Source: an uncultured bacterium
GTDB lineage: Bacteria; Cyanobacteriota; Cyanobacteriia; Cyanobacteriales; Chroococcidiopsidaceae
Direction of reading: 5' to 3'
DNA length: 64,000 nt
NCBI GenBank assembly: GCA_964250845.1
Contig: CAXUIG010000002.1
Span: 13,149 to 77,148 of the forward strand
In this document: positions 1 through 64,000 of the stretch, piece by piece
Numbering within the stretch: the first letter of the stretch is position 1
Layout of the letters: the number at the start of each line of letters is the position of its first letter
Notes under the pieces: model-generated
The model's input: the letters and a program-made list of their open reading frames with translations, nothing else
Databases searched by the model: none
What the model was told of the DNA's origin: nothing
Program-made: the position numbers and the translations under genes

Positions 1-3000
1 AATCTTGTTTTTGTAGCCAAGCGATGTAGTTGAGGTAGCTTCTTGCCGTTGGTTGGTCAGGTAAAGTTTCACCCTGCAAAATTACTTGATAAAAGTACAA
101 TAGGTCTTTGAAAACCAAAGGTACTGACCAGCCATCGAGCAATAAGTGATGAGAACTCCAAATGAATTGATAACTATCTGCACTCAGTTGGATGAGATTG
201 AGGTGCATCAGTGGTGCTTGAGACAGTTGGAAACCTTGTTGTCGCTGTGAGTGCAAAAAAATCTCTAATTGCTGTTGCTGCTCTTGTGCAGATAGCTCTC
301 GCCAATCATGAGTCTGTAGATTGACATCCACCTGCCGATACACGACTTGAAGTGGCTGGGTCAATTGCTCCCAAACAAAAGCAGTCCGCAAAATTGAATG
401 CTGTGCTATTACTTTCTGCCAAGCTTGCTCAAAAGCTGCCACGTTCAACTTCCCTGTCAAAGTGCAACTCAACTGCTCAAAATATACTCCTGAGTCTGGA
501 GCATACAAACTTTCAAACAGCATACCCTGTTGCATTGGAGAGAGCGGGTAAATCTCTTCAATATTTTTACATTTACTTTGATCTATTCCTTGTTTCAATG
601 CTAGGCTTGCCAACAGTTGATCTAGTTCTAGCTGGTTGAGCTTGACTAACGAGAAATCTGAGGGTGTATAACCGCCACTCTCAGGAGATGAACAATGAGC
701 AATTAGCCCTTGTAATGTCTTGACAAATTCTTGCGCCAGACCTTCAATTGTGGCGTGCTGGTGGACATTTGTGCTGTAAGTCCAATTGATTTGCAGTCGT
801 TCTCCAGTAATGATGCTGTTAATATCTAGCAAATAAGAGCGCTCGCCATGCACACTTTGGTTGTCTCCAGCAGACTCACTAGCCAGCTGCAGCCAGGAAG
901 ATGTATTGAGAAGTTGATCAAATTGACCCAGATAGTTGAAACTGATTTCTGCTTGAGGAAATGCCTGTAGTTGGGCAGCGATTTCTTCATCTTGACTCAG
1001 ATAGCGCAATAAGCCGTAACCAATTCCCTTGTTAGGAATAGCGCGCAGTTTTTCTTTGATATATTTTAAGGCATCTGCTGGATTTTCTGTTGCTTTCAGT
1101 TCCACAAGTACAGGGAAAATGGTCGTAAACCAACCGATGGTACGTGACAAATCCACACCATCAATAATATCTTCCCGCCCATGACCTTCTAAGTTGAACA
1201 GCACAGAGCTTGAGTTAATCCATTTGCCCAAAACCAGCACCAAGGCAGTCAGTAGCACATCATTAATCTGAGTGTTGTAGGCTTTTGGCACATCTTGCAG
1301 TAAGGCACGAGTTTGTGCCTCATTTAACGACACTGATACTGTACTAGCAGATGCAACAGTGTTCACCCCTTGTGTATAGTCCACTGGGATGGAAAGAACT
1401 GCGAAGCGAGATTCATTGAGCCAATAAGCCACTTCGGATTTCAGGGCTTCTGATTGTGCATATTCTGTTAATTTTTCAGACCAATCCTTGAAAGAAGTTG
1501 TTTTGGCAGGAAGCGCGATCGCTTTACCTTTGGCAAGTTGCTGGTAAGCGGTTTGCAAATCCTCTAACAGAATTCGCCAAGAAACACCGTCAACTACCAA
1601 GTGGTGGATGACTATGAGTAATCGAGCGGGTTTGTCAACACCCAACCAGAAAAAGGCTACTTCAAATAGATTTTCTGACAGATTCAAACTCGCCTGTAAG
1701 GAAGTTGCCTTAGCTTCAATGGCAGTTTTTTGCTCACTCTCTGGGAGTGCCGATAAGTCTATTTGGGAAAAAGCAACGTTATCAGTCGGAGCAGAGTGAA
1801 TCTGCTGCCAAGTGGAGTCAGAGTGTGTAAAACGTAAGCGCAGAGCATCATGCTGTAATAGCAATTGCTGCAATACTTGCTTTAATAGCTCTGGCTTGAG
1901 GTCAGATGGAACTGAGAGCAGAAATGATTGATTAAAGTGGTGCGGCTCTGGTAAATTTTGCTCAAATAAATAGTTTTGAATTGGCGTTAGAGGTAATGTC
2001 CCTGTGACTAATCCTTGTTCTATTTGGATAACACTCGCTATGTTTGCCACTGTGGCTAATTCCACAATTGTTTGATGTGCAAATAATTGCTTTAGAGTCA
2101 GTTGCAATCCTGCTTGCTTTGCTCTGCTGATGATTTGAATACTGAGAATGGAATCTCCACCAAGTTCAAAGAAGTTATCGTGAATTCCTACTTGCTCTAC
2201 TCTGAGAACTTGTGCCCAAATCTGCGCTAGTATTTCTTCAATTTGATTGCGTGGGGCTACAAAACTGACTTCCAGTTCTCCACGGGAGTCTGGTGCGGGC
2301 AAAGCGCGGCGGTCTACCTTGCCGTTGGCAGTTAGTGGTAGGGACTCTAGCATCACAAAAGCATGTGGCACCATGAAAGTAGGCAATTGATGCAACAGGA
2401 ACTGACGCAACTGGCTAATCGTGGGTGCATAGTCCTGATGCGGTACTACATAAGCAACTAAGCGCTTATCACCGGGAGTCTCTTCACGAGCAATGACACA
2501 AGATGCTTGCAAATCGCCATGTTGGCTCAGTACTGCTTCAATTTCGCCCAACTCGATGCGAAAACCGCGAATTTTAACTTGATTGTCTATACGTCCTAAG
2601 TATTCGATGTTACCATCACTCAAGTAGCGTGCTAAGTCCCCGGTTTTGTAGAGGCGGGAATGTGGATTAGTACTAAAGGGGTTGAGGATGAACTTTTCGG
2701 TTGTCAATTCTGGACGGTTCAGGTAGCCTTTTGCTAACCCCACACCACCAATGTACAATTCTCCTGGCACACCAATGGGAACAGCCTGTAAATACCTGTC
2801 TAGAATATATACAGTCTTGTTAGGCAGGGGACGACCAATAGGGATTTTTTTTAGATTGATTTCTTCACTAAACTGGGGAAGAATTTCAAACAGGGTTGCT
2901 GTGATGGTTGTCTCTGTGGGACCATAAGCGTTGAGCAGACGAACACAAGACATTGGGCTTTGTTGCCAAAGGGCAACATATTCGGGCAACATTACGTCTC

Positions 3001-6000
3001 CACCAACAATTACAAGTCTCAGTTGGCTGTTTCCATCTAACACTTGTGTTTTGACCCACTCTTGAGCCAATTGTTGCCAATAGGCTGTTGGGAGATTAAC
3101 AACAGTGAGTCCAAAATCAGAAATTATTTTTTGGAAGCTTGTCAGAGTCCATACATCTGAGGTTCGGAGTACCAAGGTAGCGCCAACCATTAGTGTAGGA
3201 AATATCTGCTCCAATGAGGCATCGAAGTTTATTGAGGCAAACTGGAGTACGCGATCACTGTACACAAGTGCGTAAGCCTGTTGAATAATACAGCAGTGGT
3301 TGGCAATCGCGCCATGTGGGATGAGAACCCCTTTGGGTCTGCCTGTAGAACCGGAAGTGTAAATCACATAAGCAAAATTAGTTGCTTGCACCTCTGTGAT
3401 TAGATTGTTCTGACTAGACTTAGAGACAAGGAGCCAGTCAGTATCCAAACAGACAAGCTGCGCTTGATGTTTAGGCAACCCCCCAATTAGATGCTGTTGG
3501 GTCAGCAGCACCGAAACTTGAGCATCTTCTAGCATAAAGCTAAGACGGTCTTGAGGATAGTCTGGGTCAAGCGGCACATAAGCCCCACCCGCCTTAAGAA
3601 TGCCAAGTAGTCCCACCACCATTTCCAGTGAGCGTTCCACACACAACCCAACCAGCACATCCGCTCCCACACCCAAAGACTGCAAGTAATGCGCCAACTG
3701 GTTAGCGCGACAGTTCAATTGGTAGTAAGTCAGTTGTTGATTTTCAAACACAACTGCCACAGCATCTGGAGTACGCTGAACCTGCTGCTCAAACAGATGA
3801 TGGATACACTTATCTAGTAGATAATCGGTTTGAGTATCGTTCCATTCAACTAATAACTGATGCTGCTCAATTTGTGTGAGCAAAGGCAATTGCGAAATCC
3901 GCTGCCTAGGGTTAGCAACAATACCTTCAAGCAATGTCTGAAAATGCCCAGTCATCCGCTCAATTGTGCTGGGATCAAATAAGTCAGTGCTATACTCCCA
4001 TACACCCACCAGTCCAGCAGTAGTGTTCTGCATTGATAAAGACAAATCAAACTTGGCAGTTGCGCTTTCTGCTGGCAAAGAACTTATAGTTAAGCCAGCA
4101 AGCTCTACTTCAGATATGGGCGCATTCTGAAGTGCAAACATCACTTGGAACAGTGGTGTATGGCTGAGGTCTCTTTGTGGCTGCAATGCTTCCACTAGCA
4201 TTTCAAATGGCAAGTCCTGATGAGCATAGGCATCCATTGCCATGAACCGAACGCGACTAAGTAATTCGCTAAAGCTAGGATTGCCTGCTAAGTTAGTACG
4301 CATTACTAAAGTGTTGACAAAGAAGCCAATTAACCCCTCTATCTCACTACGATTACGGTTAGCAATGGGAGAACCCACCAAAATATCTGATTGTCCTGTG
4401 TAGCGATAAAGTAACGTATCAAACGCTGCCAACAGCGTCATGAATAAAGTAACTCCTTGTTGCTGACTCAGTTTTGTCAGCCTACCAGTTAGCTCAACTG
4501 AGAGTGAAAACTTTTGATATGCTCCTGCGAAAGTCTGCACAGATGGTCTGGGTCGATCTGTGGGGAGGGACAACAAAGCTGGTGCATCTGCCAGTTGTTG
4601 TTGCCAGTAACTCAGTTGGTTTTGCAGTACATCCCCTTGCAACCAGTGTCTTTGCCAGATGGCAAAATCTGCATACTGAATCGGCAGCGGTGCTAAGGGT
4701 GAGGGCTGACCTTGAGAGTAAGCATTGTATAGTGCTGCTAGCTCTTGGACAAACACACCCATTGACCAGCCATCACTGACAACATGATGCATACATACTA
4801 ACAAGACATGTTCTGTCTCGGACAGCACAATTAATGTTGCCGTAATTAATGCTTGGTTTGCCAAGTCAAACGGTTGAATAGCTTGTCGTTGCACTAATTG
4901 CTGGCTAGTAATTTCTTGCTCAGTTGTCGATAAATGCTGCCAGTCAATTACTGACATCCTCCAAGCAGTTTCTGTGTAAATAATTTGAGAAGGTTTTCCA
5001 TCAACTATGACAAAGTTAGTGCGTAATGCTTCGTGGCGAACAATGATTTCATGCAAGCTTTGTTCTAAGGCTGTCACCCTCAGAGTTCCTACTAGGCGCA
5101 AAGCTAAAGGTATGTTGTATAAGGCACTGTTCGACTCGAATTGGTCTAAAAACCACAGACGCTGTTGAGCAAATGATAGTGGTAATTCTGCATTCTTTGC
5201 TCTTGGTAAGATGGGTGGAGAAGTTAGTTTTAAGTTTTGTTGCTGTAACTGCCCAATCAGATGCGCCAATTCCGCAACTGTTGCTCTGGCAAACAACTCA
5301 CGCAATGGTAGTTCCACTTTGAGAATGTTGCGGATGTGTGAAACCAATTGTGTTGCTAGCAGCGAGTGTCCGCCAAGTTCAAAGAAGTTATCATGAATGC
5401 CCACTCGCTCTACTTTCAGCACTTGTGCCCAAAGGAGTGCCAGCATTTCTTCGATTGGGTTGCGTGAGGCAACATATTTGTCTTTTTGTTCGCTGTGTAA
5501 ATCCGGTACGGGTAGGGCACGGCGGTCTACTTTGCCGTTGGGAGTAAGCGGCAGCGACTCCAGGATAACTATTGCATTTGGCACCATGTACTCTGGCAGC
5601 TTTGCTTTCAGGAATTGGCGCAGTTTGCTGATTGTGGGTGTACAGTCCTGATGTGCTACCACGTAGGCGACTAAGCGTTTATCACCTGGGGTATCTTCGC
5701 GGGCGATGACACAAGATACCTGCACATCACCATGTTGGCTCAGGACTGTTTCAATTTCTCCCAATTCGATGCGGAAGCCGCGTATTTTTACTTGATTATC
5801 AATTCGTCCCAAGTATTCGATATTGCCGTCACTTAAGTATCGTGCTTTATCCCCGGTTTTGTAGAGGCGGGAATCGGGGTAGTTGCTAAAGGGGTTGGGG
5901 ATGAATTTCTCTTGTGTTAACTCTGGTCGGTTAAGGTACTCTTTTGCTAGACCATCTCCCGCAATATATACTTCTCCCGGCACACCAACGCCTACTGGCT

Positions 6001-9000
6001 GTAGTTGGGAATCTAACACATAGATTTGCGTGTTGGAAATTGGTCGCCCGATGGGAATAGTTGTAGCGCCTTCGGGGACATCCTGCACTAAGTACCAGGA
6101 AGTAAATGTTGTATTTTCTGTTGGTCCATAAACATGCAGCAGTCGCTGTGGCGCACCATTTTTCAGTACTTCTTTGACCCATTTAGGATCGACAGCTTCT
6201 CCTCCAAATAGAAGCTCCCGCACTGTATTGAAAGCACAGGGAACTTCCTGGGCAACTTGATTGAACAAAGCAGTTGTCAAGAATAACACGCTGATTCCTT
6301 GCGCTTGAATAAAGGTTGCGAAATCTTTTGGCGCCAGAGCCAAATCTTTGCTAACCCCTACCAGCCGTGCTCCTTGAAGTAGCGCTCCCCAAATTTCAAA
6401 GGTCGCAGCGTCGAAGGCGTAATTTGAGGCTTGTGCAATTACATCTTTAGCAGAAAAGCTCACATAGTCGGTTTGTTTGACTAATCGAACTACACCTCGA
6501 TGGACAATGCTAACACCTTTGGGTTGACCTGTAGAACCAGAGGTGTACATTACATAAGCTAAGTTATCAGCTTTGATGTTAGTAGTCGGGTTCTGTTGTG
6601 TTTCTTGATTGATGAGATCCCAGTTTGTGTCTAAGTAAATTCCACAAGCTTTGTGATTGGGTAGTTTGTTAACTAGTTTTTCTTGAGTCAATAAGACTGA
6701 TATCTGAGTGTCTTCGAGCATGAAGCTTAAGCGCTCTTGGGGATACTCTGGGTCGAGAGGTACATAAGCACCACCCGCCTTGAGAATTCCCAACATTCCC
6801 ACCACCATTTCTAATGAACGTTCAACACACAACCCAACCAGTACTTCTGGTCTGACCCCAAGTGTTTGTAGATAATGGGCGAGTTGATTTGCTCTTGCGT
6901 TTAACTCGGCATAGGTCAGGTGTTGATCTCCAAATATCACCGCCGTTTCATTGGGTGTTTGCTCTACTTGCGCTTCAAACAACTGGTGAATGCATTTATC
7001 TTTAGGATATTCTACTGCTGTCTGGTTCCATTCCACCAGAAGTTGATGGCGCTCCTCTAAAGAAACAAGAGAGTGCAACTCATAACGTCCTTGTGGCTGG
7101 TTCGCCATTGCAGCAAGAACTTTGATGTAATAATCACTAATCCTATTGATTTGTTCGGAGCATAACTCACACACATCGTACTTCAAATTCAGTCCTACCT
7201 CAGACGAGCTTGGACTCACGCTGAATTGAGCAAGAAAAGTAAAGTTTGTTTGTTCAAAAAACTTTCCACCTACTAGCTGCAAATTATCGAGTCCCAGCAC
7301 CTGTTCGTAGACATGGAAATGGGTGAAATTAAACGCCGTCTCAAACAAAGATTCACCACCCAAACTCCTCTGTATTTCCGCCAAAGGATAGCGACGGTGT
7401 GGCAACATTTCTCGTTCTGCTGCAAACACTTGCCGTACTAGTTCTATCCAAGTGCCTCCACCCAATTGCAGGCGAAATGGCAATGTATTGAGGAATAGTC
7501 CCAGGACTCGCTCACCATCACTTTGTTCAGGTCGTCCGTTAGCTGCTAAACCCGTTAGTACGTCTGACTCACCACTTAGGAAATTTAACACTCGCAGATG
7601 TGCAGCCAACAGCACACTCTTGAGTGGAACTTCTGCGGACTGAGCCAGTTGTTTTAAGCCTTCAAAAATCTCAGGAGATAAAGTTACCTCTTGAACACCA
7701 ATTTCTGTAATATTGGTGTTTGTTGGTATAGAAGACCAGCGAGGCAATTTGGTGAAAGTGCTGTCATTTAACTTTTCACTCCAGTAGCGCTGAGTCTCGG
7801 ATGAGGCGATCGCTTGTTGCTCTAAAGCTACAAAATCCCGGAACGCAATACTGAATTGTGGCGATACATAATCGACTTGCTTGTCTAAAAGCGACAAGTA
7901 ACGCTTAAACAACTCACTCATCATTGAGGCAACACTCCACCCATCGAGAATGGCATGGTGGAAGCTCAAAGCCAGATTAAATGTCTCCTGTGTGCGACGA
8001 TGAACAAAGAAACGCACTAAGGGAGGATGAGTCCAATCAAAATGCCGTTTCTTTTCGGCTTCAAACCAAGCAGCTAAGGCTTCTTCTTGCTCAGAATGAT
8101 TCAAATGACACCAATCCTCCATTTGCAAGGGAACCTCAACTTGCTGATGAACCAGCTGCAACGGAATACTGAAATTACTAAGCTCAAATGAGGTTCGCAG
8201 TACAGCGTGATGATTGACTAAATCTTGGACAGCGACTTGTAAAAGTTGAACATCAAGAGGGGTTTTGAGGTGGAAACTGAAAATGTCGTGATAGACTGCA
8301 CTATCTTGGCTGTACTCACTGTGGTAAATCATTCCCATTTGCAGTATAGCCAGAGGATAGGCATCCTCTAGACCATTAGGTAACTGCTGTTTGTCTGTTT
8401 GGGAAATGAGACTGAATGGTTGAGTTAATTCTAATTTTGTGGTGTCATTCTCTTGTGTTTTCAGTTCTTGGACTAGCTCGTGAATCGTCTGATGTTGGAA
8501 TAGCTGTTGCACAGAGAAACTCAAACCTTGTTCTTTAGCTTGAGACAGCACTTGAATACTACGGATAGAATCTCCACCTAAAGCAAAGAAGTTATCATTA
8601 ATACCCACCTGCTCAACACTGAGAACCTTAGCCCAGATGGCGGATAATATTTTCTCTTCAGGAGTGCTAGGAGCGACAAAAACATCTTCTAGTTCTGGTC
8701 TTGCAGTGTCAGGTGCTCTCAATGCGCGACGGTCTACCTTACCGTTTGCTGTCAGTGGTAGAGCTTCTAACTGTACAAAAGCACTTGGTACCATGTACTC
8801 TGGCAGCTTTTGTTTGAGGAAGCGACGTAGTTCTGCGGCTGTGGGAGATTGTTCTGTCTCCGGCACAACGTAAGCCACTAGACGTTTGTTGCCCGGTTCA
8901 TCCTCGCGAACCACCACCACGCTTTCCCAGATGGCTGGGTGAGAAGCCAGTAGTGCCTCAATTTCTCCCAACTCAATGCGGAAACCGCGAATCTTGACTT

Positions 9001-12000
9001 GATTGTCGATGCGTCCTAAATACTCCAACTCGCCATTGGGCAAATAACGCGCTAAGTCACCTGTTTTATATAATTTTGAATTTTGAATTTTGAATTTTGA
9101 ATTGTCAAAGGGATTAGAGATAAACCTTTGTGCTGTGAGTTCAGGACGATTGAGATAGCCACGCGCCACCCCAGCACCACCAACGTACATTTCACCAGGA
9201 ACTCCAATCGGCACTGGCTGTAAATGTTCATCTAGCAGATACACCTGTAAGTCGGGAATCGGACGACCAATCACACTTGCTGTGCCATTCAAATCGGCTT
9301 TGCTCAATGGACGGTAGGTGACGTGTACAGTGGTTTCCGTAATCCCGTACATATTCACTAACAGGGGTGAGCGATCGCCGTGGCGTTCAAACCAAGGCTG
9401 CAAACTCTTCAGTTCTAAAGCTTCTCCACCGAAAATAACCAAGCGCAAGTTCAAGTCGCCAATAGTTACTTGAGATTGTTCTGCTTGAATTAACTGGCGG
9501 AAGGCTGAAGGTGTTTGATTGAGAATTGTTACTTTCTCTTGACACAATAATTGATAGAACGATTCGGGTGATCGCGTCACTAAGTAAGGCACTACTACCA
9601 GTCGTCCACCGTACAGCAGAGCGCCCCAAATTTCCCAAACAGAGAAGTCGAAGGCGTAGGAGTGGAACATTGTCCACACGTCTTGAGCGTTGAAGTTATA
9701 CCAGGAGTTTGTCGCTGCAAACAGACGAACTACATTTGAGTGGTTAACTAAGGTGCCTTTCGGTTGACCTGTAGATCCTGATGTGTAAATGACATAAGCT
9801 AAGTTGTCATTTGTAGAGCCACTAATAAGATTGTCTTTACTTTCGGTAGATATGTCTTCCCAGTCTTTATCTAAGCAGACTACACGCGCCCCATGTTCCG
9901 GTAAACTAGTGAGCAATTTCTCTTGAGTCAACAGGACTGATACCTGTGAATCATTCAGCATATATGCCAAACGGTCTTGAGGATAGTCTGGGTCAAGTGG
10001 CACATAAGCCCCACCAGCTTTGAGAATACCAAGTAGTCCCACCAGCATTTCCAGCGATCGTTCCACACACAACCCGAGCAGCACCTCCGCTCCCACGCCC
10101 AAAGACTTCAGGTAGTGCGCCAACTGGTTAGCGCGAGTATTTAACTGCTGGTAAGTCAGTTGTCGATTTTCAAACACCACAGCTACAGCATCGGGGGTAC
10201 GCTCTACCTGCTCCTCAAACAACTGATGGATACACTTATCAAAAGGATAATCTGCTTGGGTCGAGTTCCACTCAACTAACAACTGATGCTGCTCAACTTG
10301 TGTCAGCAAAGGCAATTGCGAAATCCGCTGCATAGGGTTAGCAACAATACCTTCCAGCAAGGTAACAAAATGCCCAGTCATCCGCTCAATTGTGCTTGCA
10401 TCAAATAAATCAGTACTATACTCCCATACACCCACCAGTCCATCAGCAGTGTTCTGCATTAATAAAGACAAATCAAACTTGGCAGTTGCGCCTGATGCTG
10501 GCAAAGAGGTGATAGTTAACCCAGCAAGCTCTACTTCAGATATGGGCGCATTCTGGAGAGCAAACATCACCTGGAATAGTGGTGTATAGCCCAGATCCCG
10601 TTGGGGCTGCAATGCTTCCACCAGCATTTCAAAAGGCAAGTCCTGATGAGCATACGCTCCTAAAGCTATTTCCCGAACACGAAGGAGTAATTCGTTAAAA
10701 GTGGGGTGGCCTGCCAAGTTGGTACGCATGACTAAAGTATTGACAAAAAAGCCAATTAACCCCTCTATCTCACTACGATTACGGTTGGCAATGGGAGACC
10801 CCACTAAAATGTCTGATTGTCCTGTGTAGCGGTAAAGTAGGGTATCAAACGCTGCCAACAGCGTCATGAACAGCGTCACTCCTTGTTGCTGGCTTAGTTG
10901 CGTGAGTCCATCAGTGAGATCAAAGGAGAGTACAAACTTTTGATATGCCCCTGCGAAAGTCTGCACAGCAGGTCTGGGTCGGTCTGTGGGTAAGGACAAC
11001 AAAGCTGGTGCATTTGTTAGTTGTTGTTGCCAGTAACTCAGTTGAGTTTGCAGTACATCCCCTTGCAACCACTGTCGCTGCCAGATGGCAAAATCTGCAT
11101 ACTGAATCGGCAGTGGCGCTAACGGTGAAGGCTGACCTTGAGAATAAGCATTGTACAGTGCTGCTAATTCTTGCACAAACACACCCATTGACCAGGCATC
11201 AGAGACAACATGGTGCATACACACTAACAATACTTTTTCTGTCTCGGACAGCACAATTAATGTTGCTCTGACTAATGGTTGGTTTGCTAGGTCAAACGGT
11301 TGAATAGCTTGTTGCTGCGCTAATTGCTGTGTAGCAATTTCTTGCTCGCTTGTTGGCAGATGTTGCCAGTCAATAATTGATAGTGTCCAATTTGTTCGTA
11401 TTTGAATGATTTGAGAAGGTTTTCCATCAACTATGACGAAGTTGGTGCGTAACGCTTCATGGCGAGAAATTATTGCTCGCAAGCTTTGTTCTAAGGCAGC
11501 TCGATTGAGAGTTCCTACTAGACGCAAAGCTATAGGTAAGTTGTATAAGGGGCTGTTCGGCTGTAACTGGTCTAAAAACCACAGACGCTGTTGGGCAAAC
11601 GATAGTGGTGATTGAGCATTCTTTGCTCTTGCTAAGATAGGTGGAGAAGTTAGTTCTAAGTCCTGTTGCTGCAAACGTTGAATGTTTTGGGAAAATTCCG
11701 CAACTGTTGGTGCAGTAAATAAGCTACGCAACGGTAGTTCTACTTTCAAGCTAGTACGCACGCGGGAGATGAGTTGCGTTGCTAGCAGCGAGTGTCCTCC
11801 GAGTTCAAAGAAGTTATCATGTATGCCTACTTGCTCTACTTTCAGCACTTTTGCCCAAATTAGTGACAAGATTTCTTCGATTGGGTTACGTGAGGCGACA
11901 AATTTGTCTTTTCGTTCGCTGTGTAAATTTGGTGTGGGCAAAGCGCGGCGGTTTACTTTGCCGCTAGGAGTTAGTGGCAAGGACTCCAAGATTACAAAAG

Positions 12001-15000
12001 CCTGGGGCACCATGTAGTCTGGGAGTTTTGCTTTGAGGAATTGCCGCAGTTCACTGATTGTGGGTGTACAGTCCTGATGTGCTACCACGTAGGCAACTAA
12101 GCGTTTATCACCTGGGGTATCTTCGCGGGCAATGATACAAGATGCTTGCACATCGCCATGCTGGCTCAGTACTGCTTCAACCTCGCCCAATTCAATGCGG
12201 AAACCTCGGATTTTTACCTGATTGTCAATGCGTCCCAAATATTCAATATTGCCATCACTTAAATAGCGTGCTTTATCCCCGGTTTGGTAGAGGCGGGAAT
12301 GGGGGTAGTTGCTAAAGGGGTTGGGGATAAATTTCTGTTTTGTTAACTCTGGTCGGTTGAAATAACCCCGCGCTAAAGGGGTACCACTAATGTGCAATTC
12401 TCCTGGCACACCGATAGGTACAGGCTGTAAATATTTATCTAAGATGTATATCTGTGTATTAGCAATTGGTCGCCCAATGGGAGGAAGTAGCGGCCAATTC
12501 TCCACTGAATTAGTCAGAGTAAAAGTGGTGACGGCATGGCTCTCCGATGGCCCATAATGATTGTGCAAAGTACAATTAGTCAGTTGGCTTAACCAATGAG
12601 AAATGGCGGGAGTAATCTGCAACTGTTCGCCAGCAGTAATGATTTCCCGTAGATTACTCGTCACTGATTCACTACCAACATATGCTTCAGCTAGTTGCTG
12701 CAAGGCAACAAAGGGGAGAAACAGTCTCTCAACAGCTTGTTCTTGGATAAAACCTAACAAAGCTGATGCATCTCGGCGCAATTCCTCCCCAATTAAGAAC
12801 AATGTGCCTCCAGAACACCAGGTAGAGAATATTTCTTGGAAGGAGACATCAAAGCTGATAGGAGCAAATTGCAGGGTTTTTGCTCCACGAGAAATTTTCA
12901 TGTTTTCCAGGTGCCACAGGATCAGATTGCAAAGGGCAAGCTGATTCATAGCTACACCCTTAGGCTGACCTGTAGAACCGGAGGTGTAAATTATATAAGC
13001 TAAGTTATTCGCTTGTACACCTGTGGTGGGATTTTCCTGACTCAACTGGGAAATCAGTTGCCAGTCAATATCTAAGCAAACAAGATGTGGTTTGTGCTGG
13101 GGAAGTCTGTCGAGGAGTGATTGCTGGGTCAGCAACACTGAAACTTGAGCATCTTCTAACATGAAACTCAGGCGTTCAGTTGGATACTCTGGGTCAAGTG
13201 GTACATAAGCCCCACCTGCCTTAAGAATTCCTAACAGTCCCACGACCATTTCTAAAGAACGCTCGACACACACACCGACCAACACATCAGCTCCCACACC
13301 CAAAGATTTCAGGTAGTGCGCCAACTGGTTAGCGCGGCAGTTCAATTGGTAGTAAGTCAGTTGTTGATTTTCAAACTCCACCGCTACAGCATTGGGTGTA
13401 CGCTCCACCTGCTCCTCAAACAACTGATGAATACACTTATCTTGGGGATAATCCGCCTGAGTATTGTTCCACTCCACTAATAACTGCTGTTGCTCAACTT
13501 GTGTCAGCAGGGGCAATTGGGAAATTTGCTGAATAGGGTTAGCAATAATACCTTCAAGCAACGTCACAAAATGACCCGCCATCCGCTCGATAGTGCTAGC
13601 ATCAAACAAGTCAGTGTTGTATTGCCACACACCTACCAGCCCAGTACTAGTCTTTTTAATGAATAAAGTCAAATCAAACTTGGCAGTTGTCCTTTCTGTC
13701 GCTAATGGACTGACAGTTAACCCAGTCAGTTCTACTTCAGATATGGGCGCATTTTCGAGGACAAACATTACCTGAAACAGTGGTGTATGACTCAGGTCTC
13801 GTTGTGGCTGCAAAACTTTAACCAACTCCTCAAACGGGAGGTCTGGATGAGCGTAAGCTTGCAGTGTCAGTTGCCGCACTCGGTTCAGCAACTGTTGAAA
13901 GCTGGGATTGCCTGACAAATCGGTACGTAGTACTAAAGTGTTGACAAGAAAGCCAATTAACCCTTCAAGTTCCAAGTGATCGCGTTTAGCAATGGGCGTG
14001 CCCACTACAATGTCATCGGAGCCTGTATAACGATAAAGCAAGGTAACAAATGCTGCGAACAGCGTCATGAATAGGGTGGCTCCCTCTTGCCTAGTAAAAT
14101 TGGCAAGCGCTTCACTCAGTTCAATTGAAAGTTCGACACTTTGGAGTGCGCCCCGGAAAGTTTGAATGGCTGGTCTAGGTCTGTCTGTGGGTAATTCTAG
14201 TAAGGTAGGAGCGTTTTTGAGTAGTTGCTTCCAGTAGTCAAGCTGCGTTTGGAGTGCTTCTGTTTGCAACGACTGCCGTTGCCAAATAGCAAAGTCGGCA
14301 TACTGAATTGGTAACTCAGGTAGCTCTGGGGACAATTTATTGCAGAGGGCTGAGTAAATGGTTCCTAATTCCTGCATCAATACGCCCATTGACCAACCGT
14401 CAAAGACAATGTGGTGTATTGTTAGTAGCAAGACGTGTTCTACCTCTGTGAGTTTAACCACAGAAGCTCGGATTAAAGGAGAACTAGCAAGGTCAAAGGG
14501 TCGAGTAGCTTCTGCCGTGGCTAATTGTTGACAAACAATTTTTCTTTCACTTTCAAGTAGTTCTGTTAGGTCTACTACTGGAACACTTAAAGTTAAGCTG
14601 TCAGCAATTACTTGGACTGGCTGCTCGTTGATGGTGCGGAAGTTGGTACGTAAGGCTTCGTGGCGGGCGATAATTTTGTTGAGGCTTTGCTCTAGCGCCA
14701 CGACGTTCAAGTAACCATGAAGTTTTAGAGCTGCTTGTTCGTTGTAGAAGGGGTTATCTGGTTCCAACTGGTTTAATAACCAGAGTTGTTCTTGGGCAAA
14801 AGACAAAGGTAAGTTCTGAGGACGCTCGGCTTTGATTGGGTGTAAATCTGTAGCGGTGGCGATCGCATTTTTCTGGTGCAGCAACAAAATAAGTTCTGCT
14901 TTATACTTAACCAGTAAATCACGAGTTTCTGGTGTCAATACTCCTTTTGGCGCATTAACACGCAACTGCTCACCTTCAACCCACAACTTCACACCCTGCT

Positions 15001-15034
15001 GCGAAAGTTCAGCTACAAATTGCTTGATATTCAC
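1..15034 (-). CDS. Non-ribosomal peptide synthetase. N-terminus is complete; C-terminus runs off the left window edge (at least 5011 codons). Domains: TubC-like dock-C-A(Pro-like)-T / C-A(Thr)-T / C*(DCL-like)-A(Ile/Val-like)-T / C-A(unassigned, acidic pocket)-T-E / C(DCL)...
   Basis: Absent from the ORF track because there is no in-frame stop inside the window. I translated the minus strand from GTG at 15034 (GGAGG at 15045-15049): VNIKQFVAELSQQGVKLWVEGEQLRVNAPKGVLTPETRDLL... (docking-domain-like), then LPLSFAQEQLW and HHIVFDGWS (C). T-domain cores: FFELGGHS near 11810 and 5370, FFALGGDSIRSIQV near 8560-8600, FFELGGDSILSIQ near 2160. E domain: HHLVVDGVSW near 1600 and EGHGRE near 1190. The next C starts IEEIYPLSPMQQGMLF near 560, with HHLLLDGWS near 150. 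Hand-read 10-residue A-domain codes: DVQFIAHAVK, DFWNIGMVHK, DAFFLGVTFK, DAENIGAITK. Confidence 0.93.
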   Translation of the reverse strand, partial: MNIKQFVAELSQQGVKLWVEGEQLRVNAPKGVLTPETRDLLVKYKAELILLLHQKNAIATATDLHPIKAERPQNLPLSFAQEQLWLLNQLEPDNPFYNEQAALKLHGYLNVVALEQSLNKIIARHEALRTNFRTINEQPVQVIADSLTLSVPVVDLTELLESERKIVCQQLATAEATRPFDLASSPLIRASVVKLTEVEHVLLLTIHHIVFDGWSMGVLMQELGTIYSALCNKLSPELPELPIQYADFAIWQRQSLQTEALQTQLDYWKQLLKNAPTLLELPTDRPRPAIQTFRGALQSVELSIELSEALANFTRQEGATLFMTLFAAFVTLLYRYTGSDDIVVGTPIAKRDHLELEGLIGFLVNTLVLRTDLSGNPSFQQLLNRVRQLTLQAYAHPDLPFEELVKVLQPQRDLSHTPLFQVMFVLENAPISEVELTGLTVSPLATERTTAKFDLTLFIKKTSTGLVGVWQYNTDLFDASTIERMAGHFVTLLEGIIANPIQQISQLPLLTQVEQQQLLVEWNNTQADYPQDKCIHQLFEEQVERTPNAVAVEFENQQLTYYQLNCRANQLAHYLKSLGVGADVLVGVCVERSLEMVVGLLGILKAGGAYVPLDPEYPTERLSFMLEDAQVSVLLTQQSLLDRLPQHKPHLVCLDIDWQLISQLSQENPTTGVQANNLAYIIYTSGSTGQPKGVAMNQLALCNLILWHLENMKISRGAKTLQFAPISFDVSFQEIFSTWCSGGTLFLIGEELRRDASALLGFIQEQAVERLFLPFVALQQLAEAYVGSESVTSNLREIITAGEQLQITPAISHWLSQLTNCTLHNHYGPSESHAVTTFTLTNSVENWPLLPPIGRPIANTQIYILDKYLQPVPIGVPGELHISGTPLARGYFNRPELTKQKFIPNPFSNYPHSRLYQTGDKARYLSDGNIEYLGRIDNQVKIRGFRIELGEVEAVLSQHGDVQASCIIAREDTPGDKRLVAYVVAHQDCTPTISELRQFLKAKLPDYMVPQAFVILESLPLTPSGKVNRRALPTPNLHSERKDKFVASRNPIEEILSLIWAKVLKVEQVGIHDNFFELGGHSLLATQLISRVRTSLKVELPLRSLFTAPTVAEFSQNIQRLQQQDLELTSPPILARAKNAQSPLSFAQQRLWFLDQLQPNSPLYNLPIALRLVGTLNRAALEQSLRAIISRHEALRTNFVIVDGKPSQIIQIRTNWTLSIIDWQHLPTSEQEIATQQLAQQQAIQPFDLANQPLVRATLIVLSETEKVLLVCMHHVVSDAWSMGVFVQELAALYNAYSQGQPSPLAPLPIQYADFAIWQRQWLQGDVLQTQLSYWQQQLTNAPALLSLPTDRPRPAVQTFAGAYQKFVLSFDLTDGLTQLSQQQGVTLFMTLLAAFDTLLYRYTGQSDILVGSPIANRNRSEIEGLIGFFVNTLVMRTNLAGHPTFNELLLRVREIALGAYAHQDLPFEMLVEALQPQRDLGYTPLFQVMFALQNAPISEVELAGLTITSLPASGATAKFDLSLLMQNTADGLVGVWEYSTDLFDASTIERMTGHFVTLLEGIVANPMQRISQLPLLTQVEQHQLLVEWNSTQADYPFDKCIHQLFEEQVERTPDAVAVVFENRQLTYQQLNTRANQLAHYLKSLGVGAEVLLGLCVERSLEMLVGLLGILKAGGAYVPLDPDYPQDRLAYMLNDSQVSVLLTQEKLLTSLPEHGARVVCLDKDWEDISTESKDNLISGSTNDNLAYVIYTSGSTGQPKGTLVNHSNVVRLFAATNSWYNFNAQDVWTMFHSYAFDFSVWEIWGALLYGGRLVVVPYLVTRSPESFYQLLCQEKVTILNQTPSAFRQLIQAEQSQVTIGDLNLRLVIFGGEALELKSLQPWFERHGDRSPLLVNMYGITETTVHVTYRPLSKADLNGTASVIGRPIPDLQVYLLDEHLQPVPIGVPGEMYVGGAGVARGYLNRPELTAQRFISNPFDNSKFKIQNSKLYKTGDLARYLPNGELEYLGRIDNQVKIRGFRIELGEIEALLASHPAIWESVVVVREDEPGNKRLVAYVVPETEQSPTAAELRRFLKQKLPEYMVPSAFVQLEALPLTANGKVDRRALRAPDTARPELEDVFVAPSTPEEKILSAIWAKVLSVEQVGINDNFFALGGDSIRSIQVLSQAKEQGLSFSVQQLFQHQTIHELVQELKTQENDTTKLELTQPFSLISQTDKQQLPNGLEDAYPLAILQMGMIYHSEYSQDSAVYHDIFSFHLKTPLDVQLLQVAVQDLVNHHAVLRTSFELSNFSIPLQLVHQQVEVPLQMEDWCHLNHSEQEEALAAWFEAEKKRHFDWTHPPLVRFFVHRRTQETFNLALSFHHAILDGWSVASMMSELFKRYLSLLDKQVDYVSPQFSIAFRDFVALEQQAIASSETQRYWSEKLNDSTFTKLPRWSSIPTNTNITEIGVQEVTLSPEIFEGLKQLAQSAEVPLKSVLLAAHLRVLNFLSGESDVLTGLAANGRPEQSDGERVLGLFLNTLPFRLQLGGGTWIELVRQVFAAEREMLPHRRYPLAEIQRSLGGESLFETAFNFTHFHVYEQVLGLDNLQLVGGKFFEQTNFTFLAQFSVSPSSSEVGLNLKYDVCELCSEQINRISDYYIKVLAAMANQPQGRYELHSLVSLEERHQLLVEWNQTAVEYPKDKCIHQLFEAQVEQTPNETAVIFGDQHLTYAELNARANQLAHYLQTLGVRPEVLVGLCVERSLEMVVGMLGILKAGGAYVPLDPEYPQERLSFMLEDTQISVLLTQEKLVNKLPNHKACGIYLDTNWDLINQETQQNPTTNIKADNLAYVMYTSGSTGQPKGVSIVHRGVVRLVKQTDYVSFSAKDVIAQASNYAFDAATFEIWGALLQGARLVGVSKDLALAPKDFATFIQAQGISVLFLTTALFNQVAQEVPCAFNTVRELLFGGEAVDPKWVKEVLKNGAPQRLLHVYGPTENTTFTSWYLVQDVPEGATTIPIGRPISNTQIYVLDSQLQPVGVGVPGEVYIAGDGLAKEYLNRPELTQEKFIPNPFSNYPDSRLYKTGDKARYLSDGNIEYLGRIDNQVKIRGFRIELGEIETVLSQHGDVQVSCVIAREDTPGDKRLVAYVVAHQDCTPTISKLRQFLKAKLPEYMVPNAIVILESLPLTPNGKVDRRALPVPDLHSEQKDKYVASRNPIEEMLALLWAQVLKVERVGIHDNFFELGGHSLLATQLVSHIRNILKVELPLRELFARATVAELAHLIGQLQQQNLKLTSPPILPRAKNAELPLSFAQQRLWFLDQFESNSALYNIPLALRLVGTLRVTALEQSLHEIIVRHEALRTNFVIVDGKPSQIIYTETAWRMSVIDWQHLSTTEQEITSQQLVQRQAIQPFDLANQALITATLIVLSETEHVLLVCMHHVVSDGWSMGVFVQELAALYNAYSQGQPSPLAPLPIQYADFAIWQRHWLQGDVLQNQLSYWQQQLADAPALLSLPTDRPRPSVQTFAGAYQKFSLSVELTGRLTKLSQQQGVTLFMTLLAAFDTLLYRYTGQSDILVGSPIANRNRSEIEGLIGFFVNTLVMRTNLAGNPSFSELLSRVRFMAMDAYAHQDLPFEMLVEALQPQRDLSHTPLFQVMFALQNAPISEVELAGLTISSLPAESATAKFDLSLSMQNTTAGLVGVWEYSTDLFDPSTIERMTGHFQTLLEGIVANPRQRISQLPLLTQIEQHQLLVEWNDTQTDYLLDKCIHHLFEQQVQRTPDAVAVVFENQQLTYYQLNCRANQLAHYLQSLGVGADVLVGLCVERSLEMVVGLLGILKAGGAYVPLDPDYPQDRLSFMLEDAQVSVLLTQQHLIGGLPKHQAQLVCLDTDWLLVSKSSQNNLITEVQATNFAYVIYTSGSTGRPKGVLIPHGAIANHCCIIQQAYALVYSDRVLQFASINFDASLEQIFPTLMVGATLVLRTSDVWTLTSFQKIISDFGLTVVNLPTAYWQQLAQEWVKTQVLDGNSQLRLVIVGGDVMLPEYVALWQQSPMSCVRLLNAYGPTETTITATLFEILPQFSEEINLKKIPIGRPLPNKTVYILDRYLQAVPIGVPGELYIGGVGLAKGYLNRPELTTEKFILNPFSTNPHSRLYKTGDLARYLSDGNIEYLGRIDNQVKIRGFRIELGEIEAVLSQHGDLQASCVIAREETPGDKRLVAYVVPHQDYAPTISQLRQFLLHQLPTFMVPHAFVMLESLPLTANGKVDRRALPAPDSRGELEVSFVAPRNQIEEILAQIWAQVLRVEQVGIHDNFFELGGDSILSIQIISRAKQAGLQLTLKQLFAHQTIVELATVANIASVIQIEQGLVTGTLPLTPIQNYLFEQNLPEPHHFNQSFLLSVPSDLKPELLKQVLQQLLLQHDALRLRFTHSDSTWQQIHSAPTDNVAFSQIDLSALPESEQKTAIEAKATSLQASLNLSENLFEVAFFWLGVDKPARLLIVIHHLVVDGVSWRILLEDLQTAYQQLAKGKAIALPAKTTSFKDWSEKLTEYAQSEALKSEVAYWLNESRFAVLSIPVDYTQGVNTVASASTVSVSLNEAQTRALLQDVPKAYNTQINDVLLTALVLVLGKWINSSSVLFNLEGHGREDIIDGVDLSRTIGWFTTIFPVLVELKATENPADALKYIKEKLRAIPNKGIGYGLLRYLSQDEEIAAQLQAFPQAEISFNYLGQFDQLLNTSSWLQLASESAGDNQSVHGERSYLLDINSIITGERLQINWTYSTNVHQHATIEGLAQEFVKTLQGLIAHCSSPESGGYTPSDFSLVKLNQLELDQLLASLALKQGIDQSKCKNIEEIYPLSPMQQGMLFESLYAPDSGVYFEQLSCTLTGKLNVAAFEQAWQKVIAQHSILRTAFVWEQLTQPLQVVYRQVDVNLQTHDWRELSAQEQQQQLEIFLHSQRQQGFQLSQAPLMHLNLIQLSADSYQFIWSSHHLLLDGWSVPLVFKDLLYFYQVILQGETLPDQPTARSYLNYIAWLQKQD
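9072..9104. repeat. Heptanucleotide microsatellite AATTTTG x4 (plus a partial copy) inside the NRPS coding sequence.
   Basis: Perfect copies at 9072-9078, 9079-9085, 9086-9092 and 9093-9099. On the coding strand it encodes ...FDNSKFKIQNSKLYKTGD, in the loop just before A-domain core A7. Confidence 0.9.
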
Positions 15035-15124
15035 AGAATCATTACCTCCAGATTTTTACCTAATTCGTAATTCGTAATAGCCTACGGCAAAGCTTGTGCC
15101 TACGGAATCAAAAAGTATGTTTAC

Positions 15125-18100
15125 TCATATTGCGATTTCTTCTCTATCAATTGCACCTAAGTTTGTATCTGGTTGTGATTGTTTTTCTACCTTTGGCGCT
15201 ATGTCAGCTATTGTGGGAGATTCAAGCAAACTTTTTACAGATAATTGAACAGAAAAAGTCTTTCGTAATCGGGACATAACTTGAACAGCTATTACGGAAT
15301 CTCCTCCCAATTCAAAAAAGTTGTCATGGATTCCTACCTGTTTAATTCCCAACAATTCTTGCCAGATATCGGAAATTTTCTCTTCAAGCTCATTGCGGGG
15401 AGCTACATAGGAATTTGGAAAATCGGGTCTTGAGTGAAGTGTAGATAATTTTTCTGGCTGAAAGATATCCTGCTTTCTTTGTAATGGAATCTGTGATTTA
15501 TGGGCAGTCTCTTTTTGCCCAGAGTTTATGCTAAATGCGGCTGGTGCAGAAGCTTGAGCCATAATAATCTTATGCTCAAACGCTTCAGTTTCAGGAAAAG
15601 CGGCAACTTGAACAAAATCTTGGGCGCGTAGTGCTTCAAACCACTGCTCTTTGGTTATAAAAGGCTGACCTGGGGTGCGTCTTACATCGTCTAAAGGTTT
15701 CAACAGCAAACCCCAACTTATATCAAAGTCTATTTTCGGCTGCGTTATTTCCCACAGTAAGAGGAAGCCGCCAGGAGCTAATAAAGAGCGTACATGGTGG
15801 AGTGTTTGATCTATGTTCCGAGTTGCATGCAACACATTAGAAGCTATGACTACATCAAAGCTATACTTCTCAAACCCTTGCTCAATTGGAGACTTGTCTA
15901 TGTCTAGTAATCGATATTCAACAAATGGATAGTCGTTAAACTTTTGTTGCGCTTGAGTCAGGAAGCCGCTACCAATATCAGTAAAAGTATAGTTGGTTTG
16001 TTTGGATGGCAACACAGGTAATAATGCTTGCGTAGACATACCAGTACCCGCGCCGATTTCCAGAACTCTCAGGTGAACCGATGATGGTAATGACTTGACC
16101 ACTTGTTCCAAGCTGGAGCGCAAGATAGAGTTGTAGTAATTTAGTAATGCCAATTCTGAATTTGAACCGTTGTTTTCCGCTTGGTAAATCAGTTCGTTGA
16201 AAAACTCTAAGGGTTCTTGTTCACCAACAACAACAGCAGCTAAATTTTCGCCACAGCGCTGCACTAAATCTACTGTTAGAGATGTAGCAGCCAATCTCGC
16301 TCTGACTTCTTCTAAAAGTTCATTAATCAAATCTTGCGAACATGGCACTAGCCCAGTAAATAACCCCTCCTGTTGCTCTAGTTGTCCTTGCTCCACTAAT
16401 ATTTGCAACCATCTAGACAACAAGTGTTGATAGCGGGGAGTTATATGACATTGCTCTAACAAGTTCTCCAAAGAATACTTTTCTTCGGCATTGTTAAAAG
16501 CCCCTAACTGCTTGAGTCCAGAGTTGACGTATGCTGTAGATAAACGATCCAAAAACTGTCTGTTTTCCTGATAGTTTAACTCATTGAGTTCTATATTTCT
16601 AACACTTGCTTGCTTTTGACCTGCTTGTATAAGCAATGTCCACAATTGTGATGTTGTGGGTAAGGTTTGCAACTGCCTCCAAGCTGCTTTTTGTGGTGGT
16701 TCAATCCAATAACGTTGGCGCTCAAAGGGATAAGTCGGTAAGGGAAGACGATAATACTCCTCCTGACTATAGAATCCAAACCAATCTACCTTGACCCCAG
16801 CCAGCCAGAGTTGACCTAATGTAGTCAATAAAACACGATTATCCGATTGCTTTTCTTGAGGATGACGTACCGAAGTCAACACCGTTTGTGTGGCTGCTTT
16901 GTCTGGATGCCTTTTGGCTAATGTAGTCAGTGTGTGTCTTGGCCCCACCTCTAGTAAGATTTGCTCAGGTGTTGTCAATAATTTCTCTACACCTTGGGCA
17001 AACAGCACTGTGGAACGCAGATGTTGAGCGTAATAGTCAGGATTGGTGGCTTGCGTGACTGTAATCCAAGTACCAGTCAGGTTGGAGATATAAGGAATTT
17101 TTGGCGGATTTAAGGTAACTTTTTTGACTCGCTCGACAAATGCCTCTAAGATTGGTTCCATCATTTCCGAGTGGAAGGCATGGTTCGTATGCAGAAGGTG
17201 GCATTCAATACTTTGAGCAGCAAGCTGATTTTGGAGTGCATGTACTGCTGCTATGGAGCCGGAAACTACACACTGCAAGGGTTGATTAATTGCTGCTAGA
17301 GAAAGTTCTGGCCCTAATAGGGATTTTACCCTGTCTGCGGGCAGGGGAACAGAAAGCATTGCTCCACTCTCGAGTTGCTGCATCATCTGTCCGCGTGCTG
17401 CTACCAGAGATAAGGCATCTTCTAGGGAAAAAACTCCTGCTAGAGTTGCTGCTACATATTCGCCAATACCGTGACCGATCGCAGCCACAGGATGCACTTC
17501 CCATGACTGCCATAATTTAGCTAGCGCGTACTCAATCACAAAAAGAGTAGGCTGAGCGATCGCTGTTTGTTGAAGTTGCTTCGATGCTTCATCAATCTTT
17601 TCCTCACTGGGGTAGAGAATATGACGTAAATCAAGCTCTAGTAGGGGTTGGAGAATTTCTGAGCAATAATCAACTTGTTCTCGAAATACTGTCTCAGTCT
17701 GGTATATTTCCCGCGCCATGTTGACATACTGAGAACCTTGACCGGGAAACATAAAGACAACAGACCGTTCTGTAATTTCTGTATAATTGGTAAAAACTTG
17801 TTTTGACTCTAAGCTACTGAGAGCTTTAACAGCATCTTCTAATTCGTGACAAATTAACATCCGTCGATGATTAAAACCCCGGCGACCACTACTGAGGGTA
17901 TAAGCTACATCGCCTAAGTTAAGTTCTGGATGCTGTTTTAAATGCGTGATTAAATTAGCTGTTGCCTCCTCAAGAGCATTCGCGCTTTTAGCTGAAAGTA
18001 CCAACAATTGATAATTTCTCCCCTGCTCCCCTGCACAAGATCTCCCCTGCTCTAATACAGGGGCTTCTTCTAAAATTACGTGAGCATTAGTACCCCCGAT

Positions 18101-19387
18101 ACCAAAAGAACTAACCCCAGCACGGCGAGGGGTGTTATTTGTTTTCCATTCAGTCAGAGTTGTATTAACGTAAAAAGGACTGTTGGCAAAATCAATTTTA
18201 GGATTAGGTGTCTCGAAGTGCAAACTAGGAGGCAGCATTCTATGTTGCAGTGCTAATACAGTTTTAATCAAACCTGTTACACCTGCTGCTGTATCCAAAT
18301 GTCCAAAGTTAGTTTTTACCGAACCAATAGCGCAGAAGCCTTTTTTATCAGTACTTTGAGTAAAAGCTTGAGTTAACGCTGCGATTTCAATAGGATCTCC
18401 TATAGGTGTAGCGGTGCCATGAGCTTCGATATAGGAAATTGTTTCGGCATCTACACCAGCTAAAACTTGAGCCTCGCCAATGACTGCTGCTTGACCACTG
18501 ACACTGGGAGCAGTGTAGCCCACTTTCATTGCACCATCATTATTGATCGCCGAGCCTTTAATAATTGCATAGATGTGATCGCGATCTGCGATCGCATCCT
18601 TTAATCTTTTCAAAACAACAATACCGACACCGCTACCGGCAACAGTTCCTTGTGCTTGAGCATCAAAAGTACGGCAGTGTCCATCGGGAGAGAGAATCAT
18701 CTCCGGTTGATGCAAATAACCTGTTTTTTGGGGAATGATGATAGAAACTCCACCAGCTAAAGCCATGTCACATTCACAATTTAATAGACTTTGACAAGCT
18801 AAGTGAACAGCGACCAAAGAAGTAGAACAGGCACTTTGCACATTCACTGCTGGCCCAGTCAAGTTGAGTTTATAAGCAACTCGTGTGGGTAAAAAATCTT
18901 TATCGTTGGAGATTCCTAATTGGAGAGGATCAACTGTCTCTAATAATTGATGATGAGGATAGAGATTATTGAGAAAATAACTATTCATCCCCACACCAGC
19001 ATAAACCCCTATTAAACCATTGTATGTTTGTGGGTCATAACCAGCTTTTTCTATAGCTGACCAAGCCAATTCTAAAAATATGCGTTGTTGCGGATCTATT
19101 AACTCAGCTTCTTTCGCGCTATAAGCAAAGAAATTTGCATCCAACAATTCAATATCTGATAGAACAGCACTAGCTTTTACATAATTAGAATGACTCAGCA
19201 AATCTTGAGAAATGCCAGATTCTAACAATTCTTCATTCGTAAACTGAGATATAGATTCTACCCCATCCCGTAAATTCTGCCAAAAAGACTCATTATCTTT
19301 GGCTCCTGGAAACCGACCAGCAATAGCAATTATTGCTATTTCAGAATTATTAAACTCATTATTATTATTCACAAAATTTGTTGTCAT
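15125..19387 (-). CDS. Type I polyketide synthase module KS-AT-cMT-T (no KR). The AT active-site Ser is replaced by Gly.
   Basis: ORF track, 1420 aa. KS: VQSACSTSLVAVH, EAHGTAT, NFGHLD. AT: GQGSQ, GHGIGE (in place of GHSxGE), HAFH (malonyl-type). cMT: LRVLEIGAGTG. Carrier: FFELGGDSVIAVQV. The start ATG overlaps the upstream NRPS stop (ATGA at 19384-19387). Confidence 0.95.
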   Translation of the reverse strand: MTTNFVNNNNEFNNSEIAIIAIAGRFPGAKDNESFWQNLRDGVESISQFTNEELLESGISQDLLSHSNYVKASAVLSDIELLDANFFAYSAKEAELIDPQQRIFLELAWSAIEKAGYDPQTYNGLIGVYAGVGMNSYFLNNLYPHHQLLETVDPLQLGISNDKDFLPTRVAYKLNLTGPAVNVQSACSTSLVAVHLACQSLLNCECDMALAGGVSIIIPQKTGYLHQPEMILSPDGHCRTFDAQAQGTVAGSGVGIVVLKRLKDAIADRDHIYAIIKGSAINNDGAMKVGYTAPSVSGQAAVIGEAQVLAGVDAETISYIEAHGTATPIGDPIEIAALTQAFTQSTDKKGFCAIGSVKTNFGHLDTAAGVTGLIKTVLALQHRMLPPSLHFETPNPKIDFANSPFYVNTTLTEWKTNNTPRRAGVSSFGIGGTNAHVILEEAPVLEQGRSCAGEQGRNYQLLVLSAKSANALEEATANLITHLKQHPELNLGDVAYTLSSGRRGFNHRRMLICHELEDAVKALSSLESKQVFTNYTEITERSVVFMFPGQGSQYVNMAREIYQTETVFREQVDYCSEILQPLLELDLRHILYPSEEKIDEASKQLQQTAIAQPTLFVIEYALAKLWQSWEVHPVAAIGHGIGEYVAATLAGVFSLEDALSLVAARGQMMQQLESGAMLSVPLPADRVKSLLGPELSLAAINQPLQCVVSGSIAAVHALQNQLAAQSIECHLLHTNHAFHSEMMEPILEAFVERVKKVTLNPPKIPYISNLTGTWITVTQATNPDYYAQHLRSTVLFAQGVEKLLTTPEQILLEVGPRHTLTTLAKRHPDKAATQTVLTSVRHPQEKQSDNRVLLTTLGQLWLAGVKVDWFGFYSQEEYYRLPLPTYPFERQRYWIEPPQKAAWRQLQTLPTTSQLWTLLIQAGQKQASVRNIELNELNYQENRQFLDRLSTAYVNSGLKQLGAFNNAEEKYSLENLLEQCHITPRYQHLLSRWLQILVEQGQLEQQEGLFTGLVPCSQDLINELLEEVRARLAATSLTVDLVQRCGENLAAVVVGEQEPLEFFNELIYQAENNGSNSELALLNYYNSILRSSLEQVVKSLPSSVHLRVLEIGAGTGMSTQALLPVLPSKQTNYTFTDIGSGFLTQAQQKFNDYPFVEYRLLDIDKSPIEQGFEKYSFDVVIASNVLHATRNIDQTLHHVRSLLAPGGFLLLWEITQPKIDFDISWGLLLKPLDDVRRTPGQPFITKEQWFEALRAQDFVQVAAFPETEAFEHKIIMAQASAPAAFSINSGQKETAHKSQIPLQRKQDIFQPEKLSTLHSRPDFPNSYVAPRNELEEKISDIWQELLGIKQVGIHDNFFELGGDSVIAVQVMSRLRKTFSVQLSVKSLLESPTIADIAPKVEKQSQPDTNLGAIDREEIAI
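18017..18063. repeat. Small G-rich dispersed repeat inserted in frame in the KS-AT linker.
   Basis: tctcccctgctcccctgcacaagatctcccctgctctaatacagggg. The 17-nt core tgctcccctgcacaaga (18024-18040) is identical to 27461-27477. It encodes ...EQGRSCAGEQGRN... Confidence 0.7.
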
Positions 19388-22300
19388 TTTTCACCTTTTC
19401 TTTGAGAAAGATACTGTTGCCTAAGTTGTAATTGTTGGTTCCTGAAAGCTTTACTCTCACTAGTAGATTGAGTACGAAAATTATTTTTCTTGATTGGATA
19501 TTCTGTTTCGTTATTTCCTGTTTGGATTTTACTACTCAAAAATTGGCTCAAGTTATGTATATTTGGGTAATTAAACATATCAACTATTGACAGTTCTAAA
19601 CCAAATATTTCTTGTAATTGCTGATTAATCCGTACCAGTAGTAACGAATGACCGCCTAGTTCAAAGAAATTATTATAAATTCCCACCTTTTCTACTTCCA
19701 GTGCTTTTTGCCAAATGCCAGCAATGATTCTTTCTACTTCTGTATTTGGCATTACATAATCTGATAGTTCCTGATGTAAATCAGGGTCAGGCAGAGCACG
19801 ACGGTCTAGTTTGCCATTAGGTGTCAGGGGTAAGGACTCCAGTATCACAAAAGCAGTTGGCACCATATACCCAGGCAGTTTATTGGAAAGGAACTGACGC
19901 AGTTCGCTGGTTGTGGCTGTCACCTCTTTTTGCGGTACTACGTAGGCGACTAAACGCTTATTACCTGAAGTTTCTTCACGGGCAATGACACAACATATCT
20001 GCACATCACCATGTTGGCTCAGTACTGTTTCAATTTCTCCCACCTCGATGCGGAAGCCCCGAATTTTTACCTGATTGTCGATGCGTCCCAGGTATTCAAT
20101 GTTGCCATCCGCTAAATAGCGTGCTAAATCCCCAGTTTTGTAGAGGCGACCAGAGCAAAAGGGGTTGGTAATGAATCTTTCCTGAGTTAGTTCTGGACGG
20201 TTGAGGTAGCCTCTTGCTAACCCAACACCACCGATGTGCAACTCTCCTGGCACACCCACAGGCACTAGTTGCAAATACTCGTCTAAAATGTAAATTTGCG
20301 TGTTGGCGATCGCTCGTCCAATAGAGATTTTCTCGTCGCCATCAGTGCATTTTGCGATTGTGGCACAGACAGTAGCTTCTGTTGGCCCGTAGGCGTTGAA
20401 AAAGTCTCTGTTAGCAGACCACTGCCTGATGAGTTCAACAGAACAAGCTTCTCCGGCTACAATCATAGTCTGCAATGCCGGAAGTTCCTCAATAGGCATA
20501 ACTGCCAGTGCTGATGGTGGTAGCGTGATATGCGTAATACAATAATTGCGTAATCGCTCAATTAACGGTATGCCAGGCAGTAGAGAGTCTTTTGTTCCCA
20601 GGTAAAGTGTTGCCCCTGACCCCAAAGCCATCACAACTTCCCAGATAGAAGCATCAAAACTGAGTGAGGCAAACTGGAGAACGCGACTTGAGGAATGCAA
20701 GCCAAAAGTCTGGATTTGAGCTTGAGCTAAGTTGCACAGTCCGGTATGCTCAACCATCACACCCTTGGGTTTGCCGGTAGATCCTGATGTGTAAATTACA
20801 TTAGCCAGATGAAAAGCTCTGACTTTACTGACGGGATTATCTTGATTGTTGTGGATAATTTGTTCCCATACCTCATCCAAACAGACAAGGTTGGCTTGAT
20901 CCTCAGGCAGTTTGTCAACAAGTCGCTGTTGAGTCAGCAGTACTGAAACTTGAGCATCTTCTAACATGAAGCTCAAACGTTCTTGGGGATACTCAGGATC
21001 GAGTGGCACATAAGCGCCACCCGCCTTAAGAATTCCCAAAAGTCCTATCACCATTAAGAGCGATCGCTCCAGACACAACCCGACCAGCTGATCTGGTTTT
21101 ACACCGAAAGAGCGCAAGTAATGCGCCAACTGATTAGCACGACAATTCAACTGCTGGTAGGTCAGTTGTTGATTTTCAAACACAACTGCTACAGCATGGG
21201 GGGTGCGTTGAACCTGCTCCTCAAACAACTGATGGATACATTTATTCTGGGGATAGTCTGCTATATCATTCCACTCAACGAGTAACTGCTGTTGCTCAGG
21301 TTGTGTCAACAGAGGCAATTGAGAAATTCGCTCTTTGGGATTAGTAACAATACCTTCAAGCAATGTCACAAAATGACCCGTCATTCGCTCAATCGTAGAT
21401 GCATCAAACAAGTCAGTGTTATATGCCCACCACCCCACTAGTCCAGTAGCAGTGTTCTCCATTGCTAAAGTCAAATCAAACTTTGCCGTTGTGCTTGCTG
21501 TCATCAATGGAGTGACACTTAACCCAGTCAACTCTACTTGAGGCATGGGCGAATTTTCAAGGACAAACATCACCTGGAACAGTGGTGTGTGGCCCAGATC
21601 CCGTTCTGGCTGCAATGCTTCCACCAGCATTTCAAAAGGCAAGTCCTGATGAGAGTATGCATCCATCGCCATTTCTCGAACGCGACCCAGTAATTCGCTA
21701 AAGCTAGGATTGCCTGCCAAGTTGGTACGCATCACTAAAGTGTTGACAAAAAAGCCAATTAACCCTTCGATTTCACTGCGATTGCGATTTGCGATCGGCG
21801 AACCAACTAAAATGTCTGATTGTCCTGTGTAGCGGTAAAGTAGGGTATCAAACGCTGCCAACAGCGTCATGAACAAAGTAACTCCTTGTTGCTGGCTCAG
21901 TTGTATAAGCCTACCAGTTAGCTCAAGTGAAAGTGCAAACTTTTGATATGCCCCACAGAAAGTCTGCACAGCTGGTCTAGGTCGGTCAGCTGGTAGCGAC
22001 AATAAAGCTGGTGCGTTTGCCAGTTGTTGTTGCCAATAGGTCAGTTGGCTTTGCAGTACATCTCCTTGCAACCACTGTCGCTGCCAGATGGCGAAATCTG
22101 CGTACTGAATCGGCAGTGGCGCTAACGGTGAGGGCTGACCTTGAGAATAAGCATTGTACAGCGCCGCTAGTTCTTGGACAAACACACCCATTGACCAACC
22201 ATCAGAGACAATGTGATGCATACACACTAACAAAACGTATTTTGTCTCATTCAGTACTACTAATGTCGCCCTGACTAATGCAAGTCTAGCTAGGTCAAAT

Positions 22301-25300
22301 GGTTGAATAGCTTGTTGTTGCGCTAATTGCTGTGAAGAATTTTCTTGTTCGCTTGTGGATAAATGCTTCCAGTCAACAACTGAGACTGTCCAATTCGTTT
22401 GTGTTTGAATGATTTGAGAAGGTTTTCCATCAACTGTAATGAAGTTTGTGCGTAATGCTTCGTGGCGATAAATAATTTGTTGTAAGCTTTGTTCTAAGGC
22501 TGCAACCTTGAGATCTCCTACTAGATGCAACGCTATGGGTATGTTATAGAAGGAGCTATTCGGCTGTAACTGGTCTAAAAACCACAAACGCTGTTGAGCA
22601 AATGACAGTGGTAATTCTGCATTCTTTGGTCTTGGTAAGATGGCTGGGGAAATTAGTTCTAAGTTTTGTTGCTGCGATCGCCCAATCTCTTGTGCCAATT
22701 CGGCAACTGTTGCTGCTGCAAACAGGCTACGCAATGGTAGTTCTACTTTCAAGCTGGTGCGGATGCGTGAGAGCAGTTGAGTTGCTAGTAGTGAGTGTCC
22801 CCCAAGTTCAAAGAAGTTATCGTAAATACCCACTTGCTTTACTTTCAGCACTTGCGCCCAAATTTGTGCCACCATCTCTTCAATTGGAGTGCGCGGAGCG
22901 ACAAATTTTTCTAGCAGTGTGCTGTCTAACTCTGGTTTTGGCAGTGCGCGGCGGTCTACTTTGCCGTTAGATGTCAGGGGTAAGGACTCCAGCACCACAA
23001 AAGTGTTTGGCATCATGTATTCGGGTAGCTTCTTTTGTAGGAAGCGGCGAACCTCGCTGAGTAATAAACTCGAACTGCTCCAGGTCGGTTTTACAGAATC
23101 ACAGACTAACCTGCTACCAGGCTCCTCTGGGAGGTACTGGTTTATAGATGGTCGTCTAGCATAGATATTGTAGAGTTCAGTATCTTCCAGTAAAACATCC
23201 TGCTCAATAATTAGGTCGTATCCATGTTTTTTTAGCAGCGCTGCAATCTCCTCTAACCTACCATTGATGTTATGAATCTCTACAACTATCTGCTGGATTT
23301 TTTGCCAATGTTCTTGCTGGATGCCAGAAAGCACATCCTGCTCACTTTTCTCCACGTCGATTTTCAGCAAATTGATCCTCTCAACGCCATGCTCACGAAT
23401 CACATCAGAAATTGTTCTTAAGTGGCAAGTGAATTGCTGACTCTGTAATCGTTCTGCTAGCAGTTCATCAATTGCCTGACTCGATACTGCTGTCTCATTT
23501 GCTACGATCTTTTGTTGGTTGAGCAAAAAGGATTTGATCACCTCTCGCTCTTGAGCAGCATCAGCAAAGCGTCCAGAAATAACGGAAACCTGAGGATAAT
23601 ATGTAAACGTGTCACTCTTTGTCTCGCTGGAAAGACCAAGATTAAACAGCTTCACATTTAAGCCATAGCCCTCAGTATTTATGCGTAATAGATCAAAAAC
23701 AGGCGGAATTGGCTCAAATGCGTAAATAGAAATATCTTTACATATTTGACCCACGAAGAGTGAGAACAGACCGATATTAGCACCTACATCAAAGATGCAA
23801 TCCCCTTCATTGATAGTGATGCCATGTTTTAAATAAGCTTGTTCCTCCCAAAGTTCTTTGTAGACAAATTCTGTCTCGTTTTTATTCAGATGGGCAATCA
23901 CCATGCCATTCGGCAACTCATAGAGTAACACTTCATTAAGCAGACCTTTGTTTTTAAAACGAAGTAGTTGTAAAATTGGGAAGGCATACTCTTGGTTGGG
24001 AACAATATAGGCTACCAGACGCTTATTGTCAGGATCGTCCTCTCGGGCGACTACTACAGTTTCCCCTACAGCCAGGTGTTGTGTTAACGCTGACTCGATT
24101 TCTCCAAGTTCGATGCGGAAGCCGCGAATCTTCACTTGTTGATCAATGCGCCCTAAGTACTCCAACTCGCCATTGGGCAAGTAACGTGCTAAGTCGCCGG
24201 ATTTATATAGTCGGGCTTTTGAGTTGTTGTTAAAAGGGTTAGAAATAAACCTTTGTCCTGTCAGTTCAGGGCGATTCAGATAGCCACGCGCCACCCCAGC
24301 ACCACCGATGTACATCTCGCCTGCAACTCCAATTGGCACTGGCTGTAAATGTTCATCTAGCACATACACCTGTAAATCGGGAATCGGACGACCAATTACA
24401 CTTGCAGTACCATTCAGATCGGCTTTACTCAATGGACGATAAGTGACGTGTACAGTGGTTTCCGTAATCCCGTACATATTCACTAACTGGGGTGACTTGT
24501 CGCCATGCCGCTCAAACCAAGGCTGCAAACTCTTCAGTTCTAAGGCTTCTCCACCGAAAATAACTAAGCGCAAGTTCAAATCGTTAGCAGTTTTTATTGA
24601 CTGTTCTGCTTGAATTAACTGGCGGAAGGCTGAAGGTGTCTGATTGAGAATTGTGACTTTATCTTGACGCAATAATTCTAAGAAGGATTCTGGCGATCGC
24701 GTCACTAAGTAAGGCACTACTACCAGTCGTCCACCATAAAGCAAAGCACCCCAAATTTCCCACACGGAAAAGTCGAATGCATAAGAGTGGAACATTGTCC
24801 ACACATCATCTTGATTGAAGTGATACCAGGAATTTGTGGCTGCAAATAGACGCACAACATTGTAGTGGTTGACTAAAACGCCTTTGGGTTTTCCTGTGGA
24901 ACCTGAAGTGTAGATGACGTATGCTAGATTACTGGGTGTCGCGGTGTTTTTCGGGTTTGACTCGCTCTTTTGAGCAATTTTTTCCCAGTCGGTGTCTAAG
25001 CAGACGACACGCGCCTGATTGGGAACAGACTCTACTAATTGCTGTTGGGTCAGCAGCACCGAAACTTGAGCATCTTCTAACATGAAGCTTAAACGCTCAG
25101 TCGGATACTCTGGGTCAAGTGGCACATAAGCCCCACCCGCTTTGAGAATTCCCAAAAGTCCCACTACCATCTCTAGTGAGCGTTCTACACACAACCCCAC
25201 CAGCACATCCGCTCCCACGCCCAAAGACTGCAAGTAATGCGCCAAATGGTTAGCGCGACAGTTCAACTGGTGGTAGGTTAGTTGTTGATTGCCAAACACA

Positions 25301-28300
25301 ACTGCCACAGCATCCGGGGTACGCTGAACTTGCTCCTCAAACAACTGATGGATACACTCATCCAGGGCATAATCCGCCTGAGTATCATTCCACCCAATGA
25401 GTAACTGCTGTTGCTCAACTTCTGTTAACAGCGGCATTTGAGAAATTCGCTGAATAGGATTAGCAATAATACCTTCAAGCAATGTCACAAAATGACCCGT
25501 TATTCGCTCAATCGTAGATGCATCAAACAAGTCAGTGTTATATTCCCACCACCCCACTAGTCCAGTAGCAGTGTTCTCCATTGCTAAAGCCACATCAAAC
25601 TTTGCCGTTGCGCCTTCTGTTGGCAATGAACTGACACTTAACCCAGTCAACTCCAATTGAGACATAGGAGAATTCTCCAGCGCAAACATCACTTGAAACA
25701 GTGGTGTATGGCTGAGGTCTCTTTGTGGCTGCAATGCCTCAACTAACATTTCAAAAGGCAAGTCCTGATGAGAGTATGCATCCATCGCCATTTCTCTAAC
25801 GCGACCCAGTAATTCGCTAAAGCTAGGATTACCTGCCAAGTTGGTACGCATCACTAAAGTGTTGACAAAAAAGCCAATTAATCCTTCGATTTCACTGCGA
25901 TTGCGATTGGCAATGGGAGACCCTACCAAAATATCTGATTGTCCTGTGTAGCGGTAAAGTAAGGTATCAAACGCTGCCAACAGCGTCATGAACAAAGTAA
26001 CTCCTTGTTGCTGGCTCAGTTGTATAAGCCTACCAGTTAGCTCAAGTGAAAGTGCAAACTTTTGATATGCCCCACAGAAAGTCTGCACAGCTGGTCTAGG
26101 TCGGTCAGCTGGTAGCGACAATAAAGCTGGTGCGTTTGCCAGTTGTTGTTGCCAATAGGTCAGTTGGCTTTGCAGTACATCTCCTTGCAACCACTGTCGC
26201 TGCCAGATGGCGAAATCTGCGTACTGAATCGGCAGTGGCGCTAACGGTGAGGGCTGACCTTGAGAATAAGCATTGTACAGCGCTGCTAGTTCTTGGACAA
26301 ACACGCCCATTGACCAGTCATCAGAGACAACATGATGCATACACACTAGTAAAATATGTTCTGTCTCGGACAGCCCTACCAATGTCGCTCTGATTAATGA
26401 TTGAGTTGCCAAATCAAAAGGTTGTTGTGCTTGTTGTTGCGCTAATTGCTGTCTTGCAATTTCTTTTTCGCCTGGTGGCAGATCTTGCCAGTCAATAATT
26501 GATATTGTCCAATTCGTTTCTGTCTGAATGATTTGAGAAGGTTTTCCATCAACTGTGATGAAGTTGGTGCGTAATGCTTCGTGGCGTTCAATGATTGAGC
26601 GCAAGCTTTGTTCTAAGGCTGTCACTCTCAGAGTTCCTTGAAGACGCAAAGCTAAGGGTATGTTGTAGAAGGCGCTGAGAGGCTGTAACTGGTCTAAAAA
26701 CCACAAACGCTGTTGGGCAAATGACAGCGGTAATTGTGCATCCCTTGCCCTTGGTAAGATGGGTAGGGAAGTTTGTTCTAAGCTTTGTTGCTGCAAATGC
26801 CCCGTCTCTTGTGCCAATTCGGCAACTGTCGCTGCCGCAAACAGACTACGCAATGGTAGTTCTACTTTCAAGCTGGTGCGAATGCGTGAAAGCAGTTGGG
26901 TTGCTAGTAGCGAATGTCCCCCAAGTTCAAAGAAGTTATCATGAATGCCTACTTGCTCTACTTTCAGCACTTGTGCCCAAATTTGTGCCAGCATTTCTTC
27001 AGTTGGAGTGCGTGGGGCTACAAATTTTTCTGGCAGTGTGCTGTCTAACTCTGGTTTTGGCAGTGCGCGGCGGTCTACTTTGCCGTTAGACGTTAGGGGT
27101 AAGGATTCCAGCACCACAAAAGTGTTTGGCACCATATAACCTGGCAGTTGGTTGGCGAGGAACTGACGCAGTTCTTGGGCTGTGGGAGATTGTTCCACCT
27201 TAGGCACCACGTAAGCCACTAGACGTTTGTCGTCAGGTTCATCCTCTCGTACCACCACTACGCTTTCCCAAACTGTTGGGTGTTGCGCTAGTAATGCTTC
27301 AATTTCTCCCAACTCAATGCGGAAGCCACGAATCTTTACTTGCTGGTCTACTCGCCCTAAATACTCTAACTCGCCATTGGGCAAATAACGCGCTAAGTCC
27401 CCTGTTTTATAGAGGCGTTCGGAATTAAAGGATTGGTCTTCTGTATCACCTCTGCCCCCTTGCTCCCCTGCACAAGAGCTTTTTTGGAAGGAGTTAGAGA
27501 TAAACCGTTCTACTGTAAGTTCGGGACGATTCAGATAGCCACGCGCCACTCCAGCACCACCGATGTACATCTCGCCTGCAACTCCAATTGGCACTGGCTG
27601 TAAATGTTCATCCAACACATACACCTGTAAGTCCCGAATCGGACGACCAATTACACTTGCCGTGCCATTCAAATCGGCTTTGCTTAATGGACGATAAGTG
27701 ACGTGTACAGTAGTTTCCGTAATCCCGTACATATTCACTAACTGGGGCGACTGGTCACCGTGCCCCTCAAACCAAGGCTGCAAACTCTTCAGTTCAAGGC
27801 TCTCTCCACCGAAGATAACCAGGCGCAACTTCAAATCGCCAACAATTGCTTTAGAGTGTTCGGCTTGAATTAACTGGCGGAAGGCTGAAGGTGTTTGATT
27901 GAGAATTGTTACTTTCTCTTGACACAACAACTGATAGAAGGATTCTGGCGATCGCGTGACTAAGTAAGGCACTACTACCAGTCTTCCACCATAAAGCAAA
28001 GCACCCCAAATTTCCCACACTGAAAAGTCGAAGGCGTAAGAGTGGAACAGTGTCCATACATCCTGTTGGTTGAAGTGATACCAGGAATTTGTGGCTGCAA
28101 ATAGACGCACAACATTGTAGTGGTTGACTAAAACGCCTTTGGGTTTTCCTGTGGAACCTGAAGTGTAGATGACGTATGCTAAGTTGTCAGTTTTAGAGCC
28201 ACTAACGGGATTGTCTTCAGCTTCAGCACACCCTCTCCACCCTGTATCTAAGCAGACTACACACGCTCCATATTCCGGCAGGCTAGTCAGCAATTTCTCT

Positions 28301-30195
28301 TGAGTCAACAGGACTGATACCTGTGAATCATTCAGCATATAAGCCAAGCGTTCTTGGGGATATGTTGGGTCTAACGGCACATAAGCCCCTCCCGCTTTGA
28401 GAATTCCCAAAAGTCCCACCACCATCTCTAGTGAGCGTTCAACACACAACCCAACCAGCACATCCGCTCCCACGCCCAAGGAGCGCAAGTAATGTGCCAA
28501 CTGATTAGCGCGACAATTCAACTGGTGGTAGGTCAGTTGTTGATTTTCATACACCACTGCCACTGCATCGGGTGTACACTGAACCTGCTCTTCAAACAAC
28601 TGATGGATACACTTATCCTGGCGATACTCCACCTGTGTGTTGTTCCACTCGACGAGTAACTGCTGTTGTTCAGGTTGTGTCAGCAGAGGCAATTGCGAAA
28701 TCTGCTGTTGTGGATTAGCCACAATCTCTTCAAGTAAAGTCACAAAATGCCCTGCCATCCGCTCGATAGTGCTGGCATCAAAAAGGTCAGTGTTGTACTT
28801 GAAAATCCCGGCTAAAGAAGAACGGCCTTCTGCGAGCGTCAAATTTAGATCAAACTGACCCTCCATCTGGGGCATTTCAAAAGGTTTGAGTTTAATTCCT
28901 TCTTTATCTACTTCACCTCCTAACCACAGTTGTTGTGTATGCTCAAACTGCCCCAAGTTCTGGAAAAGGAAGTTGAATACAGCCTGAAAGATAGGAGAGC
29001 GGCTCGGATCGCGCTGTGGCTGCAATCGCTCTACCAGTAGAGCAAAGGGAAAATCCTGATGCGCCAATGCTTCTGATACTGTTTGGCAAACTTGAGTCAG
29101 AAACTCTTGAAAACTGGGATTTCCTGAAAGATTCGCCCGCATAACCACTGGATCGACAAAATAGCCCACTAGTGGCACAAATTCAGGTTGAGTTCTACCT
29201 GACGTGGGCGCACCAACCAGAATATCCTCTTGCCTCGTATAACGATACAAGAGAACCTGAAATGCAGCTAGGAGAACTATGTATTGGGTCACGCCTTCTG
29301 TTTGAGCTAGCTCTTTCAGTTGTTCTGTGAGCTTTTGAGATATTTTGAAATTATGAGAAGCGCCGTTGTAGGTTTGTATGGGTGGTCTTGGTCTATCTGT
29401 TGGCAAGTTAAGTACAGGCAATTCCCCTGTCAGTTTTTGCTGCCAGTAGTTCCACAGTTTTTCTCCTTGAGCACTGGTTAATAATTCTCTTTGCCAACGA
29501 ACGTAATCTATATAGGAGTGATTTAGAGCAATTAGAGATGGCTGAACACCTGACTCTAGTGCAAGATAGACCGTTATTAACTCTTCTATTATTAATATTA
29601 CAGACCAAGCATCAACAGCAATATGATGTATGGTCATTAACAGTATATGTTCCTGCTGCGAGCAAGTGAACAAACGCACCCGCATCATTGAGTCGTTTTC
29701 GATGTTGAAGGGTTGTTGGTGTGACTGAAAAACTCCTTGCTCAAGCTCCTGTTCTCTCCAGGTACAGGCATTTATCTGCTGAAAATATGTGAACTGAGTT
29801 TGATGAATCTGTTGAACAACATTATTACCTTGCTTAAAAAACTTACTACGCAATTGCGGATGACGGTCAAGAATAACCTGGAAACTCTGTTGTAAAGTCG
29901 TAACATTTACAGGAAAACAGATACGACATGTAAAAGATACGTTGTAGGCTACGCTTTCAGGTGCTAATTGCCATAAAAACCACAGTGCTTGTTGACCGTA
30001 GGAAAGAGGATAAATATTTAAAATATCTGAGCGATCGCGCAGTAAATGTAAAATTTCAGTTTTGTGCTGTTGTAATTGAGCAATTACATCAGGAGTCAAT
30101 ACACTTTCGGAACCATCTATTAGTAATTTTTCTCCATCATGTCCCAACTCAATTCCTTGAAAAGAAAGGTGTTCTAGAAATTGTAATAGATTCAT
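19384..30195 (-). CDS. Trimodular NRPS: TubC-like dock-C-A(Thr)-T / C-A(Thr, interrupted by an FkbM-type methyltransferase)-T / C-A(Phe-like)-T.
   Basis: ORF track, 3603 aa. N-terminus: MNLLQFLEHLSFQGIELGHDGEKLLIDGSESVLTPDVIAQL (docking fold). C motifs: HHIAVDAWS, HHVVSDDWS, HHIVSDGWS. A motifs: YTSGSTGKPKG, YKTGD, GRxDxQVKIRGFRIELGEIE. T: FFELGGHSLL, three times. Hand-read codes: DFWNIGMVHK (twice, the canonical Thr code) and DAWTIAAVCK (Phe-like). ATGA overlap with the upstream PKS at 30192-30195. Confidence 0.95.
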   Translation of the reverse strand: MNLLQFLEHLSFQGIELGHDGEKLLIDGSESVLTPDVIAQLQQHKTEILHLLRDRSDILNIYPLSYGQQALWFLWQLAPESVAYNVSFTCRICFPVNVTTLQQSFQVILDRHPQLRSKFFKQGNNVVQQIHQTQFTYFQQINACTWREQELEQGVFQSHQQPFNIENDSMMRVRLFTCSQQEHILLMTIHHIAVDAWSVILIIEELITVYLALESGVQPSLIALNHSYIDYVRWQRELLTSAQGEKLWNYWQQKLTGELPVLNLPTDRPRPPIQTYNGASHNFKISQKLTEQLKELAQTEGVTQYIVLLAAFQVLLYRYTRQEDILVGAPTSGRTQPEFVPLVGYFVDPVVMRANLSGNPSFQEFLTQVCQTVSEALAHQDFPFALLVERLQPQRDPSRSPIFQAVFNFLFQNLGQFEHTQQLWLGGEVDKEGIKLKPFEMPQMEGQFDLNLTLAEGRSSLAGIFKYNTDLFDASTIERMAGHFVTLLEEIVANPQQQISQLPLLTQPEQQQLLVEWNNTQVEYRQDKCIHQLFEEQVQCTPDAVAVVYENQQLTYHQLNCRANQLAHYLRSLGVGADVLVGLCVERSLEMVVGLLGILKAGGAYVPLDPTYPQERLAYMLNDSQVSVLLTQEKLLTSLPEYGACVVCLDTGWRGCAEAEDNPVSGSKTDNLAYVIYTSGSTGKPKGVLVNHYNVVRLFAATNSWYHFNQQDVWTLFHSYAFDFSVWEIWGALLYGGRLVVVPYLVTRSPESFYQLLCQEKVTILNQTPSAFRQLIQAEHSKAIVGDLKLRLVIFGGESLELKSLQPWFEGHGDQSPQLVNMYGITETTVHVTYRPLSKADLNGTASVIGRPIRDLQVYVLDEHLQPVPIGVAGEMYIGGAGVARGYLNRPELTVERFISNSFQKSSCAGEQGGRGDTEDQSFNSERLYKTGDLARYLPNGELEYLGRVDQQVKIRGFRIELGEIEALLAQHPTVWESVVVVREDEPDDKRLVAYVVPKVEQSPTAQELRQFLANQLPGYMVPNTFVVLESLPLTSNGKVDRRALPKPELDSTLPEKFVAPRTPTEEMLAQIWAQVLKVEQVGIHDNFFELGGHSLLATQLLSRIRTSLKVELPLRSLFAAATVAELAQETGHLQQQSLEQTSLPILPRARDAQLPLSFAQQRLWFLDQLQPLSAFYNIPLALRLQGTLRVTALEQSLRSIIERHEALRTNFITVDGKPSQIIQTETNWTISIIDWQDLPPGEKEIARQQLAQQQAQQPFDLATQSLIRATLVGLSETEHILLVCMHHVVSDDWSMGVFVQELAALYNAYSQGQPSPLAPLPIQYADFAIWQRQWLQGDVLQSQLTYWQQQLANAPALLSLPADRPRPAVQTFCGAYQKFALSLELTGRLIQLSQQQGVTLFMTLLAAFDTLLYRYTGQSDILVGSPIANRNRSEIEGLIGFFVNTLVMRTNLAGNPSFSELLGRVREMAMDAYSHQDLPFEMLVEALQPQRDLSHTPLFQVMFALENSPMSQLELTGLSVSSLPTEGATAKFDVALAMENTATGLVGWWEYNTDLFDASTIERITGHFVTLLEGIIANPIQRISQMPLLTEVEQQQLLIGWNDTQADYALDECIHQLFEEQVQRTPDAVAVVFGNQQLTYHQLNCRANHLAHYLQSLGVGADVLVGLCVERSLEMVVGLLGILKAGGAYVPLDPEYPTERLSFMLEDAQVSVLLTQQQLVESVPNQARVVCLDTDWEKIAQKSESNPKNTATPSNLAYVIYTSGSTGKPKGVLVNHYNVVRLFAATNSWYHFNQDDVWTMFHSYAFDFSVWEIWGALLYGGRLVVVPYLVTRSPESFLELLRQDKVTILNQTPSAFRQLIQAEQSIKTANDLNLRLVIFGGEALELKSLQPWFERHGDKSPQLVNMYGITETTVHVTYRPLSKADLNGTASVIGRPIPDLQVYVLDEHLQPVPIGVAGEMYIGGAGVARGYLNRPELTGQRFISNPFNNNSKARLYKSGDLARYLPNGELEYLGRIDQQVKIRGFRIELGEIESALTQHLAVGETVVVAREDDPDNKRLVAYIVPNQEYAFPILQLLRFKNKGLLNEVLLYELPNGMVIAHLNKNETEFVYKELWEEQAYLKHGITINEGDCIFDVGANIGLFSLFVGQICKDISIYAFEPIPPVFDLLRINTEGYGLNVKLFNLGLSSETKSDTFTYYPQVSVISGRFADAAQEREVIKSFLLNQQKIVANETAVSSQAIDELLAERLQSQQFTCHLRTISDVIREHGVERINLLKIDVEKSEQDVLSGIQQEHWQKIQQIVVEIHNINGRLEEIAALLKKHGYDLIIEQDVLLEDTELYNIYARRPSINQYLPEEPGSRLVCDSVKPTWSSSSLLLSEVRRFLQKKLPEYMMPNTFVVLESLPLTSNGKVDRRALPKPELDSTLLEKFVAPRTPIEEMVAQIWAQVLKVKQVGIYDNFFELGGHSLLATQLLSRIRTSLKVELPLRSLFAAATVAELAQEIGRSQQQNLELISPAILPRPKNAELPLSFAQQRLWFLDQLQPNSSFYNIPIALHLVGDLKVAALEQSLQQIIYRHEALRTNFITVDGKPSQIIQTQTNWTVSVVDWKHLSTSEQENSSQQLAQQQAIQPFDLARLALVRATLVVLNETKYVLLVCMHHIVSDGWSMGVFVQELAALYNAYSQGQPSPLAPLPIQYADFAIWQRQWLQGDVLQSQLTYWQQQLANAPALLSLPADRPRPAVQTFCGAYQKFALSLELTGRLIQLSQQQGVTLFMTLLAAFDTLLYRYTGQSDILVGSPIANRNRSEIEGLIGFFVNTLVMRTNLAGNPSFSELLGRVREMAMDAYSHQDLPFEMLVEALQPERDLGHTPLFQVMFVLENSPMPQVELTGLSVTPLMTASTTAKFDLTLAMENTATGLVGWWAYNTDLFDASTIERMTGHFVTLLEGIVTNPKERISQLPLLTQPEQQQLLVEWNDIADYPQNKCIHQLFEEQVQRTPHAVAVVFENQQLTYQQLNCRANQLAHYLRSFGVKPDQLVGLCLERSLLMVIGLLGILKAGGAYVPLDPEYPQERLSFMLEDAQVSVLLTQQRLVDKLPEDQANLVCLDEVWEQIIHNNQDNPVSKVRAFHLANVIYTSGSTGKPKGVMVEHTGLCNLAQAQIQTFGLHSSSRVLQFASLSFDASIWEVVMALGSGATLYLGTKDSLLPGIPLIERLRNYCITHITLPPSALAVMPIEELPALQTMIVAGEACSVELIRQWSANRDFFNAYGPTEATVCATIAKCTDGDEKISIGRAIANTQIYILDEYLQLVPVGVPGELHIGGVGLARGYLNRPELTQERFITNPFCSGRLYKTGDLARYLADGNIEYLGRIDNQVKIRGFRIEVGEIETVLSQHGDVQICCVIAREETSGNKRLVAYVVPQKEVTATTSELRQFLSNKLPGYMVPTAFVILESLPLTPNGKLDRRALPDPDLHQELSDYVMPNTEVERIIAGIWQKALEVEKVGIYNNFFELGGHSLLLVRINQQLQEIFGLELSIVDMFNYPNIHNLSQFLSSKIQTGNNETEYPIKKNNFRTQSTSESKAFRNQQLQLRQQYLSQRKGEK
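21631..22200. repeat. Intragenic near-identical repeat (C-domain segment), copy A.
   Basis: It aligns with 25750-26319 at a constant offset of 4119 nt. Positions 21844-22164 are identical base for base to 25963-26283 (321 nt, checked by eye). Confidence 0.9.
23040..23995 (-). other. FkbM-family methyltransferase domain inserted between A-domain core motifs A8 and A9 of module 2.
   Basis: The insert lies between RLVAYIVPNQ and LPEYMMPNTFVVLESLPLTSNGK. It contains CIFDVGANIGLFSL and LLKIDVEKSE, which are FkbM-type signatures. Confidence 0.8.
25750..26319. repeat. Intragenic near-identical repeat (C-domain segment), copy B.
   Basis: See copy A. More diverged relatives of the same segment occur at about 4440-4790 and 10890-11240 in the neighbouring NRPS gene. 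Confidence 0.9.
27441..27480. repeat. Second copy of the small G-rich dispersed repeat, inserted in frame in an A-domain loop.
   Basis: It contains tgctcccctgcacaaga at 27461-27477 and encodes FQKSSCAGEQGGRGDTEDQSFNSE just before YKTGD. The paralogous Thr modules lack this insert. Confidence 0.7.
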
Positions 30196-33100
30196 AATTC
30201 TATCTTAATCCTATTGCTGGCTTTGCCATTTACTAGCTTAACCGTCTCATTTTTTTGCTTATTTTCTTGAGTAAATTTATCAGAGTCTAAGCCAATCTCC
30301 TGCACTAGATAATCAGTCAGCAACTCTACAGTAGGATACTCAAAAACTAAATTTAGCGGCAAAGACAATTTTAAACTCCTTTGCAGGTGATTTTTTAAAT
30401 CTAAAGAAGTTAGCGAATCCATTCCTAGCTCGAAAAACCTTTTCTGTAGATCGATTGGTTCTGATTGCCAACCGAGGACTTTAGCCACTACTGAACAAAT
30501 ATGCTCCTGCAAAAGCTTGCGACGTTTGGTAATATTTGTTGTCTTTAATTTTTCAACCAGATCAGATTGCACAACCACAGTTTTTACTGAAGTTTGTAAA
30601 AAATTAGTGAGAAACGACGAAACTGAAGTTGATTTTTCCAAAATCTGCACCCAATTAATAGGCATAACTGCAACTTGAGTAGAGGATTGACACAGTAATT
30701 GATCCAGAGCAACTAATCCCTGTTCTGGGGTAAACGTTCCAATACCCCGCGATTTTGTTTGCTCATCAAGTTGACGCTGTGCGAAGGCTCCTACTTGCGA
30801 CCAAGCTCCCCAGTTGATGCTCAAACCTGCTAGTCCCTGAGCCTGGCGATGATGGGCTAAGGCATCAAGAAAAGCATTAGCTGCTGCATGGTTAGATTGA
30901 CCTGGATTACCAAGTAAAGAACTTATAGAAGAAAACATCACAAAGAAGTCTAAGGGCTGGTTCTGAGTTAAAGTATGCAGATGCCAAGCTCCTTGTACTT
31001 TTGGAGCCAGAACTTTTGCAAAGCGTTGCCAGTTTTGTTGTTGTAGAACGCCATCATCCAAAACACCAACAGAATGAATAATTCCGCGCAGTGGTGGTAA
31101 AGTTTGCTCAATTTCTGAGAGTACTTTTGTGATTTGTTTGACATCAGACACATCCGCCTGAGCAACCTTTACCTGAGCGCCAGCTTGTTCTAACTCTTGA
31201 AGTTGCTCATTAACAGTAACACTTGCAGCACTACGCCCAACTAGCACCAAATGCCTTGCTCCCCGTTGCACCATCCAACGAGATACCAATAAACCCAAAC
31301 CACCCATACCGCCAGTTATCAGGTAGGTACTATCCTCACGGAACGTTAGAGGCTTGCGCGCTGCTGTTTCTATATAATCTTTAGGCTTCCGGTAGCGAGC
31401 TAACCTTGCGACATAACGCAGTTGGTCAGTAAAGGCAACCTGGTCTTCTGTAGTCGGTAACCAAATTTCCTCAAATAGGGCTTGCACCACTCCAGCATCC
31501 GCCTTTGGAGTCAAATCTACCCGCACACAGTTGAGTTCTGGATGTTCGCTAGCAATCACCCTTGCCATTCCCCACAAGCTTGATTGTGCTACTCCCTCTA
31601 GGTTGTTGATTGCCACTGCTCCCTGAGTTACTAACCAGAGACGAGGATGAGCAAATAAATTAGCCCCTGTTAATGCCTGGACTAAATGCAAGGTGCTACC
31701 ACAACTTAGCAAGGATGCCGCAGCTAAATCGGCTGGGGTGAGTTCTGCTGCTTTAAGTGTATCTAAACTCCAGCAATGAACGACACCATACAAAGGCAAG
31801 GGTTTGCTATTGATTGCCTGCAATAACTTGTGATAATGTTGTGGTTTTCTTGGATTAATTTTGAACTTTTGCTCGTCTAATTGTTCATATTCCTCACCAA
31901 CAAATACTAAGGTACAAATTTGTGAGTGAGTATCTAGCTTGGCAGCTAACTGCTGCGCTATCCCTAGCCGATCTGCGAATAACAGCCAATGTCTTGGCTC
32001 AATTTGCAGCGACTCATTTTGTGATGGTGGTAATTGTGCCAGCATTACCATTGCTGGAGATAAAACGCTTTGAGTCTGTTGAGCAGGTGATAGATTGACT
32101 GTGCTTGTAAACCCAGTCTCTTGCAATACTTCTTGCCATTGAGCAGCACTAATCAAGGGATAGTCTGGGCGCAAGTGCAAATCGCTAAATCGCCACCATC
32201 CTGGAGTTAATCCAAAGGTTAAGTCCAGCCAACGCTGACGCTGAGTTGTTTCCAATAAAATTAATATGCCCTGTGGTGCTAATAATTGCTTGGCGTGCTT
32301 GAGGGTTTGTTGCAAATATTGGGTGGCATGCAAGACATTGGCAGCGACAATTACATCATATTGCTGCCTTTGAAATCCTTGGCTAAAGGGGTCCTTTTCA
32401 ATGTCTAATACTTTATATTTTAGAAATGGGAAATCCTGGAATTTTTCCTGTGCTTTTTGGGTAAAAAAGATACCAATATCGCTGAAGTGGTATTGGGTTT
32501 GCTCACAGGACAAAGGTGGTAGCAGGTAAGAGGTTGTTCCACCAGTTCCGGCACCAATTTCCAATATTCTTAATCCCCGTCCAGTTGGTAAATGCTCTAA
32601 AATTGAAACTAGGGCTTGTTGGGCTAAGATATTCATCACCTTTGTCAGTGGCGAATTCTCATATAACTGGGCTGTAGTTGAGTCGTCTTCGGGGAAAAGC
32701 AATTGCAATGGGTCACATTCACCCCGTAGGACTTGGGCTAATGATGGGCCGCAACGTCCTAGTAGAGTGAATTCAGCATTTGCTATTGGATATTGAGTTA
32801 ACAGGGTATTTAATTTAGCTTGCGGATCGCTGATTTCTGGCTGGCGAATGACTTGCCACTCAAAAGCTTTTGCCTCTAACACCCCTACTTCCGCTAACAT
32901 TTCTAGCAGTCGCTTTAATAGCCGTTGGTGTTGGCTGACTATTCCTAACTGGTTAGCGATCGCGGTTGTAGTGAAGCGCTGCCCTAGTTGCAGTTCCCAC
33001 CCCATTGCCGTCAGGGCTTGCAACACATAGTCAATACTGAGTGCTTCTAACTGGCTGACTGCTACCTCATAAACTTTTAGCTGTGGTTCAGCCATCAATT

Positions 33101-36100
33101 GAGAATATTGTGGGTGAAGTTTACGGCTAATTTCTTCAAGTGCTGGCAGGTAATCTGGATACAGTTGCTCATTGCTAAAGCGCACTTGAGGATGCCACTC
33201 TACTTCATACAGCCAATTCTCTAAATAATTTTCTTTGAAGTCTAGCTGGAGACTTTGTAACAAAGTGTTAGGAGTCGCTTTTTTAGCCTCCAAGCCTTTG
33301 ATTTCTGCAATCAACTGTCCGTTAGCGTCAAAAAGTCTGATATCTGCTAATAGCTTGTCTAGATGGGAGTTCTCCGACTGCGACCGTACCGCATGACACC
33401 ATAATTGCTGACTTTGGGGACGTTGGTAAAACCGGAAACTCTCAATTGCGAAGGGTACAAAAGTGTCTTCGCTAGGGAAGAAAGTGCTGATCAGTTGCAA
33501 GCAGGAGTCCACAAGACCCGGATACAACTGATACTCGTATTGACTATCTCCTACGGAAAGCCATTTGAGCTTGGCTAGGGCTTCTCCTTCCCCACACCAG
33601 ATGGAATCAAGCCACTGGAAGCTTGAACCCAATTGAATCTGCCGCTTTTGCAAACTTTGGTAAATTTCGAGTGCAGCTATTTGTTTTTGACAACGTGTCT
33701 TTATCTGTTGGAGAAAGACAGTTTCTAGTCTAGTGTTAACGCCTTTAGAGATTTTCCCTGTGGCATGGACTAGCCACTGACCTACCTGAGTACTACTATT
33801 TGGGACTGTATCAAAGCTGATGAGTTGGAAAGATGCACTACTCTCCTCTGGAGACAGCACCAGCTGCACCGTGCGCACTTTATCTTCGGGGATAACCAGT
33901 GCCTGGGGGAAAACTATATTTTCTAACAGACATGACTCACTGGCGAAAGTCAACCCTGCTGCACCCAATAGTAAGGAGAGATGACAGGCTCCAGGCACAA
34001 CAATTTGGTTATAAACTTGATGATCTACTAAAAACGGTAGGTTTTGGGTACTGAATTCAGACTCAAACAAGATTTCTTTGCTTAGGGGCAGCTGGAGCTT
34101 TTTGTCTAATAATGGGTGCAGTTTTGTAGAGTTTTGTTGCCGTTGATGCCGACGCGGAGTATTCTCAATCCAATAGCGCTGTCGTTGAAACGGATAGGTG
34201 GGTAGTGTGACTTTCTTCCGGAAATAGTCGCGGTCAAACCCTGACCAATCTACTGCCATTCCGCCTACATATAACTCAGCCAAACTAGAAAGCAGTTGTT
34301 GCCATTCTGACACTCCAACACGCAGAGAAGGCAACCACAAACCCACGCTGTCAGGCAAGCACTCACGCCCCATACCCAACAAAATTGGCTTGGGCCCAAC
34401 CTCTAAAAAGACTTCATACCCTTGCTGATGCAATGTCTGCATACTATCGGCAAACCGCACTGTTTGACGGACGTGATTCACCCAGTATTGTGCATTGGTG
34501 ATATTCTCGTCAGCAAGTTGTCCGGTGACATTAGAGACTAATGGGATCTGAGGTTGATTGTAGGTGACATGACTAGCTACTTGTTCAAACTCCTTCAACA
34601 TCGGTGTCATCAATGGGGAATGGAAGGCATGGGATACCTGTAACCGCTTCGTTTTCACCCCCTGGGTTGACACTTGCTGACAAATAGCAGCAATGTCTTC
34701 ACTGGCTCCCGAAATCACTACACTTTCGAGCCCATTGATAGCAGCGATCGCCACTGTATGATCATAAGGAGCGATCGCTTCGAGCACCAGCTCCTCTGAA
34801 GCCATCAGCGAAACCATATCGCCTCCCGATGGCAACTGCTGCATCAACTGTCCTCGATGAAAAATGAGTTTGAGTCCATCTTCCAAGCTAAAAACACCAG
34901 CTATACAAGCAGCAACATATTCGCCTACGCTATGCCCCATCACCACATTTGGTTCAATGCCCCAGGATTTCCACAGTTGATACAGGGCATATTCAAAAGC
35001 AAACAACGCTGGTTGGGTATAGGCGGTTTGGTCCAACAAATATGAGACTTGCTCAAGAGCCTGGGTAGGATAGAGTATCTCTAATAATGAATATTCCAGA
35101 TAAGGGCGGAGGATTTCATCGCACTGCTGCAAAGTTTGGCGGAAGATGGGCTGAGTGTCGTAGATTTGGCGCCCCATGTTGATGTACTGTGAGCCTTGAC
35201 CAGTAAACAAGAAGGCTATCTTTGGTGGCTTTTTGCCTGGTTGACGACTAATTAAGCCAGCGGTGTCTTTCCCAGATGCCAAAGCAGTGAGTTGATCAAC
35301 CAATTGCTCTCTAGAGTCGGCCACAATAGCAAGACGGTAGTCAAAATGTGCTCGCCCACTGTTGGCCGTGTAACAAATATCTGCTAGCGATATCTTCAAA
35401 TCGGAGCTTAAATAAATTTGATATCTTTTTGCCAGTTCCTTTAGAGCCTTCTCAGTTTTCGCCGAAAGTGTCATCAAGTGGCTTGGACGCTCAATTTTCG
35501 TAACAACTATTTCTTCTGGCACTGACGACTCTTCTAGGATTACATGGGCATTAACACCCCCAAAACCAAAGGAACTTACCCCTGCTCGTCTAGGAATATT
35601 TGTTCCTGCTTTTGTCTTTAAATGTTCCCACTCTTTTGTTTCTTTAACTATATAAAATGGACTACCATCTAACTTGATTCGAGGATTTAATTGCTGAAAG
35701 TTATTCATTCCTGGCAATTTTTTATATTTTATTGCCAATAATACTTTTATGATCTCGGCAATACCTGCTGCTGATTCTAAATGTCCAATATTTGTTTTGA
35801 CTGAACCTAATCCACAATAGCTTTCTGCGGTTAGTTCAATACCATAGTGCTGATACAGTTGTGTATATGCTCGTTTTAAAGCATTAATTTCAATTGGGTC
35901 GCCTAATGGCGTACCTGTTCCATGAGCTTCTATATAAGATACTGTATCAGGCGTAATATTTGCCTTTATACATGCAGACCTCACAACTTGCGATTGAGAA
36001 TAAGCATTGGGAGAGGTTAAAGTACGGGCATGACCACCATGATTTATGGCACTCCCTTTAACTATTCCATAAATATAATTTTTATCCTCAACTGCTTTTC

Positions 36101-36902
36101 TAAAAGGTTTTAATAAAATGACACCTGCCCCTTCACCTCGCACATAACCGTCTGCTTTGGCATCAAAGGTTTTGCATTTGCCTTCAGGTGATAACATACC
36201 CAACTTACTGAAAGAGATATAACTAGTCGGTGTACACAATATGCTGACCCCACCAACTAATGCCATCTCACATTCATTTTGATTAAGTGAATTCACTGCT
36301 TGATGAATTGCGACAAGTGAGCTAGAACAAGCAGTATCTATAGGAATACTAGGACCATGAAAGTTGAAAAAATAGGAAATTCGATTTGGAATAATACAAG
36401 TATAGGTACCTGTAGAATTATGTCCTTCAATGGCTTCGCCCTGCTCCTGTAATTCTTTATAATCGAAATTACAAACGCCAATAAAAACACCAACGTTATT
36501 TCCTGATAGTTCTAATGGTGAATATCCAGCATCTTCTAAGCATGACCAGCTCAGTTCTAGCATTAGCCTTTGTTGAGGGTCCATTCGCTTAGCTTCTCGA
36601 GCTGATACCTGGAAAAAATTTGCGTCAAATTTATCTATGTCTTCGATAAATCCTCCCCATTTACTATTACTTGTATTGGGATTATCGATATTTGAAGAAT
36701 AAAAATCATCAAGATTCCATCGTTGTTTAGGTATCTCCGTTACACTATCTATTCCTTTTTCTATATTCACCCAAAATTCATTATAATTATTTGCACCTGG
36801 AAATCTACATGCCATACCAATAATGGCAATTGCCTCTGGCTGAATGCTAACCTTTAACAAATCACTATCAAAATCACCTGTCATGTCAGTTTCATTGTTC
36901 AT
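30192..36902 (-). CDS. Type I polyketide synthase module KS-AT-DH-cMT-KR-ACP. It starts directly with KS, with no loading didomain.
   Basis: ORF track, 2236 aa. KS: DTACSSSLVAIH, EAHGTGT, NIGHLE. AT: GHSVGE and HAFH (malonyl-type). DH: LVDHQVYNQIVVPGA. cMT: LRILEIGAGTGG. KR: TYLITGGMGGLG, LDD motif, but NHAAAN where NYAAAN is expected. ACP: LGMDSLTS. Confidence 0.95.
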   Translation of the reverse strand: MNNETDMTGDFDSDLLKVSIQPEAIAIIGMACRFPGANNYNEFWVNIEKGIDSVTEIPKQRWNLDDFYSSNIDNPNTSNSKWGGFIEDIDKFDANFFQVSAREAKRMDPQQRLMLELSWSCLEDAGYSPLELSGNNVGVFIGVCNFDYKELQEQGEAIEGHNSTGTYTCIIPNRISYFFNFHGPSIPIDTACSSSLVAIHQAVNSLNQNECEMALVGGVSILCTPTSYISFSKLGMLSPEGKCKTFDAKADGYVRGEGAGVILLKPFRKAVEDKNYIYGIVKGSAINHGGHARTLTSPNAYSQSQVVRSACIKANITPDTVSYIEAHGTGTPLGDPIEINALKRAYTQLYQHYGIELTAESYCGLGSVKTNIGHLESAAGIAEIIKVLLAIKYKKLPGMNNFQQLNPRIKLDGSPFYIVKETKEWEHLKTKAGTNIPRRAGVSSFGFGGVNAHVILEESSVPEEIVVTKIERPSHLMTLSAKTEKALKELAKRYQIYLSSDLKISLADICYTANSGRAHFDYRLAIVADSREQLVDQLTALASGKDTAGLISRQPGKKPPKIAFLFTGQGSQYINMGRQIYDTQPIFRQTLQQCDEILRPYLEYSLLEILYPTQALEQVSYLLDQTAYTQPALFAFEYALYQLWKSWGIEPNVVMGHSVGEYVAACIAGVFSLEDGLKLIFHRGQLMQQLPSGGDMVSLMASEELVLEAIAPYDHTVAIAAINGLESVVISGASEDIAAICQQVSTQGVKTKRLQVSHAFHSPLMTPMLKEFEQVASHVTYNQPQIPLVSNVTGQLADENITNAQYWVNHVRQTVRFADSMQTLHQQGYEVFLEVGPKPILLGMGRECLPDSVGLWLPSLRVGVSEWQQLLSSLAELYVGGMAVDWSGFDRDYFRKKVTLPTYPFQRQRYWIENTPRRHQRQQNSTKLHPLLDKKLQLPLSKEILFESEFSTQNLPFLVDHQVYNQIVVPGACHLSLLLGAAGLTFASESCLLENIVFPQALVIPEDKVRTVQLVLSPEESSASFQLISFDTVPNSSTQVGQWLVHATGKISKGVNTRLETVFLQQIKTRCQKQIAALEIYQSLQKRQIQLGSSFQWLDSIWCGEGEALAKLKWLSVGDSQYEYQLYPGLVDSCLQLISTFFPSEDTFVPFAIESFRFYQRPQSQQLWCHAVRSQSENSHLDKLLADIRLFDANGQLIAEIKGLEAKKATPNTLLQSLQLDFKENYLENWLYEVEWHPQVRFSNEQLYPDYLPALEEISRKLHPQYSQLMAEPQLKVYEVAVSQLEALSIDYVLQALTAMGWELQLGQRFTTTAIANQLGIVSQHQRLLKRLLEMLAEVGVLEAKAFEWQVIRQPEISDPQAKLNTLLTQYPIANAEFTLLGRCGPSLAQVLRGECDPLQLLFPEDDSTTAQLYENSPLTKVMNILAQQALVSILEHLPTGRGLRILEIGAGTGGTTSYLLPPLSCEQTQYHFSDIGIFFTQKAQEKFQDFPFLKYKVLDIEKDPFSQGFQRQQYDVIVAANVLHATQYLQQTLKHAKQLLAPQGILILLETTQRQRWLDLTFGLTPGWWRFSDLHLRPDYPLISAAQWQEVLQETGFTSTVNLSPAQQTQSVLSPAMVMLAQLPPSQNESLQIEPRHWLLFADRLGIAQQLAAKLDTHSQICTLVFVGEEYEQLDEQKFKINPRKPQHYHKLLQAINSKPLPLYGVVHCWSLDTLKAAELTPADLAAASLLSCGSTLHLVQALTGANLFAHPRLWLVTQGAVAINNLEGVAQSSLWGMARVIASEHPELNCVRVDLTPKADAGVVQALFEEIWLPTTEDQVAFTDQLRYVARLARYRKPKDYIETAARKPLTFREDSTYLITGGMGGLGLLVSRWMVQRGARHLVLVGRSAASVTVNEQLQELEQAGAQVKVAQADVSDVKQITKVLSEIEQTLPPLRGIIHSVGVLDDGVLQQQNWQRFAKVLAPKVQGAWHLHTLTQNQPLDFFVMFSSISSLLGNPGQSNHAAANAFLDALAHHRQAQGLAGLSINWGAWSQVGAFAQRQLDEQTKSRGIGTFTPEQGLVALDQLLCQSSTQVAVMPINWVQILEKSTSVSSFLTNFLQTSVKTVVVQSDLVEKLKTTNITKRRKLLQEHICSVVAKVLGWQSEPIDLQKRFFELGMDSLTSLDLKNHLQRSLKLSLPLNLVFEYPTVELLTDYLVQEIGLDSDKFTQENKQKNETVKLVNGKASNRIKIEL

Positions 36903-36925
36903 ACTTCAACTCGCTAAACACTGCT

Positions 36926-37102
36926 TTAATTATTTAACTGCATAAGCTTTTGAATATTCCTGATTCGTCTAAAGTGAGTCGGGTTTGCATGAAACAGGCA
37001 AAACTTTTCGTAGGCACTCACCCACAGCCTCTCCAGGTGCTCAATCGGGAACTGTCTCAAGGTTTCTGGGTTAGATAATTGGGGCTGTGCGGCAAGGTTC
37101 AT
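36926..37102 (-). CDS. Hypothetical 58-aa protein immediately upstream of the first PKS gene and co-oriented with it.
   Basis: My translation: MNLAAQPQLSNPETLRQFPIEHLERLWVSAYEKFCLFHANPTHFRRIRNIQKLMQLNN, then a stop. It falls below the 60-aa cutoff of the ORF track. The stop lies 23 nt before the PKS ATG. I recognise no motif. Confidence 0.3.
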   Translation of the reverse strand: MNLAAQPQLSNPETLRQFPIEHLERLWVSAYEKFCLFHANPTHFRRIRNIQKLMQLNN

Positions 37103-37248
37103 TTACTTATGATACTAGAAAAAATTATGTGATCAAGTCCCTGACTTAAATCCTTACAATACAATAAACTCATTGAAATTAAAAAACTACGCTGAACTTA
37201 AGTTTACAAATCATCTCACCTTCATCACCAAAATGCAATATAAATTAA

Positions 37249-37309
37249 GACAGTTAAGTGGACAGTTAAGACAGTTAAGCAGATAGTTAAAATATTTAAA
37301 ACAGTTAAT
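37249..37309 (-). promoter_or_regulatory. Array of CTTAACTGT(C) motifs, read on the minus strand, upstream of the PKS-NRPS operon. Candidate transcription-factor binding array.
   Basis: The plus strand shows gacagttaag at 37249-37258 and 37261-37270, and acagttaag at 37271-37279. Degenerate copies are agatagttaa and acagttaat (37301-37309). The same motif, in the same orientation relative to transcription, occurs at 42980-42995 upstream of the LeuB-like gene and at 39654-39680. Confidence 0.45.
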
Positions 37310-37338
37310 CAAGACTAATTAGGTAACTGTAACTAACA

Positions 37339-37362
37339 TAAAAAAAGAGGCATACAGCCTCT
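37339..37362 (-). terminator. Putative intrinsic terminator after the small membrane-protein gene.
   Basis: The minus strand reads agaggc-tgtat-gcctct followed by a run of seven T. This is a 6-bp stem and 5-nt loop, about 95 nt downstream of the stop at 37458. Confidence 0.45.
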
Positions 37363-37457
37363 AGAGCCCAAAAAAGGGCTATCCTGGGATTTTAGTGAAA
37401 GTTTATCTATTACTAGGAAAACCCAAGATAATCACAAGGTGAAAGCCCTGATTTTGC

Positions 37458-37829
37458 TCAGCCATCAGATGTTTTTAGCGCCTTAAACTCAGAATAAAGC
37501 TGTATTTCAGCTTTAAGTTTGTGTTTTAGATCGTCTGAAATAGCCAAACTGTCAATTTCGCTCAGGAGACTTGCGCTTGGTTCAGTTTTGCGGCGCTCCG
37601 CATACACTCCAGAGAGAATAGCGTCAATTCCGAATCGAGCTAAAGCATCGCTAACGAGCGTCATAAGACCTATTACGGTTATACCACCTATGATTCCAAA
37701 AGGTCCACCAAACATAGCAATTGCTATTGGTATAGCCAAATAAACTGCCAACCCTCTAGTGGCTAATGTAATAACAAGTATTACGCCACTTAACCCCAGA
37801 GATGCAATTCTTTTAATTACGTCATCCAT
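37458..37829 (-). CDS. Small membrane protein (two predicted glycine-rich hydrophobic helices plus an amphipathic C-terminal tail). Paralogue of 46119..46520.
   Basis: ORF track, 123 aa. It aligns along its length with the 133-aa ORF at 46119. Shared blocks: MDxxxKxIAxLGLxGVILVIT, GGPFGIxGGI, LMTLV, ALAxxGIxxIL, YAER, TE, LKxKLK. Confidence 0.8.
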   Translation of the reverse strand: MDDVIKRIASLGLSGVILVITLATRGLAVYLAIPIAIAMFGGPFGIIGGITVIGLMTLVSDALARFGIDAILSGVYAERRKTEPSASLLSEIDSLAISDDLKHKLKAEIQLYSEFKALKTSDG

Positions 37830-37957
37830 TACAGTACCTGTTAGTTAGTTAAAATTTTGCCTTTTTTACTTTATCCTACATTTCGGTTGTTGTCATTATT
37901 TATTTGCCATCAAAACATCAGCTGTACAAGTGACACAAGTAAGCGCCCCTGGATGAA

Positions 37958-39523
37958 TTATCCAGAGACTGCAGCTAACTGTGCTTCAAGCGTTTTCACT
38001 TTATCTGACAAATCCTTGACAGCGTTTACCAGGGTGAAAGTAAGCTCTGAAAGGTCTGTCATTAAAAGGTCTGACAACTCGCCCTTTTGTGTTTGTAAAA
38101 CCATGCTGGGGGCAATTTTTCGCAACTCCTGGGCGACAAAACCTACATACTGCTTACCTACTTCACTGCCCTTGGCATCAAACTCCGGCTTATAACGGAA
38201 TTTCACTGGTGACAGTTGCTCAATAAGTTCTAATCCCTGCTTGTAAGGCGTAATATTTGTTTTTGCTCTAGCGTCTGAAAGCGCCGCAAAGCTGCCACCA
38301 CCCGTCTTGGAAGCGTTGCCGGAAATACTTAAGGTCTGGTCGGGGTTTGAGGTATTGATTCCCACTCTCTGTGTTGATGAAAATATATTTATCGCTTCCC
38401 AACCATTATTAACGTTACCTGGTACATAAACCGTAATTACATCACCGGGGTTTGAATCAGGGCGGTTATAACCCCAACGAGTCAACTTAGATTTGGAGTT
38501 ATCTATTGACCAACTCGGACCCCAAAGATCAATCCCGCCCTCGGCGTTAAAAGCAGCAATTCCCTTAGGACACAACCTAAATGGGTCTTTACCAGCTACG
38601 TTAAAGTAAAGCTTGTCATCGTTATAGTTTTGCTCTATTTTAGTTTTTGTGGTGGTGCCGTCAGTATCACAAAACTCAAACCTATTAACAACGGTTGTAG
38701 CATCTTTACGGCTGATTCTAATCCCCTCATTGCCTGCTGCCGTGATCTGAAGCTTTTGTTGAGGGCTATTATTTCCTACCCCAAATTTCCCATCACCTGA
38801 AAACGTCAAGTTGAATCCAGCGCTGGGAATATCTGTATTATGCAGAAGATTTTGACCTAATTCAATAACTGAACCGCTCGTTAACAATCCATTTCTAGCT
38901 GTTGGGCTAATGTTGACAGTGGAATTTGTTACCGACAGAGTTAAATCGCCGGTAGCAGGGTCAAAAGCAAGCGTTTGTTCCTCTGCCGCCTGTGCAATTG
39001 CTGGTATGGTTGATAAATCGATAGTGTTGCCATTGCTGATACCTAGCACGTTCTCGGTGAGCGTGAGAGTTTGAACATCTCTACCCTGTGGAAACGCCGC
39101 TGACAGGTCTACAGTTGCGTTTTTATCGTTAACTGTAGATGTAAGCGTTGTTCCGGTCAACGTCATCGTGTGAGTTGTCGCGTCGTTCAGCGCCTGTGGT
39201 GTGATTGCAGATTGCTGTACTCCTGGTGGCACTGGTACTGGTACGAGCAGCCCTAATTCTTGCCCTGGAACAGGTGCTATCGTTTCGACATTAATCGAGG
39301 AGGTCTTGTTCTTAAAGTCGTCGCCCACCCAGCTAACGTCGCTGGTAAAGGTCTTACTCGTGCCCTCACATCCAGTCGCTTCGTAGACGGTGACCTTTAT
39401 GCCTGCTGGCACTTTTAACGAACTCAACTTATCGTTGCCGAAAATGTCATACTTGCCCGGCTCAAGTTCTTGGTAGGCTCCTTGGAAGTTAGTGCCTGCA
39501 TAGATCATAACTTTGTCTGACAT
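37958..39523 (-). CDS. Tail-fibre-like protein: N-terminal beta/gamma-crystallin-type domain, Thr/Asn-rich fibre region, and C-terminal peptidase-S74 intramolecular chaperone domain.
   Basis: ORF track, 521 aa. N-terminus: MIYAGTNFQGAYQELEPGKYD...DKLSSLKV (Greek-key-like). C-terminus: LSDARAKTNITPY...LSPVKFRYK...GFVAQELRKIAP...coiled coil. This matches the SDxRxK auto-cleavage motif and layout of S74 chaperone domains. Confidence 0.8.
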   Translation of the reverse strand: MSDKVMIYAGTNFQGAYQELEPGKYDIFGNDKLSSLKVPAGIKVTVYEATGCEGTSKTFTSDVSWVGDDFKNKTSSINVETIAPVPGQELGLLVPVPVPPGVQQSAITPQALNDATTHTMTLTGTTLTSTVNDKNATVDLSAAFPQGRDVQTLTLTENVLGISNGNTIDLSTIPAIAQAAEEQTLAFDPATGDLTLSVTNSTVNISPTARNGLLTSGSVIELGQNLLHNTDIPSAGFNLTFSGDGKFGVGNNSPQQKLQITAAGNEGIRISRKDATTVVNRFEFCDTDGTTTKTKIEQNYNDDKLYFNVAGKDPFRLCPKGIAAFNAEGGIDLWGPSWSIDNSKSKLTRWGYNRPDSNPGDVITVYVPGNVNNGWEAINIFSSTQRVGINTSNPDQTLSISGNASKTGGGSFAALSDARAKTNITPYKQGLELIEQLSPVKFRYKPEFDAKGSEVGKQYVGFVAQELRKIAPSMVLQTQKGELSDLLMTDLSELTFTLVNAVKDLSDKVKTLEAQLAAVSG

Positions 39524-39653
39524 AGTTTTAACTCCTTTATTTACTGGACTAGAAACCTGGGACAGCCATGTTAAACTGGCTCAAAAGTTAAGGTACAAAT
39601 ACAAACTTTACCTGCCCTAACTTTATTAAGTCAAGACATTTACCACCTTCTTT

Positions 39654-39855
39654 CTTAACTGTCTTAACTGTCTTAACTGTCTCAATTTTATCCTTTAATT
39701 TTTTCCTTAAGTGTCTTATGTGGTATTGACTTTTTCCTGTAATAAGGAAAATATTAATATGAAATATTGTTAAATACCTTAGCTCGACTTTGTTCATTTG
39801 CCAAATTCTCAACTAAGGAAGCAATATGAGAAAATGCTCTCAGTGCTCAAATCTA
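39654..39855 (+). repeat. Copy 1 of a duplicated promoter-like region (CTTAACTGT x3 plus about 170 bp), homologous to 42980..43220.
   Basis: cttaactgt occurs three times in tandem at 39654-39680. Blocks shared in the same order with copy 2: ccttaagtgtcttat, attgacttt, gaaaatatt, attgttaaa, ttagctcgacttt, agcaata.gagaaaatgc.ctcagtg.tcaaatc. Confidence 0.7.
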
Positions 39856-39980
39856 TTTGATCAATGTCATCATTGAAGATAAAGATTTTGCTAAGTTTAT
39901 TAAAACGTTATCACTTTACGGCGTTGGTCTTGTCTTGGTAACGCTCTTGGGGTTGTGTTGCAATTGGATAACACCACCTG

Positions 39981-40531
39981 TTATTTGACCTGTAGCCAAT
40001 TGAAGATTTGTCCAATTGTGAGTTGCAGATTCGAGGCGAAGTCAGGAACACTTAGCACATCATTTAGCTCCTCCTCCAGTTCTGGCTGCTGTCCGGGAGG
40101 ATAGAGCAGGATGGAGCGTTCCGCTGGCTCGATAAGCCATCCCATGAGAGAGCCATGCTTGAGACTGTGCAGAATTTTGCGAGTTGTTTTAGTAGAGGAT
40201 TGTTCTGGACTGAGGATTTCAATGATCCAGTCTGGATGAGATTCAAAGGCGTTGGCAATCGTGCCGCCGGGGTTAGTGGGGATGCGCTCCCAGGTAAAGA
40301 CAGCGATATCGAGGACGATTGAGCGTCCTCCAAAGGTACAGCGTAGTTCTGGAAGAGCAAGAGCAATACGCAGATCTTCTACTACTGCGTTGATAGCAGG
40401 ATGCGGCTGTGTTCTCCTTGTGGCATTGGTTTTTGAATAATCTGTCCATCAATGAATTCCCTGGCAGGTTTAGTTTCGGGCAGGAGCAGAAACTCATTTA
40501 GGGTGATGGAATTAAGAGAAGTTTGTACCAT
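39981..40531 (-). pseudogene. Uma2-family (DUF820, PD-(D/E)XK-like) endonuclease gene disrupted by an internal out-of-frame deletion.
   Basis: From ATG 40531: MVQTSLNSITLNEFLLLPETKPAREFIDGQIIQKPMPQGEHSRIL, then a stop at 40381-40383. A shifted frame continues from about 40393: INAVVEDLRIALALPELRCTFGGRSIVLDIAVFTWERIP...HPDWIIEILSPEQSSTKTTRKILHSLKHGSLMGWLIEP...IFNWLQVK, with its stop at 39981-39983. Confidence 0.75.
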
Positions 40532-40734
40532 CCGTCATTACTCCCAGTCGTGGACTGTGTCCTTATTCTAACTAGGGACGAGCGTCGGCATTGTCAAGTT
40601 AACGGAACGAATCTGTCAGAACTGGATTCAAACGGAAGAGTACAAATACTGGTTCTGGTATGCTAATAGCCATAAAGCAGCATCCGTTGGCAAACCATGA
40701 AGTCTTTTGTTACCCTTACCAGGGGTGAACTGAT

Positions 40735-41476
40735 TCATTCTTCGTCGGGGTTAATACCTGCTGCCCGTAAGCGCTCTGCCAACTGCTCGGCTCTTTGCTG
40801 CTCCTGTTTAGCTATTTCCTCCGGCAATAAGACTAATCTCTCTTGGCGATCGTAGAATCGTAACCACTGGCAAGTTCCCGTTGGCGGCTCGCGTCGTATG
40901 CATCCTGACCATGTCCCTAGCCATAGCTCTAAGCTTTCACACCACAACCAACCATGCTCGTTTGCTATCAGAGGTTGATATTGCTGTGCAGCGTCTAGGT
41001 GCCAGCCCTCCAACGACTCCGGGTCAAACGGATCGTAAATACAGTACTCTCTGGTGCGAAATGTTCGTTCGTAGAGCCGCTTTCTGATTCCTTTGTCTAT
41101 CTTTGCCGTGCTGGGCGACATCAGCTCGACAATCACGTCAGGATACCGTCCTTCCTCCTCCCAGATTACCCAACCCTGGCGCTCGCGACTGCCATCTACA
41201 TCCAGAGCCACAAAAAAATCTGGTCCTTTGAAAATCTCGGTTCATTGCTTGAGAGCGGCTGTAGTAGACGAACATATTGCCACCGACGAAAAAGTCTGTT
41301 CGCTCCGCTAGGGCTGTCAGGACCGAATCAATCAAGACATTCATTGCAATCCGATGGCGATTCGTATCCATTGGCTCTCCATCATCAAAAACTAAATCGG
41401 TTGGAGGCTCAGGCGGCTCCCAAATTTCTGCTTGGAGAGATAACACTTCCTGCTCGGCAGTTACTTTAGCGGTCAT
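40735..41476 (-). pseudogene. Uma2-family endonuclease gene with a +1 frameshift, or a sequencing error in a short homopolymer.
   Basis: Track ORFs 41138..41476 (…DLVFDDGEPMDTNRHRIAMNVLI…VYYSRSQAMNRDF) and 40735..41211 (ALDVDGSRERQGWVIWEEEGRYPDVIVELMSPST…) are the two halves of one protein. The frames switch at gattttcaaagg (about 41231-41236). Removing one T restores NRDFKGPDFFVALDV. Confidence 0.75.
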
Positions 41477-41591
41477 GGCTTTGTTAGAGGGTAGAGTGCC
41501 GATTCACTTTTAAGCGAGACTGAGACCGGAAAGCCATCCGATGGGTACAATCATCCGTTCAGTTGCAGTCATTATAGCGCTGAAAGCGTAA

Positions 41592-41632
41592 CAAAAGTGC
41601 AGGCAAATCTTTGGTCGAAGTGTTTGGGGCGT
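41592..41632 (+). repeat. Left arm of a perfect 41-nt inverted repeat flanking the intact Uma2 gene.
   Basis: caaaagtgcaggcaaatctttggtcgaagtgtttggggcgt. Its exact reverse complement is at 42594-42634, and weaker similarity continues for about 15 nt more. Confidence 0.85.
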
Positions 41633-41751
41633 TTTTACAGGGAATTTTGTAATGATTCAGGTGGGGGGTATTTTTACTAGCAATCCACTTCGATTTCGTT
41701 GCTGTTAAAGTGGCAAAAGCGTGGATTTAAGTACAATAGCTAGAGGATCAG

Positions 41752-41883
41752 AAGCCAGCTCTCACCTCAATCTTGAATAGCGAATTCTGACACTTTCCTT
41801 CCATATCACTACTAAGGACGACAGCCAGAGTATAACAAGCCAGCTCTCACCTCAATCTCCCAAGCGCGAGTTCTGACACTTTC
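41752..41883 (+). repeat. Two direct copies of a 46-47-nt unit just upstream of the intact Uma2 gene.
   Basis: The units span 41752-41797 and 41837-41883. Both read aagccagctctcacctcaatct, then an 11-12 nt variable stretch, then ttctgacactttc. Confidence 0.85.
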
Positions 41884-41921
41884 GGCTAAATTAAAGTCAG
41901 CCATTTGTTGAGTATAAGTCT

Positions 41922-42470
41922 ATGACTTCAGCGATTCAAACACTTACGCTAGAAGCCTTCCTGCATCTCCCAAACATTGAGGAATCTCCTGCTTGGGAAT
42001 TCATTGATGGAGAGATGTTACAAAAACCGATGCCCACAACTCATCACAGCATCTTGCAAAAGCGATTGGTTGCTGCAATTGACCAAGCACAGAGCCAATA
42101 TGAAGCGTTTCCTGAGTTGCGTTGTGTGCTGAGTCAACAGTCGGTAGTCCCCGATGTGGCTGTGATTCTAAACCAGCGTGTACCTTCCGAAAATAGTCCA
42201 GTGCAAGGTGCGCCTGATTGGATTATCGAGATTCTGTCGCCTGAGCAGAGTACGACCAAGTTGATTGCGAAGATTCAAATCTGTCTGACGGAAGGCGCGC
42301 AACTAGGCTGGCTGCTCGATTCTACAGAACGGGTGATAATGGTGTTCTGGAGCGATCGCCCTCTCGCCATCATCTCTGGAGAGACGGTTGTGCCTGTCCT
42401 TCCAGGAGTAAACCTCCAGATGAGGGCAAAACAAATTTTTGACTGGTTACAGCCACGACGAGCGAAATGA
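41922..42470 (+). CDS. Uma2-family (DUF820) putative endonuclease, intact.
   Basis: ORF track, 182 aa. Family hallmarks: EFIDGEMLQKPMPTTHHS, PELRCVL, PDVAV, APDWIIEILSPEQSTTKL, GAQLGWLLD. Confidence 0.85.
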   Translation: MTSAIQTLTLEAFLHLPNIEESPAWEFIDGEMLQKPMPTTHHSILQKRLVAAIDQAQSQYEAFPELRCVLSQQSVVPDVAVILNQRVPSENSPVQGAPDWIIEILSPEQSTTKLIAKIQICLTEGAQLGWLLDSTERVIMVFWSDRPLAIISGETVVPVLPGVNLQMRAKQIFDWLQPRRAK

Positions 42471-42473
42471 TGC

Positions 42474-42859
42474 CACATAGATCAGAAATTGGTGTCTGAG
42501 TAGACTGACCTCACCCCGATGCGGGAACCAAATCCGACAATCGCCCCACTGTGCAGAGATTCAGCGCTTCCATCCAAGGAATACCTCGTAAAGACGCCCC
42601 AAACACTTCGACCAAAGATTTGCCTGCACTTTTGGCATCTGGCAGGAAGGAACGTAGGAACTGCACAAACGCTACCCTATTCTCCGCTTGCACGCCTATG
42701 CAGGTAGGTTTCCCGCTCCGAACCAAAATAGATCACTGCAGTCCGTTGCTGGTTTTTAAGTTGAGATGCTGTTGCCACTGTCACCACTCCTGATTTCTCA
42801 GTAGAAGTTTACGCAAAAAAACCTCATTCTGCGCCAGACACCAATTTCTGATCTATGTG
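42474..42859. repeat. 386-bp segment bounded by perfect 25-bp terminal inverted repeats (MITE-like). It contains the right arm of the 41-nt inverted repeat.
   Basis: cacatagatcagaaattggtgtctg at 42474-42498 and its exact reverse complement at 42835-42859. I saw no obvious target-site duplication. Confidence 0.6.
42594..42634 (-). repeat. Right arm of the perfect 41-nt inverted repeat.
   Basis: Exact reverse complement of 41592-41632. Confidence 0.85.
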
Positions 42860-42979
42860 AGAAATTAATGAGACTAAATCGCAATAAATTGGAGTATTAT
42901 CTACGAGGTATTCGGGCTATGGAGCTGGTTTTATCTACTTTTTAGCTTTCATGTCGCCCCCGCAGCTATAGCATCCTCT

Positions 42980-43220
42980 CTTAACTGTCTTAACTTTATC
43001 CTTAAGTGTCTTATCTGGGATTGACTTTATTCTGCAATCATGAAAATATTTATTGGCTCTATTGTTAAACACCGATTAGCTCGACTTTATTTATGATCAG
43101 CGTATAATTTATCTTTGGCAAATGGAGTGGAGTCAGTAGTTTCCAATATCTGTTTGAAAAACAACTGCAAAATCCCCCACCCAGAAAGCAATACGAGAAA
43201 ATGCGCTCAGTGATCAAATC
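42980..43220 (+). promoter_or_regulatory. Copy 2 of the duplicated region. Likely promoter/leader of the LeuB-like/LeuDC-like operon, with CTTAACTGT motifs and a TTGACT box.
   Basis: cttaactgtcttaact at 42980-42995 and cttaagtgtc at 43001-43010. TTGACT at 43020-43025 is followed after about 17-18 nt by aaatatt. The same TTGACT-spacer-aaatatt arrangement is conserved in copy 1 (39727 onward). Confidence 0.4.
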
Positions 43221-43279
43221 CCTTGCTGCTGAGCAAGAACGCTATTTTACAGCCAACGAGGTGTTGGAGTTATGGGAAA

Positions 43280-44362
43280 ATGGGGTCTTTAAGTAATCCA
43301 TCATATCGGATCGTCGCCATTCCTGGGGAAGGGATTGGGCCAGAAGTTGTGGAAGCTTCCTTAAAAATTCTGCAACAGGTGGCTAAACTTGAAGGATTTA
43401 CCCTGCAGGTAGACTATGGCTGGCTCGGCGCAACTGCCTTCAAAAAACTGGGTAGTTACTTCCCTCAAGCTACCGCCCAACTGTGCGAAACAGCCGATGG
43501 GATTGTATTTGGTGCGATTACCCAAGGCGGACTGCTAGAACTACGAAAGCACTTCGACTTTTTTTGCAATCTTCGCCCAATCCGTAGCGTTAAAAGTCTC
43601 CTGAATAAATCTAGCCTTCGACCAGAGAAAGTTCAAGGACTCGATATTCTGATTATTCGAGAACTGGTCAGTGGGATCTATTTTGGACCATCTGGACGGT
43701 CTTGCGATCGCCAAGGAACTTACGGATACCATACGATGCGCTATTACGATGAGGAGATTCGTCGGATCGCTCGCGCGGCGTTGCAGCAAGCCCAACGTCG
43801 CCGAGGATTACTCACCGTAGCCCACAAAGAAAATGCCTTGCCCCATTTGCCCTGGACTTGTCTAGTGCAAGAAGAAGCCACACAGTTTCCAGGCGTTGTC
43901 GTCGAGCCAATGCTGGTGGATAACTTAGCCATGCAAATGGTTTTCAATCCGCAGCGGTTTGATGTGATTTTGGCGGGAAATCTGTTTGGAGATATTCTTA
44001 GCGATATTGGCGGTGCATTAGTTGGCTCAATCGGCTTATTAGGATCAGCCAGTCTTAACGCTAATGGATTTGGGCTGTACGAAGCCATTCACGGCACAGC
44101 CCCAGACATTGCCGGAAAGGGAATTGCTAATCCCCTCGGAACTCTCGGAGCTTGTATTTTAATGCTTCAGCAATGGGGAGAGGCACAAGCCGCCCAACGG
44201 ATTATTGAAGCACAAGACCGAATTTTATCCCAGGGATACCGGACAGCCGATTTGTCTCCCCAAGGAAAAGAAATTTTTGTCAACACTGAAACCTTAGTTG
44301 ACCTTTTGCTTGATGAAGTTTCAACCGTGCAACATTCTGCACTAGGAGTGATTCATGAGTAA
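43280..44362 (+). CDS. hphB: Isopropylmalate/isocitrate dehydrogenase-family enzyme (LeuB-like). Candidate HphB of homophenylalanine/homotyrosine biosynthesis.
   Basis: The track ORF starts at TTG 43223. I prefer ATG 43280, which has GGAG 11-14 nt upstream and gives MGSLSNPSYRIVAIPGEGIGPEV. Motifs: NLFGDILSD and HGTAPDIAGKGIANP. It is adjacent to an anabaenopeptin-type NRPS, as reported for Nostoc punctiforme hph genes (from memory). Confidence 0.65.
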   Translation: MGSLSNPSYRIVAIPGEGIGPEVVEASLKILQQVAKLEGFTLQVDYGWLGATAFKKLGSYFPQATAQLCETADGIVFGAITQGGLLELRKHFDFFCNLRPIRSVKSLLNKSSLRPEKVQGLDILIIRELVSGIYFGPSGRSCDRQGTYGYHTMRYYDEEIRRIARAALQQAQRRRGLLTVAHKENALPHLPWTCLVQEEATQFPGVVVEPMLVDNLAMQMVFNPQRFDVILAGNLFGDILSDIGGALVGSIGLLGSASLNANGFGLYEAIHGTAPDIAGKGIANPLGTLGACILMLQQWGEAQAAQRIIEAQDRILSQGYRTADLSPQGKEIFVNTETLVDLLLDEVSTVQHSALGVIHE

Positions 44363-46064
44363 CGCAAATAACGTTTTGCACCTTGGAGATGATATCAATA
44401 CCGATGATATTATTCCTGCCCAGCGGGCAACGACAGATGACCCTGAGCACTTAAAACAGAATGCTTTAGAATATCTCATCGGTCCAGGCGAACTGCTAAA
44501 ATACGATGTGATTGAAGCCGGAGAAAATTTCGGCTGTGGTTCCAGCCGAGAAGTTGCCCCCATTGCCCTCAAAGCCGCCGGAATTCAGAAGATTCGTGCG
44601 CGATCGTTTGCCGAAATTTTTTATCGTAATAGCATCAATATTGGACTGTCCCTAGAAATTCTGGGGGAAAAACAGCAGAACCCAGTAGTTGATGCGATCG
44701 CAGCAGCAGGCGGGCTGATGCCTTTTAATCAGATGCGTCGTCGCTACGAGATCACCATTCCTCCCAGCCTCACCCCTCCACGACCCATGACTTTAGTGGA
44801 AAAACTCTTGGCCCTCGCCTCCGGAAATTCCTACGTCCAGCCTGGAGAGGTGGTTTTTGCCCAGGTCGATTTAGCCTTATCCCATGATGCAGTGGCCGGT
44901 CCTGTGGCCAAAATATTTTATCAACAGTATGGAGAAGGGGCAAAGTTGTGGGACTCCCAACGGGTAGTTTTGGTAGCAGATCACTTTATCCAAGTCAATG
45001 ACATCCGTGCTGATCACAAAGCCCATCTCATGTATGAACAGATGGTTCAGTTTGCCCAAGACCAAGGATGCCACTTATTTGATGTGGTTTCCCCAGGTGA
45101 AGCAGCAGGCATCTGCCACGTTTTACTGCCAGAACAAGGGTTTATCCGACCAGGAATGGTGATTGCCGGTACAGATTCTCATACTTGCACCTACGGGGCA
45201 TTGGGAGCCTTTTCTACAGGCGTAGGAACGACGGATATGGCCAATATTTTTGCCATGGGGGATATGTGGATTCGTGTTCCCCCAACCCTAGTATTCGAGT
45301 TGTCTGGAACCCTGCCTCCCCAAATCAGTGCCAAAGATATTATCCTGTTTATCCTGGGGCAAATCGGCTGTGGTGGTGCAACCAGTAGGGTGATGGAGTT
45401 TAAAGGGTCGATCATCGAGCAATTACCCCTTGATGAACGGATGACGCTAGCCAATATGGCAATCGAGTGTGGTGCGATGTGTGGCTTGATTGCTCCTGAT
45501 CAGGTGACCCGTAAGTATGTAAAAAACAGCACATCACAATGGTTTGAAGAGATTATCGCCGATTCTGATGCTGAGTACGAAAGGATTTATCAATTTGACC
45601 TGAGTGATTTAGAACCGCAAGTCGCACGCCCCCCAAAACCGGATCAGGTAGTTGCCATTAGTCAGTTAGGGGACATTCCTATTACCAAAGCCTTTATTGG
45701 CTCTTGTACGGGGGGCAAACTCTACGATCTAGCTCAGGCAGCGGAAGTTTTGAAGGATCGCCAACTGGCAGACGGCGTAAACTTGTTTATTGTACCTGCT
45801 TCGGTTGAGATTCGCCAACAAGCCCAAGCGTTAGGCTATCTCGACATTTTTGAACGAGCAGGGGCACAGATTCTGAAGTCAGGTTGTGGGGCTTGTATCA
45901 ACTCTGGACTTGGGGTTTTGGCAAAAGAAGAAACAGGGGTTTATGCAACCAATCGCAATTTTAAAGGACGCAGCGGCGATCCAACCGGCAAAAACTATTT
46001 GGCCTCCCCAAGAACGGTGGCCATCTCAGCCGTAAATGGAAAAATTAGTCATGATCTCGATTAA
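44355..46064 (+). CDS. hphCD: Fused aconitase-superfamily isomerase: a LeuD-like small-subunit domain at the N-terminus and a LeuC-like large-subunit domain at the C-terminus. Candidate HphCD.
   Basis: ORF track, 569 aa. N-terminus: GDDINTDDIIPA, ENFGCGSSREVAP. C-terminus: GTDSHTCTYGALGAFSTGVGTTDMA, IGSCTGGK, NRNFKGRSG. The start overlaps the upstream stop by 8 nt (ATGAGTAA). Confidence 0.7.
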   Translation: MSNANNVLHLGDDINTDDIIPAQRATTDDPEHLKQNALEYLIGPGELLKYDVIEAGENFGCGSSREVAPIALKAAGIQKIRARSFAEIFYRNSINIGLSLEILGEKQQNPVVDAIAAAGGLMPFNQMRRRYEITIPPSLTPPRPMTLVEKLLALASGNSYVQPGEVVFAQVDLALSHDAVAGPVAKIFYQQYGEGAKLWDSQRVVLVADHFIQVNDIRADHKAHLMYEQMVQFAQDQGCHLFDVVSPGEAAGICHVLLPEQGFIRPGMVIAGTDSHTCTYGALGAFSTGVGTTDMANIFAMGDMWIRVPPTLVFELSGTLPPQISAKDIILFILGQIGCGGATSRVMEFKGSIIEQLPLDERMTLANMAIECGAMCGLIAPDQVTRKYVKNSTSQWFEEIIADSDAEYERIYQFDLSDLEPQVARPPKPDQVVAISQLGDIPITKAFIGSCTGGKLYDLAQAAEVLKDRQLADGVNLFIVPASVEIRQQAQALGYLDIFERAGAQILKSGCGACINSGLGVLAKEETGVYATNRNFKGRSGDPTGKNYLASPRTVAISAVNGKISHDLD

Positions 46065-46118
46065 AGACTGAGCTGTAAGATCAATAGAGAAATATTGTCA
46101 GGATTTTAGGTAATTCCA

Positions 46119-46520
46119 ATGGACGAAATCGTAAAAAAAATTGCCGGTCTGGGTCTTCCTGGCGTGATTCTCGTGATTACAATGGCCGCATCAGGGGGGG
46201 TGGGTAGTTCCTACGCCATTATAGCTGCGATCGCGGGGTTGGGAGGTCCGTTTGGCATCGTAGGAGGTATAGGCATGCTTAGTCTGATGACACTTGTGGG
46301 GGAGGCTCTAGCGGGATATGGAATTGAAACCATTCTTCATAGCATCTATGCAGAACGCAGCCAAACCGAATCCGCGAGATTTCTCCTCAAAGAAATTAAA
46401 GCTTTACCCATTACAGAGGAGCTAAAACTCAAACTTAAAACTCAACTTGGCCCAGAACAAATCAGTAGTGATTCTAAAGAGTCTCAGGCCCCAAAGACAA
46501 TTGAAATCACAGATGATTAA
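46119..46520 (+). CDS. Small membrane protein, paralogue of 37458..37829.
   Basis: ORF track, 133 aa. It has the same conserved blocks as the 123-aa paralogue and starts 54 nt downstream of the LeuDC-like stop. Confidence 0.8.
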   Translation: MDEIVKKIAGLGLPGVILVITMAASGGVGSSYAIIAAIAGLGGPFGIVGGIGMLSLMTLVGEALAGYGIETILHSIYAERSQTESARFLLKEIKALPITEELKLKLKTQLGPEQISSDSKESQAPKTIEITDD

Positions 46521-46743
46521 TTTCAATGTTACATTCTTTGAGCCAGGTCTAATGGCACTAATGAAATCATTAAGAACTAAGATGCGTATAATTTAGATGC
46601 GTTTGACCTGGTGGATGTCCCAAAATTGCTGAAATTTATCCTAATTTTGAAAATTCCTAGCTCATGTTCAAACATGACAAAGAACCGAAGGTGTTGAAAG
46701 GGGTGAGATAGCGGTAAGACTTTAATTAATTTAAAAGAGAGAT

Positions 46744-47154
46744 ATGAACAATAGCAATCTTTCTGATATAGAAATAGAAAAATTTCTTTGTGGTAAATGG
46801 CGCTTTGATACGTCTTGGGAAAAAATATATATTGGATTTAGGAATGATATGACCTATGAGCAAACCAGGATTGAAACATTTATTTTATCTAAACCTAGGG
46901 AATTTATAACAGGTAATAAATTTAATGGGGTATGGCACGTAAGTGAAAGGAAATTGTGGTTAAATGTTAAAAGTATTCCGAACTCCATTTTTAATTTCCA
47001 GATCCCGCTATTATCTAAGGTTTCTGTTGCAGATATGGCAGCTAGATTCGGTTCTATGTTTATGACAGAAAAGTATGAAGTCATTGAAATTAATAGTTTT
47101 AAATTTCTGATTATGGATGTAGACGAATCAATTGTTGGCACCAGAATAACTTAA
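46744..47154 (+). CDS. Hypothetical protein in a visibly AT-rich segment.
   Basis: ORF track, 136 aa. I recognise no motif. An antisense ORF (46854..47141) overlaps it and is less plausible. Composition is much more AT-rich than the flanking genes. Confidence 0.5.
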   Translation: MNNSNLSDIEIEKFLCGKWRFDTSWEKIYIGFRNDMTYEQTRIETFILSKPREFITGNKFNGVWHVSERKLWLNVKSIPNSIFNFQIPLLSKVSVADMAARFGSMFMTEKYEVIEINSFKFLIMDVDESIVGTRIT

Positions 47155-47295
47155 TAGTTCAAAACTAGTAGAGATTGTAAAATGGCTTTTGCCATCACTG
47201 GATGGTGACCACACAACCAAAACTTACCATCACTACATCAAGCACATATCAGTAGTGATGACTTTAGTAAAATTTTTAATTCGTGCATTACGTTT

Positions 47296-50200
47296 ATGGA
47301 AAAAAAAGTGATTGGTTCTACTCAGTCTATTGATAATTTTTCCGCTTTAACTGAAGGTGAGCGGCGCAAACTCCTGGTGGAGTGGAATGATACAAGCGTA
47401 AATTACCCTAAGCACCTATGTATACATCAGTTATTTGAAGCACAGGTAGACAAGACTCCAGACAGTATAGCTGTCGTCTTCGAGGAGCAGCAACTTACTT
47501 ATCAGGAGTTGAACCACCGAGCCAACCAGTTGGCGCACTATCTGCAAGGTTTGGGTGTAGGGCCAGAGGTGCTTGTAGGCATTTGCGTCGATCGCTCCCT
47601 AGAGATGGTCGTAGGACTGCTGGGCATCCTCAAGGCAGGTGGAGCATATGTGCCGCTAGACCCAACGTATCCCAAAGAGCGTCTATCGTTCATGCTGTCA
47701 GATTCACAAGTGCAGGTGCTGTTGACCCAACAAAAGTTCGTTGAAGGGTTTACTGGAAGCGCGGCAAAGGTGGTTTGTCTGGATACTGATAGGAAATCCG
47801 TTAACCGCCAGAGCCAAGAGAATCCCACTAGCAACGTAATGGCTGATAACCTGGCTTACGTCATCTACACCTCCGGTTCTACAGGAACACCAAAGGGAGT
47901 AGCTGTGCCGCATCGGGCTGTCAATCGGCTAGTATGCAACACAAACTACGTAAAGTTAGTGCCTAGCGATCGCGTTGCCCAAGCCTCAAATGCTTCATTT
48001 GACGCAGCTACATTCGAAATCTGGGGCTCTCTCCTTCACGGGGCAACGCTTGTCGGAATTCCTCATGATGTTGTGCTTTCGCCCCAGAACTTCGCAGTGT
48101 ACATCCGCGAACAAGGTATTAGCGTATTATTCTTAACGACAGCCTTATTTAATCAGTTAGCCAGCGTTGTCCCCCAGGTATTTAAAGACCTGCGACACTT
48201 GCTATTTGGAGGCGAGGCTGTAGATCCCAAGTCGGTCAAAGCGGTTTTCAGGAATGGGGCGCCACAGCGATTGCTGCATGTTTATGGACCGACTGAGAGT
48301 ACAACATTCTCTTCCTGGTATCTAGTACAGGACATTCCGGAAGGGGCTACAAACCTGCCAATTGGTCGCCCGATCTCCAATACACAAATCTACCTACTGG
48401 ACTCCAAACTTCAACCAGTTCCCATTGGATTAGCTGGTGAATTATACATTGGCGGCGACGGCTTGGCACGAGGCTACCTGAACGCAAGAGAGTTAACTGA
48501 GGAAAAATTCATTCCCAATCCCTTCAGTCAAGAACAGGAGGCACGCCTTTACAAAACTGGCGACTTAGCCCGCTTCTTACCAGACGGCAACATTGAGTTT
48601 ATTGGTCGGATTGACACTCAGGTGAAGATTCGTGGCTTTCGCATTGAACTAGGAGAAATTGAGGCGCTTTTGAGTCAACACCCGGATGTACGGCAGGCAG
48701 TAGTCATAGCCCGTGAAGACACCCCTGGTGATAAGCGCCTTGTCGCCTATGCCGTCCCCAACCAACAACCTGATGCGATCGCTAGTACCCTAAAACGCTT
48801 CCTCCAGGAAAAGCTACCCAACTACATGGTGCCAGCGGTCTTTGTGATCCTAGACTCCTTGCCCCTCACCCCCAATGGTAAGGTGGATCGTCAGGCAATG
48901 CCAGCCCCCGACCGCACACGCCCTGATCTCGAAGAAACCTTTGTCGCACCTCGTAACCCAATTGAGGAGACGCTAGCGGTGATCTGGGCTGAGTTACTGG
49001 GACTTGAGCAGATTGGAGCCAATGACAATTTTTTCCATCTGGGTGGTCATTCGCTAATCGCAACCCAGATCCTTTCGCGCGTGCGCGAAGTTTTCCAAAT
49101 TGAGTTGTCCTTTCACCACATCTTTGAAAACCCCACCGTAGCGGGCCTAGCTCAGCTAATCGAACAGTGGAACCGCCTACAGCAGCAGTTGCAGCGTCCT
49201 GCCATACAACGAATTCCGCGTCAGGGACTTTTGCCAGTCTCCTTTGCCCAAGAGCGAGTGTACTTCATCCAGCAATTGGCTCCTGAAAGTAGTGCCTACC
49301 AATTCCAGGCAACTATGCGATTTAAGGGTCAGCTGGATGTGGCGGTATTACAACAGTGCCTCAACGAGATTGTGCTGCGTCATGAAATCTTTCGCACGAC
49401 TTATCCGGCGGTAAATGGACGGCTATTTCAGGTAATCCACCCACCCCAACCAATCAGCTTCAGAGTGGTTGACCTCCAGACATTCCCTGAATCTGAACGT
49501 GAAACAGAGGCGACTCGACTGCTTGAGGCAGAAGTGCAAAAGCCCTTTGACCTGAATCAACTACCATTAGTCAGGTGGGTTTTGTTGAGGTTAAGCGACC
49601 AAGAACATCTGTTAATCCATATCGAGCATCACATGGCTCATGATGGTTGGTCCTTCAACGTGTTCCTGGGTGAGTTAGTGGGACTTTATCAAGCGTTCTC
49701 ACTGGGAGATCCTTCCCCGCTTCCTGAACCAGTCCTCCAGTTCGCGGACTTTGCCCATTGGCAGCGACAGTGGGTCAAAAGCCAGGAAGCCCAAGCCCAA
49801 TTGGCCTATTGGCAGCAGAAGTTATCCGGCAGTTCACCCCTCTTGGAATTACCCTATGACCGCCCGCGACCTGCAGAGCAAACTTACCAGGGCGATCAAA
49901 TCAGGGTGGAACTTCCCATCAACTTGTGCGAATCCCTCAGACTTCTGAGCCGTCAAGAGGGTGTCACCTTATTCATGACGATGCTGGCAGCTTTTCTGGT
50001 AATGTTGCGCCGATACACCGGGCAGGACGACCTTAGCGTAGGGACTGCTGTTGCCAATCGGCGGATGCGCGAGATAGAGCGGTTAATTGGCATGATCGTC
50101 AATAACCTGGTTTTACGCACCGATTTGTCTAGCAATCCCACATTTCGGGAGTTAGTTGGTCGAGTGCGCTCCTGTACTCTGGAAGCCTATGCCAACGAAG

Positions 50201-53200
50201 ACCTACCCTTCGATAAGGTGGTGGAGGTTCTCAAGCCAATACGGAACCTGAGTCACAATCCCCTGTTTCAAGTGATGTTCAGCTTCCATGATTCCCCCCT
50301 GCCGGACTTGAGTCTCCCAGGCTTGAATATCAGCCTGCATGAACCTGTGAGCAACAAATCGGCAAAGTTTGATCTGGATTTCCTTGTCATACCACGTTCT
50401 GAGCAACGTGTGCAGAACAGTTCTAAAACGGGAGCGAAGGGAATCACTCTAGTCTTAGAATACAACAGTGACCTATTCGATGCCGCCACAATCCAACGAA
50501 TACTAGAGCAGTATCAAACTTTACTAGAGGGGATTGTTGCCAACCCAGAGCATCGAGTTTTCGAATTACCACTGCTAACGCAGGCCCAGCAGCAGTTACT
50601 GGTGGAGTGGAATCAGACTCACAGGGAGTATCCCTCTAAGGAATGTGTCCATCAGTTATTTGCAGCCCAAGTGGAGCTAACGCCCGATGCTGTAGCTATC
50701 CAGCAGTCAGGTCAACACCTAACCTACCGCGAATTGAACGATCGCGCCAACCAACTAGCACACTATCTGCAAAATTTGGGAGTCAAACCAGAAACCCTAG
50801 TTGGCATCTGCGTAGAGCGAACACTCGAGATGATTGTCGGCTTACTCGGCATTCTCAAAGCGGGGGGTGCTTATGTTCCTCTTGACCCTGCCTATCCAAA
50901 AGAGCGACTGGCTTACATTCTAGAAGATACGCAACTGGGCATTCTCCTGACTCAAGAAAGATTACTCGCCTTCCTACCAGATCAGGCGAGAAAAACGATC
51001 TGTTTAGATACGGACTGGGCAGTAATTGCTCAACACAGTACAGCCAACCCTATTAGTGACGTTCAACTCCACAACCTGGCCTACATTATTTACACCTCTG
51101 GTTCCACGGGCAAACCCAAGGGGGTAATGATTGAACATCGGTCACTGATGAATTTTGTCATCACCGCCGCCCACGAATATGGAATTAATGCAGGCGATCG
51201 CATTCTGCAATTTGCCTCTATCTGCTTTGATACATCTGTTGAAGAAATCTTTCCCAGTCTATTAGTCGGCGCAACATTAGTGCTGCGAACCGAACAGATG
51301 CTGCACTCGGGCGATGAATTTTGGCGGTGTTGCCGAGAATGGCAATTGACCCTTTTGAATTTTCCCACAGCATATTGGCATCAGTTGGCGGCGGAACTTA
51401 CCCCTCAAGACCCCCGTATTCCCTCTAGTCTTAGAACCGTGATTGTTGGGGGAGAAGAAGCTCAACTCGAAAAAGTCAGGCGTTGGCACAGTAGTGTTGC
51501 TCATTTCCCCAATCCACCCCAATTATTTAATAGTTACGGGCCAACGGAAGCAACGGTCATAACCACTCTACACCGCTTAAATTCCCCAGCAGCCACCTCC
51601 GTTTCGATTGGACGACCTATAAGCAATGCTCAGGTCTATGTCCTGGATCAATATCTGCAACCTGTGCCAATAGGAGTTCCCGGAGAACTGTATATTGGCG
51701 GATCTCTCTTAGCCAGAGGATATTGGCAACGCCCTGAACTCACGGCTGAGAAATTTATCCAGAATCCAGTTATTGATGCAACCTGCGATCGCCTCTACAA
51801 AACAGGGGACTTAGCACGATTTCGAGCAGATGGCAACCTGGAATATCTTGGTCGAGTTGACGATCAGGTGAAGATTCGCGGCTTCCGCATCGAGTTGGGA
51901 GAAATCGAGATCGTGCTGAGTCAACATCCACAGGTGCTCCAATCTGTCGTCATTGCACGCGAAGACATTCCCGGACAAAAGCGCCTAGTGGCTTATGTCG
52001 TTGGGCACCAGCCGCAACCAAACGCCAATGAACTGCGCCATTTCCTGAAGCAGCTCCTGCCTAATTACATGGTGCCCTCGGCTTTCGTGCTGCTGGAAGC
52101 GCTGCCGATGACTCCCAACCGGAAGGTAGACTACCGCGCCTTACCAGCCCCCGATTTCTCCCGCAGTGGGGAAGATAACTTTGTTGCCCCCCGCACCCCC
52201 ACAGAAGAGAGATTAGCGGCAATCTGGTCAGAAATCTTAAGACTAGAACTTGTCGGCATCCACGATAACTTCTTTGAACTGGGCGGAGACTCCATCCTTA
52301 GCATTCAGGTAATTTCCCGAGCCAATCAGGCGGGTATCCAAATTGCCCCCAAACAGCTAGTTCAGTACCAAACCATTGCTGAGTTAGCTGCCGTGGCAGG
52401 CATCAGTCGCCTTTTTCAAGCCGAACAAGGGTTAGTGACTGGCTCGGTGGCGCTGACACCCATCCAGCAGTGGTTTTTCGAGCAGAAATTGCCTGCTCCT
52501 CATTTCTTTAACCAGTCAGCACTGCTGGAGGTGCCGCCAGACTTGACACATGAGCAATTGCAGCGAGTCGTACAACAATTGTTAGTGCATCACGATGCTC
52601 TGCGTCTGCGGTTTGTGCAAGAAGACGAACACACTCAGCAGATTAACGCCGCCGCCCAGGAACCTGTGCCATTTAGCGTCATCGATTTGTCACACCTGTC
52701 GGCAGAAGAACAACAAACAGCGATGAAAGCTGCGGATTCTGAACTCCAGGCTAGTCTGAACCTATCCACTGGGCCTATCGTGCGAGTGGCGCTGTTTCAA
52801 CTGGGTTTGGATCAACCTGGTCGGTTACTGTTCATCATCCATCATTTAGCAGTAGATGGCATCTCGTGGCGGATTTTGCTCGAAGACTTAGCTACTGCCT
52901 ACCAACAAATCAGCCGTGGCGAAGCGATTAAACTACCGCCCAAGACCACTTCCTTCCAAGATTGGGGCGATCGCTTAATAGAATATGGGCAATCAGACGC
53001 GATCGCTACGGAGCTGGATTACTGGCTGAGTGAGTCTAGTTTTAAAGTTACTGCCCTGCCAGTAGACTATCCTTCAGGTAAAGAGGACAACAACTTAGCC
53101 TCAACCGCTTCTGTGTCACTTTCTTTAAGTGAAGAACAGACCCGCGCCCTCTTGCAGGATGTACCCTCTGCCTACAACACTCAAATTAACGATGTGTTGT

Positions 53201-53868
53201 TGACTGCCTTAGTGCAGAGCTTTACCCAATGGACGGGAGAACGTTCACTGCTCGTTGACCTTGAAGGTCATGGACGGGAAGACTTATTTGAGGATGTGGA
53301 TCTGTCACGCACCGTGGGCTGGTTTACCACCTTATTCCCCGTTCGGTTACAGCTAGAAGAAGTTGACCATCCAGGAGAGGCTTTAAAGTTAGTCAAAGAG
53401 CAACTGCGGCGCATCCCCAACCGGGGCATTGGCTATGGCGTGTTGCGATATTTGGGGCAGGATGACACAACACGCAGGAAACTACAGACGCTATCCCAGG
53501 CGGAAATAAGTTTTAACTACCTTGGTCAGTTCGATCAGGTGCTTAGGGCATCTGCTGTGTTGGGTTTGGCTAAAGAATTCAAAGCTGAACAGAGCGAACT
53601 TGGCAGACGCAGCCACCTGTTAGGAGTAAGCGGATTCATTCGCTCAGGAAAGCTGGAAATGACTTGGACTTACAGTGAGAAAGTTCACAAGCGAGCCACC
53701 ATTGAACGGTGCGCTTTTGGATTCATGGAAGCATTAAAAACCCTGATTGCTCACTGTCAGTCTCCAGAGTCCCAAGGCTATACGCCTTCTGACTTTTCTG
53801 CTGCAAAACTCAATCAACAACAGCTTGATAAATTCCTAGCCAAGATTAACAAAGACAAAACCAAGTAG
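47296..53868 (+). CDS. aptA: Anabaenopeptin-type NRPS, bimodular A-T-C-A-T-E.
   Basis: ORF track, 2190 aa. It starts with an A domain (no C). T: FFHLGGHSL. C has EHHMAHDGWS. Second A, then T (FFELGGDSILSIQV), then E (HHLAVDGISW, EGHGRED). Hand-read codes: DAFFLGVTFK and DTENIGSVIK. This matches the AptA/ApnA layout (exocyclic residue plus D-Lys). Confidence 0.85.
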   Translation: MEKKVIGSTQSIDNFSALTEGERRKLLVEWNDTSVNYPKHLCIHQLFEAQVDKTPDSIAVVFEEQQLTYQELNHRANQLAHYLQGLGVGPEVLVGICVDRSLEMVVGLLGILKAGGAYVPLDPTYPKERLSFMLSDSQVQVLLTQQKFVEGFTGSAAKVVCLDTDRKSVNRQSQENPTSNVMADNLAYVIYTSGSTGTPKGVAVPHRAVNRLVCNTNYVKLVPSDRVAQASNASFDAATFEIWGSLLHGATLVGIPHDVVLSPQNFAVYIREQGISVLFLTTALFNQLASVVPQVFKDLRHLLFGGEAVDPKSVKAVFRNGAPQRLLHVYGPTESTTFSSWYLVQDIPEGATNLPIGRPISNTQIYLLDSKLQPVPIGLAGELYIGGDGLARGYLNARELTEEKFIPNPFSQEQEARLYKTGDLARFLPDGNIEFIGRIDTQVKIRGFRIELGEIEALLSQHPDVRQAVVIAREDTPGDKRLVAYAVPNQQPDAIASTLKRFLQEKLPNYMVPAVFVILDSLPLTPNGKVDRQAMPAPDRTRPDLEETFVAPRNPIEETLAVIWAELLGLEQIGANDNFFHLGGHSLIATQILSRVREVFQIELSFHHIFENPTVAGLAQLIEQWNRLQQQLQRPAIQRIPRQGLLPVSFAQERVYFIQQLAPESSAYQFQATMRFKGQLDVAVLQQCLNEIVLRHEIFRTTYPAVNGRLFQVIHPPQPISFRVVDLQTFPESERETEATRLLEAEVQKPFDLNQLPLVRWVLLRLSDQEHLLIHIEHHMAHDGWSFNVFLGELVGLYQAFSLGDPSPLPEPVLQFADFAHWQRQWVKSQEAQAQLAYWQQKLSGSSPLLELPYDRPRPAEQTYQGDQIRVELPINLCESLRLLSRQEGVTLFMTMLAAFLVMLRRYTGQDDLSVGTAVANRRMREIERLIGMIVNNLVLRTDLSSNPTFRELVGRVRSCTLEAYANEDLPFDKVVEVLKPIRNLSHNPLFQVMFSFHDSPLPDLSLPGLNISLHEPVSNKSAKFDLDFLVIPRSEQRVQNSSKTGAKGITLVLEYNSDLFDAATIQRILEQYQTLLEGIVANPEHRVFELPLLTQAQQQLLVEWNQTHREYPSKECVHQLFAAQVELTPDAVAIQQSGQHLTYRELNDRANQLAHYLQNLGVKPETLVGICVERTLEMIVGLLGILKAGGAYVPLDPAYPKERLAYILEDTQLGILLTQERLLAFLPDQARKTICLDTDWAVIAQHSTANPISDVQLHNLAYIIYTSGSTGKPKGVMIEHRSLMNFVITAAHEYGINAGDRILQFASICFDTSVEEIFPSLLVGATLVLRTEQMLHSGDEFWRCCREWQLTLLNFPTAYWHQLAAELTPQDPRIPSSLRTVIVGGEEAQLEKVRRWHSSVAHFPNPPQLFNSYGPTEATVITTLHRLNSPAATSVSIGRPISNAQVYVLDQYLQPVPIGVPGELYIGGSLLARGYWQRPELTAEKFIQNPVIDATCDRLYKTGDLARFRADGNLEYLGRVDDQVKIRGFRIELGEIEIVLSQHPQVLQSVVIAREDIPGQKRLVAYVVGHQPQPNANELRHFLKQLLPNYMVPSAFVLLEALPMTPNRKVDYRALPAPDFSRSGEDNFVAPRTPTEERLAAIWSEILRLELVGIHDNFFELGGDSILSIQVISRANQAGIQIAPKQLVQYQTIAELAAVAGISRLFQAEQGLVTGSVALTPIQQWFFEQKLPAPHFFNQSALLEVPPDLTHEQLQRVVQQLLVHHDALRLRFVQEDEHTQQINAAAQEPVPFSVIDLSHLSAEEQQTAMKAADSELQASLNLSTGPIVRVALFQLGLDQPGRLLFIIHHLAVDGISWRILLEDLATAYQQISRGEAIKLPPKTTSFQDWGDRLIEYGQSDAIATELDYWLSESSFKVTALPVDYPSGKEDNNLASTASVSLSLSEEQTRALLQDVPSAYNTQINDVLLTALVQSFTQWTGERSLLVDLEGHGREDLFEDVDLSRTVGWFTTLFPVRLQLEEVDHPGEALKLVKEQLRRIPNRGIGYGVLRYLGQDDTTRRKLQTLSQAEISFNYLGQFDQVLRASAVLGLAKEFKAEQSELGRRSHLLGVSGFIRSGKLEMTWTYSEKVHKRATIERCAFGFMEALKTLIAHCQSPESQGYTPSDFSAAKLNQQQLDKFLAKINKDKTK

Positions 53869-53875
53869 AGGTAGT

Positions 53876-56800
53876 TTGGTGAAGAATATCGAAGATCTTT
53901 ATGAACTTTCGCCCATGCAGCAGGGGATGCTCTTTCATACCCTTTATGCGCCAGAATCGGAAGTCTATTTCGAGCAGTTGCTTTGCACCCTCCAAGGAGA
54001 ATTGAATTTTTCTGGGTTTGTGCAAGCTTGGCAGCAGGTTGTTGCTCGACACCCGGTTTTACGCAGTTCCTTTTATTGGGAGGAGATAGACAAGCCCTTG
54101 CAAATGGTGAGTAAGCAAGTGGAGATCCCGTGGGTGGAACTGGACTGGCGTAATTTAACGCCCGATCAACAACAACAGCATCTAGGGGATTTTCTGCAAG
54201 GCGATCGCCAAAAAGGGTTTGAGCTGACTCAAGCTCCTCTGATGCGCTTCACCCTGATCCAGCTAGGGGAGTATACCTACCAATTTATCTGGAGCCATCA
54301 TCATATCCTGTTTGATGGCTGGTCGATGCAGATTATCCTGCAAGAAGTTTTAGCCTTCTATGAGGCTTATCATCGAGGCGAACCTTTACGCCTCAAACCT
54401 TCTCGCCCCTATCGAGGGTATATTGATTGGTTACAGCAACAGGACATCTCTAAAGCAAAGAACTTCTGGCAACAAACCCTTCAAGGGTTTGAGGCTCCTA
54501 CCCCTTTGAGGGTAGGTAAATGGATGGGGGACTCAGGGCAACAGCAAACCTATGATGAGCAACATTTTAAATTCTCCCAAGGGTTAAGCGATCAAGTACA
54601 ATCCGTAGCTCGACAGCACCATTTAACTTTGAATAATTTGGTGCAAGGAGCATGGGCGTTGCTGCTTTCTCGCTACAGTGGGGAACCCGATGTAGTCTTT
54701 GGTGCGACTGTATCCGGTCGCCCACCTACGCTTGATGGAGTAGACTCGATGGTCGGGCTATTTATCAACACCCTCCCCATACGGGTACAAGTCACTGGAA
54801 AAGCGGAATTATTACCCTGGCTTAAGCATTTACAAACCCAGCAATTTGAACAGGAACAGTATGCCTACTACTCCCTGGCAGAAATTCAGCGCCTGAGTGA
54901 TATTCCGCCAGGAATGCCGCTGTTCGAAAGCCTTTTAGTATTTGAGAATTATCCAATAGATTCCTCGGCAACAGAATCAAAAAAAACTTTAGAAATTAGT
55001 CATATTTATTGTTTTGAACGCACGAATTATCCCCTGACTGTCGTTGTAAATCCTCAATCCCAATTGTCTGGAAGGATTGTCTATGATACCAGCCGCTTTG
55101 AGGGAGAGACAATTGGCCGCATGATTGGACATTTCCAAACATTGCTAGAAGGAATGGCCGCGAATCCACAACAGTGTATTTCCCAATTATCCCTGCTCAG
55201 TGCAGCCGAACAGGAACAATTGCTGGTGGAAGAGAATAATCTTCAGACAGACCAGTTTGATTACAAATGTATTCACCATTTATTTGAGTCACAGGTAGAA
55301 AAAAATCCCGATGCAGTAGCAGTTGTGTATGAAAAACAACACCTAACTTATCGGGAGTTGAATAACCGCGCCAATCAATTAGCCCATTATTTACAATCGC
55401 TGGGAGTTAAACCCGAGGTCCGGGTGGGAATTTGTGTCGAGCGATCGCTCTTAATGGTGGTAGGAATGCTGGGGATTCTCAAAGCGGGTGGAGCTTATGT
55501 TCCGCTAGATCCAGCTTATCCTTCAGAAAGACTGGCGTTCATGGTGGAAGATGTACAGACCCCCATCTTGCTAACGCAAACTCATTTGCAAGATAGACTC
55601 CCAGGCAATTTAACCCAAACTGTGATTGATCTTGACTCAGCTTGGGAAATAATTGCCCAACACAGGGAAGACAATTTGCATAGTGAAGTTAATCCAGAAA
55701 ATTTAGCTTATATCATTTATACCTCTGGCTCGACGGGAAAACCAAAAGGAACAGAAGTTCCCCATCGTAGCATCATTGGGTTTATGTTTGGGGTTGATTA
55801 CATTCACCTTGATGCAGACCAGGTTTTTCTACAACATTCATCGATTTCCTGGGATGCTCTTACCCTAGAACTTTGGCCGCCCTTGCTTTATGGGGGGCGT
55901 TGTGTGCTTTACCCAGGCAAAATTCCCACACCTGGGGACTTAAGCAAGATCATCCAGCAACAAGGGGTTAACATCCTGTTTCTGACTACCGCCCTATTCA
56001 ATCTCATGATTGACATAATGCCACACGGGTTGTCAGGGGTTAAAAAACTGCTGTTTGGGGGAGAGTCCGTTTCTGTACCCCATGTTCGGCGAGCCTTAGA
56101 GATATTACCAGCGACGCAAATTATTCATGCCTACGGCCCTTCAGAATGTACCGTATTTACCTGCTGTTACCCGCTTCCTCAACAACTTGATCGCAATGCA
56201 CAGTCAATTCCCATTGGAAAACCCATCGGTGACAGGAAAGTTTATTTACTGGATGGGGATTTACACAGGGTTCCTCTTGAGGTTCCTGGGGAACTATATG
56301 TGGGTGGAGCGAGTGTTGCTAGAGGTTACTTAAATAAACCAACATTAACCCGTGAAAAATTTATCGCTAATCCTTTTGTTGAGGGGGATACGCTTTACAA
56401 AACCGGAGATTTAGTCCGCCGTCTCCCTGATGGGAATCTAGAATTTCTGGGTCGAATTGATACACAGGTTAAAATTCGCGGCTTTCGCATTGAATTAGGA
56501 GAAGTTGAGGCGGTTTTAAATCAACACCCTGACATAGGCCAAGTTATGGTCATTGTGCAGGAAGATCAACCTGGGGACAAATACCTAGTCGCCTATCTCA
56601 TTGCCAAGGATAACCCACCGACTCCTAGCACCCTGCGAAACTTCCTGAAGAAAAAGCTGCCTGACTACATGATCCCCGCCGCTTTCGTATTTCTGGAGGC
56701 ATTCCCCCTGACTCCTAATGGTAAGGTCAATCGCCGTGCTTTGCCCGCCCCAGATGCTTACCAGAGAAGTCTGGAGGTTGATTTTGTTGCTCCTCGCACG

Positions 56801-57109
56801 CCTACCGAACAAGAATTAGCCACTATTTGGTCTGAAGTTCTCAGGTTAAAACAGGTTGGAATTCACGATAACTTCTTCGAGTTGGGGGGGCATTCTTTAC
56901 TGGCTACCCAAGTGATTTCTCGGTTAAGGGAAGCCTTTTCTCTAGATTTTCCTCTGCGTTACCTGTTTGAAAATCCGACCCTTGCTGAACTAGCCCAAGA
57001 AGTGATGGCTCAACAGCTCGAACAATCAGAAAGCGATGCCTTAGCACAGATTTTAGGGGAAGTTGATCAGTTATCAGAGGAAGAAGTAACGCAGCAATTG
57101 CTTTTTTGA
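53876..57109 (+). CDS. aptB: Anabaenopeptin-type NRPS, single module C(DCL)-A-T.
   Basis: ORF track, 1077 aa. TTG at 53876; GTG at 53879 sits 7 nt after GAGG and may be the real start. Motifs: IEDLYELSPMQQGMLFH, HHILFDGWS, FFELGGHSLLATQV. Hand-read code DALFLGAVFK (aliphatic-like). Confidence 0.85.
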   Translation: MVKNIEDLYELSPMQQGMLFHTLYAPESEVYFEQLLCTLQGELNFSGFVQAWQQVVARHPVLRSSFYWEEIDKPLQMVSKQVEIPWVELDWRNLTPDQQQQHLGDFLQGDRQKGFELTQAPLMRFTLIQLGEYTYQFIWSHHHILFDGWSMQIILQEVLAFYEAYHRGEPLRLKPSRPYRGYIDWLQQQDISKAKNFWQQTLQGFEAPTPLRVGKWMGDSGQQQTYDEQHFKFSQGLSDQVQSVARQHHLTLNNLVQGAWALLLSRYSGEPDVVFGATVSGRPPTLDGVDSMVGLFINTLPIRVQVTGKAELLPWLKHLQTQQFEQEQYAYYSLAEIQRLSDIPPGMPLFESLLVFENYPIDSSATESKKTLEISHIYCFERTNYPLTVVVNPQSQLSGRIVYDTSRFEGETIGRMIGHFQTLLEGMAANPQQCISQLSLLSAAEQEQLLVEENNLQTDQFDYKCIHHLFESQVEKNPDAVAVVYEKQHLTYRELNNRANQLAHYLQSLGVKPEVRVGICVERSLLMVVGMLGILKAGGAYVPLDPAYPSERLAFMVEDVQTPILLTQTHLQDRLPGNLTQTVIDLDSAWEIIAQHREDNLHSEVNPENLAYIIYTSGSTGKPKGTEVPHRSIIGFMFGVDYIHLDADQVFLQHSSISWDALTLELWPPLLYGGRCVLYPGKIPTPGDLSKIIQQQGVNILFLTTALFNLMIDIMPHGLSGVKKLLFGGESVSVPHVRRALEILPATQIIHAYGPSECTVFTCCYPLPQQLDRNAQSIPIGKPIGDRKVYLLDGDLHRVPLEVPGELYVGGASVARGYLNKPTLTREKFIANPFVEGDTLYKTGDLVRRLPDGNLEFLGRIDTQVKIRGFRIELGEVEAVLNQHPDIGQVMVIVQEDQPGDKYLVAYLIAKDNPPTPSTLRNFLKKKLPDYMIPAAFVFLEAFPLTPNGKVNRRALPAPDAYQRSLEVDFVAPRTPTEQELATIWSEVLRLKQVGIHDNFFELGGHSLLATQVISRLREAFSLDFPLRYLFENPTLAELAQEVMAQQLEQSESDALAQILGEVDQLSEEEVTQQLLF

Positions 57110-57189
57110 GTATTAAATTCAGTACTCTTTCTTATCTATGTGCGTCTGGAGCGGTTCGATTTAAAAAACTAATTTTTAACAAAAGTATT

Positions 57190-60100
57190 ATGAGCGATCT
57201 ACTAAAACGTCTTGAAACACTTTCGCCAGAAAAGCGAGAATTAGTACTGCAAAAACTGAGAAAACAGCAACAGCTTTCTCCACAAAATGATGGCAGGCTA
57301 ATTCCACTCCTGACACCCAGATCGCGGGAGCAACCCCTTCCTCTCTCCTTTGCCCAAGCTCGACTGTGGTTTCTCGACCAACTAGAAGGCGAAAATTGTG
57401 TCTACAACGTCCCGTTTTTCTGGCAATTTAGCGGATGTCTCCAGATAGCTGCCTTAGAACAAGCCATCAGAGAAATTGTTCAACGTCATGAAGTGTTACG
57501 TACCACCTTCTCAGTTGTCGATGGGTCGCCGATACAGGTGATTCACCCTGCTCCCAAGCTGACGATGCAAGTGCTAGACTGGCGACAATTGACAGAAGAA
57601 GACCAGTTAAGGAAAGCGCAGCAGTTAGCCAAGAAAGAATTGCAACAGCCCTTTGACTTATCAAACCCACCTTTGCTGCGGGTAAAGTTGTTGCAACTGA
57701 CTAACCAATCCCATCTGCTGTTGCTCGTCATCCATCATATCGTTTGTGATGGCTGGTCAATGGAGATATTCCGCTGTGAATTGTTCACCCTTTATACCGC
57801 TTTCTGCACTGGAGAACCGTCTCCCCTACCCGAATTATCGCTTCAATATGCCGATTTCGCCCACTGGCAAAGACAATGGCTACAGGGAGAGGTACTCCAA
57901 ACCCAACTTAATTACTGGCAAAAACAATTAGCCGAAGTCCCGCCCCTGTTAGAATTGCCTACAGATCGACCCCGCCCGTCAGTTCAAACCTATCGGGGGC
58001 GTAGCGAGTTTGGGGAAATCAGTCAGGATTTAACACAGAAGTTGAAGCGTTTGAGTCAGGAGGCAGGAACGACCCTGTTTATGACTTTACTGACGGCATT
58101 TACTCTCTTACTTTCACGCTACAGCAGACAGGAGGATATTGTCGTCGGCTCTGCGATCGCCAATCGCAATCGTCGTGAAGTTGAACCACTGATTGGCTTT
58201 TTTGTCAATACCCTAGCATTGCGTACCAATCTGCAAGGGAATCCAACCTTCTTAGAATTACTCCTCCGGGTGAAGCAAGTAACCCTGGATGCTTATGACC
58301 ATCAAGATTTACCCTTTGAAAAACTGGTCGATGAACTGGGTCTAGAGCGATCGCTCTCCCATCATCCCCTATTTCAAGTGGCGTTTAGCTTGCAAAATCA
58401 AACTCAGGAGAAACTGGAAACCCCTGGATTAACCATTACCCGGTTTGAGTGGGAAAATACGACGACTCTGTTTGATTTGTCGCTGATTTTTCGGGAAACG
58501 CCCCAGGGGCTAACAGGAGAATGGGAATATGCCAGCGATTTGTTTGAAGCTAAAACCATTCAACGGATGGCGGGACATTTTGCAGTCTTGCTTAAGAGAA
58601 TTGTCGATAACCCTCAACAACCGATCAATGCTCTGCCGTTGTTCACAGAAGTTGAACGTCAGCAACTACAACACTGGAATCAAACTCAAACCGATTATCC
58701 TTACAATCAAACTCTGGTTAACCTGTTTGAACGACAAGTTGCCAAAACCCCTAATAATCTCGCTTTGGTGTTTGAATCCCAAAGCTTAACTTACCAACGA
58801 CTGAATGAAAAAGCGAACCAAGTGGCTCATTACCTGATTCAAACCCATAAGATTGAGCCAGACACTTTAATTTGTATCTGTGTTGAACGGTCTTTGGAAA
58901 TGATTATTGGTCTACTCGGTATCCTCAAAGCAGGTGGGGCTTATGTACCGATTGATCCCAATTATCCACCAGAGCGGATTCAGTTTATGTTAGAAGATTC
59001 TGGGACATCGGTGTTGCTAACCCAAAGTTTCCTCCTAGACCAATTACCCGTGGTTGAACTGGAACACTTTTGTCAAGTAATTTGTTTGGATGAGGCAACT
59101 TTTAGTTCGGAGTTAACCGATAATCCCAGTCCCCAAAGTACGCCTGATAATTTAGCTTACGTCATCTACACCTCTGGTTCGACGGGACGACCTAAAGGGG
59201 TAATGATTGAGCATCAAGCACTTGTCAATCTCAGCTTGGCTTGGGCCAAAACTTTTCAAGTTCAATCCCAAAGCCGTTTGCTTCAGTTTGGGTCTTTTAG
59301 TTTTGATCTATCTATTGCTGAAATTGCTACTACCTTCGTCACTGGTGCTTGCTTGTATCTGGCCAAGAAAGAAACCTTGTTACCCAGTCAAATCTTGGTT
59401 GACTTCTTAGCTCATCACAAGATTTCCCATAGTTTTTTATCTCCTTCGGCCTTATCTGTCTTACCTGAAGCGACCTTACCCGATTTGGAATGCCTAACGG
59501 TTGGTGGTGAGGCTTGCCCAGCAGAATTAGTTACCCAGTGGGCGCAGTCACGACGTTTATTCAATTGCTACGGGCCGACAGAATCTACGGTTGGTGCAGC
59601 GATCGCTGTTTGTAAACCCAATGGGAAAAAACCGCCCATTGGTCAACCGTTGTCCAATATCCGCATCTACATTTTAGATGCACACAATCAACCATTACCC
59701 CCTGGTATTGCTGGGGAATTGTGTATCGCTGGCGTTGGCTTAGCAAGAGGCTATCTGAATCGTCCCGATTTAACTGCCCAGAAATTCATCCAAGTTGATT
59801 TATTCGGTAGAATTGAGCGAATTTACCAAACTGGCGACCTGGCAAGATGGGGGTTGGATGGCAACCTTGAATATCTGGGTCGCATTGACGATCAGGTTAA
59901 ATTGCGGGGCTTCCGCATTGAATTGGGTGAAATTGAATCGCTATTATTGCAACATCCATCAGTTAAAGAAGCTGTTGTCATTTTATATGAAACTGATAAT
60001 AATCCCAGGTTAGTAGCATATCTCACGGCGGCGGAAAAATCCGTCAATTTAGGGGGTCTACTCAAAGACTACCTCAAAATTCGCCTGCCGAATTATATGG

Positions 60101-63100
60101 TTCCTAGCCAGATTATGGTATTGGATAGGTTGCCCCTTACCCCTAACGGTAAGCTAGATCGGCGATCGCTGCCAGCACCCGATAGAGCCACTTCCACTGA
60201 CTGGGAAATGCCAGTGACTCCAACAGAAGAACTGCTGGCTACTTTATGGCAGGCTATCTTAAAAGCTCAGTCTGTTGGTCGTCGAGACAACTTCTTTGAA
60301 CTGGGTGGACATTCTCTATTAGCTACCCAATTGGTTGCCCGTATTCGTGACAGTTTTGGGGTAGAATTGCCTGTGCGCAAGGTATTTGAGCAGAGCGTTT
60401 TGTCTGAGTTGGCTACAGTTATTGACAAAGCCGCTTGGGCGATCGCCTTACCCCCCATCACTCCCCAACGGTCAAATGACCCCAAAACTCTGTCCTTTGC
60501 CCAATCAAGACTCTGGTTTTTAGCCCAGCTTGAAGGTACAGGAACCTCGGCTATCTACAATATGTCAACTGCCCTGCAACTTGACGGCAACTTGAAAATA
60601 GAGGCGTTGCGTGCAAGTTTTGAGTATCTCCTCGAACGCCATGCCATTCTACGCACCTACTTTCCTGCACTGGAGGGAGAGCCTCAAGTAGTCGTCCAAG
60701 ATCCAGAAGATATAGAAGTGCTGGCGATCGCAGACTTACAGGAACTTGATCCCCAGACTCAAGCGAAAACTGTACAACGTTTAGCCGATACCCATGCCCA
60801 AGAACCCTTTGACTTAAATACTGGCCCTTTGTTTAAAGCGAAACTGCTGCAACTAAGGGAACAGAAATATGTGTTGCTGATCAATATGCACCATATTATC
60901 AGTGACGGCTGGTCTATGGGGGTGTTTAAGCGGGAATGGGAACAGGCTTATTGTGCCTTTGCTCAAGGTCAAGCACCAACTTGGGAACCGTTGCCGATTC
61001 AGTATAGTGATTATGCAGCTTGGCAGCGCAGTTGGTTACAAGGGGAGATTTTAGCAAGTCAGGAAACTTACTGGTTTCAACAACTAGGCGATGCTCCCCG
61101 ATTGCTGGATTTGCCTACTGACTATCCCCGTCCGGCGCAACAAAGTTACCAAGGTGGGCGCGAGGAATATCGTTTGAGCAATGAACTGACTTCATTACTC
61201 AAAATAGTGAGTCAAAAACACGGGGTTAGTTTGTTTATGACCCTGTTGACGGCTTTTAGTATTTTACTATCTCGTTACAGCCGCCAAGACGATTTATGTG
61301 TCGGTACTGCGATCGCTAACCGCACCCATAGCTACACAGAAGGATTGATCGGCTTTTTTGTCAATACCTTGGTATTGCGTAGCAAAGTCAAGCCAGAGCA
61401 AGGATTTAGCGATTTACTCCAACAAACCCGCCAAACTTGCTTAGATGCTTATGCTCATCAAGATATTCCTTTTGAGTATTTGGTAGAACAGTTACAACCA
61501 GAACGCAGTCTGAGCCATAACCCCTTATTCCAAGTCATGATGGTGTTGCAAAACACGGGAAGTGCGGGGACGAATGCTAATTTACCAGGGCTTGATATTC
61601 AGTACTTGGAGCAAAGTTATCCATTTGCCAAGTTTGATTTGACACTGGATTTTTGCGAAAGGGGCGATCAACTGCACTGTATGTGGGAATATGCCACCGA
61701 TCTATTTGAGGCTGAAACGATTAGGCGCATGGCAGGACACTTTGAAGTCTTGCTCCTTGCGATCGCCCAACATCCCCAACAGCCCATCAGTACGCTACCC
61801 TTAATCACCACAGCAGAAATCCAACAACTGCGAGTTTGGAATCAAACCGATATCAATTATCCTCAAGACCAGACTCTGGTGACTCTGTTTGAACAACAGG
61901 TAGCAAAAACACCTGATAACATTGCGGTAGTGTTTGAAGAGCGCAGCCTAAGTTATCAAGAACTAAACCAAAAAGCTAATCAGCTTGCCTATTACCTGTT
62001 GCAACTCAAAAGAGAGCAACAGTTACCTAACAACCCATTGTTCGCGATCTGTGTGGAGCGATCGCTGTCAATGGTCATCGGTATATTTGCTATCCTCAAA
62101 GCAGGTGGGGCTTATGTGCCGATTGATCCGAGTTATCCCCAAGAACGCATTCATTTAATGCTCGAAGATAGTAATGCTTCTGTATTACTAACAACAAACC
62201 CCATCAAGAAGCAAATTCCCCTAGAAAAACTGCAAAACACCTGTCAAGTAGTGTTTCTGGAGCAAGAAATATGGGCAAATCAGCCAACAGACAATCCCAA
62301 CTCACAAAGTAGCCCTGATGATTTGGCTTATGTCATTTATACTTCTGGTTCCACAGGGCGACCTAAAGGTGTTGCCATTGCACACTATAGTCCGGTAGTT
62401 CTGCTAAAGTGGGCGCATTCAGTCTTCAGTGCAGAACAGCTTGCAGGTGTCTTAGCATCAACCTCAATTTGTTTCGATCTCTCCATTTTTGAAATTTTTG
62501 TCCCCCTGACTCAAGGTGGTAGTGTAATTGTGGTTGAAAATGCACTCTACATTGAGCAAGCACGCCAAAGTAGTGTACCAATTACGTTGATTAATACTGT
62601 ACCGAGTGCTGCTGCTGAACTGCTCAATATGAATGCTATTCCGGCAAGTGTTCAAGTGATCAATTTAGCTGGCGAACAATTAAAAAATAGTCTGGTACAG
62701 GCTTTATATCAAACCACATCTGTGATCGGAGTTTATAATCTCTATGGCCCTTCTGAAGACACAACTTACTCTACTTTTACGAAAGTTGCCAAAAATGCTC
62801 AGCATGAACCAACTATCGGCAAGCCGATCGCCAACACCCGCATCTATATTCTAGATAGCTACAACCAACTCCTTGCCCCTGGTATTCCTGGCGAACTCTG
62901 TATCGCAGGTGCAGGTTTAGCACAAGGCTATTTGAATCGTCCCGAGCTTAGCGCTGAAAAATTTATTAACCTCAACTTTTTCAACCAAACTGAGCGAATT
63001 TATAAAACTGGCGATCTAGCCCGTCGGCTAACTGACGGCAATCTGCAATACTTAGGTCGCATCGATCATCAAGTCAAACTTCGTGGTTTTCGGATTGAAT

Positions 63101-64000
63101 TAGGTGAGATTGAAGCCTCATTAGTCAAACATCCAAAAATTAAGGAAGCTGTTGTCATTGTACGGGAGGACACTGATCTCGATCAACGTCTAGTGGCATA
63201 TATAGTCCCAACACCAACAGAGGATGACGATCTCCAAGGTAAACAGGTAGATCTGTGGCAGCAAGTATTCAATGATGCTTACTTCAACTACAATTCACCA
63301 GACGATCCAACTCTCAATCTAGCTGGCTGGAATGACAGATATACGGGACAACCGTATCCCAAAGCGGCGATGCAAGAATGGAGAGATACAATAGTTGACC
63401 AAATTCTGGAGCTTGATCCAAAACGAGCTTGGGAAATTGGTTGCGGCACAGGGATGTTATTGTTTAAAATTGCGCCCCATTGTCAGCATTATCTAGGTAC
63501 GGATTTTTCACCTGAAGCGTTGCATTATATTGAACAACATATCAAACGACAGTCGCTTAATGACAGAGTTACCTTAAAAGCCAGTGCAGCTAACCAGTTT
63601 GACGGCATTGAGACAAATGCTTATGACTTGGTAATAATGAATTCTGTCATCCAGTATTTTCCCTCCTTGGATTACTTGTTGGAAGTGTTGGAGGGGGCTG
63701 TCAAAGCTGTAACGACTCAGGGCTCAATCTTTATTGGGGATGTACGAAATCTCCATCTGCTGGAAGTTTTCCACACGGCAGTTGAGTTTTATCGCGCCCC
63801 TGATGACTTATCAATTAAGGACTTGCGTCAACAGATTCAAAAAAGCATTCGCAACGAAGGCGAATTACTGATTGCCCCTGATTTTTTTATCGCCCTCAAA
63901 AAAAGATTTCCTCGGATTAGTCATGTGCAGATTCAATTGCAACGGGGTTATGCTCAGACGGAGATGAGCCGTTTTCGTTATAACGTTGTTTTACACTTGG
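57190..64000 (+). CDS. aptC: Anabaenopeptin-type NRPS, C-A-T-C-A(interrupted by a methyltransferase)..., truncated by the right window edge.
   Basis: Not in the ORF track (no stop in the window). My translation from ATG 57190: MSDLLKRLETLSPEKRELVLQKLRKQQQLSP...LPLSFAQARLWFLDQLEG, HHIVCDGWS, FFELGGHSLLATQL (about 60300), HHIISDGWS (about 60890). Codes: DLAFTGCVGK (unassigned) and DLFNNALTYK (canonical Ala). The MT insert starts at about 63240. Confidence 0.88.
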   Translation, partial: MSDLLKRLETLSPEKRELVLQKLRKQQQLSPQNDGRLIPLLTPRSREQPLPLSFAQARLWFLDQLEGENCVYNVPFFWQFSGCLQIAALEQAIREIVQRHEVLRTTFSVVDGSPIQVIHPAPKLTMQVLDWRQLTEEDQLRKAQQLAKKELQQPFDLSNPPLLRVKLLQLTNQSHLLLLVIHHIVCDGWSMEIFRCELFTLYTAFCTGEPSPLPELSLQYADFAHWQRQWLQGEVLQTQLNYWQKQLAEVPPLLELPTDRPRPSVQTYRGRSEFGEISQDLTQKLKRLSQEAGTTLFMTLLTAFTLLLSRYSRQEDIVVGSAIANRNRREVEPLIGFFVNTLALRTNLQGNPTFLELLLRVKQVTLDAYDHQDLPFEKLVDELGLERSLSHHPLFQVAFSLQNQTQEKLETPGLTITRFEWENTTTLFDLSLIFRETPQGLTGEWEYASDLFEAKTIQRMAGHFAVLLKRIVDNPQQPINALPLFTEVERQQLQHWNQTQTDYPYNQTLVNLFERQVAKTPNNLALVFESQSLTYQRLNEKANQVAHYLIQTHKIEPDTLICICVERSLEMIIGLLGILKAGGAYVPIDPNYPPERIQFMLEDSGTSVLLTQSFLLDQLPVVELEHFCQVICLDEATFSSELTDNPSPQSTPDNLAYVIYTSGSTGRPKGVMIEHQALVNLSLAWAKTFQVQSQSRLLQFGSFSFDLSIAEIATTFVTGACLYLAKKETLLPSQILVDFLAHHKISHSFLSPSALSVLPEATLPDLECLTVGGEACPAELVTQWAQSRRLFNCYGPTESTVGAAIAVCKPNGKKPPIGQPLSNIRIYILDAHNQPLPPGIAGELCIAGVGLARGYLNRPDLTAQKFIQVDLFGRIERIYQTGDLARWGLDGNLEYLGRIDDQVKLRGFRIELGEIESLLLQHPSVKEAVVILYETDNNPRLVAYLTAAEKSVNLGGLLKDYLKIRLPNYMVPSQIMVLDRLPLTPNGKLDRRSLPAPDRATSTDWEMPVTPTEELLATLWQAILKAQSVGRRDNFFELGGHSLLATQLVARIRDSFGVELPVRKVFEQSVLSELATVIDKAAWAIALPPITPQRSNDPKTLSFAQSRLWFLAQLEGTGTSAIYNMSTALQLDGNLKIEALRASFEYLLERHAILRTYFPALEGEPQVVVQDPEDIEVLAIADLQELDPQTQAKTVQRLADTHAQEPFDLNTGPLFKAKLLQLREQKYVLLINMHHIISDGWSMGVFKREWEQAYCAFAQGQAPTWEPLPIQYSDYAAWQRSWLQGEILASQETYWFQQLGDAPRLLDLPTDYPRPAQQSYQGGREEYRLSNELTSLLKIVSQKHGVSLFMTLLTAFSILLSRYSRQDDLCVGTAIANRTHSYTEGLIGFFVNTLVLRSKVKPEQGFSDLLQQTRQTCLDAYAHQDIPFEYLVEQLQPERSLSHNPLFQVMMVLQNTGSAGTNANLPGLDIQYLEQSYPFAKFDLTLDFCERGDQLHCMWEYATDLFEAETIRRMAGHFEVLLLAIAQHPQQPISTLPLITTAEIQQLRVWNQTDINYPQDQTLVTLFEQQVAKTPDNIAVVFEERSLSYQELNQKANQLAYYLLQLKREQQLPNNPLFAICVERSLSMVIGIFAILKAGGAYVPIDPSYPQERIHLMLEDSNASVLLTTNPIKKQIPLEKLQNTCQVVFLEQEIWANQPTDNPNSQSSPDDLAYVIYTSGSTGRPKGVAIAHYSPVVLLKWAHSVFSAEQLAGVLASTSICFDLSIFEIFVPLTQGGSVIVVENALYIEQARQSSVPITLINTVPSAAAELLNMNAIPASVQVINLAGEQLKNSLVQALYQTTSVIGVYNLYGPSEDTTYSTFTKVAKNAQHEPTIGKPIANTRIYILDSYNQLLAPGIPGELCIAGAGLAQGYLNRPELSAEKFINLNFFNQTERIYKTGDLARRLTDGNLQYLGRIDHQVKLRGFRIELGEIEASLVKHPKIKEAVVIVREDTDLDQRLVAYIVPTPTEDDDLQGKQVDLWQQVFNDAYFNYNSPDDPTLNLAGWNDRYTGQPYPKAAMQEWRDTIVDQILELDPKRAWEIGCGTGMLLFKIAPHCQHYLGTDFSPEALHYIEQHIKRQSLNDRVTLKASAANQFDGIETNAYDLVIMNSVIQYFPSLDYLLEVLEGAVKAVTTQGSIFIGDVRNLHLLEVFHTAVEFYRAPDDLSIKDLRQQIQKSIRNEGELLIAPDFFIALKKRFPRISHVQIQLQRGYAQTEMSRFRYNVVLHL
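63240..64000 (+). other. SAM-dependent methyltransferase domain embedded in the Ala-specific A domain (N-methylation expected).
   Basis: After RLVAYIVPTPTEDDDLQGKQ comes VDLWQQVFNDAY...AWEIGCGTGMLLFKIAP...LVIMNSVIQYFPS...IFIGDVRN. GxGxG SAM motif. Confidence 0.8.

What the first reader, a model, noticed from the sequence alone, without database searches (positions are those of the whole stretch)
1..37102. Orphan hybrid PKS-NRPS assembly line (over 37 kb, four genes) whose predicted product I cannot match to a known cyanobacterial metabolite
The gene order on the minus strand is as follows.
- PKS: KS-AT-DH-cMT-KR-ACP.
- NRPS: C-A-T, C-A(MT)-T, C-A-T.
- PKS: KS-AT-cMT-T.
- NRPS: C-A-T, C-A-T, C*-A-T, C-A-T-E, C...

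The first three genes are joined by ATGA start/stop overlaps at 30192-30195 and 19384-19387. Both NRPS genes carry TubC-type N-terminal docking sequences.

Hand-read specificity codes are Thr (DFWNIGMVHK, three times), Phe-like (DAWTIAAVCK), Pro-like (DVQFIAHAVK), Ile/Val-like (DAFFLGVTFK) and an unassigned DAENIGAITK. The unassigned pocket has Glu at position 239, which may indicate a basic substrate, and its module carries an E domain.

By colinearity the chain would be: starter? - C2(alpha-methyl) - Thr - O-Me-Thr - Phe - C2(alpha-methyl, beta-keto, since this module has no KR) - Pro - Thr(modified?) - Ile/Val - D-Xaa - ...

A gamma-amino-beta-keto unit made from an amino acid plus malonate has a precedent in Nostoc, the leucyl-acetate unit of nostopeptolide. 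The overall combination is unfamiliar to me. The termination module lies outside the window.
Basis: partly seen in the sequence, partly recalled or inferred. Interest (0 to 1): 0.8.

Follow-up and report, generated by a model that had tools for sequence, protein, structure and literature searches.

The report
Nostopeptolide L-type depsipeptide synthetase, not orphan
The four giant genes are real and were read correctly, but they are not an orphan: module by module they match the already described Nostoc cyclic depsipeptides nostopeptolide L1-L4, so this is an ordinary new family member, probably with two changed residues and one possibly disabling point mutation.

Summary
Four co-directional minus-strand genes encode PKS (KS-AT-DH-cMT-KR-ACP), NRPS (C-A-T, C-A(FkbM-MT)-T, C-A-T), PKS (KS-AT-cMT-ACP) and NRPS (C-A-T, C-A-T, C*-A-T, C-A-T-E, C...). 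The ATGA overlaps, TubC docking domains and hand-read specificity codes are all confirmed.

The "orphan" interpretation does not hold. Nostopeptolides L1-L4 from lichen Nostoc sp. UK2aImI are MHEA[Thr-O-MeSer-PhePr-(Me)Pro-Dhb-Ile-Gln-Hyp/Pro]. The window predicts 2-methyl-2-enoyl, Thr, O-Me-Thr, Phe plus C-methylated malonate with the keto group kept, Pro, Dhb, Ile/Val, D-Xaa.
- C* is a dehydrating C domain; its best solved relatives are McyA and AmbE.
- Syntenic clusters occur in at least 8 other Nostocales genomes. Five of them carry a Ser code at position 2, exactly as in L1-L4.
- The central PKS is 82-83% identical to the MinC/NosB(KVJ3) PKSs, which make the same Phe-derived keto acid (Amopa).
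- In Nostoc sp. HG1 the homologue ends in one more Pro-like module plus TE, followed by a PhyH dioxygenase and an ABC transporter.

Differences here are Thr instead of Ser at position 2 and a Lys-like code instead of Gln at position 7.

One thing is new. The central PKS reads GHGIG where 119 of 120 fetched homologues read GHSxG, so its acyltransferase nucleophile is missing.

The parts
30192..36902 (-). g1, initiating PKS: KS-AT-DH-cMT-KR-ACP (2236 aa). Predicted to make the N-acyl 2-methyl-2-enoyl unit (MHEA in nostopeptolide L).
   Evidence: Pfam. The KS has Cys/His/His and the AT reads GHSVG plus HAFH, the malonyl type. cMT motif I and the KR LDD motif are present. The DH His is present in a DHxxxNxxxxP context shared by the orthologues. 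Orthologues P0242, P0243 and P0244 are 83-91% identical.
19384..30195 (-). g2, NRPS (3603 aa): TubC-type docking, then C(acyl-accepting)-A(Thr)-T, C-A(Thr, interrupted by an FkbM MT)-T, C-A(Phe)-T.
   Evidence: Its ATG overlaps the g1 stop codon.
23215..23790 (-). FkbM-family methyltransferase domain inserted between motifs A8 and A10 of the second A domain. It is the predicted O-methyltransferase acting on Thr (on Ser in relatives).
   Evidence: PF05050, E=1.3e-13, aa 2136-2327. The same insert is found at 84-91% identity in 15 related loci.
15125..19387 (-). g3, PKS (1420 aa): KS-AT-cMT-ACP with no KR. It extends Phe-S-T by one C-methylated malonate and keeps the beta-keto group, giving PhePr/Amopa.
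   Evidence: Pfam. Same-architecture orthologues at 76-88% identity occur in more than 50 Nostocales entries. It is 82-83% identical to the N. minutum NIES-26 (L066) and Nostoc KVJ3 (P0034) PKSs, whose clusters are linked to Amopa.
17468..17470 (-). Codon GGT (Gly640) at the AT active-site position. The motif reads GHGIG instead of GHSIG.
   Evidence: 119 of the 120 other fetched proteins have GHSxG; one distant 54%-identity protein (P0079) gave a non-canonical regex match. All 57 same-architecture orthologues read GHSIG, and nine close loci have AGT at this codon.
1..15034 (-). g4, NRPS, 5' part only (at least 5011 aa in the window): TubC docking, C-A(Pro)-T, C-A(Thr)-T, CmodAA-A(Ile/Val)-T, C-A(DAENIGAITK)-T-E, then the start of a D-acceptor-type C domain. 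It runs off the left edge.
7016..8380 (-). C* is a dehydrating (modAA-type) condensation domain. It converts the upstream Thr-S-T into dehydrobutyrine (Dhb) while condensing.
   Evidence: Best PDB sequence hits are McyA 8jbr (E=1.7e-159) and AmbE 7r9x (E=3.8e-68). It is only 24-26% identical to the other L-acceptor-type C domains in the window. It sits at the same position, at 86-91% identity, in 6 related genomes.
2306..3355 (-). Fourth A domain of g4, code DAENIGAITK (position 7 of the peptide). Predicted to select a basic residue, Lys-like.
   Evidence: Its nearest A-domain core in the window is the presumed Lys domain of the plus-strand cluster (DTENIGSVIK, 46% identity). Coordinates are approximate.
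656..2026 (-). Epimerisation domain (HHLVVDG) following the fourth T domain (GGDSI).
   Evidence: 58% identical to the E domain of the plus-strand NRPS. Coordinates are approximate.
30037..30183 (-). TubC-type N-terminal docking domain of g2.
   Evidence: PF18563, E=2.7e-10, aa 5-53.
14876..15004 (-). TubC-type N-terminal docking domain of g4.
   Evidence: PF18563, E=6.5e-16.

Best explanation
The locus is a nostopeptolide-L-type hybrid PKS/NRPS assembly line. It belongs to the nostopeptolide/minutumamide superfamily of Nostocales.

**Proposed pathway.**
1. g1 takes a short acyl starter on its KS. The starter is butyryl by analogy with MHEA, and no loading module is encoded (inferred). g1 adds one malonate (HAFH-type AT), C-methylates, reduces and dehydrates it, giving 2-methylhex-2-enoyl-ACP.
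2. A TubC-type docking pair hands this unit to the acyl-accepting first C domain of g2. g2 adds Thr, then Thr that is O-methylated by the FkbM domain embedded in its A domain, then Phe.
3. g3 condenses Phe-S-T with malonyl-ACP and C-methylates. Having no KR, it leaves the ketone. The product is the 4-amino-2-methyl-3-oxo-5-phenylpentanoyl unit (PhePr/Amopa).
4. g4 adds Pro and then Thr. The following CmodAA domain dehydrates that Thr to Dhb.
5. g4 then adds Ile/Val and a residue selected by DAENIGAITK (Lys-like), which is epimerised to D.
6. Outside the window, by homology, come one more Pro-type module and a TE. The TE lactonises onto the side-chain OH of Thr1. A PhyH dioxygenase and an ABC transporter probably follow.

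**Predicted product.** MHEA-[Thr-(O-Me)Thr-PhePr-Pro-Dhb-Ile/Val-D-Lys(?)-Pro/Hyp], about 1047.60 or 1063.60 Da for the Ile/Lys forms. This is a new congener of a known scaffold.

**Shown versus inferred.** Shown are the domains, their order, the specificity codes, the CmodAA identity and the synteny with relatives. Inferred are the starter, the ring closure, the position-7 substrate, the terminal module and whether the line is active in this strain.
For: - **Domain order and codes:**
- **Published structure:** the L1-L4 unit order comes from PMC6835634. My residue sum for L4 is 1033.55 Da. This equals the lower end of the 1033-1080 Da range the review gives for nostopeptolides, so PhePr is the keto form.
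- **C\*:** it is McyA/AmbE-like.
- **Orthologous clusters:** they show Thr, Ser or Thr (MT domain in all but the Scytonema HK-05 locus L004), Phe, KS-AT-MT-ACP, Pro, Thr, CmodAA and then Ile/Val or an aromatic residue. The Ser type occurs in L081, L001, L002, L021 and L031. The Thr type occurs in L083, L004, L046 and L005.
- **g1-g2 linkage:** it is kept in two other genomes.
- **Cluster end:** in Nostoc HG1 the end (84% identical over the overlap) is E-C-A(DAHFIAHVV)-T-TE, followed by PhyH and an ABC transporter.
- **g3-type PKS:** it is tied to Amopa in minutumamides and nostopeptolide KVJ3, with 82-83% identity.
- **Selection:** dN/dS of 0.18-0.27 against orthologues shows ongoing purifying selection.
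Against: - Position 2 has a Thr code here, not the Ser required for O-MeSer.
- Position 7 has DAENIGAITK, not the usual Gln code DAWQFGLID seen in related clusters.
- The last module, the TE and the tailoring genes are not in the window.
- No MePro genes (nosE/nosF) are in the window.
- I could not read Liu et al. 2014. I do not know whether the UK2aImI gene cluster has been published, so the link is compound-to-architecture, not cluster-to-cluster.
- The g3 AT lacks its nucleophile. The full-length product may therefore not be made in this strain.
- The starter chain length cannot be read from the sequence.
Confidence: 0.85

Rival explanations
1. The cluster is of the nostopeptolide-L type but is a natural knock-out in this strain. 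Without the AT serine, g3 cannot load malonate, so the line stalls after MHEA-Thr-OMeThr-Phe. At most a shunt product, or nothing, is released.
For: GHGIG replaces GHSxG, which 119 of the 120 other fetched homologues carry. It results from one AGT to GGT change relative to the nine close loci checked. Ser is the acyl-enzyme nucleophile of all malonyl/acyl transferases (established knowledge). g3 shows a slightly higher dN/dS in the window lineage, 0.25-0.27 against 0.19-0.21 among relatives.
Against: All four reading frames are intact over 37 kb. Overall dN/dS is like that of the relatives, so any inactivation is recent. The AT of g1, or FabD, could load the g3 ACP in trans. A single-base assembly error cannot be excluded, because P0001 is the only identical entry and is probably the same assembly.
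Confidence: 0.3
2. One reading: a genuinely orphan assembly line that makes a scaffold unrelated to any described cyanobacterial metabolite.
For: No annotated name was attached to any homologue in the protein searches. Two of the nine predicted units differ from L1-L4.
Against: Six units predicted from the window coincide in order with nostopeptolide L1-L4, and a seventh (the last Pro/Hyp) is inferred from the Nostoc sp. HG1 homologue. These include three rare ones: a 2-methyl-2-enoyl cap, O-methylated Ser/Thr and a Phe-derived methyl keto acid. Ser-type orthologues exist. The PKS and NRPS blocks are 80-88% identical to members of the characterised nos/min family.
Confidence: 0.04
3. The locus makes a minutumamide-type or nostopeptolide-KVJ3-type small-ring depsipeptide (5-7 residues) rather than an L-type one.
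For: g3 and the Phe module are orthologous to MinC/MinB and NosB/NosA(KVJ3).
Against: Those clusters have Thr, Hmp(DVQFISQL) and Phe before the PKS, and Tyr/Ser modules after it. They have no CmodAA, no FkbM MT and a different or absent first PKS. The window has eight NRPS modules and a g1 type found in only three protein clusters.
Confidence: 0.03

Closest known systems
Nostopeptolides L1-L4 of lichen Nostoc sp. UK2aImI (Liu et al. 2014, ACS Chem Biol 9:2646, as summarised in PMC6835634)
   Same: The unit order matches: 2-methyl-2-enoyl cap (MHEA), Thr, O-methylated beta-hydroxy amino acid, Phe extended by a methylated C2 keto unit (PhePr), Pro/MePro, Dhb, Ile, one polar residue, then Pro/Hyp. 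The ring is closed onto Thr1. Six units read in the window coincide, and a seventh (the last Pro/Hyp) is inferred from Nostoc sp. HG1.
   Different: Position 2 is coded as Thr, not Ser. Position 7 is coded DAENIGAITK (Lys-like) with an E domain, not Gln. The terminal residue, the hydroxylase and the MePro genes are not visible in the window.
Nostopeptolide KVJ3 (nos) and minutumamide (min) gene clusters, Nostoc sp. KVJ3, N. minutum NIES-26 and N. linckia NIES-25 (Ishida et al. 2025, PMC12184294)
   Same: The Phe module, the KS-AT-MT-ACP PKS making Amopa, and the TubC-type docking to the next NRPS are shared. g3 is 82-83% identical, and the flanking modules are about 70-80% identical.
   Different: Those clusters start with a starter-C NRPS (hexanoyl) or an NpnA-like PKS (phenylbutyryl). 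They use Hmp at position 2, have no O-MT and no CmodAA/Dhb, and make 5- or 7-residue rings.
Nostopeptolide A cluster nosA-G (Nostoc sp. GSV224, N. punctiforme)
   Same: The overall logic is shared: acyl cap, peptide, a single PKS module inserting a C2 unit after an amino acid with the keto group kept (LeuAc), more peptide, then Pro-TE lactonised onto a Ser/Thr. NosB-like proteins are 76-78% identical to g3 over KS-AT-ACP.
   Different: NosB has lost the C-methyltransferase (1243-1249 aa). The cap is butyrate added by a starter C domain, with no g1-type PKS. The amino acids differ, and there is no Dhb and no O-methylation.
Dehydrating condensation domains McyA-C2 (PDB 8jbr) and AmbE CmodAA (PDB 7r9x)
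   Same: C* aligns full-length with both (E=1.7e-159 and 3.8e-68). It follows a Thr module, as expected for Dhb formation.
   Different: The substrate here is Thr, giving Dhb. In my recollection the substrate in McyA is Ser, giving Dha. Activity was not tested.

Membership tests
Nostopeptolide L-type assembly line | Initiating PKS able to give a 2-methyl-2-enoyl cap (KS-AT(malonyl)-DH-cMT-KR-ACP) | tested here: met
   Pfam; motifs. The starter length (C4) cannot be read from the sequence.
Nostopeptolide L-type assembly line | Thr as first amino acid (the lactone anchor) | tested here: met
   Code DFWNIGMVHK.
Nostopeptolide L-type assembly line | O-methyl-Ser at position 2 (Ser-specific A domain carrying an O-MT) | tested here: not met
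   The FkbM MT is present, but the code is Thr (DFWNIGMVH). The Ser code DVWHISLID is found in orthologues L081, L001, L002, L021 and L031. The window is therefore a Thr variant.
Nostopeptolide L-type assembly line | Phe followed by a KS-AT-cMT-ACP module without KR (PhePr/Amopa) | tested here: met
   Code DAWTIAAVCK plus the g3 domains. Caveat: the AT nucleophile is Gly, so activity is in doubt.
Nostopeptolide L-type assembly line | Pro/MePro, then Dhb made from Thr by a dehydrating C domain, then Ile | tested here: met
   Codes DVQFIAHAVK, DFWNIGMVHK and DAFFLGVTFK. C* resembles McyA/AmbE.
Nostopeptolide L-type assembly line | Gln at position 7 | tested here: not met
   The code is DAENIGAITK. 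The Gln code DAWQFGLID occurs at the equivalent place in other family members.
Nostopeptolide L-type assembly line | Terminal Pro/Hyp module with TE, and a proline hydroxylase | not testable with these tools
   This lies outside the window. The Nostoc sp. HG1 homologue (84% identical over the overlap) has A(DAHFIAHVV)-T-TE, then PhyH and an ABC transporter.
Nostopeptolide L-type assembly line | 4-methylproline genes nosE/nosF | tested here: not met
   None lie among the window ORFs right of g1. The left side is unseen. L3 and L4 contain Pro, so MePro is not obligatory.
nos/min superfamily (Ishida et al. 2025) | NosB/MinC-type PKS flanked by NosA- and NosC-type NRPS modules with TubC-type docking | tested here: met
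   Synteny is kept in about 35 of 80 GTDB loci, at 70-87% identity.

The most novel reading that the evidence does not exclude
There are two readings, and either or both could hold.

1. The Ser-to-Gly change at the g3 acyltransferase is real and tolerated. A cis-AT PKS module embedded in an NRPS line would then be loaded in trans, by the AT of g1 or by FabD. That would be a natural intermediate between cis-AT and AT-less architecture.
2. This locus and its relatives are the not-yet-published gene cluster type for nostopeptolides L. Here it would encode an undescribed basic congener with O-Me-Thr at position 2 and D-Lys at position 7.
Probability: 0.15. Interest if true: 0.45.

Novelty: new member of a known kind. 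Interest (0 to 1): 0.25.

Why it matters
It removes a false "orphan scaffold" lead. The locus can be filed with the nostopeptolide family, whose A-type members repress hormogonium formation in Nostoc according to papers quoted.

It gives a concrete architecture-to-structure assignment for the L-series. This includes which domain makes Dhb and which methylates Ser/Thr, and it points to a PhyH candidate for Hyp formation.

It shows natural Ser/Thr and Gln/Lys-like swaps that fit the "mix and match" evolution described for this family.

The missing AT nucleophile is a cheap, testable predictor of whether this strain produces the compound at all.

Tried and rejected
**Identifying the source record.** Exact-protein look-ups of g3, of its 100% hit P0001 and of the aconitase-like gene found nothing. 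The cluster-member listing gave no names or accessions.

**Annotated plasmid record.** Scytonema sp. HK-05 plasmid1 (AP018195) is not in the plasmid collection.

**Full-length g4.** The search with its last 1200 aa returned only proteins of about 2100 aa or less. The window's own full-length g4 was therefore not recovered. Only partial homologues such as P0123 were useful.

**Metagenome scan.** Scanning with g4 modules 1-2 was meant to link positions 2 and 7 on one contig. It returned only relatives at 70% identity or less. The five inspected (L085-L087, L093, L095) showed cyanopeptolin-like or other unrelated NRPS architectures.

**Literature searches with no hits.** These covered O-methylthreonine plus Nostoc, the strain name, and the specificity codes DAENIGAITK and its variants. 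One search was wasted on "MHEA", which matched mHealth papers. Liu et al. 2014 is not held.

**Nostopeptolide KVJ3 supplement.** I tried to use it to assign DAENIGAIT. KVJ3 is Ha-Thr-Hmp-Amopa-Ser-Hmp-Tyr-Gly, which does not help.

**Decay test by unique substitutions.** I counted window-unique substitutions at otherwise invariant sites. This is not informative, because the window is the outgroup of the compared set. I replaced it with dN/dS.

**The G1293D change in the second C domain of g2.** It turns HHVVSDG into HHVVSDD, and I considered it a second lesion. I rejected it as weak, because HHxxxDD also occurs in other apparently intact cyanobacterial NRPSs.

Full report
**1. What is in the window**

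Four long minus-strand reading frames fill positions 1-36902:
- g1 at 30192..36902 (2236 aa);
- g2 at 19384..30195 (3603 aa);
- g3 at 15125..19387 (1420 aa);
- g4, a frame open from 15055 to the left edge (5018 codons).

Pfam gives these domains:
- g1: KS, AT, DH, a C-methyltransferase, KR and ACP.
- g3: KS, AT, a C-methyltransferase and ACP, with no KR.
- g2: a TubC-type docking domain, three C, three A and three T domains, plus an FkbM-family methyltransferase.
- g4: a TubC-type docking domain, six condensation-type domains, four A and four T domains.

They also place the FkbM domain between motifs A8 and A10 of the second A domain of g2.

The two ATGA start/stop overlaps are read directly. 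g4 probably starts at GTG 15034, behind a GGAGG.

Specificity codes were re-derived against a GrsA fragment recalled from memory. Its register is validated by returning the canonical Phe and Thr codes.

GCGATCGC (HIP1) occurs 36 times against 0.38 expected. This fits a cyanobacterial origin.

**2. The condensation-type domains**

An all-against-all comparison sorts them as follows:
- Four near-identical (82-87%) chain-elongating C domains.
- One divergent first C domain in g2, which receives the polyketide.
- One post-PKS C domain at the start of g4.
- One E domain, 58% identical to the E domain of the plus-strand NRPS.
- One C domain after the E domain, 55% identical to the corresponding post-E domain of the plus-strand cluster.
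- One outlier, C* (g4 aa 2226-2680, window 7016-8380).

The best solved relatives of C* are McyA (8jbr, E=1.7e-159) and the dehydrating CmodAA domain of AmbE (7r9x, E=3.8e-68). C* follows a Thr module.

**3. Relatives**

g3 has same-architecture orthologues at 76-88% identity in more than fifty Nostocales entries. It also has shorter, MT-less homologues of 1243-1249 aa at 76-78% identity, which look like NosB of the nostopeptolide A cluster.

In about 35 of 80 species-representative genomes, g3 is flanked by the same NRPS modules. g1, in contrast, has only three close protein clusters (83-91% identity).

In two of those genomes g1 is followed by a g2-type NRPS with the FkbM insert. Nothing resembling a loading module lies upstream: one has transposase remnants and a histidine kinase, the other has CheW/CheR. 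The window has an unrelated S74-chaperone protein there.

I read the specificity codes along the related loci. Both types share this series:

Thr, X(+MT), Phe | KS-AT-MT-ACP | Pro, Thr, CmodAA, Ile/Val (or an aromatic code)

- **Ser type** (X = Ser, DVWHISLID): Nostoc sp. JL34, XA010, DedQUE12b, LEGE 12450 and a lichen MAG.
- **Thr type** (X = Thr): the window, Scytonema sp. HK-05 plasmid1, Nostoc ChiVER01, DedQUE04 and an uncultured Nostoc.

The CmodAA domain sits at the same position, at 86-91% identity, in six of these loci.

The end of the line can be seen in Nostoc sp. HG1. A partial protein there is 84% identical to the last 879 window residues of g4. It continues E-C-A(DAHFIAHVV, Pro-like)-T-TE. 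It is followed by a PhyH-family dioxygenase and an ABC transporter.

**4. The match to a known metabolite**

The review PMC6835634 summarises Liu et al. 2014. It gives nostopeptolides L1-L4 of the lichen isolate Nostoc sp. UK2aImI as MHEA[Thr-O-MeSer-PhePr-MePro/Pro-Dhb-Ile-Gln-Hyp/Pro]. MHEA is 2-methylhex-2-enoic acid and PhePr is phenylalanyl-propanoic acid.

| Element | Predicted unit | L1-L4 unit |
|---|---|---|
| g1 (KS-AT-DH-cMT-KR-ACP, malonyl-type AT) | 2-methyl-2-enoyl acid | MHEA |
| g2 module 1 | Thr | Thr |
| g2 module 2 | O-methylated Thr | O-MeSer |
| g2 module 3 plus g3 | Phe with a C-methylated, unreduced C2 unit | PhePr |
| g4 module 1 | Pro | MePro/Pro |
| g4 module 2 plus CmodAA | Dhb | Dhb |
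| g4 module 3 | Ile/Val | Ile |
| g4 module 4 | D-residue (DAENIGAITK) | Gln |
| HG1-type last module plus PhyH (outside window) | Pro/Hyp | Hyp/Pro |

Summing residue masses for L4 with PhePr in the keto form gives 1033.55 Da. This equals the lower limit of the 1033-1080 Da range the review quotes.

Independently, Ishida et al. 2025 (PMC12184294) isolated minutumamides and nostopeptolide KVJ3. [quoted passage not shown] That is the same unit. The PKSs concerned are among my hits at 82-83% identity: N. minutum NIES-26 (L066), N. linckia NIES-25 (L013) and Nostoc sp. KVJ3 (P0034).

The chemical reading that led to it was sound.

**5. How this member differs**

- **Position 2.** It is coded as Thr, so O-methyl-Thr is expected instead of O-methyl-Ser.
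- **Position 7.** It carries DAENIGAITK. This code recurs in the superfamily at places where other members have the Gln code DAWQFGLID, and always before an E domain. Its closest relative among the window's own A domains is the presumed Lys domain of the plus-strand cluster (DTENIGSVIK; 46% identity over the pocket region). A basic residue, most likely D-Lys, is my inference. It is not shown.
- **Predicted mass.** The neutral mass is about 1047.60 Da (Ile/Lys/Pro) or 1063.60 Da (Hyp form).

**6. A possible lesion**

The acyltransferase of g3 reads GHGIG. Of the 120 other proteins fetched with g3, 119 read GHSxG. All 57 same-architecture orthologues read GHSIG, and nine close loci have AGT where the window has GGT (17468-17470).

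The serine is the acyl-enzyme nucleophile of this enzyme class. On its own, the module should be unable to load malonate.

All frames are intact. dN/dS against orthologues (0.18-0.27) is like that among orthologues, with g3 only slightly raised. If the change is real, it is recent, or it is compensated in trans by the g1 AT or FabD. A one-base assembly error is equally possible.

A second window-specific motif change is HHVVSDG to HHVVSDD in the second C domain of g2. It is probably harmless, because HHxxxDD is seen in other intact NRPSs.

**7. Verdict**

The locus is a real, correctly delineated hybrid PKS/NRPS. It is a new member of the nostopeptolide L type within the nostopeptolide/minutumamide superfamily, and it probably encodes a new congener.

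I could not establish the following:
- whether the UK2aImI cluster itself has been published;
- the substrate of the position-7 domain;
- the starter unit and how the first KS is primed;
- whether the line is active in this strain.

Interest is modest.

Noticed in passing
window 17468-17470 (g3, minus strand): The AT active-site motif is GHGIG, not GHSIG. One AGT to GGT change removes the catalytic serine. 119 of 120 other fetched homologues keep GHSxG, and nine close loci have AGT.
   Followed up: yes
window 26317-26319 (g2, second C domain): A window-unique change turns HHVVSDG into HHVVSDD in the C-domain His motif. The same HHxxxDD form occurs in unrelated, apparently intact cyanobacterial NRPSs (L086, L095), so it is probably tolerated.
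   Followed up: partly
window 43223-64000 (plus strand): This is a second, separate cluster. It holds a LeuB-like dehydrogenase below the equivalog cut-off (43223-44362) and a fused LeuD/LeuC-like dehydratase (44355-46064). NRPS genes follow: A-T-C-A(DTENIGSVIK)-T-E (47296-53868), C-A-T (53876-57109), and C-A-T-C-A(MT)... running off the right edge. From memory, it looks like an anabaenopeptin synthetase with homo-amino-acid (hphB/hphCD-type) genes. It was not compared with a reference.
   Followed up: partly
window 36903-37957 and loci L081, L083: No loading module, FAAL, CoA ligase or free ACP lies upstream of g1 here or in two other genomes. How the first KS gets its (presumably butyryl) starter is unexplained.
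   Followed up: partly
window 2306-3355; loci L049, L006, L009, L023, L007; protein P0137: The unassigned code DAENIGAIT(K), or DAENLGAIT, recurs across the nostopeptolide superfamily. It usually sits before an E domain, at positions where other members carry the Gln code DAWQFGLID. No literature hit was found for the code.
   Followed up: partly
locus L004 (Scytonema sp. HK-05 plasmid1): The g2 orthologue has Thr-Thr-Phe codes like the window. It gave no tblastn hit to the FkbM methyltransferase insert, and its ORF is about 150 aa shorter. This member may have lost the O-methylation.
   Followed up: no
window 37958-39523 (minus strand): A 521-aa protein with a C-terminal Peptidase_S74 (endosialidase chaperone) domain and a weak beta/gamma-crystallin match lies between the two clusters. 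It has no obvious link to either.
   Followed up: no
window 40735-41211 (minus) and 41922-42470 (plus): One complete and one partial Uma2-family (putative restriction endonuclease-like) gene lie in the spacer between the clusters.
   Followed up: no
whole window: The HIP1 octamer GCGATCGC occurs 36 times against 0.38 expected from shuffles. This is typical of cyanobacterial genomes.
   Followed up: yes
locus L082 (Nostoc sp. HG1) 6255-9296: A PhyH-family dioxygenase and an ABC transporter lie directly downstream of the terminal TE. The dioxygenase is a candidate for the so far unexplained proline hydroxylation in nostopeptolides L.
   Followed up: no

What the first reader, a model, noticed from the sequence alone, without database searches (positions are those of the whole stretch)
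17468..17470. The acyltransferase nucleophile Ser is Gly (GHGIGE) in the KS-AT-cMT-T module
The AT of the 1420-aa PKS reads AAIGHGIGEYVAA. The universally conserved motif is GHSxG, whose Ser carries the malonyl group. The codon is GGT (minus strand, 17470..17468, residue 640), one transition away from AGT. The rest of the AT (GQGSQ, the Arg in ARGQMMQ, HAFH) and the flanking KS, cMT and T domains look intact.

Three explanations are possible:
- the module is loaded in trans, for example by the other AT in the cluster;
- the cluster is freshly inactivated;
- this is a sequencing error.
Basis: seen in the sequence. Interest (0 to 1): 0.65.

Follow-up and report, generated by a model that had tools for sequence, protein, structure and literature searches.

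The report
Strain-specific dead acyltransferase in PKS module
One Nostoc-type cyanobacterium carries a single-base change that removes the catalytic serine of an acyltransferase domain in an otherwise intact peptide-polyketide gene cluster; all 57 related strains checked keep the serine, so this is most likely a recent natural loss-of-function allele, not a new kind of enzyme.

Summary
Residue 640 of the 1420-aa KS-AT-cMT-ACP protein (15125..19387, minus strand) is Gly, codon GGT at 17470..17468, in AAIGHGIGEYVAA. In solved AT structures this position is the nucleophilic Ser.

The Gly is private to this genome. All 57 full-length orthologues (76-88% identical) read GHSIGE, including those of the minutumamide and nostopeptolide KVJ3 producer strains. 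All 37 orthologous loci use AGT there, so the change is one A>G transition.

The rest of the assembly line is intact. It comprises 12,270 codons with no stop, and dN/dS is about 0.33. If the change made the cluster useless, that happened within roughly the last 2% of this lineage's history.

The AT is also the most divergent of the 58 orthologous ATs, with two further private changes (G630E, G817R). The KS, cMT and ACP domains are ordinary. This argues against a lone base-call error and hints weakly at relaxed constraint on the AT alone.

Best reading: a real, recent mutation that kills cis-loading. Rivals are rescue by trans-loading, module bypass, and a sequencing artefact. No reads or closer relatives were available. 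Serine-less ATs are already known, so interest is modest.

The parts
17468..17470 (-). Codon GGT = Gly640, at the position of the AT nucleophile Ser (GHSxG reads GHGIG here)
   Evidence: All 37 orthologous loci have AGT. The residue aligns to the Ser of solved ATs.
16790..17758 (-). Full-length acyltransferase domain (residues 544-866). It is malonyl-type (HAFH), with GQGSQ, Arg665 and His739 present.
   Evidence: Pfam PF00698, E=9.8e-52, profile 1-318/319. Best PDB match 4QBU, E=2.3e-79. Motifs.
17498..17500 (-). Glu630 (GAA). Orthologues have Gly (GGA) in the SWG(V/I)xP loop, 10 residues before the nucleophile. Private to the window.
   Evidence: Gly is found in 231 of 235 sampled ATs; the three other exceptions (N, N, Q) keep GHS.
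16937..16939 (-). Arg817 (AGA). Orthologues have Gly (GGA) in the E(V/I)GPG motif. Private to the window.
   Evidence: Gly is found in 123 of 124 sampled ATs of this subfamily. However, the PKS1 AT of this same window has Lys at the equivalent position.
15125..19387 (-). PKS2: a 1420-aa KS-AT-cMT-ACP module, orthologue of the MinC/NosB-type PKS of the nostopeptolide/minutumamide family
   Evidence: PMC12184294.
18212..19345 (-). Ketosynthase domain with Cys187 (18827..18829) and both His residues intact
   Evidence: Only 1 conservative deviation (F82L) at 117 ultraconserved positions.
15734..16099 (-). C-methyltransferase core (residues 1097-1218)
   Evidence: No deviations at 28 ultraconserved positions.
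15197..15382 (-). Carrier protein (ACP/T) with the phosphopantetheine-attachment Ser1364 (15296..15298). This is the domain the dead AT should load with malonyl.
30192..36902 (-). PKS1: a 2236-aa KS-AT-DH-cMT-KR-ACP protein, the first gene of the operon within the window
34353..35213 (-). AT domain of PKS1, with an intact GHSVGE (Ser658 at 34929..34931) and HAFH. It is the only other AT in the window and a candidate donor for trans-loading.
19384..30195 (-). NRPS_A: a 3603-aa, three-module NRPS feeding PKS2. It has a TubC-type N-terminal docking domain and an FkbM-type methyltransferase inserted in module 2.
   Evidence: Synteny is conserved in L001, L003 and L004.
1..15034 (-). NRPS_B: the downstream NRPS with a GTG start at 15034. 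At least 5011 aa lie in the window (four C-A-T modules, an E domain and the next C domain) before it runs off the window start.
   Evidence: The sister genome's orthologue is 6167 aa.

Best explanation
A real, lineage-specific point mutation (AGT>GGT, Ser640Gly) has removed the nucleophile of the malonyl-specific cis-acyltransferase in the MinC/NosB-type PKS module (KS-AT-cMT-ACP). The module belongs to a nostopeptolide/minutumamide-family NRPS-PKS assembly line.

Without the Ser-His dyad the AT cannot form the malonyl-O-enzyme intermediate, so it cannot load malonyl onto its own ACP (established AT mechanism; the inference for this protein is untested). The KS then has no extender unit. The peptidyl chain delivered by the upstream three-module NRPS stalls here, before the step that in orthologous pathways builds a 4-amino-3-oxo-2-methyl acid unit. 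Any residual flux would depend on adventitious malonylation of the ACP in trans.

The lesion is evolutionarily recent. All other parts of the cluster are intact and show the same purifying selection as in sister genomes. The allele is therefore best seen as a natural null or strongly hypomorphic allele of an otherwise functional cluster.

Shown: the substitution, its uniqueness, its ancestral state, and the intactness and selective constraint of the rest of the cluster. Inferred: loss of AT activity, the stall, and the recency.
For: The sequence and frame are verified.

Gly640 aligns to the catalytic Ser of solved ATs.

All 57 full-length orthologues and all other homologues have GHS. All 37 orthologous loci use AGT.

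The orthologues include the PKS of N. minutum NIES-26, N. linckia NIES-25 and Nostoc sp. KVJ3. Their isolated products contain the ketide-derived Amopa unit (PMC12184294).

Mutation of this Ser is the standard way to inactivate a PKS AT (PMC7327777).

Terminal-branch nonsynonymous/synonymous counts:
- AT: 14/21, typical of the 34 other lineages.
- Whole cluster: dN/dS about 0.33, against 0.26 in the sister.

There are no stops in 12,270 codons. This bounds any neutral period to less than 0.0018 substitutions per site, about 2% of the terminal-branch dS of about 0.10.

All NRPS, KS, cMT and ACP core motifs are present. The NRPS conserved-site burden (0.69 per domain) lies within the range of other clusters, including the N. 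minutum locus at 0.89.

The substitution spectrum is ordinary.
Against: No read data or independent assembly of this strain could be found, so the base itself is unverified.

The AT is the lowest-scoring of 58 orthologous ATs in leave-one-out HMM scoring (z=-2.4). It stays the lowest after reverting G640S in silico.

It is the only one of 124 ATs with three deviations at 37 ultraconserved positions.

If G630E and G817R arose after the AT died, the AT has been dead far longer than the stop-free cluster could have been neutral. That would favour a rescued, still-selected pathway.

GHG ATs also occur in long intact PKS ORFs in metagenomes.
Confidence: 0.55

Rival explanations
1. The AT has been dead for some time, but the module is still in service. 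Its ACP is malonylated in trans, either by the housekeeping malonyl-CoA:ACP transacylase FabD or by the intact malonyl-type AT of PKS1. The cluster therefore still makes its normal product and remains under selection. The AT persists as a structural scaffold of the KS-AT didomain.
For: Divergence is specific to the AT.
- It is the lowest of 58 orthologous ATs in leave-one-out HMM scoring, while KS, linker, cMT and ACP have z between -0.5 and -0.9.
- It has 3 of 37 ultraconserved positions changed, unique among 124 ATs. The chance of two extra hits is about 0.02.
- KS has 1 of 117, cMT 0 of 28 and ACP 1 of 11.

The rest of the cluster is clearly not neutral.

An intact HAFH-type AT lies in the same operon.

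AT-null modules can be complemented by a trans-acting AT (PMC7327777). From memory, FabD-type complementation of an AT-null DEBS module has also been reported.

GHG ATs sit in long intact multidomain PKS ORFs in metagenomes. In one lineage a GHG AT remnant is retained between 89%-identical orthologues, next to a module with a normal AT.
Against: No orthologue shows the Ser-less state, so this is not a design feature of the family.

The AT's nonsynonymous/synonymous ratio (14/21) is not raised.

GQGSQ, Arg665 and His739 are all retained.

The two extra changes are at positions where polar or basic residues occur in apparently active ATs. N or Q occurs at the 630-equivalent in three GHS ATs. Lys occurs at the 817-equivalent in the PKS1 AT. 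They need not be damage.

No free-standing AT is encoded in the 64 kb.
Confidence: 0.27
2. The G is an artefact: a base-call or consensus error, or a minor allele of a mixed population picked up in the assembly. The organism actually has AGT (Ser).
For: The change is a single transition, seen in a single assembly. The protein's cluster has 1 member on 1 contig, and no Logan or other independent copy exists. The first-stage reader picked this site because it looked anomalous, which favours finding rare errors.
Against: About 37 kb of contiguous coding sequence has no frameshift or stop, so the assembly is not error-prone.

The lineage's substitution spectrum matches its sisters, with no excess of any class.

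Two further private changes at conserved positions lie in the same domain. A single random error would not explain them.

Ser-less ATs appear at about 1-2% in database samples. That is far above plausible per-base error rates, so most such variants are real.
Confidence: 0.1
3. The dead AT turns the module into a pass-through. The peptidyl chain moves from KS to holo-ACP without extension and continues to the downstream NRPS, giving a congener that lacks the C3 ketide unit. This would be a first step towards the module and domain losses that diversify this compound family.
For: [quoted passage not shown] The downstream NRPS remains intact.
Against: The cMT domain would be useless in a pass-through module. 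Yet it shows no deviation at conserved sites and an ordinary leave-one-out HMM score.

Nothing shows that the downstream C domain would accept an alpha-aminoacyl donor in place of the beta-keto acyl donor. No product data exist.
Confidence: 0.06
4. The Gly640 AT is still catalytically active through some other nucleophile or a direct-transfer mechanism.
For: There is no direct evidence. The only support is that the binding residues (GQGSQ, Arg665, His739) are retained.
Against: The Ser-His dyad mechanism is universal in this fold, and Ser-to-Ala abolishes activity (PMC7327777). Gly has no side chain. The state is not conserved in any relative.
Confidence: 0.02

Closest known systems
MinC / NosB-type PKS modules of the minutumamide, nostopeptolide KVJ3 and nostopeptolide A pathways (Nostoc; PMC12184294)
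   Same: The domain order is KS-AT-(MT)-ACP. Identity to the proteins of N. minutum NIES-26, N. linckia NIES-25 and Nostoc sp. KVJ3 is 82-83%, and 76-78% to the MT-less form of about 1244 aa. The position is the same: between an upstream NRPS and a downstream NRPS with a TubC-type docking domain.
   Different: Those proteins all have GHSIGE. The flanking NRPSs here differ in module number and content: three modules upstream and at least five downstream. The operon also starts with a KS-AT-DH-cMT-KR-ACP PKS. The product is therefore an uncharacterised relative.
Naturally Ser-less AT domains in cis-AT PKSs (bengamide, desertomycin, conglobatin, gephyronic acid; as listed in PMC9301873)
   Same: A full-length AT in an intact module lacks the GHSxG serine and is predicted to be inactive.
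   Different: Those cases are fixed features of clusters with known products. Here the Ser-less state is private to one genome, and every orthologue retains Ser.
Engineered AT-null modules (Ser-to-Ala in GHSxG) rescued by a trans-acting AT (PMC7327777)
   Same: The same residue is removed. These experiments show both that the lesion kills cis-loading and that an ACP in such a module can be loaded in trans.
   Different: Those are laboratory constructs with a supplied trans-AT. Here the substitution is natural, the replacement is Gly, and no dedicated trans-AT gene lies in the window.
TgPKS2 AT3 of Toxoplasma gondii (PMC9301873)
   Same: It is a natural AT inactivated by a single residue in an otherwise normal domain, and can be switched back on by one mutation.
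   Different: The switch there is Gln/His at the oxyanion-loop position, not the nucleophile. It is a eukaryotic PKS.

Membership tests
PKS/FabD-type acyltransferase domain (Pfam PF00698) | Full-length sequence homology to the AT fold | tested here: met
   Pfam E=9.8e-52, profile 1-318/319. Matches to 64 solved AT-containing chains; best is 4QBU at E=2.3e-79.
PKS/FabD-type acyltransferase domain (Pfam PF00698) | Nucleophilic Ser in the GHSxG elbow | tested here: not met
   Gly640 (GGT, 17468..17470) aligns to the Ser of 4QBU and 8XJY.
PKS/FabD-type acyltransferase domain (Pfam PF00698) | GQGxQ oxyanion loop, carboxylate-binding Arg, and catalytic His in the HAFH/YASH motif | tested here: met
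   GQGSQ at 549-553, Arg665, HAFH at 736-739.
PKS/FabD-type acyltransferase domain (Pfam PF00698) | Malonyl self-acylation and transfer to ACP | not testable with these tools
   This needs an in vitro assay. It is predicted to be absent.
MinC/NosB-type module of nostopeptolide/minutumamide-family assembly lines | KS-AT-(MT)-ACP single-module protein, highly similar to the family's PKS | tested here: met
   Domain order. Identity to 57 orthologues is 76-88%, including those of the producer strains.
MinC/NosB-type module of nostopeptolide/minutumamide-family assembly lines | Position between an upstream NRPS and a downstream NRPS that starts with a TubC-type docking domain | tested here: met
   The docking pair MinC/MinD and NosB/NosD is described in PMC12184294.
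MinC/NosB-type module of nostopeptolide/minutumamide-family assembly lines | Product containing a gamma-amino-beta-keto(-alpha-methyl) acid unit | not testable with these tools
   No chemistry is available for this strain.
Evolutionarily fixed inactive AT (AT0) in a cis-AT PKS | Catalytic Ser absent | tested here: met
Evolutionarily fixed inactive AT (AT0) in a cis-AT PKS | Ser-less state shared by orthologous clusters, or tied to a known product | tested here: not met
   All 57 orthologues and all 37 loci have Ser (AGT).
trans-AT PKS module | AT absent or vestigial in the module, plus a free-standing AT gene in the cluster | tested here: not met
   The AT is full length. No stand-alone AT ORF lies in the 64-kb window. 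The far end of the cluster is outside the window.

The most novel reading that the evidence does not exclude
The module is a natural cis-AT module that has lost its own AT activity but is kept working by trans-malonylation, from FabD or from the AT of another module. This would be a living intermediate on the path from cis-AT to trans-AT architecture, or the first step of the module and domain loss that diversifies the nostopeptolide/minutumamide family. GHG-type ATs recur in long intact PKS ORFs in metagenomes, which would then point to an under-recognised class of such modules.
Probability: 0.25. Interest if true: 0.6.

Novelty: new member of a known kind. Interest (0 to 1): 0.3.

Why it matters
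For genome mining, this cluster would be scored as complete by domain-level tools. It probably makes little or none of its predicted peptide-polyketide, so the site should be checked before anyone tries to isolate a product.

If the base is real, the strain is a ready-made natural AT-null mutant of a cyanobacterial hybrid assembly line whose orthologues have known products. Comparing it with a G640S revertant would show directly how much a cis-AT module can be served in trans by FabD or by a neighbouring AT. It would also show whether such lesions lead to module skipping. Both questions matter for PKS engineering and for understanding how this mix-and-match family loses modules.

If it is simply a null allele, it is ordinary. 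Loss-of-function alleles of secondary-metabolite clusters are common.

Tried and rejected
1. Independent support for the base. None of four attempts found another copy of this strain, so read-level support could not be approximated.
- An exact look-up of the protein found no contig.
- Its 90% cluster has one member, from NCBI/ENA and not from Logan.
- A 161-aa query around the site returned nothing above 70% identity.
- A 50-nt strain-specific DNA pattern with R at the site found nothing in JGI metagenomes.

2. Literature motif searches for GHGxG, GHGIG and similar returned only irrelevant hits.

3. Second lesion at the GTG start of the downstream NRPS. I suspected this because the two nearest relatives have ATG. 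It is rejected: GTG is used in many orthologous clusters, including the N. minutum NIES-26 and N. linckia NIES-25 loci.

4. DNA-damage or systematic-error signature. Rejected: the transition and transversion spectrum on the window branch matches the sister lineages.

5. Cluster-wide decay. Rejected as the main story.
- There are no stops in 12,270 codons.
- The NRPS C and A domain conserved-site burden is within the range of other clusters.
- dN/dS is only slightly above the sister (0.33 against 0.26, Fisher p=0.006).

6. G630E and G817R as proof of a long-dead AT. Downgraded: N or Q occurs at the first position in ATs that keep GHS, and Lys occurs at the second in the PKS1 AT of this window.

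7. Viewing the whole orthologous cluster in the Scytonema HK-05 plasmid annotation failed, because the record is not in the plasmid collection.

8. I did not run structure prediction. The tool returns no coordinates, so distances to the active site could not be measured.
Full report
**Observation**

On the minus strand the sequence reads GCG ATC GGT CAC GGT ATT GGC GAA, which is A-I-G-H-G-I-G-E. GGT at 17470..17468 is residue 640 of the 1420-aa ORF 15125..19387.

Pfam gives the domain order KS (15-392), KS-AT linker, AT (544-866, profile 1-318/319, E=9.8e-52), C-methyltransferase (about 1097-1218) and carrier protein (1336-1397).

phmmer against PDB sequences aligns Gly640 with the nucleophilic Ser of solved ATs (ZmaA 4QBU, IGYSFGEY; PKS 8XJY, IGHSLGEW).

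GQGSQ, Arg665, HAFH, the KS Cys/His/His residues, the cMT SAM-binding motif and ACP Ser1364 are all present.

**Context**

The gene lies in a minus-strand operon:
- PKS1 (30192..36902): KS-AT-DH-cMT-KR-ACP.
- NRPS_A (19384..30195): three modules, with a TubC-type docking domain and an FkbM-type methyltransferase.
- PKS2: the gene in question.
- NRPS_B: GTG start at 15034, more than 5000 aa, running off the window start.

The apparent lack of ORFs in 1..15000 is only because the ORF lister omits ORFs that run off the window.

The plus strand from about 43 kb carries a second, unrelated NRPS cluster.

**Relatives**

A search of the 5.8-billion-protein collection found 57 full-length orthologues, 76-88% identical. 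They come from Nostoc, Brasilonema, Tolypothrix, Calothrix, Stigonema and others. It also found versions of about 1244 aa that lack the MT.

Every one of them reads GHSIGE. The window protein is the only GHG among the 120 listed.

Synteny (NRPS, then this PKS, then a large NRPS) is conserved in the nearest genomes.

In all 37 orthologous loci recovered from genome assemblies the Ser codon is AGT. The window therefore differs by one A>G transition.

The orthologues include the proteins of Nostoc minutum NIES-26, N. linckia NIES-25 and Nostoc sp. KVJ3. Minutumamides and nostopeptolide KVJ3 were isolated from these strains. [quoted passage not shown]

So the family's module has a plausible, product-backed role, and in the producer strains the AT has its Ser.

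**Age of the change and state of the cluster**

The window is sister to GCA_003429145.1 (88% aa identity) on a long terminal branch. I counted codon changes on terminal branches by Fitch parsimony.

| Region | Window (nonsyn/syn) | Sister (nonsyn/syn) |
|---|---|---|
| PKS2, whole gene | 84/83 | 73/101 |
| PKS2, AT only | 14/21 | 15/30 |
| Upstream NRPS | 129/185 | 139/198 |
| Downstream NRPS | 260/283 | 208/326 |

The AT ratio lies in the middle of the 34 other lineages, which range from 0.24 to 1.6.

Overall dN/dS is about 0.33, against 0.26 in the sister (Fisher p=0.006). This is a slight rise and far from neutrality.

The four assembly-line ORFs hold 12,270 codons without a stop. About 4.5% of random substitutions would create one. 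Any neutral period is therefore shorter than 0.0018 substitutions per site (95% bound), about 2% of the terminal-branch dS of about 0.10.

The conserved-site burden of the NRPS C and A domains (0.69 per domain) is within the range of other clusters; the N. minutum locus has 0.89.

For contrast, another GHG AT found in passing (P0242) sits in a PKS gene shattered into fragments of 55-258 aa. That is what long-standing decay looks like.

**Is the AT specifically degraded?**

Partly.
- Among 58 orthologues the window has 11 private substitutions at otherwise invariant columns. Four are in the AT: A614T, G630E, S640G and G817R. Those in the other domains are conservative.
- In leave-one-out HMM scoring the window's AT is the lowest of 58 (z=-2.4). 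Its KS, linker, cMT and ACP are unremarkable (z from -0.5 to -0.9).
- Reverting G640S in silico leaves it the lowest.
- At 37 positions that are at least 97% conserved in 199 related ATs, the window deviates at three. Of 124 full-coverage ATs, 100 deviate at none, 19 at one, 4 at two, and only the window at three.
- KS has 1 of 117, cMT 0 of 28 and ACP 1 of 11.

The two extra hits are independent of how the site was chosen. Their chance probability is about 0.02.

The caveat is that both positions tolerate polar or basic residues in ATs that keep GHS. N or Q occurs at the 630-equivalent, and Lys occurs at the 817-equivalent in the PKS1 AT of this same window. They cannot be called damaging.

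I take this as an argument against a lone base-call error, and as a weak hint of relaxed constraint on the AT alone.

**Artefact?**

No reads and no independent assembly of this strain were found.

Several points argue against an error:
- There is no frameshift in about 37 kb of coding sequence.
- The substitution spectrum is like the sisters'.
- Other private changes lie in the same domain.
- Ser-less ATs appear at about 1-2% in database samples, far above per-base error rates.

I put the chance of an artefact at about 10%.

**Mechanism**

In this fold the Ser-His dyad forms a malonyl-O-Ser intermediate that is passed to the ACP thiol. Replacing the Ser is the standard way to make an AT-null module, and such modules can be rescued by a trans-acting AT (PMC7327777).

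With Gly640 the module cannot load itself. The KS would then hold the tripeptidyl chain with no extender unit.

The outcome could be a block, a leak through trans-malonylation (by FabD, or by the intact HAFH-type AT of PKS1 at 34353..35213), or pass-through to the next NRPS.

[quoted passage not shown] They are linked to skipping or early termination (PMC9301873).

A degenerate-pattern scan of JGI metagenomes found 15 stretches encoding GHGIGEYVAA.
- Several lie in long intact ORFs with full-length ATs, for example KS-AT-ACP, KS-AT-DH-ER-KR and KS-AT-KR-ACP.
- Others are vestigial ATs.
- In one lineage the GHG remnant is retained between 89%-identical orthologues, next to a module with a normal AT.

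So Ser-to-Gly ATs recur and can persist. Part of the reason is probably that AGY Ser is one transition from Gly, and Gly fits the tight nucleophile elbow (the latter is inference).

**Verdict**

| Explanation | Probability |
|---|---|
| Real, recent, strain-specific null or hypomorphic allele of the cis-AT in an otherwise functional cluster | about 0.55 |
| Older AT loss with the pathway kept going by trans-loading | about 0.27 |
| Sequencing or consensus artefact | about 0.10 |
| Pass-through (module skipped) | about 0.06 |
| Gly640 AT still active | about 0.02 |

The kind of thing, an AT lacking its catalytic Ser, is already known. This is a new instance in a known cluster family. It is of practical use for genome mining, and as a natural AT-null test case if it is confirmed.

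Noticed in passing
window 26317..26319 (-), NRPS_A residue 1293: The second condensation domain of NRPS_A reads HHVVSDD where the HHxxxDG core motif is expected (GAC here; GGC or GGT in all orthologues). Among 166 C-domain instances from this cluster family the last motif position is G in 143, A in 29, S in 1, F in 1 and D in 1. The single D is this window. It is a second private, unusual change in a catalytic core motif of the same assembly line.
   Followed up: partly
window 43223..46064 (+) and 47296..>64000 (+): A second, divergently placed cluster. It has an isopropylmalate-dehydrogenase-like gene and a fused aconitase/isomerase-like gene, followed by NRPS genes of 2190 aa, 1077 aa and more than 2311 aa. 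From memory this resembles the homo-amino-acid (hph) genes plus anabaenopeptin-type synthetase of Nostoc. This was not tested beyond Pfam.
   Followed up: partly
window 30192..36902 (-) and upstream 36903..43200: PKS1 begins directly with a KS (residue 23 onwards). No loading module, FAAL/CAL or starter ACP is encoded upstream in the window. The starter-unit source of this assembly line is not visible here.
   Followed up: no
window 39981..41476 (both strands) and 41922..42470 (+): There are several short ORFs with Uma2-family (putative restriction endonuclease) N- or C-terminal sequence, apparently fragments. Next to them lies one intact 182-aa Uma2 gene.
   Followed up: no
window 37958..39523 (-): A 521-aa protein with a C-terminal Peptidase_S74 domain (intramolecular chaperone of endosialidase/tail-fibre type) sits immediately upstream of the PKS operon.
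   Followed up: no
L086-L100 (JGI metagenome contigs); L085: GHGIGEYVAA-encoding ATs recur in metagenomes, with 15 stretches found.
- L086, L094, L095, L096 and L100 have full-length ATs in long intact multidomain PKS ORFs.
- L087/L089 (89% identical) and L091/L098 (68% identical) both keep GHG.
- L089 is a bimodular PKS whose first AT is a GHG remnant and whose second AT is normal.
- L085 (P0242) is a GHG AT inside a PKS gene broken into many fragments.
   Followed up: partly
window 1..36902 (-), whole operon: The window lineage shows a slightly higher dN/dS than its sister across the cluster (about 0.33 against 0.26, Fisher p=0.006). It also has more radical replacements in part of NRPS_A (32 against 12). 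Their clustered distribution suggests recombination tracts rather than uniform noise.
   Followed up: partly
window 23215..23790 (-), NRPS_A residues 2136-2327: An FkbM-family methyltransferase domain is inserted in the second module of NRPS_A. It is conserved in the orthologous clusters of L001, L003 and L004.
   Followed up: no

Follow-up and report, generated by a model that had tools for sequence, protein, structure and literature searches.

Tandem 9-bp repeats before cyanobacterial natural-product operons are probably part of a conserved promoter module

The tandem CTTAACTGT arrays found in a 64 kb window (the whole stretch of DNA analysed, from an uncultured cyanobacterium of the Chroococcidiopsidaceae) are probably the operator part of a conserved promoter module that is bound by a shared regulator. 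The array element precedes orthologous and unrelated natural-product operons across Nostocales. The original prediction proposed that the arrays co-regulate two operons of the window, one encoding a PKS-NRPS system and the other LeuB- and LeuDC-like enzymes. A shared promoter element does lie before both (sites A and C), but the limitation to two operons does not hold, as arrays also precede geosmin synthase and occupy roughly 7-25 loci in each of the Nostocales genomes counted.

Repeat arrays in the window and the genome

Scanning the whole 64 kb window returned seven exact matches to CTTAACTGT, confined, as had been claimed, to three clusters:

37249..37279, minus strand: site A array, reading CTTAACTGT CTTAACTGT cca CTTAACTGT CTTAAT on the minus strand; exact copies at 37250-37258, 37262-37270 and 37271-37279
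39654-39680, plus strand: site B array, three perfect tandem copies of CTTAACTGT
42980..43015, plus strand: site C array, two 21-bp units reading CTTAACTGT CTTAACTTT atc CTTAAGTGT CTTATC; one exact copy at 42980-42988, then CTTAACTTT, a 3-nt gap and CTTAAGTGT

The degenerate CTTAAGTGTC described behind both plus-strand arrays is present at 39706 (B) and 43001 (C). Counted singly, the 9-mer is not enriched, with 56 exact occurrences in the whole genome against 58 expected and, at up to one mismatch, 21 in the window against 18.3 expected. The 18-nt tandem dimer has a chance expectation of about 2e-6 per window, and period-9 tandem copies occur in only five places in the 6.8 Mb assembly, namely A, B, C and two sites upstream of geosmin synthase on contig C22. 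The tandem arrays are thus not due to chance.

Promoters at sites A and C

Site A is built of two units of 21 bp, each consisting of a tandem dimer and 3 further nt (TRF: period 21, 2.2 copies), and the second half of its proximal dimer is degenerate. The features around sites A and C are as follows, the promoter boxes being predicted from sequence:

37346..37362, minus strand: intrinsic terminator of the upstream 123-aa gene
37280..37309, minus strand: AT-rich piece ATTAACTGTTTTAAATATTTTAACTATCTG (minus-strand reading), directly upstream of array A
37233..37238, minus strand: predicted -35 box TTGCAT of promoter A (PKS operon), at offset 20 from the proximal dimer
37210..37215, minus strand: predicted -10 box GATGAT of promoter A, behind a 17-nt spacer and preceded by TGA (extended -10)
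36926..37102, minus strand: 58-aa ORF, the first after promoter A
30192..36902, minus strand: PKS (KS-AT-DH-cMT-KR-ACP), the first large gene behind promoter A
43021..43050, plus strand: promoter C, -35 TTGACT, 18-nt spacer and -10 AATATT, at offset 20 from the proximal dimer
43114..43296, plus strand: 3' remnant (~60 codons) of an hphA / isopropylmalate-synthase-like gene
43280..46064, plus strand: HphB-like dehydrogenase (Iso_dh) and fused LeuD-LeuC-like isomerase, the first intact genes behind promoter C

Array A ends 147 nt from the ATG (37102) of the 58-aa ORF, for which a homologue search found none, and array C lies ~285 nt upstream of the LeuB/HphB-like ATG (43280). These distances agree with those first proposed, as does the equal orientation of the two arrays relative to their respective downstream operons. 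By its sequence, the putative terminator at 37346..37362 is placed to shield promoter A from read-through. Nostoc loci likewise keep the AT-rich piece ahead of their arrays; over its first 86 nt, the site A module is 85-91% identical to loci L045, L062, L060 and L085, and the -10 box belongs to a conserved class, ATTGCATTTTnTTGATAAAGCTGAGAT(G/T)ATT, common to 27 loci. Along its whole length, the window PKS shares 88% identity with its counterpart in metagenome locus L247, where the same promoter and array are present. At site C, the hphA remnant now lies within the leader of the HphB operon; it matches Nostoc loci at 92-93% DNA identity and an intact copy on contig C22 at 90%, and the HphB and LeuDC proteins are 86-88% identical to those of array-bearing Nostoc operons.

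Site B, a decayed duplicate

The third array had been assigned to a duplicated promoter-like region. The duplication is upheld by the paralogy of sites B and C (~200 nt, ~81% identity), but a working operon promoter is not, as the genes downstream have decayed:

39605..39634, minus strand: separate sigma-70-like promoter, TTGACT-18-TAAAGT, divergent from B and serving a 521-aa fibre-like gene
39706..39755, plus strand: element starting with the proximal degenerate dimer CTTAAGTGTCTTATG and including the promoter boxes
39726-39731, plus strand: predicted -35 box TTGACT of promoter B, at offset 20 from the proximal dimer
39750-39755, plus strand: predicted -10 box AATATT of promoter B, 18-nt spacer
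39826..39991, plus strand: pseudogene remnant behind promoter B

The remnant consists of a shortened hphA 3' end fused to an internal fragment of an ABC_membrane_2 transporter, and copies lie at C2:5024-5119 and C22:39116-39211. Judged from these traces, site B is a decayed duplicate of C without an intact co-oriented gene. Since its downstream genes are dead and three perfect copies are kept, perfect copies are no proof of present selection. As direct repeats, sites B and C flank a 3.3-kb Uma2 island.

Promoter geometry

A tandem dimer of 18-19 bp, CTTAACTGTCTTAACTGTC(C), forms the working unit. It had been considered that the motif might be a common dispersed repeat without positional bias towards promoters. 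It is indeed dispersed, but its promoter bias is very strong: 163 of 189 arrays (86%, p = 2e-25) point towards the start of a co-oriented gene, at a median distance of 285 nt, and the offset to the -35 box is fixed at 20 nt. About 14% of arrays face a 3' end, 22 of 245 (9%) lie inside ORFs, and the genes on the upstream side are oriented about randomly (104 divergent, 80 in the same direction). CCTTG directly follows 78 of 221 unique arrays, which sets the -35 TTG at offset 20, with -10-like hexamers 17 nt further on; the same offset is found at sites A, B and C and at C22a. A proximal dimer that begins 20 nt before the -35 box covers about -55 to -38. Dimers further upstream are contiguous or spaced by 21, ~31, 42, 52 or 63 bp, with 35 of 40 non-contiguous spacings within 1.5 bp of a multiple of 10.5, which would place the dimers on one face of the helix. 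The unit spacing of 9 bp was counted in 555 cases. Loci of the more common promoter type have just the repeats and the offset in common, and vary in the -35/-10 boxes and flanks.

Distribution and downstream genes

Genomes and metagenomes each yielded over 120 loci with the tandem dimer, nearly all from Nostocales, the loci of related species being non-independent observations. It is present in 10 of 401 evenly sampled cyanobacterial genomes. Strict 19-mer matches, overlapping ones included, were counted in ten array-bearing genomes: the eight Nostocales hold between 4 and 102, the two from outside the order hold 2 apiece, and the reversed control pattern is absent from all ten. Arrays vary widely in copy number, between 2 and more than 12, as in microsatellite-like expansion.

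NRPS/PKS, geosmin synthase, microviridin, cyanobactin and Hph functions are frequent among the genes downstream, which also include lipases and others. NRPS/PKS, GeoA, MvdD, PatG or Hph genes occur in 38 of 119 genome loci, and the first downstream ORFs of 99 genome loci include Condensation (8), AMP-binding (8), terpene synthase (8), TubC_N (4), PatA/G-type S8 protease (4) and MvdD (2). GeoA is present in 14 loci, as a close homologue (78-85% identity) in 13, and the array lies upstream of and co-oriented with the gene in 12 of these 13. Among the 27 loci of the ATTGCATTTTnTTGATAAAGCTGAGAT(G/T)ATT class, the first large co-oriented gene is an NRPS in nine, geosmin synthase (together with encapsulins) in two and LamG-patatin in four; where the LamG-patatin loci are long enough, HphA, HphB, LeuDC and gz133 come next. 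The 13 array loci of Nostoc NIES-4103 precede lipases, EgtB/EgtD, a methyltransferase, a META-domain gene and microviridin genes. The regulon outlined by the arrays is, on this sequence evidence, heterogeneous and extends beyond biosynthetic clusters.

A candidate regulator

In the same assembly, an intact gene for a short HTH-AAA_35 ATPase lies 20 nt from one geosmin-locus array, and in the orthologous cluster L247 such a gene is divergent from the PKS promoter. This ORC/STAND-like ATPase is the best candidate for the array-binding protein, though a tentative one that falls somewhat short of probable. Its modelled structure, of moderate quality (pLDDT 66.7), comprises an HTH N-domain, an ORC/Cdc6/STAND-like AAA+ core and a C-terminal winged helix, and resembles ORC/Cdc6, NLR/Avs STAND proteins and DnaA; the HTH matches of the N-domain are weak (E about 0.01-0.1). 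Of 19 array-positive genomes, 17 encode a strong orthologue of this HTH domain. Of 27 genomes in which the strict 19-mer scored negative, five do so; all five have relaxed arrays, four of them clearly above the control pattern. In the 15 large genomes lacking the orthologue, relaxed arrays are at control level. The orthologue is carried by 23 genomes (22 searched plus the window's own), and in 12 of them an array is found no more than 6 kb away from it. This regulator-array correlation is confounded by phylogeny.

Proposed mechanism and alternatives

We propose that a sequence-specific protein would occupy the dimers cooperatively, with specific binding to CTTAACTGTCTTAACTGTCC DNA, and would contact RNA polymerase at the adjoining -35 box, so that all array-bearing promoters would be switched together. 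Module A would drive the 58-aa ORF and the PKS/NRPS operon from a predicted start at ~37203 (minus), and module C the HphB/LeuDC/NRPS operon, via the leader with the truncated hphA, from ~43057 (plus), each start 5-10 nt past the -10 box; two further modules lie upstream of geosmin synthase on contig C22. The factor would most likely act by activation, as suggested by the weak -35/-10 boxes and a site abutting the -35 box.

The arrays might instead belong to a promoter cassette without a dedicated factor, in which a ~130-bp module (AT-rich piece, repeats, -35/-10) spreads by recombination between clusters, the repeats being either filler prone to slippage or an intrinsic element of UP-like or structural kind; in that case, having the arrays in common would not imply common regulation. 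Conservation of the whole module, spacer included, across unrelated downstream genes, the variable copy number, and the perfect array at site B that is functionless for any co-oriented gene are consistent with this. We nevertheless consider it unlikely: the more common promoter type shares only repeats and offset, helical phasing and a fixed offset are predicted by protein binding rather than slippage, and arrays tightly co-occur and co-localize with one HTH-ATPase gene.

By their sequences, the cluster, geosmin locus and candidate regulator seem to have been acquired from a Nostocales-like donor. The composition of contig C2 is atypical (GC 44.7% versus 48.2%, z = -2.5), and a binning error of the window itself is therefore possible. 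The arrays could be inert relics in a host without working regulation through them, with the cluster and geosmin locus gained by horizontal transfer or contig C2 belonging to a co-binned Nostoc-like organism. Along with the GC of C2, the absence of arrays from all 60 relatives searched, the high DNA identity to Nostoc loci, the truncated hphA and the decayed site B fit such a history. It is rendered rather improbable by the intact candidate regulator beside an array on a contig of typical composition, whose amidase is nearest a same-family relative (84% versus 75-79% in Nostocales), and by the canonical offsets and intact downstream operons retained at A and C.

Under a further reading, an OmpR/PhoB-type response regulator rather than the HTH-AAA_35 protein binds the arrays. 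The cyanobacterial Pho box (SphR/PhoB) consists of PyTTAAPyPy(T/A) direct repeats with an 11-bp period. The array repeat presumably resembles this box and the CTGTC core of its E. coli equivalent: it shares a CTTAAC core, and CTTAACT fits 7 of 8 Pho-box positions. Sites of this regulator family are classically direct repeats that abut the -35 box, and phospholipase-type genes (patatin, LCAT, Tle1-like) are frequent among the array targets. However, the arrays have a contiguous 9-bp period, not 8 + 3 = 11 bp, and do not precede phosphate-uptake genes; no pst/pho genes were seen among the recurrent neighbours of 240 loci or at the 13 Nostoc NIES-4103 loci, and no response-regulator gene recurs beside arrays (one Response_reg among 99 first ORFs), so this reading is quite improbable.

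A mobile element or site-specific recombination system, with the arrays as its ends or target sites, is hardly credible: IS605-type OrfB genes occur in eight array loci and B and C bracket the Uma2 island, but neither a recombinase nor a transposase recurs in more than 3% of loci, there was no sign of terminal inverted repeats or target duplications, and orientation to gene starts with a fixed -35 offset is unexpected for element ends.

Comparison with known systems

For a regulator-bound operator, the closest layouts come from other bacterial activators. SARP/AfsR-type pathway activators of Streptomyces bind heptamer direct repeats (7 bp at an 11-bp period), and AfsR, a large SARP relative, carries a STAND-type ATPase. 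As at SARP sites, the arrays are one-strand direct repeats that abut or overlap the -35 box of biosynthetic promoters and are common to several operons, and the often cluster-situated SARP gene has its cyanobacterial parallel in L247. In contrast, the cyanobacterial unit is 9 bp and contiguous, the candidate binder combines an N-terminal HTH with an AAA_35 core instead of an OmpR-type winged helix with BTAD, the lineage is cyanobacterial, and the targets include non-biosynthetic genes. MalT, a STAND activator with MalT boxes, and DnaA with its 9-mer boxes are ATP-dependent oligomerizing AAA+/STAND binders that likewise use several short asymmetric repeats upstream of or beside the -35 box; here, the repeats are strictly tandem, the HTH is N-terminal, and the AAA_35 protein is a candidate binder only. 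The STRR sequences of heterocystous cyanobacteria, short tandemly repeated repetitive heptamers, share with the arrays an intergenic location, dispersal in Nostocales and variable copy number. The arrays differ in their 9-nt unit, single sequence family, orientation to gene starts, fixed -35 offset and helical phasing. Their conservation and orientation ahead of genes for peptides, polyketides, geosmin and lipases point to a shared, as yet undescribed regulator.

Repeat arrays in the window and in its genome

Exact copies of CTTAACTGT number seven in the window and are confined to three clusters, here termed sites A, B and C, exactly as the original prediction of a tandem motif at only three places in the 64 kb had it. 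As a single 9-mer CTTAACTGT is at chance level, both in the window (21 against 18.3 expected) and genome-wide (56 against 58 expected in the 6.8-Mb assembly). Arrays of period 9 are distinctly non-random, as the genome carries five, three in the window and two on contig C22 of the same assembly, against about 0.01 expected.

Period-9 arrays of this genome
37250-37279, minus strand: site A array, exact CTTAACTGT copies, before the PKS-NRPS operon
39654-39680, plus strand: site B array, three perfect CTTAACTGT copies
from 42980, plus strand: site C array, exact CTTAACTGT, then CTTAACTTT, atc, CTTAAGTGT and CTTATC, before the HphB/LeuDC operon
26982-26999 and 27394-27411 of contig C22: two arrays from the genome scan for period-9 arrays

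Sites B and C are paralogues, sharing about 81% identity across some 200 nt, and no Rfam family was found in 36500-43600 at E <= 0.1.

Promoter anatomy of the three sites

Read toward the downstream operon, sites A and C share a common build in which two 21-bp units, each a tandem dimer plus 3 nt, are followed by a -35 hexamer. The distance from the start of the proximal dimer to the -35 box is 20 nt at A, B and C and likewise at the first C22 array (C22a).

Predicted promoter elements, and remnants
promoter A, minus strand: -35 TTGCAT, 17-nt spacer, -10 GATGAT preceded by TGn
37346-37362, minus strand: terminator separating site A from the gene upstream
promoters B and C, plus strand: -35 TTGACT, 18-nt spacer, -10 AATATT
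39826-39991, behind promoter B: shortened 3' remnant of hphA joined to an internal piece of an ABC_membrane_2 transporter

Downstream of site A lie a 58-aa ORF, considered as a remnant of a known gene but without a homologue in the search, and a PKS with the order KS-AT-DH-cMT-KR-ACP. Behind site C stand an Iso_dh (HphB-like) gene, a fused LeuD-LeuC-like gene and NRPS genes. The segment just 5' of HphB (43114-43296) consists of the last ~60 codons of an hphA/isopropylmalate-synthase-like gene, and a 31-aa small ORF considered at this position was rejected as the 3' end of that truncated gene. An intact copy is encoded at C22:39520-40400 (minus strand), followed by an ABC_membrane_2 transporter; therefore the homo-amino-acid pathway of the window cluster may depend on a synthase encoded elsewhere. 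The fused remnant behind promoter B, which has kin at C2:5024-5119 (C2 being the contig of the window) and C22:39116-39211, lies at the left border of an island of Uma2 pseudogenes that come after it. Given this series of hphA remnant, transporter fragment and Uma2 pseudogenes, site B is a degraded duplicate of the C unit; an ORF behind it for a 44-aa membrane peptide was discarded as part of the transporter fragment.

A promoter element of Nostocales with fixed geometry

The dimer is absent from all 60 of the 60 relatives of this genome that were searched, suggesting a private repeat, a reading overturned by scans of genome and metagenome collections. The strict 19-mer CTTAACTGTCYTAACTGTC occurs at at least 120 loci in the species-genome collection and at least 120 in the metagenome collection; the named matches listed are nearly all from Nostocales (Nostoc, Scytonema, Calothrix, Desmonostoc, Brasilonema, Fischerella, Westiellopsis and others), and the five non-cyanobacterial ones among them are at chance level. 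The reversed control pattern has no match in any of 411 genomes against up to 102 per genome for the true pattern, which in an even sample of cyanobacterial genomes is present in only 10 of 401, all of 5.3-8.6 Mb.

Strict 19-mer hits per genome, overlapping matches included
Calothrix NIES-2100: 4 hits, 2 distinct loci
Nostocales HT-58-2: 9 hits, 7 distinct loci
Nostoc NIES-4103: 36 hits, 13 distinct loci
Scytonema NIES-4073: 76 hits, about 22 distinct loci
Scytonema HK-05: 102 hits

Of the 189 arrays among the matches listed that have a downstream flanking ORF of >= 100 aa, 163 face the start of a co-oriented gene (median distance 285 nt) and the other 26 a 3' end (p = 2e-25). On the upstream side, orientation in the same set of matches is close to random, with 104 divergent and 80 same-direction genes, and 22 of 245 arrays (9%) lie inside ORFs. 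Directly after the last strict dimer, 78 of 221 unique arrays among these matches carry CCTTG, which places the TTG of a -35 box at offset 20; 17 nt beyond such -35 boxes stand -10-like hexamers (GAGTAT, GAAAAT, GAATAT). Spacing from unit to unit is 9 in 555 cases, 12 in 44 and 11 in 3 among the matches listed, and non-contiguous dimers are set 21, 30-33, 40-43, 50-54 or 63 bp apart, 35 of 40 such spacings, from partly non-independent loci, falling within 1.5 bp of a multiple of 10.5. The orientation bias, the fixed offset and the phasing agree with an operator bound by protein in helical register with RNA polymerase, and disagree with neutral slippage.

Several known repeat systems were compared with the arrays. 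With regard to a MITE or transposon end, no terminal inverted repeats, target-site duplication or associated transposase were seen around A, B or C. The short tandem repeats (STRR) of Nostocales are heptameric, and their 7-nt unit differs from the 9-nt unit of the arrays. Pho boxes (SphR/PhoB) consist of 8-bp repeats with a 3-bp linker, giving an 11-bp period, and precede phosphate-acquisition genes; this reading was rejected on both period (three spacings of 11 against 555 of 9) and target genes, with no pst or pho genes among the recurrent array neighbours in the matches listed. SARP-type sites are 7-bp repeats bound by an OmpR-type/BTAD protein, and their 11-bp period again departs from the period of 9 in the arrays; no SARP-like gene was found in the window or among the recurrent array neighbours, where the recurring protein is AAA_35. 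In the literature searched, the repeat returned no paper, shorter strings matched chance primers only, and nothing relevant was found on Nostoc cluster regulation, geosmin promoters or PF14516/AAA_35.

Genes of the IS605 OrfB family (TnpB-like) occur in 8 of 240 array loci among the matches listed, adjoining the arrays at L052, L017, L159 and five other loci, and TTAAC-rich repeats might be preferred insertion targets of this family.

Genes behind the arrays

Promoters A and C have orthologues in other genomes, with the array conserved before the Hph operon in Nostoc (loci L062, L068 and L246) and likewise ahead of the PKS orthologue in a metagenome locus (L247). Such comparative evidence supports the predicted shared operator of the PKS and HphB/LeuDC operons and broadens the co-regulator reading to a probable Nostocales-wide regulon. 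Site A belongs to a promoter class with ATTGCATTTTnTTGATAAAGCTGAGAT(G/T)ATT behind the array, found in 27 loci among the matches listed, and an AT-rich piece 5' of its array is also conserved.

First large co-oriented gene behind the ATTGCATTTTnTTGATAAAGCTGAGAT(G/T)ATT promoter
NRPS: 9 loci
LamG-patatin: 4 loci
geosmin synthase with encapsulins: 2 loci
ABC_membrane_2 transporters: 2 loci

Where the locus is long enough, the LamG-patatin gene is followed by HphA, HphB, LeuDC and a small glycine-zipper protein, gz133. In five Nostoc loci (L062, L068, L246, L032, L260) the gene directly behind the Hph-operon array promoter is LamG-patatin, which the operon in the window lacks; its product matches the NCBIfam model of a CBASS-type phospholipase under the cut-off.

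The first co-oriented ORFs of 99 genome loci, among the matches listed, encode Condensation (8), AMP-binding (8), terpene synthase (8), TubC_N (4), S8 protease of the PatA/G type (4), TerB (4), Tle1-like (3) and MvdD (2) proteins. By clustering, NRPS/PKS, GeoA, MvdD, PatG or Hph genes are present in 38 of 119 genome and 22 of 116 metagenome loci among these matches. Geosmin synthase (GeoA) occurs in 14 loci among the matches listed, 13 of them close homologues at 78-85% identity, and in 12 of those 13 the array is co-oriented and lies 240-700 nt 5' of the ATG. The regulon is not purely biosynthetic. In Nostoc NIES-4103 the arrays at the 13 loci stand before lipases, an amidohydrolase, EgtB/EgtD, a methyltransferase and a META-domain gene, along with AAA_35 plus MFS, GH31, and microviridin plus LamG-patatin genes.

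One of these loci (L251, Nostoc sp. NIES-4103, G061:C1:1977942-1985460) has an array with a canonical CC-TTGCAT promoter before an EgtB-like (FGE-sulfatase) and EgtD-like (Methyltransf_33) pair of ergothioneine biosynthesis genes. In a metagenome locus (L186, Ga0209902_100036) the array directly drives a homologue, 55% identical, of the 521-aa fibre-like protein of the window (Peptidase_S74 chaperone domain), divergent from an AAA_35 gene; the fibre gene in the window has its own promoter, with array B upstream in inverted orientation.

The geosmin locus on C22 and the origin of the cluster

Both C22 arrays lie between a geosmin synthase gene, toward which they point, and an HTH-AAA_35 gene, one of them 20 nt from the AAA_35 start codon. 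Two cNMP-domain encapsulin genes come after the geosmin synthase. A comparison of the DNA upstream of geosmin synthase with Nostocales found no conservation outside the array and core promoter. The ~650-nt leader between C22a and the ATG (C22:26330-27000) contains two hairpin-forming inserts, one with GGGGGGG and one with ccagacattaagctctggccg / cggccagagcttaatgtccgg arms, and a short piece resembling the start of a 139-aa array-driven Scytonema gene (L036).

The window cluster is close to Nostocales sequences. HphB and LeuDC are 86-88% identical to the proteins of the Nostoc operons, the hphA remnant is 92-93% identical to Nostoc loci as DNA, and the PKS matches that of L247 at 88% identity across 2236 aa. 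The latter (QQTW01000063.1, 36655-49614) is an orthologous cluster that shares array and promoter with the window; a short HTH-AAA_35 gene diverges from its PKS, and the window has in this position a glycine-zipper gene, the fibre gene and then the Uma2 island. The simplest reading is a recent horizontal transfer of the cluster from a Nostocales-like donor. Contig C2 has an atypical GC content, 44.7% where the genome averages 48.2% (z = -2.5), and together with its stretches of 92-93% DNA identity to Nostoc this points either to such a recent transfer or to a mis-binned contig. Contig C22, at 47.3%, is typical, and its amidase is closest to a same-family relative (84% against 75-79% in Nostocales). 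Repeats of the Uma2 island, tried as proof that C2 resides in the host, were non-decisive, yielding only diverged paralogues of 65-85% identity.

A candidate regulator beside the arrays

Among the non-biosynthetic neighbours of the arrays, AAA_35 proteins recur most often (21 of 240 loci among the matches listed). The C22 member has 481 aa and full-length homologues at 57-67% identity beside Nostocales arrays; the genomes related to that of the window hold full-length matches of at most 39% identity, or matches of at most 51% over the AAA domain only. Its AAA_35 match in Pfam scores 4.6e-133 and the Walker A GKS is conserved. The N-terminal domain is highly conserved, with weak Pfam HTH matches (HTH_11, Sigma70_r4, MarR, HTH_3) at residues 34-61. 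An AlphaFold model (pLDDT 66.7; N-domain 72-88) predicts an HTH with helices at residues 41-48 and 52-59, an AAA+ core and a C-terminal winged helix, and Foldseek returned archaeal AAA+ ATPases, ORC/Cdc6, NLR/Avs STAND proteins and DnaA at low TM-scores (0.23-0.30).

Of the 19 array-positive genomes in a sample of 46, 17 carry a strong orthologue of the N-terminal 135 residues (E <= 1e-28), as do 5 of the 27 large genomes that are negative for the strict 19-mer. All five of the latter carry relaxed arrays, four clearly exceeding the control pattern, and 15 genomes lacking the orthologue are at control level for relaxed arrays. This correlation is confounded by phylogeny; co-localisation is free of that confounding, and 12 of 23 carrier genomes have an array within 6 kb of the orthologue.

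Carrier genomes with an array near the orthologue
within 4 kb: G061, G062, G063, G065, G102, G111, G215, G337, G455 and the genome of the window
within 6 kb: G259, G389

Two arrangements recur. In the first, a DAHP synthase gene, PAM68 (DUF3464) and a short HTH-AAA_35 gene are followed by a small array-driven gene convergent on the latter and by a long (~1200 aa) HTH-AAA_35-WD40 gene; this conserved Nostocales module, with its opposite-strand array, was seen at L017, L020, L115, L118, L169, L206 and L227. The second is that of L247, where the PKS promoter and the short AAA_35 gene diverge. At some loci of the DAHP synthase-PAM68 module no ORF separates the array from the 3' end of the short AAA_35 gene, into which it points, and this could mean an antisense transcript. 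The arrays are mostly not positioned as the promoter of the AAA_35 gene itself, which fits a regulator encoded beside its target rather than a mere target.

We infer from these patterns that a protein binds the arrays and activates the genes behind them, and which protein this is. That the short HTH-AAA_35 protein binds the arrays is a tentative assignment, to which we give somewhat less than an even chance. A shade more tentatively still, an ORC/STAND-like HTH-AAA_35 ATPase of ~475 aa could be the master switch of an undescribed Nostocales regulon. Such a protein would oligomerise head-to-tail on tandem CTTAACTGT with a single HTH to every 9 bp and the dimers helically phased and, from a site abutting the -35 box, would jointly switch on otherwise silent NRPS/PKS, microviridin and cyanobactin clusters along with geosmin synthase and a lipase and stress gene set. 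Array module and regulator gene would travel together by horizontal transfer, as for instance into this non-Nostocales genome.

Implications for cluster control in Nostocales

Most cyanobacterial natural-product clusters are silent in culture, and geosmin is the main earthy off-flavour in drinking water; to our knowledge, the control of both these clusters and geosmin is largely unknown. One cis-element common to these promoters throughout Nostocales, whose geometry is defined and for which a candidate regulator is named, opens the question of cluster control to direct experiment, for which CTTAACTGTCTTAACTGTCC provides the unmutated repeat probe and point-mutated or 11-bp-spaced versions its counterparts. 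The array also offers a handle to switch on silent clusters, and a sequence tag with which to find co-regulated accessory genes in genomes.
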